A stretch of DNA of 64,000 bases from a virus: positions 64,001 through 128,000 of the IMG/VR virus record IMGVR_UViG_3300030098_007301. One strand, written 5' to 3'. Position numbers and translations under genes: made by a program. Numbering within the stretch: the first letter of the stretch is position 1; each line of letters opens with the position of its first letter. Under the pieces are notes generated by a model. That model had not been told where the DNA came from. It did not search any database and saw only the letters and a list, made by a program, of their open reading frames with translations. Positions 1-64,000 of the stretch are shown piece after piece.

Positions 1-1487
1 AGTAGCGCGGGCTCTGAAGCTATTGTTTTAGCGACTGCTTCCTCTAAGGCGGCTCTTTGCTGTGTAGCTTTATTTATGCCCATTATGTCCTGAAAAGCCT
101 TGCCGGTAAATTTTGTTAAATTATAAAACAACTTTGCTATAGTAGCTGTTAGAAGAATAAGGCCGGGGCCAGCAACAAAATCTCCTAAGCCCTTCATGAT
201 GCTTTTCCCGAACCCTTGGCCAACATTTTCCATCATGCCGCCTTTGCCAAAAGACTCTATAGTTGCGTTAACTATATTAAGTGTCCTTCTTATAGCAGGC
301 TCTAAAATTCCTCCTCCTAAAGATGACCCAGCTTGAGTCAGGTTAGACATCGTGCGATTTACTAGGGCGTCCAAACTTTTATTTAACTCTTCATTTCTTT
401 TGTAAGCCTCGTTAGTGGCCTGACTTGATATCTTCAACGCCCGTGAGGTTACTGAAGTTTGAGAAGCTAAGTCTGCCATTGCAGCTTTTAAAATATTAAC
501 TTGGAAAACGCCTGCCACACTCTCTGAGACCGCAGATTGTTGAGATTTTGATAACGTATCAAATTTTTGCGCCAAATTAGTTATTACCTGTATCCCGGAA
601 AGCATATTGCCTTCCATATCCGTCACGGCTACTCCAATGTTTCTTAATTTTTGAAGAACGTCGGTGCGTTGAATACGGGTAAATATAGTCTTGAATGCGT
701 TACCAATAACTGCACCACCTCGAGCTGTGCGCTGCTGCACAGCAGTTGTAATAGCTAACAACTCGTCCATACTAACTCCTGCCGAAACTGCAGAAGCGCC
801 AACACGAGAAATAGCTTTAGCCAAGTCCTCGGAGCTAACAGCAAACGCAGCGTCAACTTTTGCCATTTTATTAATAACTTGAGCTGACGTGACTCCTTCT
901 TTATTAAAAGAGTTAACGGCGGCAGTTAAAGCCTTAACGGAGTCTGCTGCTTGCATACCCGTTAATCGGGTTAAAATAAGGGCGTCGTTTGTTCTTTCTA
1001 TTGTTTTTGTAGCACCTAAACCTTGACGAGCTAACTCGGTGCTAGCTTCAGCCACTACATCAAATCCTTGAGCCGTATTTTTTGCGACTCGGAACATTTC
1101 TTCGCCAAATTTTTTGAGATTTTTTTGGCTTGCGTTAAGAACAACATTTACGTCAAGAAGCGCTTTTTCGACTTTCATCGTCGAAGTGACCAGCCCCTTA
1201 AAGGCCCGGTCAATCTGCATAATAATTCCAGCAGATGCACCAAAAGCTACAACACGGGCATTAGAAGCTTCTAGTGATTTTGTAAATTCGTCGGCTCTAA
1301 CAGTAGCTTTAGAGAGCCCTGTCCCAAGGGCTCTTATTTTATCTCCCCCTCCGGCTCCTCCTATGCCTTTAAAAGCTTTACTAGTGACAGTACCTAGCCT
1401 TTCCATCTCCCTGCGGATGCGAGCTAAATCTTTGTCTGCCTTCCTAGTATTTAATAAAAAATCTACTGTTACGCTGTCCCTAGCCAT
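1..1487 (-). CDS. Tail tape measure protein, N-terminal part (runs off the left edge; absent from the ORF track)
   Basis: ATG at 1487 reads MARDSVTVDFLLNTRKADKDLARIRREMERLG. It continues as an Ala-rich helical sequence with TP901-type tape-measure motifs (ELARQGLG, KVDAAFAVSS, VAGVFQVN). It lies downstream of tube and chaperone genes. Confidence 0.9.
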   Translation of the reverse strand, partial: MARDSVTVDFLLNTRKADKDLARIRREMERLGTVTSKAFKGIGGAGGGDKIRALGTGLSKATVRADEFTKSLEASNARVVAFGASAGIIMQIDRAFKGLVTSTMKVEKALLDVNVVLNASQKNLKKFGEEMFRVAKNTAQGFDVVAEASTELARQGLGATKTIERTNDALILTRLTGMQAADSVKALTAAVNSFNKEGVTSAQVINKMAKVDAAFAVSSEDLAKAISRVGASAVSAGVSMDELLAITTAVQQRTARGGAVIGNAFKTIFTRIQRTDVLQKLRNIGVAVTDMEGNMLSGIQVITNLAQKFDTLSKSQQSAVSESVAGVFQVNILKAAMADLASQTSVTSRALKISSQATNEAYKRNEELNKSLDALVNRTMSNLTQAGSSLGGGILEPAIRRTLNIVNATIESFGKGGMMENVGQGFGKSIMKGLGDFVAGPGLILLTATIAKLFYNLTKFTGKAFQDIMGINKATQQRAALEEAVAKTIASEPAL

Positions 1488-1502
1488 ATTCCTAGTGTTT
1501 AT

Positions 1503-1507
1503 TACAC
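1503..1507 (-). promoter_or_regulatory. GTGTA putative phage late promoter element (tape measure)
   Basis: ATAGTGTAAT lies 15 nt before the ATG. The same motif precedes about 15 genes. Confidence 0.6.
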
Positions 1508-1516
1508 TATTTTTAG

Positions 1517-2509
1517 CTAGACTCCATGAAGTTTCATCATATCTTCCATGGTTAATTTGCCTCCTTTAGCAGCAGCTTTTTTAGCGAGATTTATAGTTTC
1601 ATTAGGATTATCCAAACCAAGTCTTTTAAGGTCCTGTTTGCTTGCTCCAACAAGGGATGTAGCCGCTCCATCGCCTTCTTGTTGAGATTTATCTAAAACT
1701 TCTTGGGCGCTCTTGGTAGACTCAAACCATTCTACTAATTTTTCTGGATTTTCAGCTATTTCTTCCGGCGGTTTCTTTTCTGAATTTTGAATCATGCTTT
1801 TGTAGTACCTGCCGTATCCAAATAGCTCAATTTGATAAAAAGTTAACTCTACCAAAGGTTTCCCGTAAAAAACATGAGCATTATCCTCGCAAAGGTAAAA
1901 TAAATTAGTATAAAAACCTGATACCGAAATGTGTTTTAAATTATTAGAATTAAATTTTTCAACGCTTTGGTTATATAGCCCTATAAGAGTCATTAATTTG
2001 CCTTCTTCTAACTCTTCGAACTCATCTTTATCGAACAGCCTATCCCCTTTTTCGTTTCTTATAGCATTATATATATAATGTTCGTTAATTCGGCGTGAAG
2101 CGTAAGCTTCGGCCGTAAATCCAATTAGTTGTTCTTTTTCTGTCTCTAAATTTAGCAGTTCAGCTCTTTTTTCTTTTAACTCTCTGTTAGCCTGCTCTAA
2201 GTGAGTGGCTAAAAACACCTTTTGTTTTGTTCTTTCTATACCTGCTATATGGGATTTGACATTTAATATTTTTTTATTTTTCTCTTCGTCCCAAATACCC
2301 TCTTTTAGCAAAAAATCTATCCTTTGGTCACGGGTAGGTAGGCCATCAGCAACGGCTTTTTTGTAAAAATAACGATTCTGAATGTCTAATTCGGCTGAAT
2401 CGTAATTTGTGAAGTGCTTGATTCTTACAGTTTTAAAATCTTGAGACTGAACTAAGGAGAAACCTCTCAGTATTTCGGAAAAAGTGACTTTTAGATCGAC
2501 TTGATCCAT
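1517..2509 (-). CDS. Hypothetical protein, probable tail assembly chaperone
   Basis: 330 aa charged helical ORF directly before the tape measure gene; TAATG-coupled to the upstream gene. Confidence 0.55.
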   Translation of the reverse strand: MDQVDLKVTFSEILRGFSLVQSQDFKTVRIKHFTNYDSAELDIQNRYFYKKAVADGLPTRDQRIDFLLKEGIWDEEKNKKILNVKSHIAGIERTKQKVFLATHLEQANRELKEKRAELLNLETEKEQLIGFTAEAYASRRINEHYIYNAIRNEKGDRLFDKDEFEELEEGKLMTLIGLYNQSVEKFNSNNLKHISVSGFYTNLFYLCEDNAHVFYGKPLVELTFYQIELFGYGRYYKSMIQNSEKKPPEEIAENPEKLVEWFESTKSAQEVLDKSQQEGDGAATSLVGASKQDLKRLGLDNPNETINLAKKAAAKGGKLTMEDMMKLHGV

Positions 2510-3297
2510 TATTCATTTGCCTTTTGCTCCTCCTTCTCGTCTTCTTCTTCGTCTTGATCAAGTTTCAAAGCTAAGTCAACCATTTCTTGGAATTCTTGCT
2601 GCGAATTTGGCCTGCCCACGAACCAAAAACTAACATAGTAAGCAAATTTACGAGCAACAATAATTTCAAATACGTCTTCTCCTTCATCAATATCATCGTA
2701 GCGGGTAAGACGGGAATCTAAATCTCCTGAGCCAAAAAATTCAACTTCTTTTCCGTCTTGTTCAGCGTGAGCTAAGTGCAACATCCACCATAAAATTACT
2801 TTATTTCGCGCTCTGCTCTCTGCGGTTTCTTCGTATAGGCTATCTTCGTCTAATTGTAGGTCTCTTAAAGCTTTTCTAGCAGGCCTGACTTCTTTTTCTA
2901 ACTGTTTTAGCCTTTTCTTTTGAGATGTAGTGCGTTTCTTTTCATCAATTTCAAGAATTTTAGCTTGCTCTTCATAAAACTTTTTTAACTCATCACTAAT
3001 AGATTTATATTTTTTCTCGTCGTCTTCATTTCTTACTCCGCCGTCGTTGTCAAAGCGTTTTTCGAGTAACGCGCGAGTTAATAACCCAGCTTTAATGCCT
3101 TCTGCAAGTTTTACTCCATAATACAGCTCTGCTTCGTCAGTCATTGCGCGAGTTGGTCGGCGAAGAAAAAATTTCTGCGGTACTTCTTTTACCACATCTT
3201 TAGAAGTCGTTACCTCGGTCCCGTCTTTTTCTTTTTTTGTAGACTTTTCTTGAACCGTTTCTTCTTTATTGACAGTGAATTCGTATATACGCTTCAT
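2509..3297 (-). CDS. Hypothetical protein, probable tail assembly chaperone
   Basis: 262 aa acidic/coiled-coil ORF between the tail tube and tape measure genes. Confidence 0.55.
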   Translation of the reverse strand: MKRIYEFTVNKEETVQEKSTKKEKDGTEVTTSKDVVKEVPQKFFLRRPTRAMTDEAELYYGVKLAEGIKAGLLTRALLEKRFDNDGGVRNEDDEKKYKSISDELKKFYEEQAKILEIDEKKRTTSQKKRLKQLEKEVRPARKALRDLQLDEDSLYEETAESRARNKVILWWMLHLAHAEQDGKEVEFFGSGDLDSRLTRYDDIDEGEDVFEIIVARKFAYYVSFWFVGRPNSQQEFQEMVDLALKLDQDEEEDEKEEQKANE

Positions 3298-3548
3298 TTT
3301 TGTTTATTATTGTTATATTCGATGAATTTTTCAAAATATTCCTCTAGTTCACGAATACAATCGTTACCGAGGTCTAATATTCTTTTGCGGATGCGCTGGT
3401 GAGTTTCTTCGGGGATTTTTATTCCTTCTGCCCCAAGGTCTTCAAGAATGAAGAAGAATTGTTTATATAAATTTGTTATTTTTCGCCGGGTTTGAAACGC
3501 GAAAAAATTATTGATAATATCCCTATCTTTGCCTTCTTCCTTTGACAT
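3294..3548 (-). CDS. Hypothetical protein
   Basis: 84 aa; ATGA overlap with the next gene; AAGGT element and GTGTA motif (3577-3581) upstream. Confidence 0.7.
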   Translation of the reverse strand: MSKEEGKDRDIINNFFAFQTRRKITNLYKQFFFILEDLGAEGIKIPEETHQRIRKRILDLGNDCIRELEEYFEKFIEYNNNKQK

Positions 3549-3589
3549 ACCTTTTACCTTATATCTTATAGTAAATTACACTATTTTAA

Positions 3590-3620
3590 CAAAAAAAATC
3601 CCCCAAAAGGGGGATTTTAG
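3590..3620 (-). terminator. Rho-independent terminator after the tail tube genes
   Basis: AAAATCCCCC-TTTT-GGGGGATTTT hairpin followed by a T-tract on the minus strand. Confidence 0.85.
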
Positions 3621-3641
3621 TAATATATTTTTAATTTTTTA

Positions 3642-5336
3642 TCAGTCCCAAAGTCCAGCTATGCCGGTATAGTAACCGCTCATAAATACTCCGATATCGT
3701 TTTGATCGGGGCCTCCAATTTGACAAGAAAAATCGTAAGTTACGGTTTTATTGTCTCCAATTGAAGAACTATAAGATTCACTGTCTAATTTTATCTTCTT
3801 TATTTCGTAAGACATCACCGCCTGTGAATCAGCGCCACATGTAGCAGCCTTTTTCAGTATCACTGTAGCGTTATATTCATCATCGCAAGTAATAATGTCT
3901 GCGACTGTGCCAGTGGTTAAATCATTAACCAAAGCGTCTACGCTTAAAGATGCAGTGATTGGGAAATCTACAGGTCTTGCAAAAGCATATTTACTTCCTA
4001 GTTTTTCAATTGGAGTTCTAGATAAATCAAAGCTAATAGTATAGCTTTGAATGGGAACATCATTAAAAGTAGCTCCAAGTAGGGCATTTGCGCTACCGTC
4101 AGATTTAGTTAAAGTTAACGTAATGTCTCCCGGGCGTAATGTACTGATATCTCCCGTAGTATTAACGCCGCTAGTTGTTAGCCCCTGTGTAGCCACCGGC
4201 AATTTAATCGGCGCTATGGGTTTGACGTTATTAGTGGTATTCAGTTTAGTGCCTCCATCTGGAGAAAATCCCGACCAATCTGCAATACTTCCATCTGTAG
4301 TATCAATAGAGGGATTACCTCCGGAAATGTAAGTTACTACATTATTTAGATTTGCTGTATAAACATCAGTTATAGCGGGCGTCCCTCCTGCTACAGTGCC
4401 TACAAACTCATAACCGTCTTTTTGTAAAGTTTGATCTAAAGTTATAGTCTTACTGCCTCCATTTGTAAATTGAGTTCCAGCAGGAATAGTAGCGCTTATA
4501 CCGGTTCTAGTAACTCCCGCCGCTTTTCTCCAAAGCCCATCAGAAGCTGAAGTTGTCCCAACGATATTAACTGTTTTATTACTGCCATTTGTCGGCAGTG
4601 TCCCGGTTACTTGGAACTTTGTCGTACCTGCTATCTCAAAACCGGCAGCGTTACCCATGCCTACCCTGTTGAACCATCTGTCACTAGTATCTTGAGCAGC
4701 GCCTCCATAACCTGTATAACCGTCATAAAATCCAGTGAATCCAGCATTAGCAGCCGCTGTCCCTCCTCCATTAACTGTTGGGTTAACGGAGACCATGTTC
4801 ATGTTTTGCCCTTCGGCCGAAAAAGAAACAGTGGGAAGGCCTCCTACTGCCGCCTCGGTACTGTAAGACGTAATGCTAGCATTTCCGATTCCGATTATAC
4901 TTTCGTATTTACCGCTCTCGGTATTGCTAACTGAATCCGACCCTTCCGTGGTGGTCAGAATATAATAATTTTTTACTCCATCATTCGTTGCGGAATTTAT
5001 AATTCCTGATATGCAAGATACAGGGGTGTTTGAAGCTGAAGCTGTATCGGTGTCGGCCCAAATGTGGAACCCTAATTTGTTTTCGTTTCCTAAATTAGGC
5101 AAATAATAACTCGCGTCAAAAGAAACAGTAGGGGTATCAGTAATAATACTGTCTATTCTAGCTAATTCGCCAAAGCAATTTACATCCTGCCGACTAATGG
5201 AAAAAGAGTAGTTTGCGCTTTGAACTCTATGAAGTGCAGCGATATCCCTATCTCCGGTTTGGACTCCAGTTGCGCTTACGTCTTGTGAAACATATACAGA
5301 TTCACTCTGATAGATGACTCTATTTCTTGTTGCCAT
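3642..5336 (-). CDS. Tail tube protein paralog 2 (with inserted surface domain)
   Basis: 564 aa; strongly similar to 5355-6713 (NRVIYQSE, RVQSANYSF, LRPGDITL, SSSIGDNKTV); lies between neck and chaperone genes. Confidence 0.75.
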   Translation of the reverse strand: MATRNRVIYQSESVYVSQDVSATGVQTGDRDIAALHRVQSANYSFSISRQDVNCFGELARIDSIITDTPTVSFDASYYLPNLGNENKLGFHIWADTDTASASNTPVSCISGIINSATNDGVKNYYILTTTEGSDSVSNTESGKYESIIGIGNASITSYSTEAAVGGLPTVSFSAEGQNMNMVSVNPTVNGGGTAAANAGFTGFYDGYTGYGGAAQDTSDRWFNRVGMGNAAGFEIAGTTKFQVTGTLPTNGSNKTVNIVGTTSASDGLWRKAAGVTRTGISATIPAGTQFTNGGSKTITLDQTLQKDGYEFVGTVAGGTPAITDVYTANLNNVVTYISGGNPSIDTTDGSIADWSGFSPDGGTKLNTTNNVKPIAPIKLPVATQGLTTSGVNTTGDISTLRPGDITLTLTKSDGSANALLGATFNDVPIQSYTISFDLSRTPIEKLGSKYAFARPVDFPITASLSVDALVNDLTTGTVADIITCDDEYNATVILKKAATCGADSQAVMSYEIKKIKLDSESYSSSIGDNKTVTYDFSCQIGGPDQNDIGVFMSGYYTGIAGLWD

Positions 5337-5354
5337 TTTTTACCTTATTTTAAA

Positions 5355-6713
5355 TTATTGAGTAGCGACCCAATCTCCTCCGTAACCACTCATAAATATA
5401 CCAACTCCTTTTTGTTCAGGGCCACCAATTTGAGAACTAAAGTCCAAGGTCACGGTTTTATTATCTCCAATAGAAGAAGAAAAAGATTCAGAATCGATTT
5501 TTAAACCGCGTACTAAATATGCTATCGCGTTCTTTCTAGTAGCGGCAGCTTGATGGCAATCAGGATCCTTCATTTTTATAACTGCGTCATATTCGTCGTC
5601 GCAATTAATGATGTCCGCTATATTGCCCGTAGTTAAATCTGACAAAATTGCATCTATACTCAAACTGGTTGTAATTGGGAAATCAACAGGGCGAGCAAAT
5701 GCGAACTTGGTTCCAAGTTTTTGAATCGGAGTACGACTCATATCGAAACTTAAAGTATAACTTTGGATGTGAGCGTCAGCGACGTCAGCACCAGCTAAAA
5801 GACCAGCGCTTGTTGAGGTGTTCATCATAGAATCTGTGATGGCGTCACTTGTCTTTTTCATCAAACTTAAAGTGATATCTCCCGGACGCAACGCACTAAT
5901 AAGCCCTCCTCCTGCTCCAGAAGCGTCCCCTGTTGGGATTGGCAGGCACACATAGGCAGCGGAAGCAGCATCAGTGCCGACTCCCACTTTTGTTCCGTCA
6001 CTAGGATTAATAGCAGGGTTAGCTCCAGAAATAGCAGTTACAGTGTTGGCCACGGTATTAACAGTTCCCATGTCAAACCCGGGTTGAGTGTTGGTGTTAT
6101 GTGCCGCAAGTTCTCCCGAGTAAGGGATATTTACGAAATTCATATTCATTCCCTCTACGGAAATGCTAACCGTTGGCAAGCCGCCTACTGCGGCCTCAGA
6201 ACTATAAGAGGTCATGAATCCATTGCCGATACCGATAATGCTTTCATATTTTAAGTCGCCAGTAGCTGGATTAACTTGTTTTACGTCAACAGCATCAGAA
6301 CCCTCTTTTGAAGTTAAGATAAAATAATTCTTCTGATAAGCTGTAGTGTCAGAGTTGATTAGTCCAGAAATGCAAGAAGTAGCATTAGAAATAGCCGCGC
6401 CGCTAGGAGTTATCTCAAATCCAAGTTTCTTTTCATTGCAAAAGTTAGCTAGAATATAGCTAGTGTCAAAAGACACGGTTGGCGTGTCAGTGATAATGCT
6501 ATCGATACGAGCTAATTCGCCAAACTGATTAACGTCCTGACGGGAAATACTAAAACTGTAGTTCGCGCTCTGGACTCTCTGTAAATCAGCTATTCCTGTA
6601 GGAATTTTCGTGTTGCTATCTACTGTAGCTTTTTGGCATAGATTCTGATCATAAGCTCCTTGAGTCACGAAAACTGCTTCACTTTGATAAATTACTCGGT
6701 TTCTTGTCGACAT
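5355..6713 (-). CDS. Major tail tube protein paralog 1
   Basis: 452 aa beta-rich protein with an internal two-fold duplication; follows the putative tail terminator. Confidence 0.75.
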   Translation of the reverse strand: MSTRNRVIYQSEAVFVTQGAYDQNLCQKATVDSNTKIPTGIADLQRVQSANYSFSISRQDVNQFGELARIDSIITDTPTVSFDTSYILANFCNEKKLGFEITPSGAAISNATSCISGLINSDTTAYQKNYFILTSKEGSDAVDVKQVNPATGDLKYESIIGIGNGFMTSYSSEAAVGGLPTVSISVEGMNMNFVNIPYSGELAAHNTNTQPGFDMGTVNTVANTVTAISGANPAINPSDGTKVGVGTDAASAAYVCLPIPTGDASGAGGGLISALRPGDITLSLMKKTSDAITDSMMNTSTSAGLLAGADVADAHIQSYTLSFDMSRTPIQKLGTKFAFARPVDFPITTSLSIDAILSDLTTGNIADIINCDDEYDAVIKMKDPDCHQAAATRKNAIAYLVRGLKIDSESFSSSIGDNKTVTLDFSSQIGGPEQKGVGIFMSGYGGDWVATQ

Positions 6714-6775
6714 GGTTAAAATCCTATTTCTTATCCTAAATTACAGCTAACTTCTCTAAAAGTGAAATTATTTTG

Positions 6776-7642
6776 CTATTGTCGGGGGAATCTGAAATTA
6801 CTAATCTCAAAATCAATTAAGGTAGAGTACACATTAGGATTAAATTTTCTAACTTCATTTTCTAAAACTCTATCGAAGCGGGAAACTACAACATCTTCTA
6901 TGTAAATTTGGTTACCATACCCTTTTGTAGCCGAAATTCCGGTATAGTTATATTCATTGTCGTTTCTAAAATATCCAAATGAATCAAATGGCATGTCAGA
7001 CTCTTCAAATAAAGCTATATTTGTCTCTTTTTGATCTCTAAAAATAGCTCCGATTGCATCAACATCAAATTGACTATCAGCAACCACTATAGCCCGAGCC
7101 CTTATAATTGTATTATCCATTCCTCCAAAAGCTATAGGTTCATTCAAGCTTCCATTTGCTTTTAAATATACCACTGGATATGTTTTAGTATCACGCTCTA
7201 ATCCAGTAGGTACTACTGTAGATATCTCATTTCTGTTAGTAAATTGAGTTTGGAACAAAATTTCATCTTCAGTGCTACTAGTAAGAAAAACATTAAAATC
7301 TTTTATAGCAAAACTACCCGTGATGTCTGCAGAGTTGTTGCCGGACCAATATGAACGGCCATTATTATAGTCTATAGCGTAAAGACCTGTATTTCCTCCT
7401 TCTCCTACGTTAGCTAAATTATTTCCAACATATAGGCCAGTTGGAATAGTAGCGCCAGCTATAGAAGAATCCGCTACAATTTGAGAATAAGAACTTGCGT
7501 ACGTTTTATATCCTGCGTATTCATCTGAAACACTATAAAAACGACCGGTGGTATTCTGATAGGCCTCTCCTTTATCTAATAATGTGTGATCAAACCACAA
7601 GAGTAGGCTGGACATCACTTTATTGTCATATTGCGGCTTCAT
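6776..7642 (-). CDS. Putative tail terminator / tail completion protein
   Basis: 288 aa; last neck gene before the tube genes; YPVVYL...IAFGG segment resembles terminator proteins. Mostly a synteny call. Confidence 0.5.
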   Translation of the reverse strand: MKPQYDNKVMSSLLLWFDHTLLDKGEAYQNTTGRFYSVSDEYAGYKTYASSYSQIVADSSIAGATIPTGLYVGNNLANVGEGGNTGLYAIDYNNGRSYWSGNNSADITGSFAIKDFNVFLTSSTEDEILFQTQFTNRNEISTVVPTGLERDTKTYPVVYLKANGSLNEPIAFGGMDNTIIRARAIVVADSQFDVDAIGAIFRDQKETNIALFEESDMPFDSFGYFRNDNEYNYTGISATKGYGNQIYIEDVVVSRFDRVLENEVRKFNPNVYSTLIDFEISNFRFPRQ

Positions 7643-8229
7643 TTCAGTTTAGTTTTAAATCTTTGTAGCATAGGAGTTATATATGGAGTAGGAGAGAAAT
7701 TTACTAAATTTAGTTTTCTTTCGCTTTGAATAGCTACTCCTGATCTGCTATTTTCGTTTGCTCCAAAAAGCGTATTTACAAAATTGCTAATTCCTCTTTC
7801 TACTCCTTTAACCCAGCTCTGGGTCGTCCAAGTCAATGGCGTTGCAGCGTATATCTCTTGAGCTGATGGGTATCTTATAGGAAATTCCCATTCAAAAGAT
7901 TTTTGACTTAACTTATTTAACCTAGGCTTTTTTTCTACCTGTATAAATTTTTCAAATCCTTCCCTAATTATTTGTACGGGTTTTTGAGATGGAGTAAAAC
8001 CTAAAAAACCAAAAAAATTGCCATATCCGCCAAGAAGTGAGCTATTCATCCCCATAGGCCCCTGTTCTATTTCTTTTGTTACGGGGTGATCATTTAGTTC
8101 TTTTAAAAGTTCTTTTTTTAATGTGTCTACTTTTCTTTTGGCCGCTCCATAAGCAAGATTTTGCATAACTTTAGAATTAGCCACGTTTTTTTTCATCAAT
8201 TGCTTTACTGTTAAATTTTTAATCTTCAT
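7639..8229 (-). CDS. Putative neck / tail-completion protein
   Basis: 196 aa basic ORF in the third neck position, ending PTPYITPM. Confidence 0.45.
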   Translation of the reverse strand: MKIKNLTVKQLMKKNVANSKVMQNLAYGAAKRKVDTLKKELLKELNDHPVTKEIEQGPMGMNSSLLGGYGNFFGFLGFTPSQKPVQIIREGFEKFIQVEKKPRLNKLSQKSFEWEFPIRYPSAQEIYAATPLTWTTQSWVKGVERGISNFVNTLFGANENSRSGVAIQSERKLNLVNFSPTPYITPMLQRFKTKLK

Positions 8230-8666
8230 TACGTTGTAGCCTCCAAATAATAAACGTAATAAGTTTGACCAATAAAGAACCTTGCGCCATCTGAACTTAC
8301 AACATTAAATAAGCTGCCATTAATGTCTATCGAAACAGTTCGCCCTTTGTCTATATAATCTTTACAATCTTTTTCGACTTTGATCCTAACGTCACCTTTT
8401 TCTATCATAACTTTTAATTCGTCTTGGTATTCCAAAGGTTGATTTTCTTTATAATTAACAATAGCGCTAAATGATTGACTAACAGGAGTATAGGAAACAG
8501 TTTCTTTCGGTGCTCCATATCCCGCATAAATATTTTGATTTTCCTCCAAGGTAATAGTTTTTTTAGGTTCTTTATTAACAGTAATAGTAGCTTTGAAAGT
8601 ATCAAAGTGGTCGGCTAAAGCTGTTTGAAACTGCGTTTTAGCTGAATCTGGAATTAAAGATGCCAT
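8229..8666 (-). CDS. Putative head-closure (stopper) protein
   Basis: 145 aa beta-rich ORF in the second neck position; TAATG coupling. Confidence 0.5.
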   Translation of the reverse strand: MASLIPDSAKTQFQTALADHFDTFKATITVNKEPKKTITLEENQNIYAGYGAPKETVSYTPVSQSFSAIVNYKENQPLEYQDELKVMIEKGDVRIKVEKDCKDYIDKGRTVSIDINGSLFNVVSSDGARFFIGQTYYVYYLEATT

Positions 8667-9283
8667 TAGTAGTTAATTATGCGATTATAAGGGTAATTTA
8701 AACTGTTATCGATATAGTTTTCTCCTCTAACGGTATCGTCTCCTGCGACTTGCACCGGAGTTGATTTTCTTAATTTATAGGCATTAACTAAATCCATTAA
8801 TTCAGCGTACTCTTCTCGTTTTAATGCTAAATAAGTCTTACTGAGTTCATTTTTGTTAATTTTACGAACTCTAGAACCGTCAGAAGCCACCTCCACGATA
8901 GGATCAGTAGACGCAGCGCCAACTGTGCTACGAATTTGTTTATCGTAATAATGAACAACGTACATCTTCTTTAATATAGCCACTTCCTCTGGCTGTATAG
9001 CAACGATAGCAGGCACGGATGCGATCCCATTATCCCCGCTGACTGATAAACCTAAAGCTCCAGTCGCCTCGTTAAATGCCTGCGGCTCACATGCCGGATC
9101 TATAAAGCTTCCTGAAAATTCGTAAGCCTCTGAGCCGTAAGTGGATATTTTAAATGTAGTATTTATCCTATTATTCAACTCGCCGACATTGCTTCTAATC
9201 CAAAAAGAAATGGCGGGAACAGAAATGCTCGAAGGTTCTCCGAGTTCCCTAAAAAGTTCATCTGCTATATCGACAATTTTCAT
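8666..9283 (-). CDS. Putative head-tail adaptor protein
   Basis: 205 aa with helical N- and C-terminal parts; first of four coupled neck genes; GTGTA motif at 9296-9300. Confidence 0.5.
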   Translation of the reverse strand: MKIVDIADELFRELGEPSSISVPAISFWIRSNVGELNNRINTTFKISTYGSEAYEFSGSFIDPACEPQAFNEATGALGLSVSGDNGIASVPAIVAIQPEEVAILKKMYVVHYYDKQIRSTVGAASTDPIVEVASDGSRVRKINKNELSKTYLALKREEYAELMDLVNAYKLRKSTPVQVAGDDTVRGENYIDNSLNYPYNRIINY

Positions 9284-9294
9284 CTTTTCTAAAA

Positions 9295-12200
9295 TTACAC
9301 ATCTTTTTCAACTACGAGGCTATCTATATCAGCTCTTTCGCCGTAAATAGTGTAGAAACAGTCAATTGTTTCACCTTCGGCCGCTCCAATTACAATTTGA
9401 GATAATGAAGCACTAACAACATATAAATGCTGGAATCCTCCCCTTGGAGTTAGTTGAACTGTAATAGTGTCTTCTCGTACAAGACCAGACCAGTAATCTG
9501 GCAAAGTAATTGTATTTGATTGAGTTGTTCCTCTATAGTAAACGCCATATTCTGGCCCTTCCAAAGATCCGTGTATTAATTTTTTATTTTCTTTAGTTGG
9601 GTGGTCTATTACGAAAGACTTAGAAGAAGCAGCAAAAGCTCCATTAACTTCAAGTTTATAACTACTAGAAGAACTTGTTCCTATTCCTACGTTCCCTGTT
9701 CTTCCTATCACCATCCTAGAATTGATATCACTACTACCGTTGGCTGTGCTGAAATGCAGCTCTGAATATTTATTCGTATGGTCGAGCATTTTGCATATAA
9801 ATGCACCCGCGTACCATCCGGTTCCACCTTCAAAGGTTATAGCTGATATTTGTCCAGCTGTAGTTGCTTTGTTATTTATTATAACTCTGCAATTAGTCCC
9901 CCAAGCTTGGTTTTCGTTTGTTATAATGGAGTCTCCTCTTAGACGCATTACCGCAAAGTTTGTGTTATCTGTACCTATTCCAATCATTGGGTAGGTATTT
10001 TGACTTCCAACCCATAGAGCTATGTCATCATTAAACTGAGTATCAGGCTCGCCCCAAACAACAAATCTACCATCGCCTACTTCGTAGGTTCCAATCCCAA
10101 CTCTGCCATCATTTTTGATGATCATTTGAGTTTTAGGTGAGGCGGTATTGTCGGTGATAAAGTGAAAATCTCCTACATTTGTAGCATTTTGATATTGATA
10201 AGCGATTCTTCCGTCGGCGTCTCTTGCTCTAAAGTCTAAGTTGGCGTAAACACTATTACTTGCTTGAGCGTTATGAATTAGTAGGCCTTTGCCCGCTCCG
10301 CCTCCACTTAAACCCTCCTGAGTAACATTAGTAGAAGTACTTAAATATTTAACTTCAAATGTTTTATTAGGCGCCCCACTGCCAGTCGTATCGTTTACTA
10401 AAACTCTAGTCGCACCATCTCCTCTATCATATATACCAAATGATGGTGAAGTACTATTATTTTCAGTAATAAAAAGGAATTGGCCTTGGTTGCTGGTGCC
10501 GCTGTATTGAAATGCTATTCTTGCATCAGCGTCGTGAACCCTAAAGTCAATTGGAAAATAAGTATTAGCAGTAGTGCTTGTATTTTGCCCCCGAATTCCG
10601 GGGCCTGCAGTTCCGCTCAAGAAACCGGCTTTAATGTCAGTAACACCAGAGCTATAATAAACATGTAAATTCGCGGAGGAGTACGCATTCAAACCTATTC
10701 CAACATTACCACTACCATCAACTCTTAAATAATCACCGACTCCATTTTTGTGAATTGCAAATGTTCCGCCAGATGTGAGCCTGTTATACCAAATATGTGA
10801 TCCGCTGGTATAACGAAGCTGATAATCTGTTGCCTTTAATTGCAAGCGTAAGTTTGAATCAATCTGCAAAGATTGCGAGCCAGCATTGTAGAAATAAGTG
10901 TTATCACTTCCAAAGTATATTGCTTCGTCACTTTGCAAGGAACTTCCGTTGTATATGCCAGAGTATGTTGAGTCGCTATATGTTTTTAATTTTGTTGCGG
11001 CAGAACCAATGATCGCATCTCCAAGTACTTCTAATTTTGCAGCCGGATTATTTGTTCCTATACCGACATTGCCTCCAGAAATAACACGCATTCTCTCTGC
11101 ACCGTCAGTATAAAACCTTAAATAATCACCACCACTAGAACCATCTATTTTTGCAGCAGTTCCGCCCCACCTAATACTTTGTCCATCATCAAGGAAAGAG
11201 TCTCCTGAATTTATTCTAACGGTGCCGTTAACTTGTAGTTTAAAGGATGGAGCATTTGTTCCTATACCAACATTGCCACCTATAAAATAAGAAGATCCTG
11301 CAGTTCTTAAACTTGTTTTAGTAACGTTGTTATCCCTTAACTCAAGTATACCTTCAGTGCCGTTGTCGTATAAAAGTCCAATACGAGTACCTGTATCGCC
11401 ATCAAGAAACTCAGTATCACCCTTTACGGAAAGAGCAACACCGCCAGTGGCAGAAGCTCCGCCAATAGATACAGTACCAACGCTATTAATAACCGATTGG
11501 ATATTTCTATCACCTACGATTCTAGTCCAATTTTGGTCGCTGCTAGTTCCCCATCCAGATCGCCAATAGAACTCTGACGCTGAGTGCGCAAAATAAAATT
11601 GACCCCTAAAGCTATTAATCGACCTTAAAGTAAATAAAGCTCCGTAAGAATAAATCTGACTAGGTGTTTGTGTTAATGTACTAGGCGCATTAGTTGTAAT
11701 AGTTCCACTACTATTAGCCCAATGCCCATGAGTTGCGTCGTATCTATAAAACTGACAAAAACTGGCTTCGTCATTAGAACGATAATAATCGTTTAAGTTA
11801 TCTGTTCCATACGGTCTATCACCTAACTGCTTGAAAAATCCATTACCTCCCAACGAAGCGTTTCCGGCGCTACTTAAAAATAAATATTTTGATCCACTTC
11901 CAGCGCCGAAACCTACTCCAGAATTTTCAAAATATACTCCAGCAGTATTAACTGCGCTAACAGTAATCGCTGGGTTGGTAGAGTTTCCTGCCGCTGACCC
12001 ATTGCCTAGACGCAAATTAGTACCAATTCTTGCGTCTCCTCCATATACATCTAATTTGTAACCGGGAGCATATGTTCCTATGCCAACTTTACCGGAAGTA
12101 TTAATAGTAATATGATCCCATGTTGAATTTGCCCCTAGACTAAGGGCGTTTCCACTTGCGGCCTGCATTCCAAAACCAGTTCCTCCACCCATAGTACCCC

Positions 12201-15200
12201 AACTGATAAGGCCTCTATTAGTGGTGGCAAAAAACATGGTATCTTTGAACCGGCTACTTCCATTTACGGTTAGTCTATTTTCAGGAGTATCGTCACTTAT
12301 ACCAACATTGCCATTATTACATGTGATTGTTTGTGTTTGACCATTAGTACCAAGATGAAGTTTATGAGTTGTTCCCGTGCCACCACCAATAATAGTAAGA
12401 TCATTACTATAAGTCTGTAGTAGGCCATTATACATCTTCATGCTCCAGTTTTGACCGGTCCCACCTACCTGAAGATAATTACTTACCCAACTAATCATGG
12501 AAGTACCGTTACAGTCTACTGAAAAATCAGCAGCACCATTATTCATGTTGGATTGGTAAGTGGCGTCGCCAACAGCTAACCCTCCATTAACAGTCAAGTG
12601 TGCATTAGTTAATGGGTTAGCTCCCATACCGATACATCCATTACTTAACATTCTGAAGTTATTACCGAAATCAGACCGGTAAGAAAGCGATGCTAAATCA
12701 TTACCTGTGCCAGAGGCAGTCGCGTCAACCCAAGTCCATCCATCAGCATAAGTGTCAGCATAAGTATGACTAAACATGCTTTCCACATACATTTTAACCC
12801 AATAGCCCGGAGTGCTGAGACAAATACAAACTTTCTTAGTTCCAGATGAATCCCAATCTTCAGCAGATAGCTGGATGGTGGGAGCCCATCCTCCCGAGGA
12901 GCTACAAGTAGCATTGTAAAAAGTACTGTTATAATAATGCCAACATACTGTTAGGTTAGCTGTCTCTGCGTTACCATAAATGAAGCCTTTAAGATTAACG
13001 GTGAAATCTGCGCCGCTCAAAGCAAAAGGAATTTTTGTTCTAATTTTAATATTCGGGCTCGCGGCGCTAGTAGCTATGCTTAATCCTATTAAACTTAATC
13101 GACTTTGATCGCCAAAACTTGCCTCTCCATTTACGGATAAAGCGGTATGAGGATTAGAGTCTAATATTCCAACCTTACCAGCCCCCGTAACCGTCATGGT
13201 AGTTATACCATTGCTAGAGCCCCTAAAGTAGGTTGCTCCGTTATTAGCCATAGTTATATAGTTAATACCTAAGTTTTGGTAATTTAAATGAGTAGTATAA
13301 GCCGATCCGCTCAATATCTGAACCTCTCCGTCTGGCTCCACTTTAAACTTATAACCCCCATTTGCATAAACACCTAAAGCACTGCCCGTGCTTCCCGGCT
13401 CATCCATACGCACCAGCAACCCACCTGAATTGCCACTGGTAGCCGTGTTGTATATCCTTGAAAGCCAATTGCCAGTAACTGAAGCTTTGACCTCTAATCT
13501 GTATGCGGGAGCATTTGTCCCTATACCGACATTACCGTCACCAATAATACGTACCTTTTCTGAAGATGTGCCCGCGTTGTCCGTGAAAAATGAAATATAA
13601 CCGGTATTATTAGCGCCTGTAGTCCCGGCTTGTATCATTGCCACCTGTCCAGCATTATTTTGAAATGATACTGTAGAAACAATATCAGTGCTATTGTTAT
13701 TAGAATGCCTTAATACTATCTCTGCTCCTTCGTCATGTGATCCATTACTTTCGACATGCAATTTTGCACTAGGATTCGTAGTATTTATACCAACATTACC
13801 AGTATGCGCTAAAAATAAAGGAATATTAGTTCTAGCATTATTGCCACCAGTATAGAAAAACCAGTCGTACACTGCTGACCTTGCATGACCCGACGCATCG
13901 CACCAAATGTTTAACTGACTGCCTGTGTCGGTATGGTTGCCAGTAATCCTTACTCCTCCGTCTATTTGAGCATAAGCGGTGCCGCTTTGAGTTATAATGG
14001 AGTTACCTATCGTATCGGTATCAGTCCATAGCGCTAATTTATTTGCAGTACCTGAACCATCCACTTGCCCAGCACCAACTGCGGTTTCGATTACGTTACC
14101 ACTTGAGTCAACGGCCAATTTGTAAGCGGCGGTTCCTGTATGAGTTCCGCTACCATAACTACCGAATGTTAACTTACCATTATCAATTATTGTTAGTCTA
14201 TCTTGCCAGCCGCCGACATACGTTTGAAGTTTTATTCCGCCGTCGCCAGCAAGTCTCATAACAGTAGAATCGTTATAAACAAAACCTCCAGCGGTACTAC
14301 CAAAATAAAGTATATTATCTTTTATAATTACGTTATTGCTAGTGTCAATCCGAATGCCGCTAGTATTTGAGTTATACCCAAGATGCAAACCTCCCGCCCC
14401 TTTACCCATTATAGTAGGGACGTTTGAATACGCTGGATAAAATTGGAGATAAGCGGAATGCGATGTCCGATTGACAAGCAACCCAGACCCATCGGCCGAG
14501 GTGAACGTCATGTAATTTTTATTAACGTCCAACCTAGTATTTAAAGTGATGTCATCGCCAATAGTATCCTGCGCTGCTGAGTCGGTGGTTTTAAAATAGA
14601 AGGCCCCGGCGGCTACTTCTAAAACAGATTTGTTACCAGAAAAATTTCCATAGGTAGCCACATAACCGCTATTCGAAGTCTTCCCTTTTGCGCCGTAACC
14701 TATAACAGTATTGCCGTTTGAGTAATGAGATGACAATACGTTAAGTTTATTAGACCCACTATAATTCTTCTCCAACCATGAGCCACCAGTAGTAGAGGGA
14801 TTACCCGCTAGTACCACTCCGCTAAAATCTCCAGCCGCACCATATATAGTAGACCATCGGTTAGATGATGTGCCTAGCGTTATGCTGTTTGTGGGGTAGA
14901 CAGACGTTGAGGATCGCATTCTAGTGCTGCCAAAATCCTCACCTACGTCCAAAAAGTTGTTGCTAATTTGTCCCTCTAGTGCACGTTTTGACGCAAAATA
15001 AAATCGGCTTGCACTATCTCCAGCAAGAGTAAGGTTGCCGCTCACGGTAAGGTTGTTGTTGGCGGTAACGGTTCCATCAGATGAAATTGAAAGCCTTGTT
15101 GCACCAGCACTTTCGTCCCTAAACTCTAAAGCGTCCCCTATTGTGTCGCTATTGCATACAGACCAATTACCGTGGCCAGAATTCAATAATAGTCTAGCGT

Positions 15201-16302
15201 TTGAGTTAGCAGCATTTGTTATTTTTAATGTAGCGTTATCATGGCCAGATCCATAAATCTCTAAATTGACAGAAGGATTATTCGTTCCTATACCGATATT
15301 ACCGCCAGACCTAATAGTCATTCGGGTAGCGGTAGCTGCGCCAGTAGCCTGTGTTTGGAAAGCTATGGCCGCGCTGTCACTCGTGCCGTCTTGGTAACCA
15401 ACAATATTCGCCAAATTAGAATCAATGTCAGTATTACCAAAACGAATAATACCAAGAGAAGCGCCTGCATTGCCGTTTGTCCTCGTTAGCGCTAATATAG
15501 AAACACTACTGTTTCTTAATTGTAGGTTTCCAACCGTAGGAGTTGGCGTGCCTATGCCTATATTTCCGTCTTCTTTAATGTATAAAGCGTCTACAAAAGT
15601 ATCTCCAGAATTAACCGTGAATGTAAGACTGCCCGTAGCCGCGCCACCGGGGGCGGTAGCTAAACATCTAATTCTTGCGGCTGTATTATTTGCTGATCCT
15701 CCCGCGCTACTACCACCAATAAAATTAATATCATGGTTGCCACTGGACCAAGTGTTCTTGATGTTAATATTAGAACCATTGTTTTCAAATATTGCATCCC
15801 CATTAACATGTAGTTTCGCGCCCGGGGTGGTTGTTGCTATACCTAGATTTCCGTCAGTCTTAAACGCCATCCTTGTCGCGCCAGCGTCTTGATCTCTCAA
15901 GTTGAGAAGCCCGTTTGAATCAACGTACAACCTATACTCTCTAGCATCAGTTCTATGTAACCATAAACCTACATCTCCCCCTGAAGTTTCTAGATTGAGA
16001 TTACCGGCAACTTGCAATTTAGTAGCAGGCGCATTTGTTCCTATGCCGACATTACCTGTACCGTTAGGGGTTATCTCAATATGCTTATTGCCGCCAGATT
16101 CAGTTTGAAGTTTTAGGTTAGATGCACCAGCACTGTTTTCTATAGTGTCAGCCTTAAATATACCGCTTAAAGTACGGACACTTGTTGAACCCGTAGAAAT
16201 AAATGCTTCCCCGTTAACATGTAACTGCTGACTAGGCGTTGCGGTATTTATCCCAACCTTGCCTCTTAAAATCTTTAATGCTGGTATAGTTTTATCTGCC
16301 AT
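9295..16302 (-). CDS. Giant modular fibre protein (2335 aa)
   Basis: Repeated GNVGIGT-delimited modules; a knob-like domain (NLNDY...EFYWRSGW...WTRI); C-terminal KSFVIDHP...LEGPEYGVYYRG domain of a kind seen at the end of phage fibres. Confidence 0.85.
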   Translation of the reverse strand: MADKTIPALKILRGKVGINTATPSQQLHVNGEAFISTGSTSVRTLSGIFKADTIENSAGASNLKLQTESGGNKHIEITPNGTGNVGIGTNAPATKLQVAGNLNLETSGGDVGLWLHRTDAREYRLYVDSNGLLNLRDQDAGATRMAFKTDGNLGIATTTPGAKLHVNGDAIFENNGSNINIKNTWSSGNHDINFIGGSSAGGSANNTAARIRCLATAPGGAATGSLTFTVNSGDTFVDALYIKEDGNIGIGTPTPTVGNLQLRNSSVSILALTRTNGNAGASLGIIRFGNTDIDSNLANIVGYQDGTSDSAAIAFQTQATGAATATRMTIRSGGNIGIGTNNPSVNLEIYGSGHDNATLKITNAANSNARLLLNSGHGNWSVCNSDTIGDALEFRDESAGATRLSISSDGTVTANNNLTVSGNLTLAGDSASRFYFASKRALEGQISNNFLDVGEDFGSTRMRSSTSVYPTNSITLGTSSNRWSTIYGAAGDFSGVVLAGNPSTTGGSWLEKNYSGSNKLNVLSSHYSNGNTVIGYGAKGKTSNSGYVATYGNFSGNKSVLEVAAGAFYFKTTDSAAQDTIGDDITLNTRLDVNKNYMTFTSADGSGLLVNRTSHSAYLQFYPAYSNVPTIMGKGAGGLHLGYNSNTSGIRIDTSNNVIIKDNILYFGSTAGGFVYNDSTVMRLAGDGGIKLQTYVGGWQDRLTIIDNGKLTFGSYGSGTHTGTAAYKLAVDSSGNVIETAVGAGQVDGSGTANKLALWTDTDTIGNSIITQSGTAYAQIDGGVRITGNHTDTGSQLNIWCDASGHARSAVYDWFFYTGGNNARTNIPLFLAHTGNVGINTTNPSAKLHVESNGSHDEGAEIVLRHSNNNSTDIVSTVSFQNNAGQVAMIQAGTTGANNTGYISFFTDNAGTSSEKVRIIGDGNVGIGTNAPAYRLEVKASVTGNWLSRIYNTATSGNSGGLLVRMDEPGSTGSALGVYANGGYKFKVEPDGEVQILSGSAYTTHLNYQNLGINYITMANNGATYFRGSSNGITTMTVTGAGKVGILDSNPHTALSVNGEASFGDQSRLSLIGLSIATSAASPNIKIRTKIPFALSGADFTVNLKGFIYGNAETANLTVCWHYYNSTFYNATCSSSGGWAPTIQLSAEDWDSSGTKKVCICLSTPGYWVKMYVESMFSHTYADTYADGWTWVDATASGTGNDLASLSYRSDFGNNFRMLSNGCIGMGANPLTNAHLTVNGGLAVGDATYQSNMNNGAADFSVDCNGTSMISWVSNYLQVGGTGQNWSMKMYNGLLQTYSNDLTIIGGGTGTTHKLHLGTNGQTQTITCNNGNVGISDDTPENRLTVNGSSRFKDTMFFATTNRGLISWGTMGGGTGFGMQAASGNALSLGANSTWDHITINTSGKVGIGTYAPGYKLDVYGGDARIGTNLRLGNGSAAGNSTNPAITVSAVNTAGVYFENSGVGFGAGSGSKYLFLSSAGNASLGGNGFFKQLGDRPYGTDNLNDYYRSNDEASFCQFYRYDATHGHWANSSGTITTNAPSTLTQTPSQIYSYGALFTLRSINSFRGQFYFAHSASEFYWRSGWGTSSDQNWTRIVGDRNIQSVINSVGTVSIGGASATGGVALSVKGDTEFLDGDTGTRIGLLYDNGTEGILELRDNNVTKTSLRTAGSSYFIGGNVGIGTNAPSFKLQVNGTVRINSGDSFLDDGQSIRWGGTAAKIDGSSGGDYLRFYTDGAERMRVISGGNVGIGTNNPAAKLEVLGDAIIGSAATKLKTYSDSTYSGIYNGSSLQSDEAIYFGSDNTYFYNAGSQSLQIDSNLRLQLKATDYQLRYTSGSHIWYNRLTSGGTFAIHKNGVGDYLRVDGSGNVGIGLNAYSSANLHVYYSSGVTDIKAGFLSGTAGPGIRGQNTSTTANTYFPIDFRVHDADARIAFQYSGTSNQGQFLFITENNSTSPSFGIYDRGDGATRVLVNDTTGSGAPNKTFEVKYLSTSTNVTQEGLSGGGAGKGLLIHNAQASNSVYANLDFRARDADGRIAYQYQNATNVGDFHFITDNTASPKTQMIIKNDGRVGIGTYEVGDGRFVVWGEPDTQFNDDIALWVGSQNTYPMIGIGTDNTNFAVMRLRGDSIITNENQAWGTNCRVIINNKATTAGQISAITFEGGTGWYAGAFICKMLDHTNKYSELHFSTANGSSDINSRMVIGRTGNVGIGTSSSSSYKLEVNGAFAASSKSFVIDHPTKENKKLIHGSLEGPEYGVYYRGTTQSNTITLPDYWSGLVREDTITVQLTPRGGFQHLYVVSASLSQIVIGAAEGETIDCFYTIYGERADIDSLVVEKDV

Positions 16303-16311
16303 TATAAATCC

Positions 16312-19300
16312 TTATGATACTGCCGTTGCCATTCCCATCACGTGGTAACTTAGTTTACCTCCCAGTGTTCCGTTAGCAGCGGTGCTTAATTTTAATTGTA
16401 TAGTAAACGTATCACTACTTGGGTCTACTATTTTTGATTCAATTGAATCAGTATTCGTATTGTCAAATTCGCTTATCACTGTTCCGGGCTCTGCATATCC
16501 GTCACTTCCATTTTGTATAAAGTATTCACCGACAAATGCTACGGCACTATGACTGCTCCAATCGCCACTTAAGAATAATTTTACATAACAGCCAGTATGG
16601 TTGTTTAAATTAATTGTAAGGGCTGTAGTATAAGTATTTCCATTTAAACTTACATCTTTATAACCCATCCAGTTACCGTTATTAGTGGTACCTACTTTAA
16701 AATCGCCTTCGACGTGAAGCTTAGCGGCGGGAGCTGTCGTAGAAATAGCGACTCGGTCAGTTCCTGCTTCAGTGAATAAGAGATAATCATCAGTATCTCC
16801 CTCCACCCTAAAGTCCATGTCCCTGCCGCCCTCATTAACCACCATCCTACCGTTATGGACTTCCAATAACGAAGTCCCATTAGCCTCACGGCAAAGCAAG
16901 AAGTGGCTCACTCCTCCTATAATATCTAAACCATAACTCGCACCATCCAAGTTAATTTTCGCGGCCCAATCCGCACTTGAATTATCATATATATAAAACT
17001 TAGCGTCGGGACTAGCTGTATGGTTAGTGCCTCTTACAATTTGTACTGAATCAGCATTATCAGAAAGATTTCTAAATATAGCACCGGTTCCGTACACATC
17101 TAATTTGTCTAGCGGCTGTGCCGTTCCTATTCCGACATTACCGCTATTCTTAACGAATAAACCCGTTCCTAGGCCTGTATAGGCAGCAAGTGCGTAAACA
17201 GTTCCATTCGTATTAGCAGTACAGTCCACGCTAAGGCCATAACCATGCGCGTTTGTGTTTTTGATTATAGCAGCCCAGTCATTAGCATTTTCCAGCACGT
17301 TAAGTTTTGCGCTTGGCGCATTCGTTCCTATACCAACATTACCATCAACATTTATGCGGACCTGCTCTACTCCTTTTGTATAAAAGCGAGTTATTCCGTG
17401 GGTAAAATTAGCGTTGTTTTTTGATTGCTGCCCAATTGTCAGTATGCCATTACCCGCTCCAGCCGTGCCGGGAGCATAGTGAAAATCACAACTTGTGTCC
17501 CAATTCCAGCCCGTTCCCAAAGTAACACGGCATGAGCCACTAGCCCCTCCTGAGCCACCTATTATCCATAAATTACCAGCAGTAGATGAGTCGTAACCTA
17601 GCAGCCTTGTGGATCCAAAATAAACTGAATTGGAATAACTGGTAAGTTTCACATCGCCACCAGTAACATGGAGCTTGTAGCTCGGACTTGCGGTTCCGAT
17701 GCCAACATTGCCGTCATTTTTAATAATAAATGGAGAGGCACCATGGACATACATATAGGTGCTAGCCGGGCAATCAGTATCATTGTAGTCTTGATTTACT
17801 ACAAAGGGGTAATAATGTACTCCTACTTTCCCTCCATCCTGCACCCAAAGATTAGTATTACCAGAAGAGTCAGTTGTTTTAAGCGTAAGTCCCGTTCCAC
17901 CGCCAGCTCCTTTTATTTCTAATCTTGAGGCTGGACTTGCCATGCCGATGCCAACATTGCCGTCAGACTTAATACGTATCCGTTCAGTAAAAGATGACCC
18001 AGTCGTAAACACCAACCCATCCGAACCATTCTCGACATTTATGGAACCACGGACTTGAGAAGAATCTTTTAGTTGAACATAAGCACCACCCGATTTACTA
18101 AGTATGAGATTGCCGCCAGTATCTACTCGCAAACTTTCTGAACCGGCAGTGTCAATAATTGTCTCATTAGTACGTAAACGAAAAGTCCTAAAACCGTCAT
18201 TTGCAACAGTGCTTGAAAGAACTTGTATTTCGTTTGATACAGAATCGGGGTCAACACGCCAATTACCTTGAGTCCCTAATACGTTTAATTTTGATAAAGG
18301 ATTATTTGTTCCTATTCCTATGTTGCCAGTTGCAGTACAAACTAATCCATAACCCAAAAATGTACCTGACCCGTTGTACCGTTGAATCTCAAAATTATTA
18401 TTGTTGGAGTGTATCTGGTACGCATAGTAACTAGAACTGTATATAGCCCCAGTATGAACGTTTCGGTTGAAGCCAATGCCTTGAAGACTGTTAGTAGCCT
18501 TAAAATTCATGTGGCCACCGAGCAACACTTGCCCCTCAATGTCTAGGTTGTATTGGCTATTGGGGGTTTTGTTTAAACCTATACTGCCAGCAGAGGTAAT
18601 CCGCATCCGTTCTGTATGAACCGTTCCGAAACGCATTGAGTTGTCTGCGTGAGAGTACTCTAAATATCCTTCATAACGCGCTGTTCCAGAATTAGCATCA
18701 CCAAACCCAATAGAATGAGTTCCTGTAGTAGTAGACCAAAGCGTCATACCCCCAGTAGTAGTTCCCGGATTACCTACGCTTAAGTCAATAGTTCCCCCTA
18801 CTCCATATTCAGTTGACCCGATAGCTACATCTTCACCATTAGTAGCTATAGTTGAATTTCCAATTGCGCTAGATCCAGTGAATTTAGGTATATAATTTGC
18901 GCTTCCAGAACCTGAGATGTTACCTCCACCTCCGCCTCCGCTGACTGTAGCCCAAACTACTGTCCCGCTTCCATCAGTTTGCAAGACTTGGTTTGCGCTA
19001 CCATCTGTAGTAGGGAAAGTAAACGCATTGTTAAATGTAACTGCTCCTCCGGAAGCATTGATTCTCATCCGCTCCGTATAAGAACCTCCACCCATAAACT
19101 GAACATTACCTGAGCCGCTCCAGCCATATTGCAAAACATTACTAGAAACTCTAGCAATGGTCCGAGTTGTTCCGCCGCTATCCTTGGATCTAATTTCATA
19201 GTTATGATCCATGAGGAAATTGCCGCCATTCATGTAGATGTCTCCACCTACTTGAAATTTATAAGCAGGACTAACGCCTACGCCCACATTCCCATCAGAT

Positions 19301-22300
19301 TTTACTTGGAATTTAGTTGAGTAACTAGAGCCCGGAGTTTGGATTACGAATAATCCATTTTGGTTACCAAGGTAAACATGATTTCCCCCTGACGCTTCTT
19401 TAATAGATATATAGCTATTAGCACTAGTACTTTCGAAAATAGCAGTTGTCCCTGTGCCGTAAACATGAAGAGTATCGGCAGGAACATGTGTTCCTATTCC
19501 AACACTAGCATGGCTAACATTTATAACTTTAGCGATGTTACTTGTCCCATGTTCCCTTGCTCCAATATGAACCATACCTCCATATTGACCATCTCCAGCG
19601 TTAGGTCGACTCGCCCATATTCCGGCTAAGGAAGTCTGAGTTTCACTGCTATTATATGCTCCTGCAAAATTAATTCCCCCCGCATGACCGTTTGCGTAAG
19701 TGTTAGATGAAGCAATTACTACATTATAATTTAGGCCATTAAAACCACCTATAGTAGGTCTTAAAACATGGAATCCAGCCCATGGAACATTTGTCCCTAC
19801 ACCAACGTTACCATTTTGGTTCATTGCAAGAGCAAGAGTATCCGGGGTACCATCTGTAGCCGCTCCGAATCCAAAACTTATTAACGCATTATTACCACCT
19901 GTATTATTTAAATTAGTAAGAGAAACTCTTCCAGAGGACGAAGCGTTATATCCTAAAAATGCGCCTATAGAAGCTGTAGAGCCTCCAACTTTTACAGCAC
20001 CTTCATAATAACCATTAGACACAGTTCCAGCTTGATAAACATTTAGTAATTGAGTTGGAGAATTTGTTCCTATTCCAACTTTACCTGATGTCACACTTAC
20101 AGTATTTAGGTAATTAGTGCCAGACTGCCTCGTCCCTAGATAAAACCTACTAGGCGTATAGCCAAACATGGCCCTGTTATTGTCGTCTGCACCGCAAGAA
20201 ATTTCTGAATTGACATGGAGCTTTGAGCTGGGACTTGCCGTGCCGATACCTACGTTGCCGCCGCCCGTGACACGTACTCTCTCTGTATTGCTGGCTGATC
20301 TAAAAATTAAATCGTCAGCAGAGAAATCAACATAAGCCGCAGAACCATTGTGACCTAACTGCAAATAATCTCCAGACGTAGAATGTTCTGAGCGTATCCA
20401 AGGTGCAGTTGTGTCAATATGAAGCTGTACTGCTGGAGCATTTGTTCCTATGCCAACATTACCGTCAGCCTTTATCCGCATCTTTTCAGTAACAGCAGTT
20501 GCATTATTGGTCGTTAAAAATGCCAGATACCCACTAACCGCAGTATTGGTATTAGACTGAACTCCCCCTCGAACTTCAGAATGAACTATGTTGGCGGTAC
20601 CATCGTTGTCTTTCCCCATGAACTGAAGGTATCCCAATGGTGCGTCATCAGCGGGAGATGCAGCATTATTATATAGTTGTAATGCTACTGCGTTGCTGGC
20701 TCGTTCAAATTTGATAGCGTCTCCAAGAACATGGAGTTTCTGCGCTGGCGCATTTGTTCCTATACCAACCTTTCCACTTTTAATATAAAGCCTAGAAGTT
20801 GATCCTTCCCTAATATTAAAATTATCTCCGCCCCCGTCATAGTTAGCCCTAATAGACCAATCTACAGAATCGTCGCTACCGAGCCATTCTATATCGCCGT
20901 TGGCTACTACGTTTCCAGTTCGTTTTAGTTGTATTTTTGGAAGAAAAGCTGCTGATCTAATTGTACCACTTACCTCAAGTTTTGTGGCAGGGTCAGAACC
21001 CCCCAATCCTATACCAACGCCAGTAGCAGTTATTCTTATTTGCTCGGCGTTGTTGGCGTACAGCAACGTTTTTGTGACTCCTGTATTTTGAGCTAATACA
21101 GTTCCCCCATATCCGCTTAAAGTCATTGGGGTAGTATAGTTGTAATGAGCGGATAAATCTGCATGATAAGCTGTGTTTTGGGCAGCTTGAAGTGTGATTC
21201 TAGCCTCACTAGAAGCCTCTACAGTTAATCCTCCCGATGCTCCTGTGTTGTCGATAAAAGCAGCTCCAATTACATGGAGCGCTTTCGATGGAGCATTTGT
21301 TCCTATGCCAACATTCCCGTCAGCGATAACCCGCACATGCTCACTACCGTCTACTTCTAAAGTAAGAAAAGAACTTGCAGTCTCATCACTAGCGTCAGCT
21401 TGTAGTTTTAATGCGCCGTCAGATGCGTCTATATAAGCTAATGGGGTTCCCGACGCGTTACTATCTCTAAATCTTATTATAGGACTGCTGCCGTTTATCA
21501 TCAACAGATTGAGAGGTTGATCCGTTCCTATACCAACATTACCTGCCTCAAAAGTGGTCGCCATATTTCCACCATCATAACGAAACCTAATTGGCTGTTT
21601 TGTAATAGTGGTTCCATTGGCTTTTTTCATTTCAGCGCCAATACATAAACCATCTGTCGTGCTCCAATTTGGAGATGCAGAGTTTAAGGTAGAAAGTCTA
21701 ATCACCTCGGGGATTTCATTATCCCCTACGGCACTTTTAGTAATATGTAGAGGTACGGCTGGACTTACTGTTCCTATACCAACAGAACCTTCCTTCAGGA
21801 TCGACAATTTTATTGCGGTTGGATCACCCCCTTTAGCCGCAGAAGTTGAGATAGTAAAATCACCGTAGGCTCCGTTATTAGTGCCTATAGACCAATTTCG
21901 GGTATTGCTATCTGCATATCCGGAGTAAAGCCCAATTATGGGTGAAGTGGCAGATCTTACAGTTAATAATTTAGCCGGATTATTTGTGCCTATACCAACG
22001 CTCCCTGCGGAAGTAATATTAAATTTATCTCCCCCGGCCCATTGCAAACCAAACGTACCATTATTATTATCTATATCCCAACTACCTGTAGTAGATTTAA
22101 GACGAAGAGTAGCAAAGTTTGAGGCACTTTCTATAATTGTCCAGCCATATATATGAAGTAAAGATGCTGGCGCATTTGTTCCTATGCCAACATTCCCGTC
22201 AGCCGCAATACGCATTCTCTCTGCGTTGTTTGTAGCAAACTGCATATACGCATTTTCATACAACCAAAAATAAGCTCTCGTTGAAAGCTCCGCAGCGATT

Positions 22301-25300
22301 GCTAGGCCATCAGATGTAGTAGCGTTAGAAGTGCCATTCGTAAGCTGAATTCTCCCCGCGGTGGTTTCGTGAACATGAAGTTTTGCAACAGGACTATTCG
22401 TCCCTATGCCAAAATTAGCTCCATTATTAATATATGAAGTAGTATTAGCAAAAAGAGCTACCTTAGCTGTCCCTGCAGTATACAGCTCAAGACCCCCTTG
22501 ATCCGCAGCAGAGCCGCTAGTGCCTTGACGAGTTAGCGCTGCTACTAAATAATCGTTACTTTCTAGTAAAATCCTTTTTCCGTCGCCTTTAGATTTAATA
22601 TCACCTGCGACATGAAGTGTTGAATCTGGAGTCGCTACACCTATACCCACGCTCCCGCTATCAAGAGCGATTATCGCAGAGTCCTGCAGAGCTGTCGTTC
22701 CATTCCAGCGAGGAATGTAGTGATCTGTGCCTGAACCTGAAACCCCACCGCCACCACTAACCGTAGCCCAAGTTACTGTTCCACTTCCATTGGTTTGTAA
22801 TACTTGCCCTGCTGAACCATCTGCAGTTGGAAAAGTAAAGGCGCTGTTAAATGTAGTAGCTCCAGTATTACTAATTGCCAACCTAACTGAACGTGATCCT
22901 GCGCTGCCTGTTTCAATACTTGCGTTATACCCACTTAGGACAGTTCCATTAGAGCTATGCTTGTAAAGGAATGCTTCTCCCCCACTTGTGCTTGGAGTAG
23001 TATTTGTTGAAAGCGCTATAGCTCCAACAAATGTAGCTTGCCCAGCGTTACTTATGGTAACAGCCGTTGTGCCCGCATTACTTCCTACCCTAAGTCTAAT
23101 AGATTGATTTTGATACGCAGCAATATCTAAAGCATGACCAGAACCAGATCCTTGTACTCCCATGAAAGCGTACAAGCTGCTGCCTTTCATTAACTCGAGA
23201 CCAACTGAACTTGCGCCTTGAATAGTTACGGCGTTACTCCACGAACCAGCGTTTGGACTAGCTGTCCCTACGCCAACAGCGCCTCCACTAAGATAAGAAG
23301 CCCCAGCTGCGTCTAAATATATTTTGTCGGTTCCGCCATTATTTTTTAACAGCAGAGCTCCCCCTGAATTACCATTAGCACTTTGTCCTAATTGAGCAAT
23401 TTCAACCGTGTTACCAGAATGGGTGACTGCTATTTGATCTACGGTTGACCCACTAGCTTTAACGTTTAATCTCGCAGTCGGAGCATTTGTTCCTATGCCA
23501 ACATTACCATCATGTTTTATTCTAATGCCTTGATTTGCTAATGTAGTGCTATTATATCTACTAATATCTAAATCCCCTCCACTAGCAGTTCCTACAAATT
23601 TTATATTAAAATTGTTATTTAGATTTGCGCTACCGTCAGATTCCCCTATGCGGAAAATAGCCGAAGCGCTAGCTACCGTACTTTCTGAATCTTGAATTGT
23701 TAGTACTGGGTCTGCGCCATATACATGAAGTAAAGATGAAGGACTTGCTGTTCCTATCCCTATCTTACTACTTGATTGAGATATTACAGAATCCCCTATT
23801 GTATTTGCATCGCTATATAATGGAACCTTGTTAGCAGTTCCTCCGCCATCTATGGTTCCAGATACAGCAGCGGGAATTAATCCTGATACAATGGCTATTT
23901 CATCAGTTAAATATGTACCTGTGCTAATTAAGTTACCGCTTAACGTATCTATTTTCCCACTTAGGCCAGCGTTAGTGCCTCCTGCTGTTGCTATACCTGA
24001 TACCGTATTTATTTCTGAAGTTAAAGTTTGGCCAGTAGTCACAAGATTAGTGGCAACAGTATTAGTGTTTGTCGTGAGCGTCTGGCCAGTAGTAACTAAA
24101 TTACTACTTAAATTTGTAATGTCCGTATCGTTGGATGTAATCTGGGTTTGTAAAGCTTGCCCAGTTGTAATCAAGTTACCACTAATATCGTCTACAACTT
24201 TTCCAGTTGATATTAAGTTTGTGGAAACTGTGTTAATATTGGTTGTCAGCGTCTGGCCCGTAGTGACCAAATTGCTAGTCAATGTTGTGACGTCAGAGTC
24301 GTTGCTAGTTATCTGCGTTTGTAACGTTTGACCGGTGGTAATTAGATTCCCACTAATGTCATCCACCACTGAGCCAGTTGAAACTAAGTTGTTTGTTAAC
24401 GTAGAGATGTCAGAGTCATTACTAGTAATTTGAGTCTGCAGTGTCTGGCCAGTAGTAATCAGATTCCCGCTAATATCATCAACAACAACTCCAGTTGAAA
24501 TTAAATTAGAATTAAGGGCAAATTGACCAGTTTCATCATAAATATTTATAGTGCTTCCCATGTTGGCATGTAATCCACACTGATATCCTAATGTTGCTGG
24601 AGCGTTTTGAGGAACCCTGAAAATAAGACTTTGACCTACTCCCGCCGCTCTGGAATTTGTTACGCCGCTCGTATACTCATCATTATAGTTTCCTCCTACG
24701 CCCCCGCTCACAATAATAAATGGGTGACTTGATGCGGAAGAGCTACTTCTAAATTTATACGTATTACCTCTTTGGAGATTTATTACAAGTCGATCCACTT
24801 GAGATGTAGTAAAAGCGCTTCCATCTGTTACTTCACTTAATAAATACCTATTCCCACCGCCTATAGATTGCACGGTTATATCAAATTGTGTGGAATAAGT
24901 ACCGCTGAGACTCTCTTCTGTTAAATAGTCTCCTGTTAAATTTTGTAATGTAGAAATATCACTATCATTACTAGTTATCTGAGTTTGTAGTGTTTGACCA
25001 GTCGTAATTAAATTACTTGTAAGGCTCGTTATATCAGAGTCATTTGAAGTAATCTGTGTTTGAAGCGCTGCTCCTGTTGATATAAGATCAGAGCTAGAAG
25101 CTAGTATTCCTGTATTATCATAAATTTTAGCTTCAGCCCCCATGCCAGCATGATGACCGCAATTATAGTAAAGAACGTCTGGCGCTGATTGAGGAACCCT
25201 GAAGTAAAGAATGCCTCCATTTTGAGCTCTAGAATTAGTGATTCCTGAAGTGTATTCGTGAGTATAATTTCCTCCGTTTCCTTGAGTAGCAAAAAAGAAT

Positions 25301-28300
25301 GGATGATTACTGGTACTAGAATCTGTAGTAAATTTATAAGTATCACCTCTGTTAAGGTATATTTCTAATTGTTTAACTTGAGACGTAGTTGTATGGCTAG
25401 GCCCAGTTACATCACTTAAATAATACCTATTACCTCCTCCATCGTTAGCAACGCTTACGTTAAATTGAGTAGAATAAGTTCCGCTAACACTTTCTTCTGT
25501 TAAATAATCTCCCGTTTCCCCTTGTAAGGTAGTTATCTGTGTCTGTAAAGTCTGTCCAGTAGTAATTAAGTTGGAAGCGCTTGCTACTACTTCGCCTTCT
25601 ACAGCAAGAGGAAAGTTCAACTCAAATCTATCATTGGCGTCATTATATAAAATATTTGCATTAGTTGCAGTTCCGCGATCAATTACAATACCACCGGAAA
25701 TTGCACTAATCCCAGCACCACTTTCGCCACTGTTAATTTGAATTATATTATCTTTAACTGCGAGATTCTCTACATCAACAATAACTTCAGTTCCCGTGAC
25801 TGTTAAGTTATTTATTGTAACGTCATTGGTAAATATTTTATTTCCAGCTATACTCTGGTTAGTTGTCAGCTTAACAGTGGTAGAATCTAAAGTACTAATG
25901 TCAGAATCGTTGCTCGTAATCTGAGTTTGCAGAGTCTGACCAGTAGTTATTAAATTTCCACTAATACTATCAACGAAGCTCCCTGTAGAAATTAAGTTAG
26001 CGGCTGAAGCAAATTGGCCGGTTACTGAATTATCAACTAAGTTCCCGGTATTGTCGTAAACATTTATGGTACTACCCATATTGGCGTGCAGCCCGCATTG
26101 ATACTTTAATGTTGGCGGGGCACTTTGAGGCACCCTAAAAATAAGGCTTTGCCCTACTCCAGCTGCTCTTGAGTTTGTTACTCCGCTTGTATACTCGTTG
26201 CTGTAATTTCCTCCCGCTCCTTCTGTTACAATTATAAATGGATGGCTTGCTGCAGAAGCACTACTTGTAAATTTGTATGTATTACCTCTTTGAAGATTTA
26301 TCTCAAGCCTATCTACCTGAGAAGTAATAAAAGCACTTCCTTCTGTTACTTCGCTTAATAGATATCTGTTGCCCCCATCTATAGATTGCACAGTTATATT
26401 AAATTGAGTAGAATAAGTTCCACTCGTACTCTCTTCAGTTAAGTAATCTCCTGTCTGCCCTTGCAGAGTCGTTATTTGTGTCTGTAGAGTTTGACCGCTA
26501 GTCCCTAAGTTATTCGTAACTGTATTTACGTTAGTTGTTAACGTTTGACCCGTGGTGATTAGATTGGACGTTAAAGTGCTAATATCAGAATCATTACTGG
26601 TAATTTGAGTCTGGAGGGTCTGACCCGTAGTAATAAGATTAGACGTTAAAGTGGTAATGTTAGAATCATTACTTGCAATTTGCGTTTGAAGCGTTTGTCC
26701 AGTAGTTATTAGGTTACCACTTAGCGTATCAACTTTACCACTTAACGCTGGGTCTGAACTTGACCCTGTTGTCAAGCCAGAAACTATAGCTATTTCCGAG
26801 GTTAGCGTCTGCCCTGTTGTAATCAAATTGCTAGTCAGACTAGATATATCTGAATCATTGCTAGTAATTTGTGTTTGTAGGGTTTGACCCGTGGTGATCA
26901 AGTTCCCACTTAACGTGTCTACTTTTCCGCTTAACGCTGTTACATCTTGTCCCCCAGCTATTCCAGAAACTATAGCTATTTCTGAATCTAAAAAATTTCC
27001 ACTTGAAATTAAATTTGAAGCATTATTATCGGTTGAAGTTTTCAGTGCTCCGGTGGCGGCTTTTAAATCAGAAATATCATCATCATTATCAGTAATTAAT
27101 CCTGAAACAGTATTTATCTCTGACGTTAAAGTTTGCCCTGTTGTAATTAAGTGTCCACTTAAAGTATGTATTTGCGGCTGTAAAATCTGTCCAGTAGTAG
27201 CCAAATTACTTACAGCTTCCCCTAAGTCGGTTTCTAGCGTTTCGCCAGTGGCAGATAAATTTGACGTTAAAGTAGATATATCTGAATCATTAGAGCTGAT
27301 TTGAGTTTGTAAGGTCTGACCAGTTGCTATTAAATTACCGCTAATATTATCAGCTTTGGAGGAAACATTATTAACATCTGTTGTTAAAGTCTGGCCAGTA
27401 GTTATCAAATTACCGCTTAAAGCATTAAATTTCCCGCTAAGTTCGCTCGTATCTGTGCGCCCTGTAGCTATACCTGAAACAATAGCTATCTCCGAAGTTA
27501 AAGTCTGACCAGTAGTTATTAAGTTGCCACTTAAGTCGTCTACTTTGCCGCTTAATGCAGGGTCTGAAGCCACTCCAGTAGTAAGGCCAGAAACAATAGC
27601 TATTTCTGCATCTAAAAAATTCCCAGTTGATATTAAATTCCCACTTAAGGCTTCTCCGGTGTTACTTAAGTTACTTGTTAGCGTAGCAATATCAGAATCA
27701 TTGCTAGTGATTTGTGTTTGTAAAATTTGCCCAGAGGTAGCTAAATTACTTACAGTTTGATCTAATCTAGTTGTTAAGGTTTGCCCCGTGGTAACTAAAT
27801 TTGATGTTAAAGAAGAAATATCAGAATCGTTACTTGTGATTTGAGTTTGCAGTGTCTGCCCTGTAGTAGAAATATTACTTGTTAAAGTCGATATATCTGA
27901 ATCGTTTGAATCTATTTGGACTTGAAGAGTCTGCCCTGTTGAATTTAAATTATTAGTTAAAGTTAAAATATCATTATCATTATTTGATATTTGAGTTTGT
28001 AAATTTCTACCCGTGGCGATTAGATTAGTAGTTACGCTAGATATATCAGAATCATCGGCAAAAGACCCAGTTTCACTTCTCTTGACCGCTAAACTTCCTT
28101 CTATGGAGAGAGGGAAATCTATTTCAAAATTGTCGTTAGTTTCATTGAAAATTATATCTGCATCAGGTAACGTGCCCCTGTCTATAACTATACCTCCGGA
28201 ACCTGCAGTTATACCAGCGCCCTGTTCGCCGCTGTTGATAACGATAGTATTGTCTTTTACCCCTAAATGCTCGACGTCAATTATAACTTCCGTCCCTGTT

Positions 28301-29031
28301 ACAGTAAGGTTTCTAATGCTAACGTCTTTAAATTCTGTTGTTCCTGTAGCGCTTCTAAAATCTATCCCTCCCTTAGAGGAATGGATAGGTACGTCTCCAA
28401 TAAATAACGTATTGTTAGAGACTTTTAAATCTTTGAAATGACCACTTAAAAAAGGCTTGGATTCACTACCTAGATTCAAGGTTCCGCTTGCGTCAGGGAT
28501 TATGGAGCCTGAAATTGTCCCTCCAGCTTTACTAAATTTATTTTCTTGAAGGTCTCCTGTAGCCGAACTTAGTAATCCAGTAGCGGTTTGCAGCGAAGAA
28601 ATGTCAGTATTACTATTAGTAATTCTATTTAATAGATCTTGACCAGTGGTAATTAGGTTACCACTTAGCACGTCCCTTAAAGAGTCTAAATTATTTCCGC
28701 TGGCTATAAGATTCCCGCTAAGAGTGGAGATTTGGAATTCTAAATTATTTCCAGTAGAAATAAGATGACCGCTCAACACTCCAATCTCATCTGTTAGAGT
28801 AGTGCCTGTTACTATTAAATTAGCGCGAAGATTAGCTACGTCATTAGTCAGGGAAAGTATATCCCCTTCTGTGGCTAATATATCAGTGTCGACACCTAAA
28901 TCAGGTATTTGTCCGCTGACGTTGGTTACCGGAGGAGCCCCAGCAACAGTAGTAACGCCATCAATACGCTTATCTACTACAGTAGTAGTAGAACCGCTTA
29001 TTACAACGTCGACTACAGTCTGAGTGCTCAT
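16312..29031 (-). CDS. Giant modular fibre protein (4239 aa): coiled-coil shaft, three cupredoxin-like domains, GNVGIGT modules
   Basis: N-terminal TGQTL repeats, three HPF...YxCxxHxxMG domains, then more than 20 GNVGIGT-type modules. Confidence 0.85.
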   Translation of the reverse strand: MSTQTVVDVVISGSTTTVVDKRIDGVTTVAGAPPVTNVSGQIPDLGVDTDILATEGDILSLTNDVANLRANLIVTGTTLTDEIGVLSGHLISTGNNLEFQISTLSGNLIASGNNLDSLRDVLSGNLITTGQDLLNRITNSNTDISSLQTATGLLSSATGDLQENKFSKAGGTISGSIIPDASGTLNLGSESKPFLSGHFKDLKVSNNTLFIGDVPIHSSKGGIDFRSATGTTEFKDVSIRNLTVTGTEVIIDVEHLGVKDNTIVINSGEQGAGITAGSGGIVIDRGTLPDADIIFNETNDNFEIDFPLSIEGSLAVKRSETGSFADDSDISSVTTNLIATGRNLQTQISNNDNDILTLTNNLNSTGQTLQVQIDSNDSDISTLTSNISTTGQTLQTQITSNDSDISSLTSNLVTTGQTLTTRLDQTVSNLATSGQILQTQITSNDSDIATLTSNLSNTGEALSGNLISTGNFLDAEIAIVSGLTTGVASDPALSGKVDDLSGNLITTGQTLTSEIAIVSGIATGRTDTSELSGKFNALSGNLITTGQTLTTDVNNVSSKADNISGNLIATGQTLQTQISSNDSDISTLTSNLSATGETLETDLGEAVSNLATTGQILQPQIHTLSGHLITTGQTLTSEINTVSGLITDNDDDISDLKAATGALKTSTDNNASNLISSGNFLDSEIAIVSGIAGGQDVTALSGKVDTLSGNLITTGQTLQTQITSNDSDISSLTSNLITTGQTLTSEIAIVSGLTTGSSSDPALSGKVDTLSGNLITTGQTLQTQIASNDSNITTLTSNLITTGQTLQTQITSNDSDISTLTSNLITTGQTLTTNVNTVTNNLGTSGQTLQTQITTLQGQTGDYLTEESTSGTYSTQFNITVQSIDGGNRYLLSEVTEGSAFITSQVDRLEINLQRGNTYKFTSSASAASHPFIIVTEGAGGNYSNEYTSGVTNSRAAGVGQSLIFRVPQSAPPTLKYQCGLHANMGSTINVYDNTGNLVDNSVTGQFASAANLISTGSFVDSISGNLITTGQTLQTQITSNDSDISTLDSTTVKLTTNQSIAGNKIFTNDVTINNLTVTGTEVIVDVENLAVKDNIIQINSGESGAGISAISGGIVIDRGTATNANILYNDANDRFELNFPLAVEGEVVASASNLITTGQTLQTQITTLQGETGDYLTEESVSGTYSTQFNVSVANDGGGNRYYLSDVTGPSHTTTSQVKQLEIYLNRGDTYKFTTDSSTSNHPFFFATQGNGGNYTHEYTSGITNSRAQNGGILYFRVPQSAPDVLYYNCGHHAGMGAEAKIYDNTGILASSSDLISTGAALQTQITSNDSDITSLTSNLITTGQTLQTQITSNDSDISTLQNLTGDYLTEESLSGTYSTQFDITVQSIGGGNRYLLSEVTDGSAFTTSQVDRLVINLQRGNTYKFRSSSSASSHPFIIVSGGVGGNYNDEYTSGVTNSRAAGVGQSLIFRVPQNAPATLGYQCGLHANMGSTINIYDETGQFALNSNLISTGVVVDDISGNLITTGQTLQTQITSNDSDISTLTNNLVSTGSVVDDISGNLITTGQTLQTQITSNDSDVTTLTSNLVTTGQTLTTNINTVSTNLISTGKVVDDISGNLITTGQALQTQITSNDTDITNLSSNLVTTGQTLTTNTNTVATNLVTTGQTLTSEINTVSGIATAGGTNAGLSGKIDTLSGNLISTGTYLTDEIAIVSGLIPAAVSGTIDGGGTANKVPLYSDANTIGDSVISQSSSKIGIGTASPSSLLHVYGADPVLTIQDSESTVASASAIFRIGESDGSANLNNNFNIKFVGTASGGDLDISRYNSTTLANQGIRIKHDGNVGIGTNAPTARLNVKASGSTVDQIAVTHSGNTVEIAQLGQSANGNSGGALLLKNNGGTDKIYLDAAGASYLSGGAVGVGTASPNAGSWSNAVTIQGASSVGLELMKGSSLYAFMGVQGSGSGHALDIAAYQNQSIRLRVGSNAGTTAVTISNAGQATFVGAIALSTNTTPSTSGGEAFLYKHSSNGTVLSGYNASIETGSAGSRSVRLAISNTGATTFNSAFTFPTADGSAGQVLQTNGSGTVTWATVSGGGGVSGSGTDHYIPRWNGTTALQDSAIIALDSGSVGIGVATPDSTLHVAGDIKSKGDGKRILLESNDYLVAALTRQGTSGSAADQGGLELYTAGTAKVALFANTTSYINNGANFGIGTNSPVAKLHVHETTAGRIQLTNGTSNATTSDGLAIAAELSTRAYFWLYENAYMQFATNNAERMRIAADGNVGIGTNAPASLLHIYGWTIIESASNFATLRLKSTTGSWDIDNNNGTFGLQWAGGDKFNITSAGSVGIGTNNPAKLLTVRSATSPIIGLYSGYADSNTRNWSIGTNNGAYGDFTISTSAAKGGDPTAIKLSILKEGSVGIGTVSPAVPLHITKSAVGDNEIPEVIRLSTLNSASPNWSTTDGLCIGAEMKKANGTTITKQPIRFRYDGGNMATTFEAGNVGIGTDQPLNLLMINGSSPIIRFRDSNASGTPLAYIDASDGALKLQADASDETASSFLTLEVDGSEHVRVIADGNVGIGTNAPSKALHVIGAAFIDNTGASGGLTVEASSEARITLQAAQNTAYHADLSAHYNYTTPMTLSGYGGTVLAQNTGVTKTLLYANNAEQIRITATGVGIGLGGSDPATKLEVSGTIRSAAFLPKIQLKRTGNVVANGDIEWLGSDDSVDWSIRANYDGGGDNFNIREGSTSRLYIKSGKVGIGTNAPAQKLHVLGDAIKFERASNAVALQLYNNAASPADDAPLGYLQFMGKDNDGTANIVHSEVRGGVQSNTNTAVSGYLAFLTTNNATAVTEKMRIKADGNVGIGTNAPAVQLHIDTTAPWIRSEHSTSGDYLQLGHNGSAAYVDFSADDLIFRSASNTERVRVTGGGNVGIGTASPSSKLHVNSEISCGADDNNRAMFGYTPSRFYLGTRQSGTNYLNTVSVTSGKVGIGTNSPTQLLNVYQAGTVSNGYYEGAVKVGGSTASIGAFLGYNASSSGRVSLTNLNNTGGNNALISFGFGAATDGTPDTLALAMNQNGNVGVGTNVPWAGFHVLRPTIGGFNGLNYNVVIASSNTYANGHAGGINFAGAYNSSETQTSLAGIWASRPNAGDGQYGGMVHIGAREHGTSNIAKVINVSHASVGIGTHVPADTLHVYGTGTTAIFESTSANSYISIKEASGGNHVYLGNQNGLFVIQTPGSSYSTKFQVKSDGNVGVGVSPAYKFQVGGDIYMNGGNFLMDHNYEIRSKDSGGTTRTIARVSSNVLQYGWSGSGNVQFMGGGSYTERMRINASGGAVTFNNAFTFPTTDGSANQVLQTDGSGTVVWATVSGGGGGGNISGSGSANYIPKFTGSSAIGNSTIATNGEDVAIGSTEYGVGGTIDLSVGNPGTTTGGMTLWSTTTGTHSIGFGDANSGTARYEGYLEYSHADNSMRFGTVHTERMRITSAGSIGLNKTPNSQYNLDIEGQVLLGGHMNFKATNSLQGIGFNRNVHTGAIYSSSYYAYQIHSNNNNFEIQRYNGSGTFLGYGLVCTATGNIGIGTNNPLSKLNVLGTQGNWRVDPDSVSNEIQVLSSTVANDGFRTFRLRTNETIIDTAGSESLRVDTGGNLILSKSGGAYVQLKDSSQVRGSINVENGSDGLVFTTGSSFTERIRIKSDGNVGIGMASPASRLEIKGAGGGTGLTLKTTDSSGNTNLWVQDGGKVGVHYYPFVVNQDYNDTDCPASTYMYVHGASPFIIKNDGNVGIGTASPSYKLHVTGGDVKLTSYSNSVYFGSTRLLGYDSSTAGNLWIIGGSGGASGSCRVTLGTGWNWDTSCDFHYAPGTAGAGNGILTIGQQSKNNANFTHGITRFYTKGVEQVRINVDGNVGIGTNAPSAKLNVLENANDWAAIIKNTNAHGYGLSVDCTANTNGTVYALAAYTGLGTGLFVKNSGNVGIGTAQPLDKLDVYGTGAIFRNLSDNADSVQIVRGTNHTASPDAKFYIYDNSSADWAAKINLDGASYGLDIIGGVSHFLLCREANGTSLLEVHNGRMVVNEGGRDMDFRVEGDTDDYLLFTEAGTDRVAISTTAPAAKLHVEGDFKVGTTNNGNWMGYKDVSLNGNTYTTALTINLNNHTGCYVKLFLSGDWSSHSAVAFVGEYFIQNGSDGYAEPGTVISEFDNTNTDSIESKIVDPSSDTFTIQLKLSTAANGTLGGKLSYHVMGMATAVS
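23900..28830 (-). repeat. Intragenic repeat encoding LITTGQTLQTQITSNDSDISTLTSN-like units
   Basis: More than 20 TGQTL-type cores; mainly 25-residue period with shorter variants; synonymous codons vary between copies. Confidence 0.9.
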
Positions 29032-29035
29032 TTTA

Positions 29036-29404
29036 TTAAGTGGTTACTTGAGGAAAAACGAAAAAGTCGCCTGCTAATATTTTATCTACGGCTCCCTCTA
29101 GATTTGAAGCACCCGTCGGAAATTTTTCTATATCGTAAACAAATTGACCTACCGGTAACCCTGAAGTTTGCGACCCACTTAAATAAACGTCAACTAAGCC
29201 GCTTTGATAAGCGCTTCCTGTGTCTCCTGTTACGATAGTAGGGTCTAAATTAACTAAGTTATCAGCGCTAGAATAACGATATTTTACTACTCCTCTTACG
29301 CCGTAGCCGCTAAGATTTATAGCGTCTCCACTTGCATCCTTAACATTTAACCTAACACTTAGCTGTGACCCTTGTGTCGCGCTAAAATTATAAACCGTTG
29401 CCAT
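29036..29404 (-). CDS. Ig-like fibre collar/adaptor protein (T5 p132/LtfC- or BppU-N-like)
   Basis: 122 aa with the pattern QGS...INLSGY...QT..L..GQFVYDIE...KILAGDF..P.VT; directly precedes the 4239 aa fibre. Confidence 0.6.
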   Translation of the reverse strand: MATVYNFSATQGSQLSVRLNVKDASGDAINLSGYGVRGVVKYRYSSADNLVNLDPTIVTGDTGSAYQSGLVDVYLSGSQTSGLPVGQFVYDIEKFPTGASNLEGAVDKILAGDFFVFPQVTT

Positions 29405-29414
29405 ATAGTTTTAT

Positions 29415-29419
29415 TACAC
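29415..29419 (-). promoter_or_regulatory. GTGTA putative late promoter element (collar and giant fibres)
   Basis: ATAGTGTAAT lies 10 nt before the ATG at 29404. Confidence 0.6.
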
Positions 29420-29443
29420 TATATGAGCATTTTTTCTGAAATA

Positions 29444-29809
29444 TTATCTTCCTTCAGAAAGAATTTTCTGGATTTCCTTATCTACAGCTTGAGGTTCTTC
29501 GATAGGAGTAATAGGACGCTGATAAGCTGCAACATGTTTTCTGAATTCACGTAAAAGCCTATCTCTGAGCATATTTCTATTGTCAATTGGGATTATCCCT
29601 ACCTGAGAAGCGTGGCTTTGCATATCTGACATGTTCATGTCGTCTAATCTAGTTTGATATTTAACTTCATCCATAGTTCCATATGCATTCATGCCATTGT
29701 CTCCCCAAACTTGATCTAGGGTAGTAGGTTCAAATTCTTCCACTTTGCCATGGGCTTGAGCCATATTTTTTAAAGAAGCTTTTTTGTTAGTTTTTCTTTT
29801 TGCTGCCAT
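29444..29809 (-). CDS. Hypothetical protein with a possible Rho-N/HeH-like helical motif
   Basis: 121 aa, directly after the capsid gene; LDDMNMSDMQSHASQVGI...RNMLRDRL. Confidence 0.55.
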   Translation of the reverse strand: MAAKRKTNKKASLKNMAQAHGKVEEFEPTTLDQVWGDNGMNAYGTMDEVKYQTRLDDMNMSDMQSHASQVGIIPIDNRNMLRDRLLREFRKHVAAYQRPITPIEEPQAVDKEIQKILSEGR

Positions 29810-29849
29810 AATCTTACCTTTTATATTATAATTGGATACACTTTTTTTC

Positions 29850-29890
29850 TAAAAAATAGAAAACCCCGGCCCTTGCGGACCGGGGTTGTT
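29850..29890 (-). terminator. Rho-independent terminator after the major capsid gene
   Basis: AACCCCGGTCC-GCAA-GGGCCGGGGTT stem with a GNRA loop, then TTCTATTTTT. Confidence 0.9.
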
Positions 29891-29916
29891 AATTAAATAA
29901 CTTTAATTATTTCTAA

Positions 29917-31005
29917 TTAGAGCTGAATACGCAGACCAACCAAAGCGCGAGCATCAAGAAGGACGCGTCCTTCCTCGACTCCACCGTAAAAACCGGTTTT
30001 GTCTTGGCGAGTCACGAACTGGTCATCCGGAAGAGCGGTAAAGGTACCACCAGTCTCGGAGTTGCGAGCCACTGGACGAACAAACGCCTCAGTAGATCTA
30101 TCAACACCAACAACGATTTCCTGATTAGCAGCAAGAGTACCACCGCATACGCTAGAAGAGTACAAGGTGTTGTATTTTTGACCATCACCAAACTCATACA
30201 AGTCAATGATGTTAATACCAAATAGACTCTTAGCGCCACCAGCGCGATACATCTCGTCTTTGATTCCGTCTCCAACCTGCTCGAATGCTGCGTCATCCTT
30301 AAATGCGTTATAAGAAATAGCGCGGATGTCCTCAACAACTTCTGCAGAGCAGAAAATGTCAGTCAAGCCTTTAGAGTAAGAAGTAGTAGGAGTACCGTCT
30401 GCATAAGAAGCATTGATTCTCTTCATCTTCGTAATCATCTGGTTGATTTGAGAGAGACCAAATGTAGTATTACCAGCGTTGATAACTTGGCTACCGGCAC
30501 TACCGGTACCAAACTTACCCTTACCTTCTGCCAAGCCCTTAAGAATAACGGCCCAAGCATTACGATCCTGCTTAACAAGAATCTCGTTAGACATACGCTC
30601 AACAGCTTTGCTCACTACGTCCAAGCGGCTCTTACGTGCGTACTTCTTAAGGAAGCTAACAGCGCTGTCCAACTTGTAAGTAGAGATTTTAAGCTCAGCA
30701 TTACCAGCGATCTGAGAAGAAGGAATACCACCAGCCATATGCTGAGACCAAATAGTCACGTAGTTATCCTTGCCGTTCTGCTCGTAAAACAAATCAAGAG
30801 GATAACTCGGGTTATCATCTTCATCGTACTCTACGTCAGTGTAAAGGTAGGCAGCGGTATTAGCCTGCTGCAAAACCTGTTGAACCACGGGGCCAATAAA
30901 AGCCGCAAAAGCTTCAGTCGCTGGGCGAGAAACTTCCGGGTTCTTGGAGCCCATAGCCTTAATCAATTCGACCTGCTCCGGAGTATTTTTAAGTTTTAAT
31001 TTCAT
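29917..31005 (-). CDS. Major capsid protein (HK97 fold inferred)
   Basis: 362 aa; third gene in the protease-decoration-capsid order; AGGAG RBS; followed by a strong terminator. Confidence 0.8.
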   Translation of the reverse strand: MKLKLKNTPEQVELIKAMGSKNPEVSRPATEAFAAFIGPVVQQVLQQANTAAYLYTDVEYDEDDNPSYPLDLFYEQNGKDNYVTIWSQHMAGGIPSSQIAGNAELKISTYKLDSAVSFLKKYARKSRLDVVSKAVERMSNEILVKQDRNAWAVILKGLAEGKGKFGTGSAGSQVINAGNTTFGLSQINQMITKMKRINASYADGTPTTSYSKGLTDIFCSAEVVEDIRAISYNAFKDDAAFEQVGDGIKDEMYRAGGAKSLFGINIIDLYEFGDGQKYNTLYSSSVCGGTLAANQEIVVGVDRSTEAFVRPVARNSETGGTFTALPDDQFVTRQDKTGFYGGVEEGRVLLDARALVGLRIQL

Positions 31006-31026
31006 ATTAATTTTCTCCTATTATAA

Positions 31027-31626
31027 TTAGCCTTGAGTGAAGTCGAACTTAACCAAAACCGAACCGTCCGCATCCGGACCGCCCAAGGTTCTGCCGATTC
31101 TATTTTGAAGAGATTTGTTGCCGTAAGTGGTAAGTTTACCATTTCCAGTAGCAAAAACATCTACATTGATTGCGAGAGGAGTAGCAGCGGCGTTGCCCTG
31201 ATTCCAAGCTCCAGTTGCCGTAAGGAAAAGTCCTTTCGTACAAACCGGTACAGCCTGACCAGTCAACACAGCCTGAAGCTCAGCAGCTTTACGCGGATTG
31301 AACTTCAATGCTTCACCGTTTTCATCAAACTCTCTAACGTCGTAGAGAGTGATGCCTAATGCAGCTTCGTCAGCACCACCATCGGTGAACTCAACTTCAG
31401 CCGTGACTCCATACCGTTGAGAAACGGTATTGTTGTAACTAGCACCGACGTCACCAATAAATTCAGTTTCTTGGTCGTTCTGCCAACCAGTCTTAACCTT
31501 AACGACTGATCCAGCTTGAATCACGTCGCTTGTGCTAAGAGTGACGGCGTCATCTCCAAAAGCGAAAAGATTGATAACTTCGTGCTCACTATAATCCCTA
31601 AAGGGCATTAATCTTTCGTTTGCCAT
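31027..31626 (-). CDS. Head decoration / cement protein
   Basis: 199 aa beta-rich ORF between scaffold and capsid genes (ALGITLYDV...GQAVPVCTKG...IGRTLG); AGGAG RBS. Confidence 0.65.
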   Translation of the reverse strand: MANERLMPFRDYSEHEVINLFAFGDDAVTLSTSDVIQAGSVVKVKTGWQNDQETEFIGDVGASYNNTVSQRYGVTAEVEFTDGGADEAALGITLYDVREFDENGEALKFNPRKAAELQAVLTGQAVPVCTKGLFLTATGAWNQGNAAATPLAINVDVFATGNGKLTTYGNKSLQNRIGRTLGGPDADGSVLVKFDFTQG

Positions 31627-31642
31627 AATAATTATCTCCTAT

Positions 31643-33169
31643 TTATTTTGTAAACACAAATCCATCCATGGCAAAAGCCTTGCCATATTTTTCCATAATT
31701 GTTGGTTCTTCAGCAGGAGCAGAAGTCGGGATGTTTACGGGTTCCGTCTTTGCATTATCTACTGCGCTCTCAACAACGTCCTTAACTGCAGAAGCAGAAG
31801 CCTCGGCAGGTGCTGGCTCCTCAGCGGGAGCCGGTTCTTCAGCGGGAGCCTCGGCAGGAGCTTCAGCCGGAGCTGGATCTTCCGCAGGGGCCTCTTCCTC
31901 TTCGTCAGCGTGAGCCTTTGTAGAGAGAAGAACTGACAGAGTCTTGTCCAATTCAGCAAAAGCTTCATCGTCGAGGTCTCTGATTTGAGCGGCGATTACC
32001 TTGCGGTCTTCATCCGTCAACTTAAAACGCTCGTCGTAAGAAGCCATCCTTTGATTGAATGCCTCTAGTGCTGTAGCTTCAGCCTTTTCAGCCTCAAGCT
32101 TTTCTAATTGAGCTACTACATCTTCTAACTGCGTCTTCAAGGAATCATGTTCCTTGGAGAGCGTCTCGTGCTTTTCACGAGCCTCGTTCAAGGAATCCTC
32201 TTGTTCAGTCTGCTTAGAAGTGTATTCTTCCGAGGCTTTCTTAAGGCTTTCCTGAATAAACTCATGAATAGCAGAAGCAGTCAAAGTCTGCAGAGACTCA
32301 TCCGTTATGTCTTTTAGATTTTCTATTTTCATAGCTTCTACTTTCTTTGTTTTTACAGTATTTTCTGGATTTTGGGAAATCGTTTCTTTTTCAAGATCCT
32401 CATTCGCCAAAGCTTTATGTTCTTCAGTTCCTTTTTCTGTAAGTACTCCTTGTACATCAGCGGCTGGATTAGCGGTTAAACCAATACCAAGAGGAACTAC
32501 ATTATTGATAACTTTTCTATATATATTCGAGTTATCATCAAATTTTCCTTCGCCACCAAAACCTTTTAGCTTTGATGCGTATTTCTCAACCTCTTCAGGA
32601 TCAGAAATTTCTAGCGCGTTTTCTATATTCTTTTCGTCAGCTTCTAAAACGACTAAATTATATTCATTAAAACCTAATTCCCAACTAGCACTAATACCCA
32701 TGTATTCTTCACTAGTAGGATCACTTGAACTCTCAATTTTGTCGGCGAGGTTTTGGTCAACAACCTTCCACACTACTCCTCCAAGAGTAACATTGAATGG
32801 TTCTTTAAGATCTTTAACTTGATTTTTAGTTAGTGGTTCATCACTTCCAAAACGTGAAAAACCCGCGGTAAGAATTGTTCCTACAACGGATTTTCTATTA
32901 TGCTCAATGTTAATGGGCTTGTTTTTAAAGTTGTCATACATTGCAATAGCCGTCTCAGTATCAACAACATCTCCGTTTTTGTTAACACGATTAGCGACAA
33001 ATGCATTAAAAGCAACAGGAAGAAGATCGACGTTTTTCTCTACGTCAACCTCTGGCAAAAACTTTTCAAGTTCAACCATGGAGGCTAATGCTAAATATTT
33101 ATCTTTTTCTTCCGAGACTACCGGTTTTATCACCGAACTAAAAGTAGTGGTATATTTCCAGTTTTTCAT
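31643..33169 (-). CDS. Prohead protease fused to scaffold (alternative start 33187)
   Basis: N-terminal NKNGD...KPINIEH...SASWE...GIGLTANPA protease-like motifs; C-terminal acidic coiled coil and an EAPAE low-complexity linker. Confidence 0.75.
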   Translation of the reverse strand: MKNWKYTTTFSSVIKPVVSEEKDKYLALASMVELEKFLPEVDVEKNVDLLPVAFNAFVANRVNKNGDVVDTETAIAMYDNFKNKPINIEHNRKSVVGTILTAGFSRFGSDEPLTKNQVKDLKEPFNVTLGGVVWKVVDQNLADKIESSSDPTSEEYMGISASWELGFNEYNLVVLEADEKNIENALEISDPEEVEKYASKLKGFGGEGKFDDNSNIYRKVINNVVPLGIGLTANPAADVQGVLTEKGTEEHKALANEDLEKETISQNPENTVKTKKVEAMKIENLKDITDESLQTLTASAIHEFIQESLKKASEEYTSKQTEQEDSLNEAREKHETLSKEHDSLKTQLEDVVAQLEKLEAEKAEATALEAFNQRMASYDERFKLTDEDRKVIAAQIRDLDDEAFAELDKTLSVLLSTKAHADEEEEAPAEDPAPAEAPAEAPAEEPAPAEEPAPAEASASAVKDVVESAVDNAKTEPVNIPTSAPAEEPTIMEKYGKAFAMDGFVFTK

Positions 33170-33171
33170 TT

Positions 33172-33642
33172 TTAAATTTCCATCCAATGAGAAGCTATAG
33201 CGTTGTTAATAGCTTCTTTTCGTGTTTCGATATATAATTCGTCCACACTATTAAAATCAATTTCAAGATTATAATGATTTAAATCTTTTCTAGCGGCGGA
33301 AATGTCTAAATCAAATTGCTTCCCTTCTGCTATATTCAAGAATTTGTTTACGTTAGCCATGCACCATTCCCCTAAAGTACATTCCATTTTTTCGTTATAA
33401 GCTTCTTCGGCCGCTTTATATGTTTCAATTAATGAATCAACCCTTAAACGTTTGGAGCTTTTCTTAACCTTGTCCTTGAAGCAATTAATTAGATCAGCAG
33501 AAAAAGATATAAGTTTGTCTTCCTCTTTTTGGCTCTCGACAACCTCTTCATTTCTTGCATAAACATCTATCAAATTAGTTTTCTCTTTCGAGAAGTCGGC
33601 GTCATAAGACACGTCAAAATCTAATTTGTTTAAATCGTCCAT
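33172..33642 (-). CDS. Hypothetical protein (head operon leader)
   Basis: 156 aa; GTGTA motif at 33658-33662; abuts the protease gene. Confidence 0.65.
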   Translation of the reverse strand: MDDLNKLDFDVSYDADFSKEKTNLIDVYARNEEVVESQKEEDKLISFSADLINCFKDKVKKSSKRLRVDSLIETYKAAEEAYNEKMECTLGEWCMANVNKFLNIAEGKQFDLDISAARKDLNHYNLEIDFNSVDELYIETRKEAINNAIASHWMEI

Positions 33643-33679
33643 TGTTACTATATATTCTACACCCTTTTTTACAAAAATG

Positions 33680-33718
33680 GAAAAAAGAAAGCTCCAGACC
33701 CTTAGGCCCAGAGCTTCC
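33680..33718 (-). terminator. Rho-independent terminator after the lysis cassette
   Basis: AAGCTCTGGGCC-TAAG-GGTCTGGAGCTT stem (G-U pairs work on the minus strand only) followed by TCTTTTTT. Confidence 0.85.
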
Positions 33719-33739
33719 TCATAAGTAATTTATATTGGA

Positions 33740-34042
33740 TTACTTCTTGCCGATAGTAACCTTCTTGTCCCCTCGTCCTACAGATACACCGGGAAATTCC
33801 CAATCAAACTTGAAGTAAGGAAGTTTAAAGGTTATGCTCTGCTTGCTGCATTTAAAATCAAAGGAAGCCGAAACGTCCTTTCCTGCACAAACAGTTGGTA
33901 ACGGAGTTTTTACTCCAAGGAATGGAATAGTTAGATGCGGATCAGGCTTAACACCTGCGCCGAACCATTTTTCCTTTTTTTCTCCTGCGTTGACGCTGGA
34001 AACCAGCCCAAGCAGCACGATCATTACAATAATGTTCTTCAT
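33740..34042 (-). CDS. Small secreted protein
   Basis: 100 aa; signal peptide MKNIIVMIVLLGLVSSVNA; two Cys. Confidence 0.65.
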   Translation of the reverse strand: MKNIIVMIVLLGLVSSVNAGEKKEKWFGAGVKPDPHLTIPFLGVKTPLPTVCAGKDVSASFDFKCSKQSITFKLPYFKFDWEFPGVSVGRGDKKVTIGKK

Positions 34043-34044
34043 AA

Positions 34045-34296
34045 TTAGTTATTGTCTAGGTTTTCCAATTCAAGCTTTGCAGCTTGATCTGAAATTGTTT
34101 TCAAAGCGTCTCTGGTAAATTCTGGTACATGTTCCCAAGCTTTATCAATCTGAGGGTGAGTCATCATCCTTTGGACGACATCTTGAGGAACTTGAGGGAT
34201 TGATATTACGTCAGTCTTTGTCGTCTTGCATCCGCTGACGAGACTTAGCAGCGCGAAAAGCGCGATCAATTTCGTTTTGAGTATCTTTCCAGTCAT
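34045..34296 (-). CDS. Lipoprotein, putative o-spanin (Rz1-like)
   Basis: Lipobox LVSG-C; overlaps the 3' end of the upstream gene in another frame. Confidence 0.65.
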   Translation of the reverse strand: MTGKILKTKLIALFALLSLVSGCKTTKTDVISIPQVPQDVVQRMMTHPQIDKAWEHVPEFTRDALKTISDQAAKLELENLDNN

Positions 34297-34420
34297 TCTT
34301 TACCTGCTCTTTTTTATCTCTTTTTATCTTATCAACTTGTTCATCATAAGACAAAGTTTTTTTGTCTAATACGCTAAACAAAGAAGCAAGAATATTTAAG
34401 ATATTTTTGAGCCAAGACAT
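34211..34420 (-). CDS. Putative i-spanin (Rz-like)
   Basis: 69 aa; N-terminal hydrophobic/amphipathic helix followed by a coiled coil; lies between the holin-like gene and the lipoprotein. Confidence 0.55.
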   Translation of the reverse strand: MSWLKNILNILASLFSVLDKKTLSYDEQVDKIKRDKKEQVKNDWKDTQNEIDRAFRAAKSRQRMQDDKD

Positions 34421-34626
34421 TATTCGGCGGGTTTATCTTCTGCGGGAGCTGCGGCTTTTTGAGCCTCAGAAGTAACTCCTTTTCGAAGAAATACCACCAT
34501 TAATGCTGCAAAACAGCTTTGAATAGTTGTTGTGAGATCTACCTCTCCAGCGAAATACGCGCCGAGAGCCGTCAAGACCGCCGCACCTGCGGTGAAGAAG
34601 GTCTTTTTGCCTGAAAGTGCTTTCAT
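34420..34626 (-). CDS. Putative holin
   Basis: 68 aa; GKKT motif, two TM helices, charged C-terminal tail; GTGTA motif at 34639-34643. Confidence 0.65.
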   Translation of the reverse strand: MKALSGKKTFFTAGAAVLTALGAYFAGEVDLTTTIQSCFAALMVVFLRKGVTSEAQKAAAPAEDKPAE

Positions 34627-34650
34627 ATCAAATCTTATTACACTATAAAA

Positions 34651-35157
34651 TCAGTTCATCCACTTTTTTTTGATCTTTTCGACGTACTCGTAACTGTCTG
34701 AAATTGCAGCTACATAGTCTTTCCCTTTGAACTCAACGAAGGAGTCCATAGTGTATTTTAAAACTTTTTGAATTTGCATAGCTGACATTTGAGCAGCCAT
34801 ATCCTCGGCGAAAAAAGAAGCTAAAGTGAAAAAATATTGAGCGTTTTCTTCATTATGTTTCCTTGGAATCTTAGTTTTGATTCTTTCCGCCATCATTATC
34901 CTTGGATAAAAAACCCCAAAAAAGTCTGCGATATAATTCTTATATTTTTGATTTATGGTTTTAGCTTCCTTATTTATCAATAGCTTGATGAATAGAGGGA
35001 AGGATAATTCGAGTAATTCTTTTCTTGTGAGTCTTTTGCTTCCTAACTGCTCAAGAACCAAATCCCCATCTTCCTTCTCCTCGAAAAGAAGATGGGTTCT
35101 CTCCTTAGTTAACTTTGTTTTCTTGCTTAGAAAACTAATGTCGCTGACTGTCAGCAT
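34651..35157 (-). CDS. Hypothetical protein
   Basis: 168 aa helical ORF downstream of a structured leader; no family recognised. Confidence 0.6.
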   Translation of the reverse strand: MLTVSDISFLSKKTKLTKERTHLLFEEKEDGDLVLEQLGSKRLTRKELLELSFPLFIKLLINKEAKTINQKYKNYIADFFGVFYPRIMMAERIKTKIPRKHNEENAQYFFTLASFFAEDMAAQMSAMQIQKVLKYTMDSFVEFKGKDYVAAISDSYEYVEKIKKKWMN

Positions 35158-35159
35158 AA

Positions 35160-35292
35160 TAAAAGTGGCTCACCCTTTTGTTTTTTTGCTACCGTCGCCA
35201 TCAGCTGGGTGAGGCTCTACTCGCTCGCTATGAGCCAAGTAGTAAATATGTTGCGCCGACTTTGATTAAAGGTAGCTCAAGTTGCAACTACT
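35160..35292 (-). ncRNA. Candidate structured RNA / 5' leader (family not recognised)
   Basis: GC-enriched intergenic segment with several helices (GCUACC/GGUAGC, CUCACCC/GGGUGAG, CUACUUGGCUC/GAGCGAGUAG); GTGTA motif just upstream. Confidence 0.5.
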
Positions 35293-35302
35293 CTATTTAA
35301 AT

Positions 35303-35307
35303 TACAC
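35303..35307 (-). promoter_or_regulatory. GTGTA putative late promoter element driving the structured RNA
   Basis: ATAGTGTAAT, identical to the best copies, but 145 nt from the next ATG. Confidence 0.55.
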
Positions 35308-35313
35308 TATTGT

Positions 35314-35342
35314 TTGACATAATTCCAAATTACCCTTAAAAT
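35314..35342 (+). promoter_or_regulatory. Host sigma70-type promoter for the glycosyltransferase
   Basis: TTGACA (35314-35319), 17-nt spacer, TAAAAT (35337-35342); ATG at 35351. Confidence 0.7.
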
Positions 35343-35350
35343 ATTTGCAC

Positions 35351-36004
35351 ATGAAGAATGTTATTTTTGCGATTCCGGGAAGAGAGTTTTCGGGGAAATT
35401 TTTAAATTGCTGGACTGATACTTTGCTTAAATGCATTAAGAATGGAATCAACCCGCTGCTCTCTAATAAATATTCTTCAATGGTTAGTTACGCGAGGTGT
35501 TTGTGTCTCGGCGCTGACGTAAGGCGCGGTATCCACCAAAAACCTTTTGATGGTAAAATCGATTACGAATATATAATGTGGATCGATTCAGATATAGTTT
35601 TTTCTTTTGAACAAATTCAGAAGTTAATGTCTTACGATCAAGATATAGTTTCTGGAATTTACAAAACTGAGAACGGGCAGAACTTCGCTTGCGTTAAAGA
35701 TTGGGATCAAGAGTTTTATAAAAAGAACGGCTCATTTTACTTCTTGCAGCAACAGGATGTTGCTAATCATAAAGGTTTGATGGAAGTTGATTATAACGGC
35801 ATGGGTTTTATGTTAATTAAAAAAGGCGTATTTGAAAAAGTTGAATACCCATGGTTCTGCCAACTTAAAAAACAAATAGGCGATTTAGAAGATTATTGTT
35901 CTGAAGACGTTGCGTTTTGCCATCTAGCTCAAAAAGCTGGATTCAAAATTTTTATTGATCCGCAGATTGTTGTAGGTCATGAAAAAATGAGGATATTAAC
36001 TTGA
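35351..36004 (+). CDS. GT-A fold glycosyltransferase (GT2-like)
   Basis: IMWIDSDIVF DxD motif, GMGFMLIKKGVFE, SEDVAFC, VGHEK. Confidence 0.85.
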   Translation: MKNVIFAIPGREFSGKFLNCWTDTLLKCIKNGINPLLSNKYSSMVSYARCLCLGADVRRGIHQKPFDGKIDYEYIMWIDSDIVFSFEQIQKLMSYDQDIVSGIYKTENGQNFACVKDWDQEFYKKNGSFYFLQQQDVANHKGLMEVDYNGMGFMLIKKGVFEKVEYPWFCQLKKQIGDLEDYCSEDVAFCHLAQKAGFKIFIDPQIVVGHEKMRILT

Positions 36005-36367
36005 TTTAGGGTAAGTGGCTTTTACGCCACTGCAACTCTGAAACCATTGAGAGCTCTTGGCGCTTTCGCCGAAAACTCCTGACTGTATATCCCAATAAAG
36101 CATATCTAATTGATCCGAAACTGGGGCATACCCTGACACCGCTTCAACTCGTTGATTTTTATACTGCGCAGCTTCTATTTCTGCCTCTATAATATCCCAC
36201 GTAGACTCAAACTCTTCCTTTGATTTTAAAGGCGCGTTTCCCGTAGGCCAATTTGCAGCTAAGTCTTCGTATGTATCGTCACTAGTTGAACAAGGACCCC
36301 ACCATGTTTTAGGTCCGACATAATATCCCAATCTTCTTAGGACAAGTGGTAAATGCATTTTTCCCAT
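35996..36367 (-). CDS. Putative tail-fibre assembly / associated protein
   Basis: 123 aa following a fibre gene; YAPVSDQLDMLYWD...VKATYPK motif of a kind found after aquatic phage fibres. Confidence 0.6.
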   Translation of the reverse strand: MGKMHLPLVLRRLGYYVGPKTWWGPCSTSDDTYEDLAANWPTGNAPLKSKEEFESTWDIIEAEIEAAQYKNQRVEAVSGYAPVSDQLDMLYWDIQSGVFGESAKSSQWFQSCSGVKATYPKSS

Positions 36368-36386
36368 AATTATTTATATATGTTTA

Positions 36387-39300
36387 TCAAGCTACTCTCC
36401 AAATTTGTACGCTAACATAAGTGTCGTAATCGTAATCTATTCCTGCAATAGGACTAGTACTACCACCTTCTAAAGGCCTTCCTCCTCCATAAGTGTTTGT
36501 CTCGGCTAAGTTTGCCCAGTGGTAAGCTACTAGCTTGTGGCCGTTCGTGGTAATAGCGAAAGTACCTTCGGACATAGTTACTGCTGAATTAAGAGTTGAA
36601 TTACCCCTAGCACTCATAGGTGCTGACAGCATTAATTGGTTGCTATTATTTACATTAGCTAAATTTATTTGTTGTTCATCTATATCATAAGCTACAGCCC
36701 AAACTCTAGCGTAATAAGTTCCCGCTTGCAGGGTGATCTGATTGCTGCCTAAGGAAGCCCAAGCACTAGCGGTGGTATAATTGTTTACAACGGTAGTATT
36801 TAAAATTCTAGTGTTCCATTGCCCCCCAGAAAGAGCCCCTCCTGAACTTCCGTCATTATAACGTTGAGCAAATAATGCGTAGTCACTATAATTTAAAAGG
36901 CCTCCTGCCCATTCGGCTGTCCCTGCGCTTGCATACGCTAAGAATTTAAGGTCGGCGCCGTCTGCCGGTATATGTTTATATCCGTTTGCAGTGCTGTGCG
37001 ATATTGTTCCGCTAGTGGTTATAGTGCCGCCGGTTATAGCACCGGAAGTTGCTACTGAAGTAACTGTGCCGCTTCCTCCGCTAACGGTTTGCCAAGTATT
37101 ATCTCCTCTTAAAAATTTAGTTGTTATTGATGAGCCGCTACCCAATCTAGCGGCGGCAACTGTGCCGGAACTAATATTACTACCATTTAAACTTGTTAAG
37201 CTCGCGCCGCTTCCACTAAATGTTGTAGCAGTGGCTGTGCCGGTAATAGTGACCCCTGCACCAGTTGTTTCGAATTTCTTTATATTGTCGTGAAAGATAT
37301 CAACCCCAGCATTACCACGAGCTATTATAGCGTCTTCCCCGCCTTGGGTATAAATAAATACATCATCTGCGCCTCGGATAACTACATCATCGTTTTCTGA
37401 TGTTACATATAAATCACCTGTAGTGGTTCCCTGAATATAACTATGTGAACCATCGTGGTAAATTTCCAGATCATTACCAGTTCCCATTATAATTTTTTTA
37501 TTGTCTACGAACTTTAATTGACCTGAGCTTAATACCATTTGGTCAGCGTTAGCTATTCTAAAAGAGACAGTTTGACCAGAAGCTGCGTTAAAGTAACTTC
37601 CTCCATCGGCGTCTTGTAGGACGGCATATTTACCTTCTACATTACCTAAAGCTCTATGCCCAAATGCGGCAAAACCAGTGTAGAACATTTTGCCAATTCT
37701 AGCTTTACCTATAAGGCCAAATTCGTCAGCATTCCCCCCGACTTCAAGTAACGCAGCTGGATCTGTAGTACCAATACCGACGTTACCGTCACTCTGAATC
37801 CGCATTCTCTCTGCCGTAGTCCCCGGCGAACTAGTCCCTCCTGCTCCAGCCCCAAAGCTTAGTCCATAATTATTTGAATCTCCATTAAATTGTACATAAC
37901 CTTGGTAAGTGCTGTCTGTTTTAGCCTGCAAACGAACTCCTGCACTTGTCCAATCTGTTCCTGCGCTTTTACGTACATACTCCTCGAGTAAATACATAGT
38001 ATTAGAACCAACGTCAGACTGGGAACGGATCGCAACCGAAACGTCACCAGAAGAGGATCCTAAGTCGGTAGACTCAATATCTAATTTCCCATAAGGTGAT
38101 GTTCTACTTATCCCAAGATTACCAGCGTCATCAAGAGTCATTCGCCCATTAGAACCGCCAGTTCTAAAATCCAAGTGGTCCGAAGTATCGAGCTTAATTC
38201 CTGCTGTTGCAGTACCATCTGCATGTGACCAATATAATCCTGTATTATTCGGAAATCTTGCTTCTTTTTTGAAGTCCCAAGTACCGCTAGTAGAGTTAAC
38301 AACCTCTGTCCCTTCTGCGACTAATGATAAATTATTTGTACCAATACCGCCGATAACAGCTTTATCTGTATCCCATGTTAATGTTCCGTGAGCAGCTCCA
38401 GAACCCCATTGGACTACTCCATCTGCGCTAACATAAAACCTAGTAGTGTTCGCTGCATCATTTAAGACGTTAAATTGGCCACATACGCTCAGGTCATGAC
38501 CGCCACTTCCTGCATTTTTAAATGTAGTTACATAATCAGCACTCGAAGATGATCCTAAAAATTGATATGCCCTAGCCCCCGTAGATTTCCAGTCAATATA
38601 ATGAGCGGTAGAGTTATCGTTATAAAATCTAAAAAACCCTGTGTTGTTGGCTCCGTTACCAAGAACCAGATTGTTGTTACTGGTTATTGTTAAGGTTCCC
38701 GTAAGGGTAACAGGATGTAACAAACTAATAGCTGAAGTGGTGAACGAAAAAACATTTGTGGAACCAGCACCTATTATTCTGTTGTGATCGCCGTCTACCC
38801 AGAGGCGAAGGCTACTGCCTCCCGTGTTGACAGTTGCAATTCCATCCGCATTTGTGTTGGCATCTTGTCGGTTTTCTATTGTCCCAAACCCACCATTGGC
38901 GGTGGCATTAACCAATAAACTGCTACTTGTGCTAACTATTCCACTAAAATTTCCAGCTCCAACGACCTCAAGTTTTCTTTGTCCCGGATCGGTTGTCCCT
39001 ATACCAACATTACCGTTAGAGTTAATAGCCATCCTAACACTTGTGCCCGGGACCCCAGATGAATTAGAAATTTGAAATATAGAGCTCGACGACCTATCTA
39101 TCCCCACCTCCCAGTTAGCGGCATTATCCCCAAATGAAATATACGGGTCATTATTTGTAGAGAAAATTCGGAGCCTTGTAGCGCCACTACTTTTAGTTAC
39201 AGTCAAGTCTCCCGTAAAGGTTCCGTCTGTACCAAAAAAAGCCCCATTATTTCTAACATTAAGAACGGTAGCCCCAGATTGGTTTAATAAGTTCAGTAAT

Positions 39301-39392
39301 ATATTATCAACAAGATCATTACCACCTTTTGCGGTCAGAGCTACAGCAGACCCTGCTGCCGAAGTTACAGTTGTATTTACTAATGATGCCAT
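36387..39392 (-). CDS. Fibre protein (1001 aa) with a C-terminal beta-sandwich tip
   Basis: GNVGIGT modules, a DLEIYHDGS module, and a C-terminal GG...WNTRILNT...NQITLQAGTY domain. Confidence 0.8.
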   Translation of the reverse strand: MASLVNTTVTSAAGSAVALTAKGGNDLVDNILLNLLNQSGATVLNVRNNGAFFGTDGTFTGDLTVTKSSGATRLRIFSTNNDPYISFGDNAANWEVGIDRSSSSIFQISNSSGVPGTSVRMAINSNGNVGIGTTDPGQRKLEVVGAGNFSGIVSTSSSLLVNATANGGFGTIENRQDANTNADGIATVNTGGSSLRLWVDGDHNRIIGAGSTNVFSFTTSAISLLHPVTLTGTLTITSNNNLVLGNGANNTGFFRFYNDNSTAHYIDWKSTGARAYQFLGSSSSADYVTTFKNAGSGGHDLSVCGQFNVLNDAANTTRFYVSADGVVQWGSGAAHGTLTWDTDKAVIGGIGTNNLSLVAEGTEVVNSTSGTWDFKKEARFPNNTGLYWSHADGTATAGIKLDTSDHLDFRTGGSNGRMTLDDAGNLGISRTSPYGKLDIESTDLGSSSGDVSVAIRSQSDVGSNTMYLLEEYVRKSAGTDWTSAGVRLQAKTDSTYQGYVQFNGDSNNYGLSFGAGAGGTSSPGTTAERMRIQSDGNVGIGTTDPAALLEVGGNADEFGLIGKARIGKMFYTGFAAFGHRALGNVEGKYAVLQDADGGSYFNAASGQTVSFRIANADQMVLSSGQLKFVDNKKIIMGTGNDLEIYHDGSHSYIQGTTTGDLYVTSENDDVVIRGADDVFIYTQGGEDAIIARGNAGVDIFHDNIKKFETTGAGVTITGTATATTFSGSGASLTSLNGSNISSGTVAAARLGSGSSITTKFLRGDNTWQTVSGGSGTVTSVATSGAITGGTITTSGTISHSTANGYKHIPADGADLKFLAYASAGTAEWAGGLLNYSDYALFAQRYNDGSSGGALSGGQWNTRILNTTVVNNYTTASAWASLGSNQITLQAGTYYARVWAVAYDIDEQQINLANVNNSNQLMLSAPMSARGNSTLNSAVTMSEGTFAITTNGHKLVAYHWANLAETNTYGGGRPLEGGSTSPIAGIDYDYDTYVSVQIWRVA

Positions 39393-42300
39393 TTAAATCC
39401 TTTTCTTCAATTCCTGAACTTCCTTATAAAGTTCTTTAAATCCTCCCAACAGTACTGTCACTGCTCGACTATAATTTACACTGGAAGGATTACCTTTTTC
39501 GTCCTTCTCGACCAATTCCGGAAACAATTCCGCAAGTTCTTCCGCGATTAAACCGATTTCTTTTTTCTTCTTATTTTCTTTTCTGTTGTATTTTACTGGG
39601 CGGATTTTATTTATTATATCCAAACTTGGAGTATAAGTTTCAACATTTTCTTTTATAGCGATACTTGAAGTTTCAGTTAAGGTTCCTGTCACGGTAACTC
39701 CGCCACTCGTAGTTTCAAATTTCTTGCTGTTGTCATAGTATAACTCAACGGCACCATTTGCAGTCGCATTTAGTAAGTGCTCAGTAGAAGACTTGAACCT
39801 AATATTGCTGTTTGTGTCTAAAATTATGTCACCAGTTGATGCTTCTTTTATATAACTGTTAGAACCATCGTGGTAAATTTGCAGATCGTCACCATTACCG
39901 TATACAGATTTAACATTATCCCGCATTCGGACTAAGTCCATTGACTCATCCCATTCCCAATATCGCCCAGAGGTAGCACCAAAAAAACGAACATCATGAC
40001 CTGCATCATCTACGCCTACCCTCACGATTCCATTTACATGCAATGAAGCTTCTGGCGAAGTTGTTCCTATGCCAACCCTATCCCCATCGCCGTCAACTGT
40101 TAATATAGGAGTAAGAGCACTACCAGCATTATTATACTCTCCCATATCTAAACGTGAGCCAGTCTTTCTTATACCTAAGCGGTGGTAAGCCGTGTCTGTT
40201 CCATGGAATTGTATTTCTGCTCCCGCCGAAGTGCCACGACTAATCATCAAGTCACCAACAGGGTCTCCACCTATACCAACATTTCCGTCATCTGATATCA
40301 CTAATTTAGGACTCGCAAAATTAGCTCCAGTTGAAAAAACAAAAGCATTATTAATTGCGTCGTCATTACCTATTGTCCATCTATCTGCGTAAGTATCAGC
40401 GGCAACAGTTTCTCTGAAAAAGATTTTAGTTTCGCCACTCGAAGAAATCCTTATAGCGCCATTAATAATATCTAGTCTTTGCCCCGGAGTTATGGTTCCT
40501 ATACCTACGCTACCGTCAGAAGTAATTCGCATCGCTTCATCACTCGCAGTAATTCCGTTAGTTTTGAAACGGACGTAGTCTGTTGAAGCAAGAGTAAGTC
40601 CGTAGCCGGTGTTAACTGCGTTAATTTCAAATTGGTTAGTTCTGTCGGTTCCTCCGCCAGTAGCTCCCCATAAATTTATATATGATGTTTTTGAATTATT
40701 AGTTAAGGATATAGTTGGGCCAACTGCATCATTTTGCTTAATATGTAATATTGTTCCCGGATTGTTTGTTCCTATTCCGACATTGCCGTCATTCTTAACG
40801 ACCATTCGTGACGCACTATTAAGTCTGTCGTAAATTTCTAAAGAACTGCCTGCAGATATATTTGTACCGATTTCCCAACGATTTGCTACTGTTCCACCTA
40901 CGTTAGACTTAAACCAAACTGAAGCATTTGCATTAGCTGTGCTTGACTCTATATGAACTATTGAAGTCGTTCCTTGGACATGAAGTTTTTGGGCTGGACT
41001 TGTTGTTCCTATGCCGACACTCCCTGTAGTTTTCGCAATAGTGAAAGGAACTAAAGTGCTAGTAACATCCGTTATTCTAAAGCCATTTGTAAAGTCAGCA
41101 CTAATGTCATAGACATAGTTTGAGCTTGTAGAATCTTCAAGCCGAAGCGCTGCAGTTCCTCCGAACTTGATGTGAATTGGTTTAGCGGCGACATTACTCA
41201 CTGACGAATTACCAAATATTCCAGTCGTAGCTCTAAGTTGGCCATTTACTTCCAGCTTATTAGCGGCATTTGGAGAGACGTTAATTCCTACTGACGTTCC
41301 GTTGTCAGTTATTTGGGAGTTTCCTATCGTATCACTGTCGGTCCACTTAGTTACCTTATTGGCTGTACCTGAACCATCTACTGCTCCGGCCCCGATTGCG
41401 GTTTCTATAACATTCCCGGATGAATCTACAGATAATTTATAAGCAGCAGTCCCCGTATGAGTTCCCGATCCGTATTTATATAACGTGAACATCCCTGTTA
41501 CGCCTGACAAATTTAACAATAAGTCACTAGCTGAGACTGCCCCTGTGCCTGCGTGCCTACCTATTTGAAACCTTTGATGCGACTCTGCGTTGTCATTCCC
41601 ATTACTATCTAGATTTATGAAAAGTCCACCGTATGTGTTAATTCTTATATCGTCATCCGCATTACCCGAAGAATTACGAGAGGAAATAGAATGGTGGGCA
41701 TTATTGTCACCAAAAAAGGTGATATAATCACCCTTTGTTTCAAAGTTAATGTTACCGTCGACAGTTAGGTCGCTATTAATGTAAGTAGCACCGTTTACAT
41801 AAAGCTTTGCGCTGGGGTTCGTTATTCCTATACCGACATTGCCGCTGTCTTGAACTGTAAGAGTTTGAGTATTATTCTCTGTGCCTATATAAACTCTTCC
41901 AGCTGTTCCAAGCCCATCTGCGCGAAGATAGACATCATTGGACGTATCAATATAGAACATTCCTCTATGCCAAGAGGTAGAGTTAGCAGCGTTTTCATAA
42001 TCCTTGTTCCAGACCTCAACATACGATTCCCTAACTGTAGTGCCATTTGGCATCACGCGTAATGCCATAGCGTTGTCTGCAAGAGGTCTTAAATGAGCGT
42101 AATGATCAGCAGTTTGAGCTTTTCCTAAAGTAAATCCAAGGCTCCCGCCTTGAACTGTTATTTTAGTAGCAGTAGTATTCGCGGTTGAGTCCTCTACATG
42201 AAGTCTTGTAGCTGGAGTATTTGTTCCTATACCAATATTACCACCGAAACGAATTACAAAACGATCAGCGTAAGTTGTATTGCTACCAGTCACGCCTGAG

Positions 42301-45300
42301 AATCTGAGGTCTCCTTGACTGTGACCATTACTTTCTCCTGTGGTGTTAGCACCGGGAGTAACTACATTTATCCTCCAATAGTCTTTATTTAATCCACCGT
42401 AATCATCTATAGGTCGATTGCTTCCAAAAGCTAGCATTTGATACGTATTGTTAGAAACAATATTTTGAGTGATTCTTTGTTTTCCAACTACGTCTAATTT
42501 TTCTACTGGACTATTTGTTCCTACGCCAACACTTCCATTAGAAAGATATAAAACATTAGATACTCCCCCAACATCAAATTGAATTTTATTACTATTGTGA
42601 CTTCCTAATATTCTAGTATTTTCATTATTCCAATCTATAGATTCACCATTTGGCAATCTTAAGCCTCCCCCTACCAATTCTAATAATTTACCCGGGTCTG
42701 TTGTTCCTATACCAACAAAACCAGCCGAAGAGCCTGTTCCACCACGAATTGTCATGGCTACAGTGTCTGCTGGGGCAAATTGTATTAAATTTCCATCTGT
42801 GGCTGACTGGTAATAAGTAGTAAACTTCAACTTGTTTTGCCCCGACTGATCAAATACTATATCAGCCGTTTGGGTTCCGCCGCTGGAATGTTCAAAATGA
42901 ATCTTGGGTGCAGTGGCACTACCAGCGGTTGTAGCCCTAAGTTTGAGAAGATCAGGGCCAGTACCTTGAACATGAAGAAGATAACCCGGATTATTTGTTC
43001 CTATACCTACAAGGCCCTCTTTATTAATAACCATTCTTTGCCGGATGCCTTGCGTCGCAGCACCAGCCGTTGCAAAAATTAATTCACCATCAATCCAACT
43101 ATCGCTATTCCCTGTACCTAATGGTGATCTAGCATAAATAGCTGCCGTCGCCGCCTTATAAGGACTAGATCCAGTTTCCCTTTTTGCGAAAAGAAGCATT
43201 GGGGAGAACCCGCCTGCGGTAGTGTCGTCATTATATAATATTAAACCGGGTTTTGTTGGACCAGTCGTCGTTCCATCTGAAATAGCGATTAACGCTCTAA
43301 AATCATCAGTATTAGTAACAGAAGGATCATAGTCGCTGTGGCTACCTGTGTTGGCGATATAAATATCATTACCGCCATATGCAGTTCCCGGTATTGTATA
43401 ATTAGCGCCTATTTGTAATTTACCAGTGGGGTTACCTGTGCCTATGCCAACATTACCAACAGAGGTAATACGCATATGCTCAGTACCGTTATTTGTGAGA
43501 AATTTGATATAATCATCATCCTTACATTGAATTGTCCAATGGGTACCTGCGTCTAAAAATCCTACCATGCCACCGTTTGCATATATATAACCATCTGTAT
43601 TACCCGCGCTATCTTCAAACTGTATTCCTGTATCAGCACCTGAGCCTTTTATTTTAAGCGATGAATTATAACCTCCGCCTGCTATTTCTAACTTTGAATC
43701 AGGACCTGTTGTACCTATACCAACTTTTCCATCTTGCTGGATGGTCATTTTAGCATTAGTTATCGACATAGGGTCACTATTATGACCTGCAGTAAACATT
43801 AACTTTTCAGTCCCAGCAGTACCATTACCTACTTGCAATATAGCGCAACCATAATTACCCGCTGCCCGCTGCAAATAAATAGCTGAAGATACAGCATCAT
43901 TAGCTCCAGTTTTAAATAGATTTAATAAAGCTGCTGGAGCGTCTGTTCCTATACCAACATTACCGTCAGCCAAGATACGCATCTTTTCAGACATCGTTCC
44001 ATCTTTTCTGGTCTCAAAAAATAGATCAGCAGTCCTATTCGCTGAAGTAGAAAAATCTTCTATGGCGATCGCGCGAACTGATGCACCGTTGATTCCGTTT
44101 GCAGGGCAAAAATATAGATTAGAGGTATTGTTAGCGGTAGCCGTATTATTGGAAAGGTAAAAATTAGCAGTAGTAGCATGAGTGCTTTGAAAAATTGCAA
44201 CATCAGTGTTGCTGGTTTGAACTTTTAGTCTTGCATTTGGATTATTTATCCCTATACCTACATTACCTCCAACAACATGCATGGTTTCGGTATCAGTGCC
44301 CGCCACTATAGTACTAAACGTTAAACGGCCATCTTCTTCTGTATCAGTATTATCAACAATAAATGATTCGATTGTACTGTACCGCGTATTATTTCCTCCA
44401 TCATCTTCAGCATCAAAACGAATAAAATTAGCAAGACCAGCATTAGTAGCAAAATCTGTTCTAAAAGTAATACCAACTGGCCCCACTCCATTATTATCAA
44501 AAAACACTTCTTGAGCAGAAGCTGAATCTGTATGTATATGGAAAATAGTTGCGGGAGCATCTGTTCCTATGCCAACATTACCGTCATTTTGTATTGTTAA
44601 AGCTTCTGTAGTATTATTAGTAAAGAATGATATATTAGAGTTTTCATAGTTTTGAATTCTCAAAGCAGAGGAGTTGTAACCTATCCTTGCTCCGTCTGTA
44701 GCTGTAGCTCCTAATCCCCCATCTGTAATTCTAATGTAACCAAAACCATCTGCACTTCCATGAACATGTAAAGCGTTGGCTGGATTTGTTGTCCCTATAC
44801 CAACATTACCATCCCTTGTGAGCGACATTATGTCAGATTTAGTACCAGAAAAATTACGCCTAAAGGTTAAACCATCTACCCCACTTATGCCTATATAATA
44901 ACCTTTTCTCTCTCCTGTCCTTTCTATGTAAATTCCGTTTTCAGCAGAAGTGCCAGTTTGTTTTATCGCTAGGGCTGCGGTCCCCAAGTCATTAGCAGCG
45001 TCAGAGAATGAACCCCCAATATGTAAATCTGCTTTAGGGGCGATTTGTCCTATACCAACATTACCGTCGCCAATAATACGCACTTTTTCTGAAGATGTAC
45101 CAGCATTGTCTGTGGAGAACGAAATGTAACCGGTATTGTTAGCTCCCGTAGTCCCCCCTTGAATCATTGCTACTCCACCGACATTATTTCCAAAAAGTAT
45201 TGTACCAACAATATCTGTGGTATTGTTATTGGCATGTTTTAAGAATATTTCCGCCCCTTCGTCATGCGCCCCATCACTTAAAAGTTGTAATAGCGAAGCT

Positions 45301-48300
45301 GGAGCATCTGTTCCTATACCGACATTTCCGTCAGATTGGATACGCATTCTTTCCGCTAACGTATTGCTTGCTTCAGTATGAAAAGTTAGATTACTGTTTC
45401 CTGCTGAACCATAAAAGTTAGCGATAACTGCGTCGGCTGAAGCCCCCGCGGTACCCGCTACAGATAACCCCAAACTAACAAATTGCCCGTTTGCAGCAGT
45501 GCTATAGTTACTTAACTTTAAAGCATTATCGTTCTGGGCATTGCTTATTGAAGTCGCTGATGAACTTTTTTCAACTTGCAAAGGGTTTCCGGGGTCAGCT
45601 ACTCCTATGCCAACTCCAGTAGATTTAACCACTAAATGATTGTCATTAAAACTTGCGCTAGCATTAAATTTCAAAGCGGTAGCGGAATGGTCCCATCCTA
45701 TTTTTGCATTAGTAGCGGTATCCGCTAATAAGAAATAGATATCATGCGAAGCCCCTCCTTTTATCTCTACGCCAACGTGATTGTCAGTCTGAACTCTAAG
45801 AGGTATATCGTTCCCAGCGATATATACGTGAAGCCTTTCAGCTGGAACTGTTGTTCCTATACCGACTTGACCGCCATTTAGGAAACTAACTGTCGGCGTA
45901 GCGCCACCTGCTAAAAAGTCTAACCTGTCTTCGGTGGCGGTTTTTACAAACTGTATATCGAAGGCGTTTGCTGCCGCTCCGTTCTTGCTATTAAATCGAA
46001 GTTTAGCGTTTCCTGTTGAGGTATTTAATTTGCCAATATTTAAAATAGGGGAGGTATAGTTTAGCGTTAATTCCCCCGCCATTTGAACTGAAGTATTACT
46101 TGGAACTGTGATAATGGAGTCCCCAATCGTATCGGAGTCTGTCCATCTTGGGATAGTATTAGCGGTACCGGAGCCATCGACATATCCTGCTCCAATCGCC
46201 GTCTCTATAATATTTCCGCTGGAGTCTACCGATAATCGGTAAGCAGTAGTTCCTGTATGAGTTCCGCTGCCGTAAGAATTAAATTGGAGTTGGCCGTCGC
46301 CCTTAATAGCCAGTCGAGTGGCCGTGTCAGTAACATCGTAAAATTCTAAAACTCCATTAACAGTTTGACCATCTACAATTCTCCAATTCTGAGTTGTGCT
46401 TCCCGTCTTCTTAATTTCAAAACCTACTGTAGAATTAGATGCAACTTCAGCTTTTACTATAGTGGTCCCTAAAGTTTTATTAAGATGAAGGAGCTCATCA
46501 GGAGAAGTTGTTCCTATGCCAACTTTACCGTCAGATAAAATGCGCATCCGTTCTGAACCGCCAGTATCAAAAATTGTCTCGTTAGTTCGTAAGCGGAAGG
46601 TCCTAAAACCAGTATTTGCAGTATTGGATGAGAGAACCTGAATTTCGTTTGAAACGCTATCGGGATCAACGCGCCAGTTACCTTGTGTGCCTAATACGTT
46701 GAATTTTGATAAAGGCGCATTTGTACCTATGCCGACATTACTGTCAGATGTAATACGCATCGCCTCGTCTATCGTATATTGAGTGCCGGTCCGGGTAACA
46801 TTAAAAGTTAGAGCTTCGTTCCAATAATTTCCATAAGCAGTAGTTTTAACTGAACGTATATAAATTCCGTAGCCAGCTGTCCCAAGACCTCCTAAACGTA
46901 TTCCTGTATAACCACCTATACCTCCAAGTTCATTTCCTCCAAAATATGCAGCATCTTCTGATGCGTTAGAGGAGTTTGACCCTGATGTAGAAGGCATTAC
47001 CTGAAGTCTATTAAGGGGAACAGTTAAACCTACGCCAACATTACCATTAGTCAGAAGTGACATTATGTGGACTGGCGTGGCAGTCGGATTAACGGAAGAC
47101 AAGTCACAAGTAAACGCCAACCTGTCTCCTGTTGCAGTAGTGTCTGCTAGGGCTTGTATTCCCCACCACTGTCTATGGTTAGTTGAGTTATTATACGAAT
47201 TGGAACTGAAATATAGTTTAGGAGAATTGAAAGCGGCTCCTGTGAAATGTTGAAATAGCTGAACATATCCATGATGGAACAAATCACCATTGTTCATTCC
47301 AACATTTACGTCTAAAGCTGCAACTCGGCTATTGCCAGAATCTGGTTGATTTCTGTGGTAAATTCTTGCGGTAGGAAGATCGTCTGTGAAACCGCCGTTA
47401 TGATAAATATCTAACTTTGCTGCTCCGGGCTGATCTGTTCCTATACCAGCACGACCATTGTTTTTGACAAAGAAGCCTGTTCCCGCTCCTGTATAGGTAG
47501 CTAAGGCGTATACCGTGGTTCCCGTGTTCGATGAACAGTCTATGCTTAGGCCATAGCCATTAGCGTTTGAGTTTTTGATAATAACAGCCCAGTCAGCAGC
47601 ATTTTCCAGCACGTTGAGCTTTACTCCCGGGTCCGTTGTTCCTATGCCAACTTTACCGTCATTCTTAATTATGAATGGAGCCGAAGCGTGATGAACATAA
47701 AAGAACGTTGAAGCAGGACAATCAGTATCCGAATTATCTTGATTGATAACAAACGGATGATAATGAAGCCCAGCTTTTCCGCCATCTTGAATCCAAAAAG
47801 TATTATTAGAAGATGAGTCAGTTGTTTTGAAAGTTAATCCAGTGCTACCAGCTGTTCCTTTTATTTCTAATTTTGCATCTGGATCAGTTACGCCTATACC
47901 AACATTTCCGTCGGACTTAATGCGCATTCTCTCCAGAATATTTGGAACACTCCCAGAAGCATCTGAAGTAAAAAACCTCATATCGGAAGTATGAGTTGCT
48001 CCCGGCTCCGTTACTTGAATTCTAGCTGTTGGGTTAGCGTGAGTTGTTGTTCTTGTGAAATCTATTACTCTAACGTTGCCACTTGATGACCCTATTTCTA
48101 TTCCGTCATTATCAGCAGAAGCAATAACCTCTAAAGTCTTGCCCGGAGACGCTGTTCCTATTCCAACGCTAGCATGACTAACATTTATAACTTTTTCTAT
48201 ATTATCTGTCCCGTGTTCCCTTGCTCCAATATGAACCATGCCTCCATATTGCCCGTCTCCAGCATTAGGTCGACTCGCCCATACCCCTGCTAAAACAGTT

Positions 48301-50768
48301 TGTGTTTCGCTACTGTTGTATGCTCCTCCAAAAGCAATGCCTCCAGCATGGGCATTCGCATAGGTATTAGACGAAGATATTACTACATTTAAATTCAAGC
48401 CATTCCAACCACCTGTAGTAGCACCTAAAACGTGCAATCTATGACTAGGTGAATTTGTTCCTATACCAACGTTGCCACCCCCTTTAATAGTTAAAGGAGT
48501 TATTGCTGTGCTGCTAGTTTTTGTTCTAAAACGTATATCACCGTTACTGTTATTATATGCGTTATCTATATAAAGAATTGATGTAGCATTATCGTAAGAC
48601 AAAAGTCCATGGAAAGCACTCTCTTCACCTAGTTGAATTGCTCCTCCGTCATTCCCTGCAGAATCCGGACCCCAACCTTTCGCTAATATTTGGGCTGCTG
48701 AACTATCAACGACTTCTAAACGTCTGCTTGGACTAGTTGTTCCTATACCAACGTTGCCATTAGACAGAATTGATAAAGCTGCAGTTCCAGCATTAGTGCC
48801 AACAGTTGCGTTTACATTAATGTCAAAACCTTGACTGGTTATAAGCTGTTGACTGCCAGTAGATTTAGCGGCCAATAATAAACCCCTTGTTGCAGAATTT
48901 TGTATTTGTAACGTTGCTGTCGTGCTTCCCGCATACGGCCTCCAGTCGGTTGGGGTTCCTTCTGATACAGTTAAATGATGATTTGTGGCGGCTGCATTAG
49001 TGACGTCAAATACTCCGGCTCCTCCTACTGTTATAAATTTATATACGGGATTATCTGTTCCTATGCCAACATTGCCGTTGTCATTTATCCTCATCCTCTC
49101 TACCGTATCAGTAGAAAAACCTACCTCAAAAGCTAGCCCCGCTCTTGCATTACCTGTGTTTAAGTTAACTGCTTGAATCCTAGCTCGTGTCCTAAACGAA
49201 TCTTGAAATTTAATCCCCCATTTATCCGACGCAGTATTTCTGTTATTATCAAGTGTTAATACGTCTAAATCTGCACCCCCAGCATGAGTAATCTCTGTTT
49301 TGCCGTTGTTTAGAACAGTGAATATCGCCCCGTCAGCATTATTCATCACGTTAAGCGCGATGTAACTAGCAGACGCATCACGCCCTCTAATAGCTAAAGC
49401 GGTGTTTGCAGTAGTAGTAGCTGCGTCAACAAATAAACGACCATAAGCGGAGCTTGTTGAACCAATAGAAACATTGCCGGTAGTATTTATGGCAAATGTA
49501 GCATCGGCATCATTCACCCCTTGAGGAATAATAAAAAGGCTATCGTCATTTCCATTATTTCTTATCTGCCACTTTCTGTCACTCCCCCTGAAGAAATCAA
49601 TTCCTATGTCATTGTTGCCCGCTGCAGACTGCAATTTAATCATTGCAGATACAGAGCTATAAACTTGAAATATGCTATCGGGACTAGTTGTTCCTATACC
49701 AACATTACCGTCAGACTTAATCCGCATTTTTTCTGTAGCGGAAGCGGAGCCATCAGGCGTAGTTAAGAAAAGTAAGCTGCTAGGCATGTCGTTAGCAGCA
49801 GCTGTAGCCTCCATGGAAGCAAAAATTGTTGCCATCGACTGGAAACTACTTCCATTGTAACCCTGAAAAGCTAAAGCTGGACCTTGAGCTGCGGGCAACC
49901 CCGCAGTGGGATTACTAAGGTCTTTAGCTCTTAACTCAACAACAGCTATACCTCCGTTTTCTCTAGTTTCGAAAGCGGCTGCTGCCTGATTAGTTGTCTG
50001 AATAACCTCTAATTTTCTAGCTGGAGATGCAGTTCCTATACCAAAATTGCCGCCAGTAATATAAGAAACGTTATCTGAATCTAATCTTATGGTTTCAACT
50101 CCCCCGTCCTTCTTTATGGAGAGCCTTCCGTCTCCAAGAGTTTGACGAAATACTAATAAGCTATCTCCGTCATGAGCGGATATTTGTAAAGGGTTAGCAT
50201 TGTCTTCAATACTTTTTATGCTAAGGGTATTGTTAGGATCGGCAGCTTGATTGATTCCGACTGCTACTCCGTTATCTTGTATAATACCCGAAGTTATAGT
50301 ATCCTCATCAGACCACCGAGCTACATAATTAGCAACGCCGGAACCTCCAACGCCGGATAAAACAGACTCAATACTTTTCCAATTAACGCCGGTTGTTCCC
50401 TCATTAGTGAGGACCATCCCTCCCTCTCCAATCGAATTATTAGAGTCATAAATGTTTCCAGATATGCCTAGTTTATTAACATTAAGCCGATTACCGTCAG
50501 TAAAAGTTAAATCAGCATCACCGCCGAAAGTTCCCGCGTTATTAAACTGGACTTGAGTGTTATCTCCGCCGGGAGTGCCTCCACCTCCGCCTCCACCAGC
50601 TAGCTGAGACCATTGAGAAGTGCCTCCAACTGTTCTTCTAACAAACTGAGTAAGATTGCCGGTGTTAATATAATACGCGCCATCCAATACCCCGGTAAGA
50701 GTCGCATCACTGTTTGGTGAACCGACATTACCTACAAATCTATCTCCTGCGTATCTTATTGTTGCCAT
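39393..50768 (-). CDS. Giant modular fibre protein (3791 aa) with a C-terminal peptidase S74-type intramolecular chaperone
   Basis: About 30 GNVGIGT-type modules; ends TSSIAIKENV...IRPVKY...IGLIAEEL..LFPELV...VNYSR plus a coiled coil. Confidence 0.88.
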   Translation of the reverse strand: MATIRYAGDRFVGNVGSPNSDATLTGVLDGAYYINTGNLTQFVRRTVGGTSQWSQLAGGGGGGGTPGGDNTQVQFNNAGTFGGDADLTFTDGNRLNVNKLGISGNIYDSNNSIGEGGMVLTNEGTTGVNWKSIESVLSGVGGSGVANYVARWSDEDTITSGIIQDNGVAVGINQAADPNNTLSIKSIEDNANPLQISAHDGDSLLVFRQTLGDGRLSIKKDGGVETIRLDSDNVSYITGGNFGIGTASPARKLEVIQTTNQAAAAFETRENGGIAVVELRAKDLSNPTAGLPAAQGPALAFQGYNGSSFQSMATIFASMEATAAANDMPSSLLFLTTPDGSASATEKMRIKSDGNVGIGTTSPDSIFQVYSSVSAMIKLQSAAGNNDIGIDFFRGSDRKWQIRNNGNDDSLFIIPQGVNDADATFAINTTGNVSIGSTSSAYGRLFVDAATTTANTALAIRGRDASASYIALNVMNNADGAIFTVLNNGKTEITHAGGADLDVLTLDNNRNTASDKWGIKFQDSFRTRARIQAVNLNTGNARAGLAFEVGFSTDTVERMRINDNGNVGIGTDNPVYKFITVGGAGVFDVTNAAATNHHLTVSEGTPTDWRPYAGSTTATLQIQNSATRGLLLAAKSTGSQQLITSQGFDINVNATVGTNAGTAALSILSNGNVGIGTTSPSRRLEVVDSSAAQILAKGWGPDSAGNDGGAIQLGEESAFHGLLSYDNATSILYIDNAYNNSNGDIRFRTKTSSTAITPLTIKGGGNVGIGTNSPSHRLHVLGATTGGWNGLNLNVVISSSNTYANAHAGGIAFGGAYNSSETQTVLAGVWASRPNAGDGQYGGMVHIGAREHGTDNIEKVINVSHASVGIGTASPGKTLEVIASADNDGIEIGSSSGNVRVIDFTRTTTHANPTARIQVTEPGATHTSDMRFFTSDASGSVPNILERMRIKSDGNVGIGVTDPDAKLEIKGTAGSTGLTFKTTDSSSNNTFWIQDGGKAGLHYHPFVINQDNSDTDCPASTFFYVHHASAPFIIKNDGKVGIGTTDPGVKLNVLENAADWAVIIKNSNANGYGLSIDCSSNTGTTVYALATYTGAGTGFFVKNNGRAGIGTDQPGAAKLDIYHNGGFTDDLPTARIYHRNQPDSGNSRVAALDVNVGMNNGDLFHHGYVQLFQHFTGAAFNSPKLYFSSNSYNNSTNHRQWWGIQALADTTATGDRLAFTCDLSSVNPTATPVHIMSLLTNGNVGVGLTVPLNRLQVMPSTSGSNSSNASEDAAYFGGNELGGIGGYTGIRLGGLGTAGYGIYIRSVKTTAYGNYWNEALTFNVTRTGTQYTIDEAMRITSDSNVGIGTNAPLSKFNVLGTQGNWRVDPDSVSNEIQVLSSNTANTGFRTFRLRTNETIFDTGGSERMRILSDGKVGIGTTSPDELLHLNKTLGTTIVKAEVASNSTVGFEIKKTGSTTQNWRIVDGQTVNGVLEFYDVTDTATRLAIKGDGQLQFNSYGSGTHTGTTAYRLSVDSSGNIIETAIGAGYVDGSGTANTIPRWTDSDTIGDSIITVPSNTSVQMAGELTLNYTSPILNIGKLNTSTGNAKLRFNSKNGAAANAFDIQFVKTATEDRLDFLAGGATPTVSFLNGGQVGIGTTVPAERLHVYIAGNDIPLRVQTDNHVGVEIKGGASHDIYFLLADTATNAKIGWDHSATALKFNASASFNDNHLVVKSTGVGIGVADPGNPLQVEKSSSATSISNAQNDNALKLSNYSTAANGQFVSLGLSVAGTAGASADAVIANFYGSAGNSNLTFHTEASNTLAERMRIQSDGNVGIGTDAPASLLQLLSDGAHDEGAEIFLKHANNNTTDIVGTILFGNNVGGVAMIQGGTTGANNTGYISFSTDNAGTSSEKVRIIGDGNVGIGQIAPKADLHIGGSFSDAANDLGTAALAIKQTGTSAENGIYIERTGERKGYYIGISGVDGLTFRRNFSGTKSDIMSLTRDGNVGIGTTNPANALHVHGSADGFGYIRITDGGLGATATDGARIGYNSSALRIQNYENSNISFFTNNTTEALTIQNDGNVGIGTDAPATIFHIHTDSASAQEVFFDNNGVGPVGITFRTDFATNAGLANFIRFDAEDDGGNNTRYSTIESFIVDNTDTEEDGRLTFSTIVAGTDTETMHVVGGNVGIGINNPNARLKVQTSNTDVAIFQSTHATTANFYLSNNTATANNTSNLYFCPANGINGASVRAIAIEDFSTSANRTADLFFETRKDGTMSEKMRILADGNVGIGTDAPAALLNLFKTGANDAVSSAIYLQRAAGNYGCAILQVGNGTAGTEKLMFTAGHNSDPMSITNAKMTIQQDGKVGIGTTGPDSKLEIAGGGYNSSLKIKGSGADTGIQFEDSAGNTDGYIYANGGMVGFLDAGTHWTIQCKDDDYIKFLTNNGTEHMRITSVGNVGIGTGNPTGKLQIGANYTIPGTAYGGNDIYIANTGSHSDYDPSVTNTDDFRALIAISDGTTTGPTKPGLILYNDDTTAGGFSPMLLFAKRETGSSPYKAATAAIYARSPLGTGNSDSWIDGELIFATAGAATQGIRQRMVINKEGLVGIGTNNPGYLLHVQGTGPDLLKLRATTAGSATAPKIHFEHSSGGTQTADIVFDQSGQNKLKFTTYYQSATDGNLIQFAPADTVAMTIRGGTGSSAGFVGIGTTDPGKLLELVGGGLRLPNGESIDWNNENTRILGSHNSNKIQFDVGGVSNVLYLSNGSVGVGTNSPVEKLDVVGKQRITQNIVSNNTYQMLAFGSNRPIDDYGGLNKDYWRINVVTPGANTTGESNGHSQGDLRFSGVTGSNTTYADRFVIRFGGNIGIGTNTPATRLHVEDSTANTTATKITVQGGSLGFTLGKAQTADHYAHLRPLADNAMALRVMPNGTTVRESYVEVWNKDYENAANSTSWHRGMFYIDTSNDVYLRADGLGTAGRVYIGTENNTQTLTVQDSGNVGIGITNPSAKLYVNGATYINSDLTVDGNINFETKGDYITFFGDNNAHHSISSRNSSGNADDDIRINTYGGLFINLDSNGNDNAESHQRFQIGRHAGTGAVSASDLLLNLSGVTGMFTLYKYGSGTHTGTAAYKLSVDSSGNVIETAIGAGAVDGSGTANKVTKWTDSDTIGNSQITDNGTSVGINVSPNAANKLEVNGQLRATTGIFGNSSVSNVAAKPIHIKFGGTAALRLEDSTSSNYVYDISADFTNGFRITDVTSTLVPFTIAKTTGSVGIGTTSPAQKLHVQGTTSIVHIESSTANANASVWFKSNVGGTVANRWEIGTNISAGSSLEIYDRLNSASRMVVKNDGNVGIGTNNPGTILHIKQNDAVGPTISLTNNSKTSYINLWGATGGGTDRTNQFEINAVNTGYGLTLASTDYVRFKTNGITASDEAMRITSDGSVGIGTITPGQRLDIINGAIRISSSGETKIFFRETVAADTYADRWTIGNDDAINNAFVFSTGANFASPKLVISDDGNVGIGGDPVGDLMISRGTSAGAEIQFHGTDTAYHRLGIRKTGSRLDMGEYNNAGSALTPILTVDGDGDRVGIGTTSPEASLHVNGIVRVGVDDAGHDVRFFGATSGRYWEWDESMDLVRMRDNVKSVYGNGDDLQIYHDGSNSYIKEASTGDIILDTNSNIRFKSSTEHLLNATANGAVELYYDNSKKFETTSGGVTVTGTLTETSSIAIKENVETYTPSLDIINKIRPVKYNRKENKKKKEIGLIAEELAELFPELVEKDEKGNPSSVNYSRAVTVLLGGFKELYKEVQELKKRI

Positions 50769-50770
50769 AT

Positions 50771-51826
50771 TTATGAAAAGCTAAATGTAAATCCGTAAAA
50801 TGCTCCACTATTATATTCCGGTTCGTAAGTAGAGGCTTTTATTCTTATTTCGTAATTTCCCGCCGCTAAATTATTTTGAGTAAAAGTTCCTATTCCGTTT
50901 GTAGTTGTATATCCATTTACCCTGCTTCCTTGTTCAACCCATTTAGTAGATTGAGCCCTAGGCTCTCCTTTAGTGTTTGGTGTTTGATTTGTGTTGACGA
51001 TTGATTGACTTCCCACGTTATAAAGCTTCACTTGTTGAACATCTATATTGTAAGATAAATCATTTTCTCCTAAATCTTCTTGATTTTTTAATGTAGAATT
51101 ATCTAATAATCTATCATCCATAGGAGCCCTTCCTGAGCATATCATAGTGTCTGTAGTAGAATTATATAAAGATAAAGTCATCGTGTTCGAAAAAATAGAT
51201 TTGTCTCCCGGTTCACCTACGTCAATTTGAGCTGGTATTCGTCCGTTCACGCTGCCGTCAAAAATATGAGAAGTATCGCTACCCAATCCCGAAATTTTTA
51301 TAGTTAATGTTTTAGTACTAGATAAAGTAAAGCTTCCCGTGGCTTCTCCGCTTTGGGTGAATTTATTAAAATGCTCATGCGCAAAATCAAATCCATAGTC
51401 TTCAGAATCAAAATAACCACTAGTGTAAGCGGTTGTTAAATCCGATTCATTTTGGATGCTTACATTTAAACCGTCAGAAGAAACTTCCCAAGGGTTCAAT
51501 CTATGCCATTGAGATAAATCTATATTGTTTCCTAGCGAGTCATCGCCTCCATGTAAAAACCAACCGTAGTAAATGTAAGATGAAGAAGGTAAGGCTTTTG
51601 AATAATCATTAACAATTAGCTCATCATACTCTGTATAATATTCATCTTCCAACCCATCTACTTCCACGCTAAAAGGAAAACTAGAACTTTGCTTTAAGGA
51701 GAAGTTTTGTTGGGTTGGGCTTCCGTTCCCATGGCTCCAAAATGCTCCAGTTTGCCAAGAAATAGTAGGAGCCTCTTCGGAAGAATCCTGCTTCTTAACA
51801 AAAGCTGTTGGAAAAGTTAGTCCCAT
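50771..51826 (-). CDS. Hypothetical virion protein, possible fibre-tip adhesin
   Basis: 351 aa, aromatic and beta-rich; TAATG-coupled to the upstream fibre-like gene. Confidence 0.5.
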   Translation of the reverse strand: MGLTFPTAFVKKQDSSEEAPTISWQTGAFWSHGNGSPTQQNFSLKQSSSFPFSVEVDGLEDEYYTEYDELIVNDYSKALPSSSYIYYGWFLHGGDDSLGNNIDLSQWHRLNPWEVSSDGLNVSIQNESDLTTAYTSGYFDSEDYGFDFAHEHFNKFTQSGEATGSFTLSSTKTLTIKISGLGSDTSHIFDGSVNGRIPAQIDVGEPGDKSIFSNTMTLSLYNSTTDTMICSGRAPMDDRLLDNSTLKNQEDLGENDLSYNIDVQQVKLYNVGSQSIVNTNQTPNTKGEPRAQSTKWVEQGSRVNGYTTTNGIGTFTQNNLAAGNYEIRIKASTYEPEYNSGAFYGFTFSFS

Positions 51827-52800
51827 TAGAAATTATATCCAGTAACGGCTGAAGCCCATATCTTATTGTCTATGTTAATAAAAGTGTATAAATTAGTTTT
51901 ATCTCCTGCTAGCTTAGGAGCAGCATTGCCGTATTCCGCCCCCCAATAAACTGTTGTAGACCCCCCATTAAAATTCACTGTTATTTCAGATGAAGTACTA
52001 TTAGTAACGTACATTGTTAGAGTCTGTCCGTTAACGTCATTCGTAAATGTGTAGTTGGTTGCACCTCCTCTAGTTCCATATTGAACATTTCCAGCGCTCC
52101 AATCGACGGTATCATTAGTAGTATTGTCTGTTGGGTTTTCTTCGTATGCGCGTTTCCTATGTATAACGTTATCTACTGTAATGGTTCCCCCAGCCGCAAC
52201 AGTTATGTTTCCGTCTTGAAAATTTACATTTCCTGAGACGGGAGTGTCACTTAAATCTAAAGCTTGAGCATTAACGTCTATATGACGATTACCTGAAAGT
52301 GTTAAATCTTGATAACCTAATAGCTGTAAATCTGTACCGTTTCCATCTGAATTAAAAATCCTAGATCGGTCTAAGCCTCCAATTGAGGTATTATTTCCGA
52401 ACCCAATATTCCCAGCTCCTGTGATGTTGAGCCCCTGCATTTTTAAGTCTAAGGTTGCGACGCAGTTACCCATGTCGTCTCCACCTACCGCATTGGCTAT
52501 ACCACTTCCTGTTACTAATTTACCATCAGTTAGCCTTACTTGAAGATAGGGGTTTTGAGTGACTGTGTTAGAAGCCGTATCCCAATTTGAGTCACTGTTA
52601 TTTAAATATACGTCTTTATTGACGCCAGAAACTTGTGTGGCGCTTATGGGATTGAGGGCGTATTCGGCGACTTCTTGCGCTGTAGTTTTTAAGGTGGTAT
52701 AAGGGCCACCTACGTTACCTGAAGCTATAGGGAACAGACAATTATCTGTGATCCCGACGGTCCCCATTGCTGTGAGTTGAGATATCTTTTTATTAGCCAT
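51826..52800 (-). CDS. Short fibre / fibre-anchoring protein
   Basis: N-terminal MANKKISQL motif; C-terminal VDWSAGNVQ...YTFTN...VYWG...YTFI fibre-end domain; GTGTA at 52825-52829. Confidence 0.6.
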   Translation of the reverse strand: MANKKISQLTAMGTVGITDNCLFPIASGNVGGPYTTLKTTAQEVAEYALNPISATQVSGVNKDVYLNNSDSNWDTASNTVTQNPYLQVRLTDGKLVTGSGIANAVGGDDMGNCVATLDLKMQGLNITGAGNIGFGNNTSIGGLDRSRIFNSDGNGTDLQLLGYQDLTLSGNRHIDVNAQALDLSDTPVSGNVNFQDGNITVAAGGTITVDNVIHRKRAYEENPTDNTTNDTVDWSAGNVQYGTRGGATNYTFTNDVNGQTLTMYVTNSTSSEITVNFNGGSTTVYWGAEYGNAAPKLAGDKTNLYTFINIDNKIWASAVTGYNF

Positions 52801-52833
52801 TTTTCCTTAAACCTTATTAATATATACACTCTT

Positions 52834-54252
52834 TTAATAAGGCGGAATCAGATTTGTTACTAATAAATCATTGCTTTCTTGCTGCAAATAAAAATTATCA
52901 TCGTCACCGCCTTCTAAAAGAATAAAATCTTCTATTTTTTCCGCCCCTAGTACGCCGCTAATGAAAAATCCGTTATTTTGATTGTCAGGATTAACTTCCA
53001 CACTGAATGAAGCGTCAAAAATCTTATTATCTCCAATGCTTGAGCTGTAGCTAAAGTTCTCTAATTTTGCGCCGACAAAGCTATATCTTAGGGCTTCGTC
53101 GTTTCTCTTTATGGGAATCGCACCTGCATTTATAGGGGCAGCTGTGCTTCCTGTGCATCCATTTGGGTCTACGCTTATTGTAAAATCGTATCCACTATTA
53201 ATTTCTACTAAGTCTACTAGTGAGCCGCTGTTCCCGGATTGGACGATGCCCTGTATGGATAAATTTGCAAAAATCGGCGAATTAGGCCGGTTATCGACAG
53301 GGAACTTATATCCCATGTTATCCAGTGGAACTTTATTTAAGTTAAGGTCAATGTTGTAACTTTGTATATGTAGCTTGTCAAAATCGACTCCAAGTCCTGA
53401 AAACGAGTCAGTGGTTATGGAGATATCCCCCGGCTGAAGAGCAGGGTAGCCTTCTTCTGCCAATATCCGAGGAATGACGACGTCGCTAATGTTAAATGGA
53501 GTTCCTGTCTTAGTATTAATATCAGGAGCCTTAAACCCGCTGCCGCTTAAATTAAAATCTATATTGTAAGCATTATAAGCTACTGAAGCGCTTGGAAAAT
53601 CTCCTACTGCTCCCCTTGTGGAGTAAGATTGTAAATAACAATTGCCAAATCCTATCACATGGTATCCGGGGGCATTATCGTCTATACCTTGATATAAATC
53701 AGCTTGGGTAAAGTTTTCTTTAAAATATTCTTGATCTAAATCGTCTCCGCTTTGATTTACGGCTACATAAAAATTACGACAATCTTTATACTGGTTGATA
53801 GCAAAATCTAACCCCGGGACCTTAACCGATCTATTTTTATTTTCTTCAAAGAAGCCCGATAGTAAAGAAACCCCTAAGTTGTTAGAATAAAATGGGGCGC
53901 CCCCTTTATTAAATTCAAATTGGGGATAATTTACATTTAAGCCAATCCTAGCTTCGTTTTTAGTGCCGCATAAAAGGTAGTCAAAGTTAAGGCTAACAGT
54001 TGGATAGTTAATTATAGGCCTATCCACTAGCCCTCTTTGATTAAGTTGAGTTACGTTAGTATGGGGAATATTTATGGAATAACTGACCGACTGGACTCTA
54101 TCTATCGGATGGAGTAAATTAATTTTTTGAAATAAGTCGGAATGATCGTTAGTAGGAGCCCCTCCGGTATAATGTACAAAATTATAACCAGTTTCCGGTG
54201 CAGGTCCTACAAATAAGCCCTGACAATTGTAAATGACATTGGGCTTTGGCAT
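52834..54252 (-). CDS. Tail tube-fold paralog 3
   Basis: Shares NVIY, RVQSVSYS, IGFGNCYL.SYST, LQPGDI, HIQSY and SSSIGDNK with the two tube genes. Confidence 0.7.
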   Translation of the reverse strand: MPKPNVIYNCQGLFVGPAPETGYNFVHYTGGAPTNDHSDLFQKINLLHPIDRVQSVSYSINIPHTNVTQLNQRGLVDRPIINYPTVSLNFDYLLCGTKNEARIGLNVNYPQFEFNKGGAPFYSNNLGVSLLSGFFEENKNRSVKVPGLDFAINQYKDCRNFYVAVNQSGDDLDQEYFKENFTQADLYQGIDDNAPGYHVIGFGNCYLQSYSTRGAVGDFPSASVAYNAYNIDFNLSGSGFKAPDINTKTGTPFNISDVVIPRILAEEGYPALQPGDISITTDSFSGLGVDFDKLHIQSYNIDLNLNKVPLDNMGYKFPVDNRPNSPIFANLSIQGIVQSGNSGSLVDLVEINSGYDFTISVDPNGCTGSTAAPINAGAIPIKRNDEALRYSFVGAKLENFSYSSSIGDNKIFDASFSVEVNPDNQNNGFFISGVLGAEKIEDFILLEGGDDDNFYLQQESNDLLVTNLIPPY

Positions 54253-56126
54253 TATTTATCTCCCTCATAAACACTCGCGTAAAGAATTCCAGCTAAAAAA
54301 TCATCCACCTGATGCTCTAAAGCAACTTCTTGAATTTTCTTAACTCTTTCGTGGTCTCTGTCGGTTGGTTCCGCTGCATATCTTCCTGCTTTTGCGAGCC
54401 AACTGTCAGGTTCTTCATTAGCTATAACAATATTAGTAATTTCCCTAGCTACTTCTTTTTGTTGCTTACTGAGCCTTTTCCTGCCATGTAACTGTCGCAA
54501 CGAAGCTTCTACTTCAATATTTAACTTGTCAGAAAGATTCAGATTCTCTTGAATTTTAGATAAACTAAAGTTAAGTGCAGCTTTTGTACCTACTGGAGTT
54601 TTTGTATCAGTTTCTTTTGGCGCTTGAGCTCCGGTAGGCCTACCGTTCATTTGAGCGGCTTTAGCGCCACCAATAATCGGCTCGTACAAACCTTCGTTCC
54701 TAAACTCCTTAAATTTCTTTTGGGATTCCAGTGACTCTTCTTGGGTCGGGAACCTGCCAGACTCTATAGCTTGAACGCCTTCTTCAGGGGTCAAAACTCC
54801 AAGTTCAATAAGTCTACTATATATCCTAGAATAAACCGATGTATCTCTCAAATCCACATCTTCAAAATGAGCAGTTGGGTAATTTTTAAAACCCATTTCT
54901 TTAGAAATTCTTCTAATTTCTGGCATTAGGAAGTTTTCAAGAAAAACTCTACGTCCTTGTTTTAGGCGTTCCATAAACACTTGAACCTTTATACTAGTAT
55001 TAGCGAACTTCTCATCGCTAAGCAAAATATTGTTAAGGCCCATTTGAATGTCTTGATTTACTACATCATATTTTCTTGGATCTAAAATATTGCCTATATC
55101 GGGAATGACAAATTTCGCATCTGTAGTATAATCAGATATTAAAACTCTACCGACAGATTCATTCTCGAAGAGTTTTTGCATAGCCATAAGGTTCTTTTGG
55201 TTAACTCCTCCATCGGCAGGTTTAGCGCCCATTGTTACCAGAAGAATAGCTTGATTAGTGGTGCGGGCTACAGCCATATCCATTTGCTTCATCTCCTGCT
55301 TCCAGTTGATATCCTCTAAGACTGGATACCCCATAGGCACCGCAAAAGGTTCATAATCTTGCTTCTTATAAAACACCGCGCAAAGCTTTGTAGCGTCGAG
55401 TGGAATAGTTATAGCGGTCGCTCCAACTTTTTTTGTATTTTCTATGAGTTTTTTTGTCTCCGGCGGAAGGCTGTCAAAAACTTCTCTATCTTCTTCCGTT
55501 TGAGGGAATCTAAGTCTTTGCAGTTCGTAATCAGTAACTACTTTATAATAAATACCAGTACTAAAAGACACGCTTCCTTGAAGCTGTATGTCAGAAGGGT
55601 TTAAGATAATATACTTGGACGGTATTTCTAAATTGTCGGAAGCTTCGGATAGTCCAAAGGTTTGATTTAATTTTAAAGCGTCAGATCGGTCCATTTTAGC
55701 GTTGAACCTGTAAACGAAAACATTTCCTGATCGATAATACTCTCTGAAAAACCTACTTTGTAGATCATCAATGTTTATTCTAGTGAGCAACGTCTCGAAG
55801 AAATCCCTAGACTTCTTACTTCCTCCTGTATAATAAAGATCACTAATTGAAAACTCGGTCATCAAGTCAATAGTGTTTCTAAATACTGAAAAATTATAAT
55901 ACGCTTTCTGGCACAATATAATAGTGTCCCTAATGTCTATATTAGAATTATTTTTGACTCCATGGGAATATTTAAACGGAATCATGCCGTTTTCGATATT
56001 CCTGAATCTATCCGTCCGAGGTATATCGGCAGCAGCGTTTCTGCGGGTTCTCGTCTGGCTAGCCTTTGCTTCATGCATGGCCATCAGTGGTTCCGCACCT
56101 TGTTCCATTTTCTTCCTTACAGCCAT
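54252..56126 (-). CDS. Portal protein
   Basis: 624 aa directly after the terminase; CQKAYY...RNTIDLM, FFREYYRSGNVF and YKKQDYEPFAVP motifs. Confidence 0.8.
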   Translation of the reverse strand: MAVRKKMEQGAEPLMAMHEAKASQTRTRRNAAADIPRTDRFRNIENGMIPFKYSHGVKNNSNIDIRDTIILCQKAYYNFSVFRNTIDLMTEFSISDLYYTGGSKKSRDFFETLLTRINIDDLQSRFFREYYRSGNVFVYRFNAKMDRSDALKLNQTFGLSEASDNLEIPSKYIILNPSDIQLQGSVSFSTGIYYKVVTDYELQRLRFPQTEEDREVFDSLPPETKKLIENTKKVGATAITIPLDATKLCAVFYKKQDYEPFAVPMGYPVLEDINWKQEMKQMDMAVARTTNQAILLVTMGAKPADGGVNQKNLMAMQKLFENESVGRVLISDYTTDAKFVIPDIGNILDPRKYDVVNQDIQMGLNNILLSDEKFANTSIKVQVFMERLKQGRRVFLENFLMPEIRRISKEMGFKNYPTAHFEDVDLRDTSVYSRIYSRLIELGVLTPEEGVQAIESGRFPTQEESLESQKKFKEFRNEGLYEPIIGGAKAAQMNGRPTGAQAPKETDTKTPVGTKAALNFSLSKIQENLNLSDKLNIEVEASLRQLHGRKRLSKQQKEVAREITNIVIANEEPDSWLAKAGRYAAEPTDRDHERVKKIQEVALEHQVDDFLAGILYASVYEGDK

Positions 56127-56141
56127 AATTTACTTTAAATT

Positions 56142-56146
56142 TACAC
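56142..56146 (-). promoter_or_regulatory. GTGTA putative late promoter element (portal)
   Basis: AAGTGTAAAT follows the TerL stop, 15 nt before the portal ATG. Confidence 0.55.
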
Positions 56147-57979
56147 TTAACCAAACATTTTGGGAGTAAATGTATAGTTAATTTGCTCCTGCTTAGTATT
56201 TTTAAGGTCATTATAAGCTTTAATAGCCCAATTTCCCAACATTAAAGTAGTATAGTTATCTTTTCTCGCTCTGTTGGCAGATGTGCTTCTTTTTAAATGC
56301 TGAGGAAGATCAAATGTCTGAATTCCTTTGGCCGTAGTTTTAACCTCCACAAGCGCGCATTGTTTTTTCGTTTGGTAAACAATATCGTCTTGAAATTCGA
56401 TCAGGTCTCCTTTGTCCTGATACGGCATCAGTTTCAATGGGACAGCTTGAGCTGAGACTTTGTCAAAGAAGCTGCCACACGCAGCCGTTCGGGAGGCAAA
56501 CCAAATCCTTTTATGATCAATAGAAGCTTGCAGGTATTCATTGGCCTCTCTTAGAAAAATGCTAGAAAACAATTGTTTGAAGCAAATCATTTGCTCTTTT
56601 ACATTATATTGACTTTTCGCCTTGAGAAGCATCTGCTGGTAATCGTTTCCAGTTTTATCGCTGTTAAATTCAAAAAATTTCAAGTCTATGTTAGCGCTTC
56701 TAAATAACTCTGATTCATTTGCGCTATCTATAAATTGATATCCAGCATTATCTATAATCAACAAAACAATATTAAAATTAGTCATTAAATAATGAAGATA
56801 TTTTATATGATCTTTTAAGTCTCCTCCAGCTACAGCATATGCATGGACCAAAGTTGACTCGTTGCTTTTCTCTTCATCAAGCTCTAAAACCGACATTGCA
56901 AAGTAATCCGAACTTGGACTGTTACTAAAACTAGGGTCGATAGCCAGAATATATTCTTTATCTTTTTCTCCTTTTATTAAAGTGTGTTGCTTCTCTCCAT
57001 CTGGGATTGTGCAATCATGCATTTTCTTTGCGCTAAAATAGCTGTCACTACCATCAGTGAATTGAGCGCAATATTCCCGCTGAAACGAAGAATTAGAAGA
57101 TCCACCGGATTGAGCTTCTTCAATTACGGTACTGTCAATCATATCGCTAGGAATAGAATCAAAAGCCATCTGGGATATAAAATAACTAGACTGCTGTATG
57201 TCTTCAGAGTAGATGTTATTCATCCATTCCTTATAGGTTTTAAAAAGGTTTTCAAAACTAAAGCTAGCAGAAGACAAGGCTATCATTTTAGAATTGTTTC
57301 CAAATTGAACCCTATCCTCCTCTTTCATGTCTCCTTTCTTTATTAACTCATCTTCTATCTCCCGTATCTTAATACGCTCGGCCATATCTTGAGGAGCGAC
57401 CAAAAAAGGCATTAGAACCGTTTTAATAGTTTCTTCAGGCAATAATAAAAATTCATCAAGCACCAATATATTCGCACGAAAACCACGAATCTTTTCACCG
57501 CTTAAAGGGATAGCTGTAATAGTGCCTTCATTTATTTTCCACTCAAACTGGTCATTACGCTTAGACTTAGCGCCGAAAGCGTGAGCTAACATTTGAGCCT
57601 CTTTAGACTCTACTATCTTTTCAAGATTGTTGAATATAAACCTAGCCGTACGAAAAGTAGGTCCTGCAATGAGTATTTTAGTTCTAGGTTCAAAAATGCA
57701 CTGCAGGAAACAATACACGGCCGCAATAAAACTTTTACCGCATCCACGCCCCCATACGCACATGCTAAAGTTACGATTGAAAAATGCTTTTAGAGTTATC
57801 TCTTGGTATAAGGCTAATTTAATTCCCGAAAGTAATTCGGTAGTAAATCCAAGATTAGAGCGCATAAACTTGGCTAATGTAATTTTAGCCTGACGATCTG
57901 GAAGTTCCCCTTTTAAATTAAGAAACTCTTCATTTAAATTGGGTATGGACTTGGAATATTTTTCAGGGCAGTACCACAT
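56147..57979 (-). CDS. terL: Terminase large subunit
   Basis: Walker A GRGCGKS, Walker B ILVLDE, ALSSA coupling motif, FQREY, RNase-H-like LAIDP...D...KD. Confidence 0.93.
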   Translation of the reverse strand: MWYCPEKYSKSIPNLNEEFLNLKGELPDRQAKITLAKFMRSNLGFTTELLSGIKLALYQEITLKAFFNRNFSMCVWGRGCGKSFIAAVYCFLQCIFEPRTKILIAGPTFRTARFIFNNLEKIVESKEAQMLAHAFGAKSKRNDQFEWKINEGTITAIPLSGEKIRGFRANILVLDEFLLLPEETIKTVLMPFLVAPQDMAERIKIREIEDELIKKGDMKEEDRVQFGNNSKMIALSSASFSFENLFKTYKEWMNNIYSEDIQQSSYFISQMAFDSIPSDMIDSTVIEEAQSGGSSNSSFQREYCAQFTDGSDSYFSAKKMHDCTIPDGEKQHTLIKGEKDKEYILAIDPSFSNSPSSDYFAMSVLELDEEKSNESTLVHAYAVAGGDLKDHIKYLHYLMTNFNIVLLIIDNAGYQFIDSANESELFRSANIDLKFFEFNSDKTGNDYQQMLLKAKSQYNVKEQMICFKQLFSSIFLREANEYLQASIDHKRIWFASRTAACGSFFDKVSAQAVPLKLMPYQDKGDLIEFQDDIVYQTKKQCALVEVKTTAKGIQTFDLPQHLKRSTSANRARKDNYTTLMLGNWAIKAYNDLKNTKQEQINYTFTPKMFG

Positions 57980-58917
57980 TATAACAATTTTAGATCATAG
58001 GCTAGTTGCAGGTCATGCTTTTCATCTAATACATCCGATAGTAAAAGTTTTTTAACTATCCTAATACATTCATCCCGACCATTGACAAAGAGAAACTGAA
58101 TATGAGGAAATTCCTGTATTAAGTCTCTAACATTATGGAAAATAAAATCAGGAGTTACTCGGGTATTTTTTTTATAAACATGTTTTAGTCTGTTAAATGC
58201 CAAACAGTCTTCTAATTTTCTTTCTACTAAAATAACCATGTAAGCGTCTTCTTCGGCCGCTCTATTTATTTCATTTTTAAATCTTTCTAAACCTGAACTT
58301 AAAGTCCCTATCAAATCCGGCACTGACTTCCTTTCTATATAGGTATTATTAGTTTTCTCTTTGTCGTTTAAACAATAGTCTCCAAATTTCAAACCTTTAA
58401 CTTCAGTTGGAAAATCATCTATCCTTAAAGGCTTTTGCTCGCGCGAATCAATGTAAATTAAATGTTCATTTGAATAAGTTTCCTTGTATTCTTTTTTTAC
58501 AGGGATTTTTTTAAACTTGTTTTCATATCCTATTTCTTCACAAAGCTTATAATAACTATCAAAAATTATTTCATAATATTGGACCGGAGGCATTGGCAAT
58601 GTCCGCAGCTCTACTTGAGTAGGAGCATATTTTATATTTTTTTCATCTTTTCTTTTTTGAAGAATGTCTCGGCAATAAGCTTGAGCTTTATCTATTGAGA
58701 CCTTTTTTAGCCAACTTTTCAAGTTAGTTTTACTATTAAAATCCAAAGAAAAATATTGTTCTTTATTTTTAAATTTTATCAAGTCTCCCGTATGTCTATC
58801 TTTCCTAGGGAAATACTTATGATAATAATCCGATATAGATAATTTATGGGCCTTGATATGAAGATGTAGTCCTCTATCTTTATCAAATTCTTTACCGCAT
58901 TCTTGACATTTAACCAT
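57979..58917 (-). CDS. C2H2 zinc finger plus ERCC4/XPF-family nuclease
   Basis: CQECGKEF...LHLHIKAH; IDSREQKP, GDY and IERKS..DL catalytic motifs. Confidence 0.85.
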   Translation of the reverse strand: MVKCQECGKEFDKDRGLHLHIKAHKLSISDYYHKYFPRKDRHTGDLIKFKNKEQYFSLDFNSKTNLKSWLKKVSIDKAQAYCRDILQKRKDEKNIKYAPTQVELRTLPMPPVQYYEIIFDSYYKLCEEIGYENKFKKIPVKKEYKETYSNEHLIYIDSREQKPLRIDDFPTEVKGLKFGDYCLNDKEKTNNTYIERKSVPDLIGTLSSGLERFKNEINRAAEEDAYMVILVERKLEDCLAFNRLKHVYKKNTRVTPDFIFHNVRDLIQEFPHIQFLFVNGRDECIRIVKKLLLSDVLDEKHDLQLAYDLKLL

Positions 58918-60019
58918 TTAAAACTTCTTCCTCACTAATACCCATTATACGAGATTTTATATCTTCCATAGAACTAAGCCTTTCTATTTCTGAAGATATA
59001 TTTTTCTTGCGTATTTCAGCTATCTTTATCATTTTATTACGAGACTCCTCGTCTTTCCAAAGTTCTACAAGGTTTAGTATAGACGCTGACTCTTGTAAAA
59101 CCTTGCTTAACCTCTGGCTCCTTTTCTCCTTCAACTCGTTAAGGAGTTTAGTCTGCCTATTGACACATTGATTGTATTCAGTTTGCGCAGTATTGATCGC
59201 CTCCACTAAGCTCATAGCCATCCTGCGGCCTTCTGTGTCTTCTGCGTTTTGATCTAATAAAGTCTGGAGTCTCTCTACTCTTCTTTGGATATTCGAAGCT
59301 ATAACTACTTCCGCCGATAAAACAATGTACTGATCTACTTCTTCTTGGGAGAGATCTGATTTGTCCCACGTATATCTCACAAAGCTACTCTCAAATAATT
59401 CCCTATCAGTCTCTACTGCGTAAGTACTTATCTGATGAAGAAATCTAAAGGTATGCATATAAGCAATTAAAGTGCTCATATTCTTTTTTATCTTTGGGGT
59501 TATTTTATCTTTATCTATTCCATTATGAACATACTTGTTGACCCTTACTATCGCTCTTGATTCTGATTTAGGAGGAGTATAGCCTCCCTCTACAGGAACG
59601 TCATCATTACTATCTGAATATTTAATTTGATTAGGTAGGGTGTTGATAAACTCCGCTACGACCTTATATCTTAAATCTAAAGCTGAAATTTTATTGTCTT
59701 CGAAGATTAACCGAGCCATGTCCATTGGCTTCATGGCGCTACAATTATTTGAAATGAATTCTTTTTGGTCTTCGTTAAGTTCTACTTTTTCTTTTGGGTA
59801 ATATTTATTAGTGACTTTAGCTTCTAAGCTTTTTTCTGCCAAAAACTTTTTAACAGCCCTCCCATATTTAGATCTTCCGTCCTTCATCTCCTCTGGAACA
59901 TCAGGGAAGACTAGAGCTATAAGCTCCTTGACGTAAGGTGGATCATCTCCTCTTCTATTCCATTCTTCTAATATAGCTAATTCTTGATCCTTGTTTAAAC
60001 TTATATTTTTATTACTCAT
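58910..60019 (-). CDS. Hypothetical protein (candidate small terminase or packaging factor)
   Basis: 369 aa helical protein with a C-terminal coiled coil, two genes upstream of TerL. Function inferred from position only. Confidence 0.45.
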   Translation of the reverse strand: MSNKNISLNKDQELAILEEWNRRGDDPPYVKELIALVFPDVPEEMKDGRSKYGRAVKKFLAEKSLEAKVTNKYYPKEKVELNEDQKEFISNNCSAMKPMDMARLIFEDNKISALDLRYKVVAEFINTLPNQIKYSDSNDDVPVEGGYTPPKSESRAIVRVNKYVHNGIDKDKITPKIKKNMSTLIAYMHTFRFLHQISTYAVETDRELFESSFVRYTWDKSDLSQEEVDQYIVLSAEVVIASNIQRRVERLQTLLDQNAEDTEGRRMAMSLVEAINTAQTEYNQCVNRQTKLLNELKEKRSQRLSKVLQESASILNLVELWKDEESRNKMIKIAEIRKKNISSEIERLSSMEDIKSRIMGISEEEVLNG

Positions 60020-60699
60020 AGTATTTCTATCTCGCCGCTAGCTATAATCTTTTTGACTTTTAAGATAATTGATTTTTTTACATTTTTTATTTGTTTGTAG
60101 CCCGGAACTCTATTTTTCTCATTAGTCTTATACCCCATTAAAGTAGCAGCATCTTCTTCAGACATGTTGTCGATGTATAAAGCTTTATAAATTTTCCACT
60201 CGCTAGACTTAAGAATTTCTTTCATTTTTTCGTTAAGCTTTTCCATTAATGCAAAAATGTCTATATCGCTATATTCAGCAGCGTTAATTTCTATTTCGTG
60301 GTCGTTTATGGAAACTGGGAGTTTTGCGTCATAGGCTTGTTTTCTCGTCTTCATCCAATTTGCAAAAAGAGGGCATGCTTCTGATTGTCTGCCGTATATG
60401 TAACACAAATCACCCGACTCAGCAGCAGCGCATTTCAAACAAGGTCGACAATAATTTCCATAGTTGTTACGGATTAAATTTTTTATCTGATTAGATATAA
60501 TCCTGTTTATCCATGGATTAAGCGGCTTCTGTGGGTCGTAAAGATGCCACTTTTTAAATATATGAATTCTTAGAATTTGTGAGACATCATCAAAATCCAT
60601 CCACGAGAGCGCGGTCAAATTCCATTTGGATTTTCTTTTTTTTATCTCTGCATCTATTTGTTCTATATGGTCTTCAAATTTTAGCTTACGTTTCGGCAT
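60016..60699 (-). CDS. Phage sigma70-family (ECF-like) sigma factor with a Cys-rich linker
   Basis: Region-2-like DFDDVSQ...YDP..PL.PWINRII.NQIKNLIR; region-4-like LKSSEWKIY...MSEEDAATLMG. Confidence 0.75.
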   Translation of the reverse strand: MPKRKLKFEDHIEQIDAEIKKRKSKWNLTALSWMDFDDVSQILRIHIFKKWHLYDPQKPLNPWINRIISNQIKNLIRNNYGNYCRPCLKCAAAESGDLCYIYGRQSEACPLFANWMKTRKQAYDAKLPVSINDHEIEINAAEYSDIDIFALMEKLNEKMKEILKSSEWKIYKALYIDNMSEEDAATLMGYKTNEKNRVPGYKQIKNVKKSIILKVKKIIASGEIEIL

Positions 60700-61075
60700 T
60701 ACGACGGGATGACCCAGCTTCCCTTAAAAAATCCTGCTCTGCAGTATCTTTTGAATAACTAGGATCTACTTCCCTCCTGTAGCCGTCGTCTATTTTTTTT
60801 TCATTTGAACCTGCTAATTCTTCTATTTTAAAATGATTCATTCTAGAAGAACCTTCTATATTAAAGTCTAGTTTATCTATACTCGTAGAAAAATATTCCT
60901 CCTCTTCTTCCTCCTCTATTTTTGTATTTTGTACCGTAGCTACAGGTTTGAATACTTTTTTTGCGGTGGAGGCGGTACTGATTTTAGTAAAAGAACTACC
61001 ACAAGAAGCACAAAATTGAGGCTTATTCAAAGAGTACTCCGTGCCGGAGCCGCAAGATGGGCAATAAAGTTTCAT
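60686..61075 (-). CDS. Zinc-ribbon protein
   Basis: CPSCG...FCASCG N-terminus, acidic C-terminus; GTGTA at 61085-61089. Confidence 0.75.
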   Translation of the reverse strand: MKLYCPSCGSGTEYSLNKPQFCASCGSSFTKISTASTAKKVFKPVATVQNTKIEEEEEEEYFSTSIDKLDFNIEGSSRMNHFKIEELAGSNEKKIDDGYRREVDPSYSKDTAEQDFLREAGSSRRNAET

Positions 61076-61145
61076 ATTTTTTATTACACAAAATATATTA
61101 TTAAAAAATAAAGGTTTTTCAAAAAAAGTGTATTATACTATAAGT

Positions 61146-61430
61146 ATGCGTAGCTCTAAGTTCACAAATGCGGATGGCGTTGAATATGAGTTATTGTGGA
61201 AAAAACCACACTATAAGTACAACGCGGAGGGATTGTGCTGTTCCCCGGAGGCTGATGATCCTAAAATATTAATTGATCCTACATTAAAAAATAGAAGGAA
61301 AATGAGTGTGTTAATAGAAGAAATCACTCACGCTTTCTTTTGGGAAAAAAGCGAAAGGGAAGTCCGAAAGTTCTCTTCTACTTTAGCTAAATTAATTCAA
61401 AAAAACATTAAGGAACCTCGTTCTCATTAA
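61146..61430 (+). CDS. Small zincin-like hypothetical protein (EExxH instead of HExxH)
   Basis: ILIDPTL...VLIEEITHA...E.EV. The track's GTG start at 61128 is the GTGTA motif itself, so ATG 61146 is preferred. Confidence 0.55.
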   Translation: MRSSKFTNADGVEYELLWKKPHYKYNAEGLCCSPEADDPKILIDPTLKNRRKMSVLIEEITHAFFWEKSEREVRKFSSTLAKLIQKNIKEPRSH

Positions 61431-62169
61431 TTTTACTTACTATAAATTTAGTTAGTTCTGACCGAACAATGTCTTCTTCGTTAAATTCAAATGTATGAAT
61501 TCCCATCTGACGACTATCCTCATCATTAAAAATATGATAAAGCTTTTCAAACCCTCCGCGGTTTCCGTTTTTTAAATCAGTCTGCATTGGGTCCGCCATT
61601 ATAAAACATCTAGAGTATTTACCGATACGAGTTAGCACTGTAACTATTTCTCTAAAAGAACTATTTTGAGCTTCGTCCAGTAAAATAGCTTTACCATTCC
61701 AACTCATGCCTCTAGCGAAATTAACTGGATGAATAGACACTCTCTTTTCTTTTTGTAGTTTTTTTACAGTTTCTTCGTTTAAAAGCTCGTCTAGTTTATC
61801 CATAAAAGGTAGATTATAATAATGAAGCTTTTCGTCAGCGTCTCCGGGAAGAAAGCCTAATCGGGAATCAGAGCTCTCTACCGCCGACCTCATATATATC
61901 ACATCGGACACTTTAGATTGATTAAGAAGCTGTAAAGCTGCATATACAGCAGTTAAAGTTTTAGAGCTCCCCGCAGGTCCTTTACATAAAACAAGCCGTG
62001 TGTTTTTACTTTGAGATATCTCGATAAAACGTTTTTGTTTTTCTGTCCAAGGTAATTCTTCTATATAAAAATTATCCCTAGGTTTCATTGGGTCTCGCTG
62101 GTGAATCTTAACCCTTCCGTCCGCAACCTCGAGGGAATCGAAATCCCCTGCGCTTTTTACTTTTGGCAT
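61408..62169 (-). CDS. phoH: PhoH-family ATPase
   Basis: GPAGSSKT, LGFLPGD..EK, ARG, ILLDEAQN, LTRIG, DIVRS. Start 62169 is preferred over 62178 from motif spacing. Confidence 0.92.
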   Translation of the reverse strand: MPKVKSAGDFDSLEVADGRVKIHQRDPMKPRDNFYIEELPWTEKQKRFIEISQSKNTRLVLCKGPAGSSKTLTAVYAALQLLNQSKVSDVIYMRSAVESSDSRLGFLPGDADEKLHYYNLPFMDKLDELLNEETVKKLQKEKRVSIHPVNFARGMSWNGKAILLDEAQNSSFREIVTVLTRIGKYSRCFIMADPMQTDLKNGNRGGFEKLYHIFNDEDSRQMGIHTFEFNEEDIVRSELTKFIVSKINENEVP

Positions 62170-62178
62170 CAATATCAT

Positions 62179-62199
62179 TTTACACTAAAAAAGTGTAAT
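62179..62199. promoter_or_regulatory. Back-to-back divergent GTGTA elements (TTACACT-AAAAA-AGTGTAA)
   Basis: Inverted pair, 11 nt before the phoH ATG and 17 nt before ATG 62215. Confidence 0.65.
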
Positions 62200-62214
62200 A
62201 CCCTAAAGAAACTT

Positions 62215-62724
62215 ATGAACGAGGTAACAAATACAATTCCTGAAGTTATAAATATAGCCAATGAATTTGGTCAGCTAACCGCAGGAGAAATAAATAAAGA
62301 AAAAGTAGAGGGTTTTTTAGAGGGACTAATTGGTGAGTATGGTTGGCTTCTTTTAATAGCTATAGTGACTATTATGGCCAGAGACATGATAATGAATTTT
62401 GCGCAGGGCATACTTGTGTTTATGGGTAATAATTTTAATAACGATGACATTATTTATATTTCTGGTCGTCAAGCGCGTATAGTTCGCGTCGGAATTCGTA
62501 ATACGGTTTTTTACATGACAGACCGCAAAACTAAGATGTTGGTGCCCAATGAGCAATTAAAACAACTTACGATTGAAAAAACTTTACCTAAAAATGGAGG
62601 AGAGCCTTATTTACCAAAAGCTAGCGATCCCGGTTTTGTTGGCTGGGAGGAAGTTCCTATAAATCCTCCACCCATGCAAGTTGAAGTAGTTAGTAAGACT
62701 ACTTCTCCGCGAACTAAAAAATGA
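62215..62724 (+). CDS. Truncated MscS-like membrane protein
   Basis: TM helix followed by NFAQGILVF..NNFNNDDIIYISG..ARIVRVGIRNT...LVPNEQL, matching MscS TM3 and the beta domain. Confidence 0.65.
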   Translation: MNEVTNTIPEVINIANEFGQLTAGEINKEKVEGFLEGLIGEYGWLLLIAIVTIMARDMIMNFAQGILVFMGNNFNNDDIIYISGRQARIVRVGIRNTVFYMTDRKTKMLVPNEQLKQLTIEKTLPKNGGEPYLPKASDPGFVGWEEVPINPPPMQVEVVSKTTSPRTKK

Positions 62725-62945
62725 AAAAGATATTATTATTAAGTGTTTTTCTTTTATCTGGGTGCATGTCTATTGATGAAAAAGGCAGACTGGAAAAGGT
62801 TAGGTTTTCTGTCCCTGCGTTTTTTCAGGTAGAAATGGACTATTATAAAGATAGAGAAAATTTAGGGAGACCAGTTGTAAATACTAACGCCCCTCCAAAA
62901 ATAGGTAATCCATATCCAAAATTAATGGAAATGACTCGAAAATAA
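62721..62945 (+). CDS. Small lipoprotein
   Basis: MKKILLLSVFLLSG-C lipobox; ATGA overlap with the MscS-like gene. Confidence 0.7.
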   Translation: MKKILLLSVFLLSGCMSIDEKGRLEKVRFSVPAFFQVEMDYYKDRENLGRPVVNTNAPPKIGNPYPKLMEMTRK

Positions 62946-62965
62946 GTGTAAAAGAATATAGAGAA

Positions 62966-63529
62966 ATGAAAGAAATAGATTTCACTGAACAAATCGTTAA
63001 ATGGCGCGAAGAACAGGAAGCCGCCATGACTAAAAAGCAGTACGAAAAAGTCGATACTAAAGAGCTGAAACGTGACAATAAAAAAGAAAAAAAGGAACAC
63101 GAAAAAGACGCTCTCAAAGATGACGATAGCAAAATCAAAAAATTAAAGAAGGGTAAACCTTCTGAGAAGAAGAGCGTAGAAGTTCATGATATAAAGAAAG
63201 ACGAGAAATACGATAAGAAAAAGCTCAAAGAAATGAAGAGCGCAGTTCTTTCTACTAAAACAAAAAATGATCTACCCGATTCGGATTTTGCTTATATCGA
63301 GCCGGGAGGGGAAAAAGATTCTGAGGGGAAAACGACACCCCGATCATTACGTCACCTTCCAATTAATGATGCTGCTCATGTGCGTAATGCATTAGCTAGG
63401 TTAGACCAAACCAAAATCAGTGAAGAGGCCAAAAAGTCAGCTCTGAAAAAAATTAAAGCTGCGGCCAAGAAGTTCGGAATTAAGGTCAGTGAGGCATCAG
63501 CTTCTATAGATTATTCTGATCTATACTAA
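62966..63529 (+). CDS. Lys/Glu-rich protein with a C-terminal LPDSDFA...HVRNALAR domain (DUF6582-like)
   Basis: Motif recognised from phage head-associated proteins; GTGTA at 62946-62950. Confidence 0.65.
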   Translation: MKEIDFTEQIVKWREEQEAAMTKKQYEKVDTKELKRDNKKEKKEHEKDALKDDDSKIKKLKKGKPSEKKSVEVHDIKKDEKYDKKKLKEMKSAVLSTKTKNDLPDSDFAYIEPGGEKDSEGKTTPRSLRHLPINDAAHVRNALARLDQTKISEEAKKSALKKIKAAAKKFGIKVSEASASIDYSDLY

Positions 63530-63545
63530 TTAATAAGAAATGAAA

Positions 63546-63580
63546 CAAAAAGCCCCGCGCAATGCGGGGCTTTATTTTTT
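63546..63580. terminator. Bidirectional Rho-independent terminator
   Basis: AAAAAGCCCCGC-GCAAT-GCGGGGCTTTATTTTTT between convergent genes. Confidence 0.85.
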
Positions 63581-63710
63581 GGCGTATAGAAGGATTAAAT
63601 TATCTTTAAGATAAAACCTCTGTAAAATACGTCCAATTTATTGAGTAGTGTAGTCACGCTAAAACACTTAATTGTGTAGGTGTTTTAAAACACTTAACTC
63701 GAAAAGGATT

Positions 63711-64000
63711 TTACTCGCCGGGTTTATTTTCGTCAATAACTTTATCGCGTTTATTTGCGAATTCTTTTTTTATGCCTTCCATCCTTTTCTTCATTTCCTC
63801 CCGGTGCTTTTTTCTTAACTCATGCAGCTCCTTGTGGAGCTCCTTCATCTTCTCTCGAAGCTCATTCAATTCTTCGCTGTCTATTTTTTTACCCTTCCAA
63901 TGGTGTCGGCGTTTTTTGCTTTCGATATGCTTTTTTCTTTTTTCTGCCGCCGCTTTAAATCTTTCTTTGAGTTTTTCTTTGTCTACTTTTTCGGGACGAG
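63711..64000 (-). CDS. C-terminal part of a charged coiled-coil protein (starts beyond the right edge)
   Basis: Open frame RPEKVDKEKLKERF...EFANKRDKVIDENKPGE, ending TAA at 63713-63711. Confidence 0.7.
   Translation of the reverse strand, partial: RPEKVDKEKLKERFKAAAEKRKKHIESKKRRHHWKGKKIDSEELNELREKMKELHKELHELRKKHREEMKKRMEGIKKEFANKRDKVIDENKPGE

Follow-up and report, generated by a model that had tools for sequence, protein, structure and literature searches.

Lineage-specific codon spelling at the module junctions of giant phage fibre genes: a probable joint for fibre recombination

The fibre genes of an abundant, uncultured Tara Oceans phage (~169 kb) are built from modules that meet at a short seam (GTTGGY-ATA-GGA-ACA), nearly identical in DNA sequence over more than 50 junctions of this one genome, and it is very likely that the seam is a built-in recombination joint for the remaking of host-recognition fibres. 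The stretch of DNA that we analysed, 64,000 nucleotides of this phage and hereafter called the window, holds four such genes. In the window and its relatives we observe a lock on the codons at the junctions, the confinement of that lock to the junctions, spellings that differ by lineage, a mosaicism of modules with breakpoints in the patch, and junctions of hybrid spelling. We consider it probable that the junction patches provide short homology for recombination and gene conversion and that the fibre modules are shuffled by these means. No match to the window backbone was found by megablast among GenBank phages.

The fibre genes and their modules

The 3791-aa tail fibre gene (39393..50768, minus strand, as are all features located by coordinates below) contains 26 I-G-T junctions, 18 of them spelled by the canonical 9-mer ATAGGAACA, and ends in a C-terminal Peptidase_S74 chaperone (PF13884 at residues 3701-3753, E 5.8e-10). 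The 4239-aa fibre gene (16312..29031) is divided into an N-terminal half that is a TTGQT repeat shaft and a C-terminal half with 18 I-G-T junctions (10 canonical), and the 2335-aa fibre gene (9295..16302) has 11 (5 canonical). The fourth, of 1001 aa (36387..39392), has three GIGT sites, spelled ATAGGGACA, ATTGGTACA and ATTGGTACT, none of them canonical, and its modules are also found in relatives. The 2335-, 4239- and 1001-aa proteins, in which a domain search detected no Peptidase_S74 domain, would accordingly be of a non-S74 type.

Modules are delimited by the motif (E-R-M-R-I-x-x-D-)G-N-V-G-I-G-T-x-x-P-x-x-x-L-H-V, and the window holds 54 copies of GIGT plus variants. The module length of roughly 50-110 aa given in the original prediction proves too narrow: GIGT sites lie a median of 105 aa apart, and of the 48 spacings only 26 measure 120 aa or below, the other 22 running from 123 to 589 aa. 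Paralogous blocks inside the window begin and stop at junctions, and their comparison reveals an extra module between the IGT sites at 3777 and 3900 of the 4239-aa gene.

Judging solely from sequence similarity to PDB 8OND, the four genes encode chains of MAT / S74-type trimeric beta-helix modules, and the junction motif is the putative capping loop of MAT-type trimeric beta-helix fibres; a phmmer comparison with the Bd2133 chain 8OND_A gave E 3e-8 with three repeats aligned. A capping-loop consensus V-G-G/N-pi-x-x-P-x-x-x-L has been described at the beta-helix edges of MAT fibres (Caulton et al. 2024, PMC10769870) and is matched by the junction motif, and the mosaic architecture of the Bdellovibrio MAT fibres and of S74 tail fibres and spikes (PDB 8OND, 4UW8, 3GW6) resembles that of the window fibres. 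The mosaicism treated in that paper is at the protein level, consists mainly of swapped tips, and concerns fibres of ~1000 aa, whereas the window fibres are 2-4 times longer and come from a phage; DNA-level identity of junctions and internal shuffling of modules are not discussed there. The GIGT fibre family is widespread, with representatives in CPR bacteria, Bacteroidota, Planctomycetota and Bdellovibrionota.

A codon lock confined to the junctions

Counted exactly, ATAGGAACA spells 33 of the 55 I-G-T junctions in the three giant fibre genes, and ATA encodes the Ile at 50 of them, in agreement with earlier manual estimates of about 33 in roughly 50, distributed 5, 10 and 18 among the genes, and of nearly universal ATA. 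The canonical copies extend over 40062..49697 in the 3791-aa gene (first copy 40062-40070, last 49689-49697), 18307..23757 in the 4239-aa gene and 9676..16044 in the 2335-aa gene. Every one of the 33 is an in-frame IGT site and none occurs elsewhere in the window, for which 0.67 copies are expected by chance and shuffles gave no more than 3. Sampling each gene's own non-junction codon pools 20,000 times led to an expectation of 2.2 copies and a maximum of 10 (binomial P ~3e-31 for the 33 observed), and in permutations no 9-mer whatsoever exceeded 16 copies. Even with codon use restricted to the same dipeptide context (Ile after Gly, Gly before Thr, Thr after Gly) only ~4 copies are expected. 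The original prediction would have fallen had general codon bias or codon-pair context explained the lock; with ~2-4 expected against 33, both are ruled out. All copies are on the minus strand and are thus direct repeats. The absence of copies outside the IGT frame or the fibre genes also rules out an independent DNA motif such as a Chi-like, methylation or packaging site.

The excess of synonymous identity (F) is limited to ~24 nt, from N-V-G through I-G-T-N. It amounts to 0.70 at I, 0.43 at G, 0.44 at T and 0.51 at position +3, with shoulders of 0.12-0.27 at -4 to -1, and is gone at Pro(+5), which is 86% conserved (F -0.05), and at Leu(+9) of the same modules (F -0.02). Since the module bodies are saturated at synonymous sites even at these two positions, the identity of the junctions is not a matter of recent common descent. 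Recent tandem duplication can be dismissed for the same saturation a few codons from the junction, and because the flanks of identical patches cannot be aligned. Homogenisation is weak at the third base of Gly(-1) (GGT/GGC, F 0.12) even though this base belongs to the patch, whereas a simple conversion tract should give a smooth decay.

An internal control is available in the NL(I/V)TTGQTL repeat of the 4239-aa gene (24015..27939), in which synonymous codons are randomised; the 20 copies of NLITTGQTLQTQI with TGQT show no synonymous excess (core F -0.27 to 0.13). Exact matches of at least 15 nt over the junction are found in 9.6% of junction pairs, as compared to 0.6% with random back-translation. 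At four junctions of the 4239-aa gene the stretch in common is ~32 nt long: the patch GAYGGNAATGTTGGCATAGGAACAAATGCNCC at 20437..20468 recurs in near-identical form at ~21292-21323, ~22171-22202 and ~23482-23513, and the module bodies on either side align poorly. Identical patches are mostly 9-21 nt in length and rarely exceed 30. The original prediction had listed the varied codons of the LITTGQT repeats, the synonymous divergence of paralogous module bodies and the long near-identical junction stretches between unrelated modules, and on all three points it was correct.

Lineage-specific spellings

Sister phages lock GTCGGCATCGGGACT instead, with codons that their own fibre genes use infrequently. 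Three genomes of the same phage family as the window (L141, L137 and L140) are locked on GTCGGC-ATC-GGG-ACT-ACTGCG; in L141, 11 of 16 junctions are spelled ATCGGGACT, and in its fibre ORFs ATC accounts for 18% of Ile codons and GGG for 21% of Gly codons. The F profile of the sister-lineage junctions has the same shape as that of the window. Other IMG/VR and bacterial loci have different locked 9-mers or no lock, and the many other GIGT-fibre genomes with little or none show that a fibre of this type does not need it. In L140 the flanking codons covary with the type of the junction, ATA or ATC (Fisher P 0.007-0.02). Hybrid junctions between modules of the ATA-type and ATC-type pools are present in one genome, and a module common to different genomes at 85% identity has the local junction spelling in each.

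Module mosaicism and its breakpoints

Relatives hold the modules of the window at 80-97% identity, reordered and placed in other fibre genes, and module identity is in some cases as high as 93-97% against a backbone identity of only about 70-75%. A relative with a 95% identical backbone (L121) has a fibre that is a re-ordered mosaic drawn from two window genes, with modules 83-95% identical and abutting HSPs that overlap by 3-34 nt at junctions. The junction window takes in 43 of the 121 HSP edges counted over 13 relatives (6.2 +/- 2.4 expected), and 13 of 16 abutting non-collinear breakpoints lie no more than 25 nt from a junction (P ~3e-10). The original prediction would have been refuted by breakpoints distributed without regard to the motif, and this is not what the relatives display. 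A Tara strain 99.5% identical to the window (L123) diverges completely right after the 9-mer at 47637..47645 (the junction at aa 1041 of the 3791-aa gene), which is also where the L121 module homology block starts; the alternative module that follows in L123 had no match in the window, in the loci compared or in IMG/VR. Strains in which the neighbouring 362-aa protein is identical had either an unchanged 4239-aa gene or an entirely different fibre gene, and thus offered no variants at the level of its junctions. The evidence for recombination is all comparative and derives from short-read metagenome assemblies; no event has been directly observed.

Proposed mechanism

Protein constraint sets the amino acids of the junction, with ~24 nt of DNA identity over N-V-G-I-G-T-(N/T) added on top. 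Exchange might proceed by strand invasion or annealing, by the RecA-like recombinase of this phage family or by host enzymes, or by copy-choice template switching, and the partners could be misaligned junctions of one gene, different fibre genes or co-infecting relatives. A crossover inside the patch would automatically be in frame and at a structural domain boundary, so that whole modules could be deleted, duplicated or swapped. Heteroduplex repair limited to the patch, i.e., gene conversion, would homogenise its synonymous sites, and each lineage would consequently drift to its own junction spelling; the same process may also keep the junctions good substrates for more exchange. Efficient recombination of the RecA type needs longer identity than patches of 9-21 nt afford, and as these are below the efficient range, either the events would be rare or another route would be used. 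The enzymology, the gene conversion step, and whether selection for evolvability or a self-reinforcing by-product maintains the seam are all inferred. The original prediction, of a junction constrained or homogenised in its DNA that may act as an in-frame crossover site, nonetheless finds support in the confinement of the lock, the lineage spellings, the breakpoints, the hybrid junctions and L123.

A search for recombinases outside the window, as suggested with the original prediction, yielded a RecA-family gene in two relatives rated 90% and 100% complete. No RecT, Erf or reverse transcriptase (RVT_1) was detected in these two genomes, and the lack of an RVT_1 match there counts against a diversity-generating retroelement. 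Recombinase content beyond the window is judged from these relatives only, not from the window's own full genome, and the RecA-like gene could not be placed on the window's scaffold, two close homologues both being on other contigs. The earlier statement that no recombinase is visible in the window stands, with the qualification that a single gene of a recombination or repair type is present: an ERCC4-family nuclease gene (57979..58917; E 7.5e-10, above the Pfam cut-off) adjoining that of the large terminase. Any link between this nuclease and the junctions is speculative.

Alternative explanations

Breakpoints at domain boundaries would also be enriched if only such recombinants gave working fibres, and one can imagine that the DNA identity of the junctions plays no role, the spelling merely reflecting one recently expanded pool. 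Selection for intact domains must indeed filter recombinants, and spelling does correlate with which genomes have modules in common. We nevertheless regard this account as unlikely, given module bodies that are synonymously saturated, Pro+5 and Leu+9 included; the 85% identical module that takes a local spelling in each genome points to conversion or crossover inside the patch, and precise in-frame joins made without homology would be very rare. The mosaic fibres of the relatives could also be chimeric contigs, created by assemblers that jumped between paralogous modules at a junction. All of the relatives are short-read metagenome contigs, and contigs do break at or near junctions (19 nt beyond one in L123, 14 nt short of one in L292). 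We give this hardly any credence, however: at least eight contigs that differ in sample and assembler repeat the arrangement of the window exactly, to the base, over 9-10 kb; L142 and L143, which come from two metagenomes, have the same junction counts and spellings; the patches in common (3-40 nt) do not reach the length of the final k-mers given in the contig labels (k127, k141); and neither the codon lock nor the paralogue breakpoints inside the window depend on the relatives.

Two other accounts assign the locked DNA a function as a signal. The codons might pause or tune the ribosome for module-wise folding of the beta-helix, either as slow codons or through the SD-like AGGA that the original prediction offered as an alternative. 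The lock is in frame and lies exactly on structural boundaries, and the use of GGY at Gly(-1) but GGA at Gly(+1) implies that position matters. The idea is very doubtful all the same, for sister phages of the same family lock ATC-GGG-ACT, without AGGA and in codons uncommon there, which argues against an SD-like pause and against codon optimisation alike. ATAGGAACA is found at only 9 of 225 (4%) GNVGIGT sites in other viral contigs, where no spelling dominates; the lock covers about eight codons, including N, V and positions +3/+4, and behaves as linked haplotypes rather than as one pause codon; ATA, at 39-50% in the phage's own genes, is not rare; and the exchange breakpoints inside the patch are left unexplained. 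A tRNA-based explanation is similarly unsupported in the window, which has no tRNA genes. Alternatively, a dedicated enzyme, be it a recombinase or a nuclease of the shufflon, invertase or homing kind, might recognise the 9-mer or cross over at it, with a specificity that differs between lineages. The 9-mer is short, conserved, oriented and in frame, as are the sites of shufflons and tail fibre invertase systems, and the ERCC4 nuclease gene is at hand. We hold such a system to be highly improbable: the junctions are direct repeats on one strand, at which a recombinase would give deletions and not inversions, the motif never occurs outside the IGT frame, and breakpoints are scattered over ~25 nt instead of falling at one phosphodiester. 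Neither a tyrosine (PF00589) nor a serine (PF00239) recombinase was detected in the two relatives rated 90% and 100% complete or in the window ORFs scanned, and no reverse transcriptase in those relatives. The absence of inverted-repeat crossover sites among the 33 copies speaks against site-specific cassette inversion in particular.

Relation to known systems

Recombination at conserved motifs has been known in the T-even phages since the 1990s. According to Trojet et al. (2011, PMC3157838, citing work of 1996 and 1998), the host-recognition fibres of T-even phages are built of short conserved motifs with variable segments between them, and exchanges at or close to the motifs are seen both in nature and in experiments. 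Fibre recombination mediated by such motifs follows the same logic as we propose for the window junctions, and the window genes satisfy the T-even pattern on two counts: they alternate conserved motifs with variable segments, and breakpoints among natural relatives are in or next to the motifs (the 43 of 121 edges and 13 of 16 breakpoints given above). The protein fold and the motif are unrelated to those of the T-even phages, which have a handful of motifs per gene where the window has more than 50 junctions over four genes. What is added here is that silent sites are frozen only in a 24-nt seam whose spelling differs by lineage, and that natural recombinants have breakpoints in that seam. 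We found no prior description of the GIGT motif in phages in the literature, and no report of lineage-specific homogenisation of motif DNA in work on synonymous or gene conversion effects in tail fibre repeats.

Short in-frame flanking DNA also permits cassette exchange in shufflons, the Min/Cin/Gin tail fibre invertases, the 17-bp repeats of Borrelia vlsE, and orphan CDI/Rhs toxin-tip arrays. These systems have dedicated recombinases and inverted repeats, or silent donor cassettes, whereas the modules of the window are all parts of expressed genes, their junctions are direct repeats, and no site-specific recombinase was detected in the two relatives searched. Modular polyketide synthase genes, including those with GRINS elements, undergo concerted evolution and recombination at conserved inter-module regions. 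Like the window genes they are giant and modular, with DNA features inside the coding sequence that promote gene conversion and module exchange; the proteins and organisms are different, and the repeats are hundreds of nt long as compared to ~24 nt.

Implications

Tail fibres determine the host range of phages, and their fast diversification is central to phage ecology and engineering. If recombination and gene conversion at the patches are indeed responsible, it is possible, and we put this forward only tentatively, that junction spelling is a compatibility code by which phages of the same spelling form separate pools of module exchange. Silent bases (ATA-GGA-ACA or ATC-GGG-ACT) would then bound the circulation of host-range modules, and the concerted evolution of the seam might be maintained because it keeps a lineage in its pool. 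ATA-type relatives have 34-85% of module regions in common with the window at 80% identity or more, two ATC-type genomes of equal backbone divergence have none, and one mixed genome has modules in common with both types as well as hybrid junctions; the sample is small and the comparison is confounded with ecology and host.

Short-read assemblies of such fibre genes tend to break at the seams, which is a warning for their interpretation. Should the mechanism hold, exchange seams could be detected from sequence alone in uncultured phages and bacteria with fibres of the GIGT family, the seams would be natural in-frame joints for the construction of chimeric fibres in laboratory work on phages and their hosts, and the fibre genes would illustrate that concerted evolution can act on a patch that falls short of the typical length of a conversion tract.

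Fibre genes and their modules

The window is phage DNA whose long ORFs lie nearly all on the minus strand. It holds a large terminase gene (56147-57979), an overlapping gene directly upstream for a protein with an ERCC4 (XPF/Mus81-type) nuclease domain (57979-58917, minus strand), and genes for PhoH and a sigma-like factor; no tRNA genes were found in the window. Tara Oceans contigs are identical to most of it (one, a 151.8-kb scaffold, is broken inside two fibre genes), dozens of marine assemblies hold exact copies of its proteins, and one relative rated 100% complete measures 170 kb. The fibre genes encode proteins of 2335 aa (9295-16302), 4239 aa (16312-29031), 1001 aa (36387-39392) and 3791 aa (39393-50768), the last with a C-terminal Peptidase_S74 chaperone. 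Fibre modules are bounded by G-N-V-G-I-G-T junctions, as the original prediction had it, with a spacing more varied than the 50 to 110 aa proposed there (median 105 aa, range 39-589 aa).

The junction region aligns with three repeats of Bdellovibrio Bd2133 (PDB 8OND, E 3e-8). Bd2133-type fibres are mosaic adhesive trimers of intertwined trimeric beta-helices, edged by capping loops with the consensus V-G-G/N-pi-x-x-P-x-x-x-L that are common to S74 phage fibres (Caulton et al. 2024, PMC10769870). From this match, the junction is predicted to be a structural cap between beta-helix units, a role that would account for amino-acid conservation and for a foldable protein after a crossover there, but does not explain the lock at silent sites.

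Codon usage at the junctions

I-G-T occurs 11, 18 and 26 times in the 2335-, 4239- and 3791-aa genes, with 5, 10 and 18 occurrences spelled ATAGGAACA (ATA-GGA-ACA), exactly the counts claimed beforehand, and each of the 33 copies of this 9-mer in the window falls at an in-frame junction site, against 0.67 copies expected in the window. General codon bias fails to explain the lock: when Ile, Gly and Thr codons are drawn from the non-junction pool of each gene, 2.2 copies are expected and no more than 10 arise in 20,000 trials (binomial P about 3e-31), and dipeptide codon context lifts the expectation merely to about 4. As a measure of the lock we used F, the excess of identical codons among same-residue junction pairs at each offset from the junction. 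F is 0.70, 0.43, 0.44 and 0.51 at I, G, T and the residue after them, 0.12-0.27 at the preceding G-N-V-G, -0.05 at Pro(+5), which is 86% conserved, and -0.02 at Leu(+9); deeper in the module bodies, in both directions, it fluctuates about zero without any sustained excess. These values confine the codon lock to an island of about 24 nt. The internal control proposed with the original prediction held, since the NLITTGQTL repeat, present in 20 copies in the 4239-aa gene, has an F near zero, and the longer near-identical stretches proved real: about 32 nt are common to four junctions whose module bodies barely align. Exact matches of at least 15 nt across the junction are sixteen times commoner than under random back-translation.

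Junctions with drifted peptides (VGVGT, VGIGV and VGINT; e.g., in the 4239-aa gene at aa 1918, 3075 and 3248, and in the 3791-aa gene at aa 955, 1718 and 2746) mostly retain the local spelling style (GTAGGAACA, GTAGGGACA, ATAGGAGTA), so that the DNA patch persists despite amino-acid change.

Junction spelling in other lineages

The spelling is not a universal sequence signal. Among 225 sites in 120 IMG/VR contigs, found with only the peptide G-N-V-G-I-G-T fixed, ATAGGAACA makes up 4% and no single spelling dominates; several contigs lock a 9-mer of their own (ATCGGGACG at 8/9 junctions, ATAGGTACT at 7/10, ATTGGTACT at 4/7) and others with GIGT junctions have fully mixed spellings. The plainest example comes from the window's own phage family, whose members, located via a conserved 205-aa gene that lies downstream of the fibre genes, use either ATAGGAACA (L121, L128 and L134) or GTCGGC-ATC-GGG-ACT-ACTGCG (L137, L140 and L141). 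Both spellings occur in L140, as linked haplotypes (Fisher P 0.007-0.02). The F profile of L141 has the same shape as that of the window and falls to 0.13 at the conserved Pro.

A scan of genome contigs (L167-L286) met the G-N-V-G-I-G-T coding pattern in Patescibacteria/CPR, Omnitrophota, Planctomycetota, Bacteroidota, Bdellovibrionota and archaeal MAGs, and the GIGT fibre module family reaches far beyond phages. In bacterial genomes of many phyla the average lock is weaker, with a mean F of 0.16-0.31 at offsets -4 to +2 (except 0.05 at Val -2) and 0.04 at Pro+5. Some of these loci have a locked junction too, among them a Doudnabacteria MAG (L169) with ATCGGGACG at 5/6.

Evidence for exchange of modules at junctions

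As far as comparative data show, the junctions are exchange points. L121 matches the window at about 95% identity along roughly 11 kb of backbone. Its fibre gene keeps collinearity with that of the window for some 475 nt and then turns into a mosaic, with modules that match (83-95%) the 3791-aa gene at positions 2843, 1342, 2436, 2585 and 1036 and the 4239-aa gene at 2343 and 2982. The first module block starts 8 nt before a junction, and each of the five joins between abutting modules coincides with a GIGT junction or variant (GNVGVGT, GDGNVGIGG), where the aligned blocks overlap by 3-34 nt. Breakpoints in relatives bear out the predicted association: the junction window takes in 43 of the 121 homology-block edges from 13 relatives, compared with 6.2 +/- 2.4 by permutation (maximum 17). 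Block ends cluster on the final base of the 9-mer, and starts lie 6-15 nt before that base. Abutting non-collinear breakpoints lie within 25 nt of a junction in 13 of 16 cases (expected 11.6%; P 3e-10). Within the window itself, paralogous blocks of the 3791- and 4239-aa genes begin and end at junctions, with one extra module exactly between two junctions. Some modules are 93-97% identical to the window's in genomes whose backbone is merely about 70-75% identical, and transfer is therefore recent and lateral. L140 carries modules common to ATA-GGA-ACA (ATA-type) genomes that adjoin ATC-GGG-ACT (ATC-type) modules via hybrid junctions, e.g., GTCGGCATCGGG|ACAAATAAT, as would be expected of the residue of a crossover inside the patch.

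The Tara strain L123, with 99.5% identity to the window along 3.1 kb, loses all similarity just past ATAGGAACA at junction 1041, and its contig ends 19 nt after that 9-mer (window about 47616-47645). Another contig, L292, ends 14 nt before a different junction 9-mer (window about 21320). Such seams are a hazard for metagenome assembly and possibly mark strain-level branching.

Fibre genes of relatives differ in other ways as well. In L127, a Tara assembly otherwise 99.4% identical, 55 extra bases in three adjacent runs at window 14136-14146 (about aa 720 of the 2335-aa gene) split the gene into ORFs of 735 and 1638 aa; the site falls where a paralogous block begins (aa 718) and is not a GIGT junction, and the extra bases may reflect either a genuine frameshifted variant or an assembly error. 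In L290, L295 and L296 an entirely different fibre gene replaces the 4239-aa gene (window equivalent 16312-29031), downstream of a gene whose 362-aa product is identical in amino-acid sequence to the window's. One replacement gene is complete (1339 aa), few shaft repeats match (71-79% identity), and the difference is a whole-gene replacement on top of module shuffling.

Alternative explanations

Recent duplication is excluded by the contrast between Gly+1 and Thr+2, four-fold degenerate codons frozen inside the island, and a four-fold codon three residues away that is fully randomised. The SD-like pause offered as an alternative in the original prediction, and codon optimisation, are both countered by the sister-lineage spelling, which differs and is built of uncommon codons: ATCGGGACT stands at 11/16 junctions of L141, in whose fibre ORFs ATC is just 18% of Ile codons and GGG just 21% of Gly codons. 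Such a difference between sister lineages, in uncommon codons, reads as a signature of concerted evolution. Assembly chimerism behind the mosaic arrangements is unlikely, as eight or more independent contigs repeat the window arrangement exactly, some of them from assemblies at k = 127 or 141, although it cannot be excluded for single-copy relatives. The evidence for exchange is comparative, with no read-level observation; the tracts of identity are short, homogenisation at Gly(-1) is only weak, and selection for intact domains alone would enrich breakpoints at boundaries.

Mechanism and implications

Our preferred mechanism is homologous recombination over short patches, or template switching, from one junction to another. 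Accompanying gene conversion would be confined to the patch by the lack of homology in the flanks; together these would explain the confinement, lineage spellings, haplotypes, hybrid junctions and breakpoint positions. Among the relatives, two that are rated 90% and 100% complete each have a gene for a RecA-family recombinase, and neither was found to encode an integrase, resolvase, RecT, Erf or reverse transcriptase. Whether the RecA-like recombinase or the ERCC4 nuclease acts at junctions is unknown. In related marine phages (L159-L166) the RecA-like gene is followed downstream by two small genes and then by a tubulin-family gene (PF00091, 414-417 aa), which recalls the PhuZ tubulins known from large phages.

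For T-even adhesin genes, exchange inside conserved motifs or close to them is established (Tetart 1996 and 1998, as cited in PMC3157838), and MAT fibres are already known as mosaic (PMC10769870). Searches of the literature turned up no account of fibre junctions homogenised at silent sites, nor of junction spellings that are specific to a lineage. ATA-type genomes have 34-85% of their module regions in common with the window, two ATC-type genomes have none, and the mixed genome, L140, has modules in common with both types. This pattern, from few genomes and from sequence comparison alone, fits the idea that the spelling may serve as a compatibility code that separates pools of module exchange.
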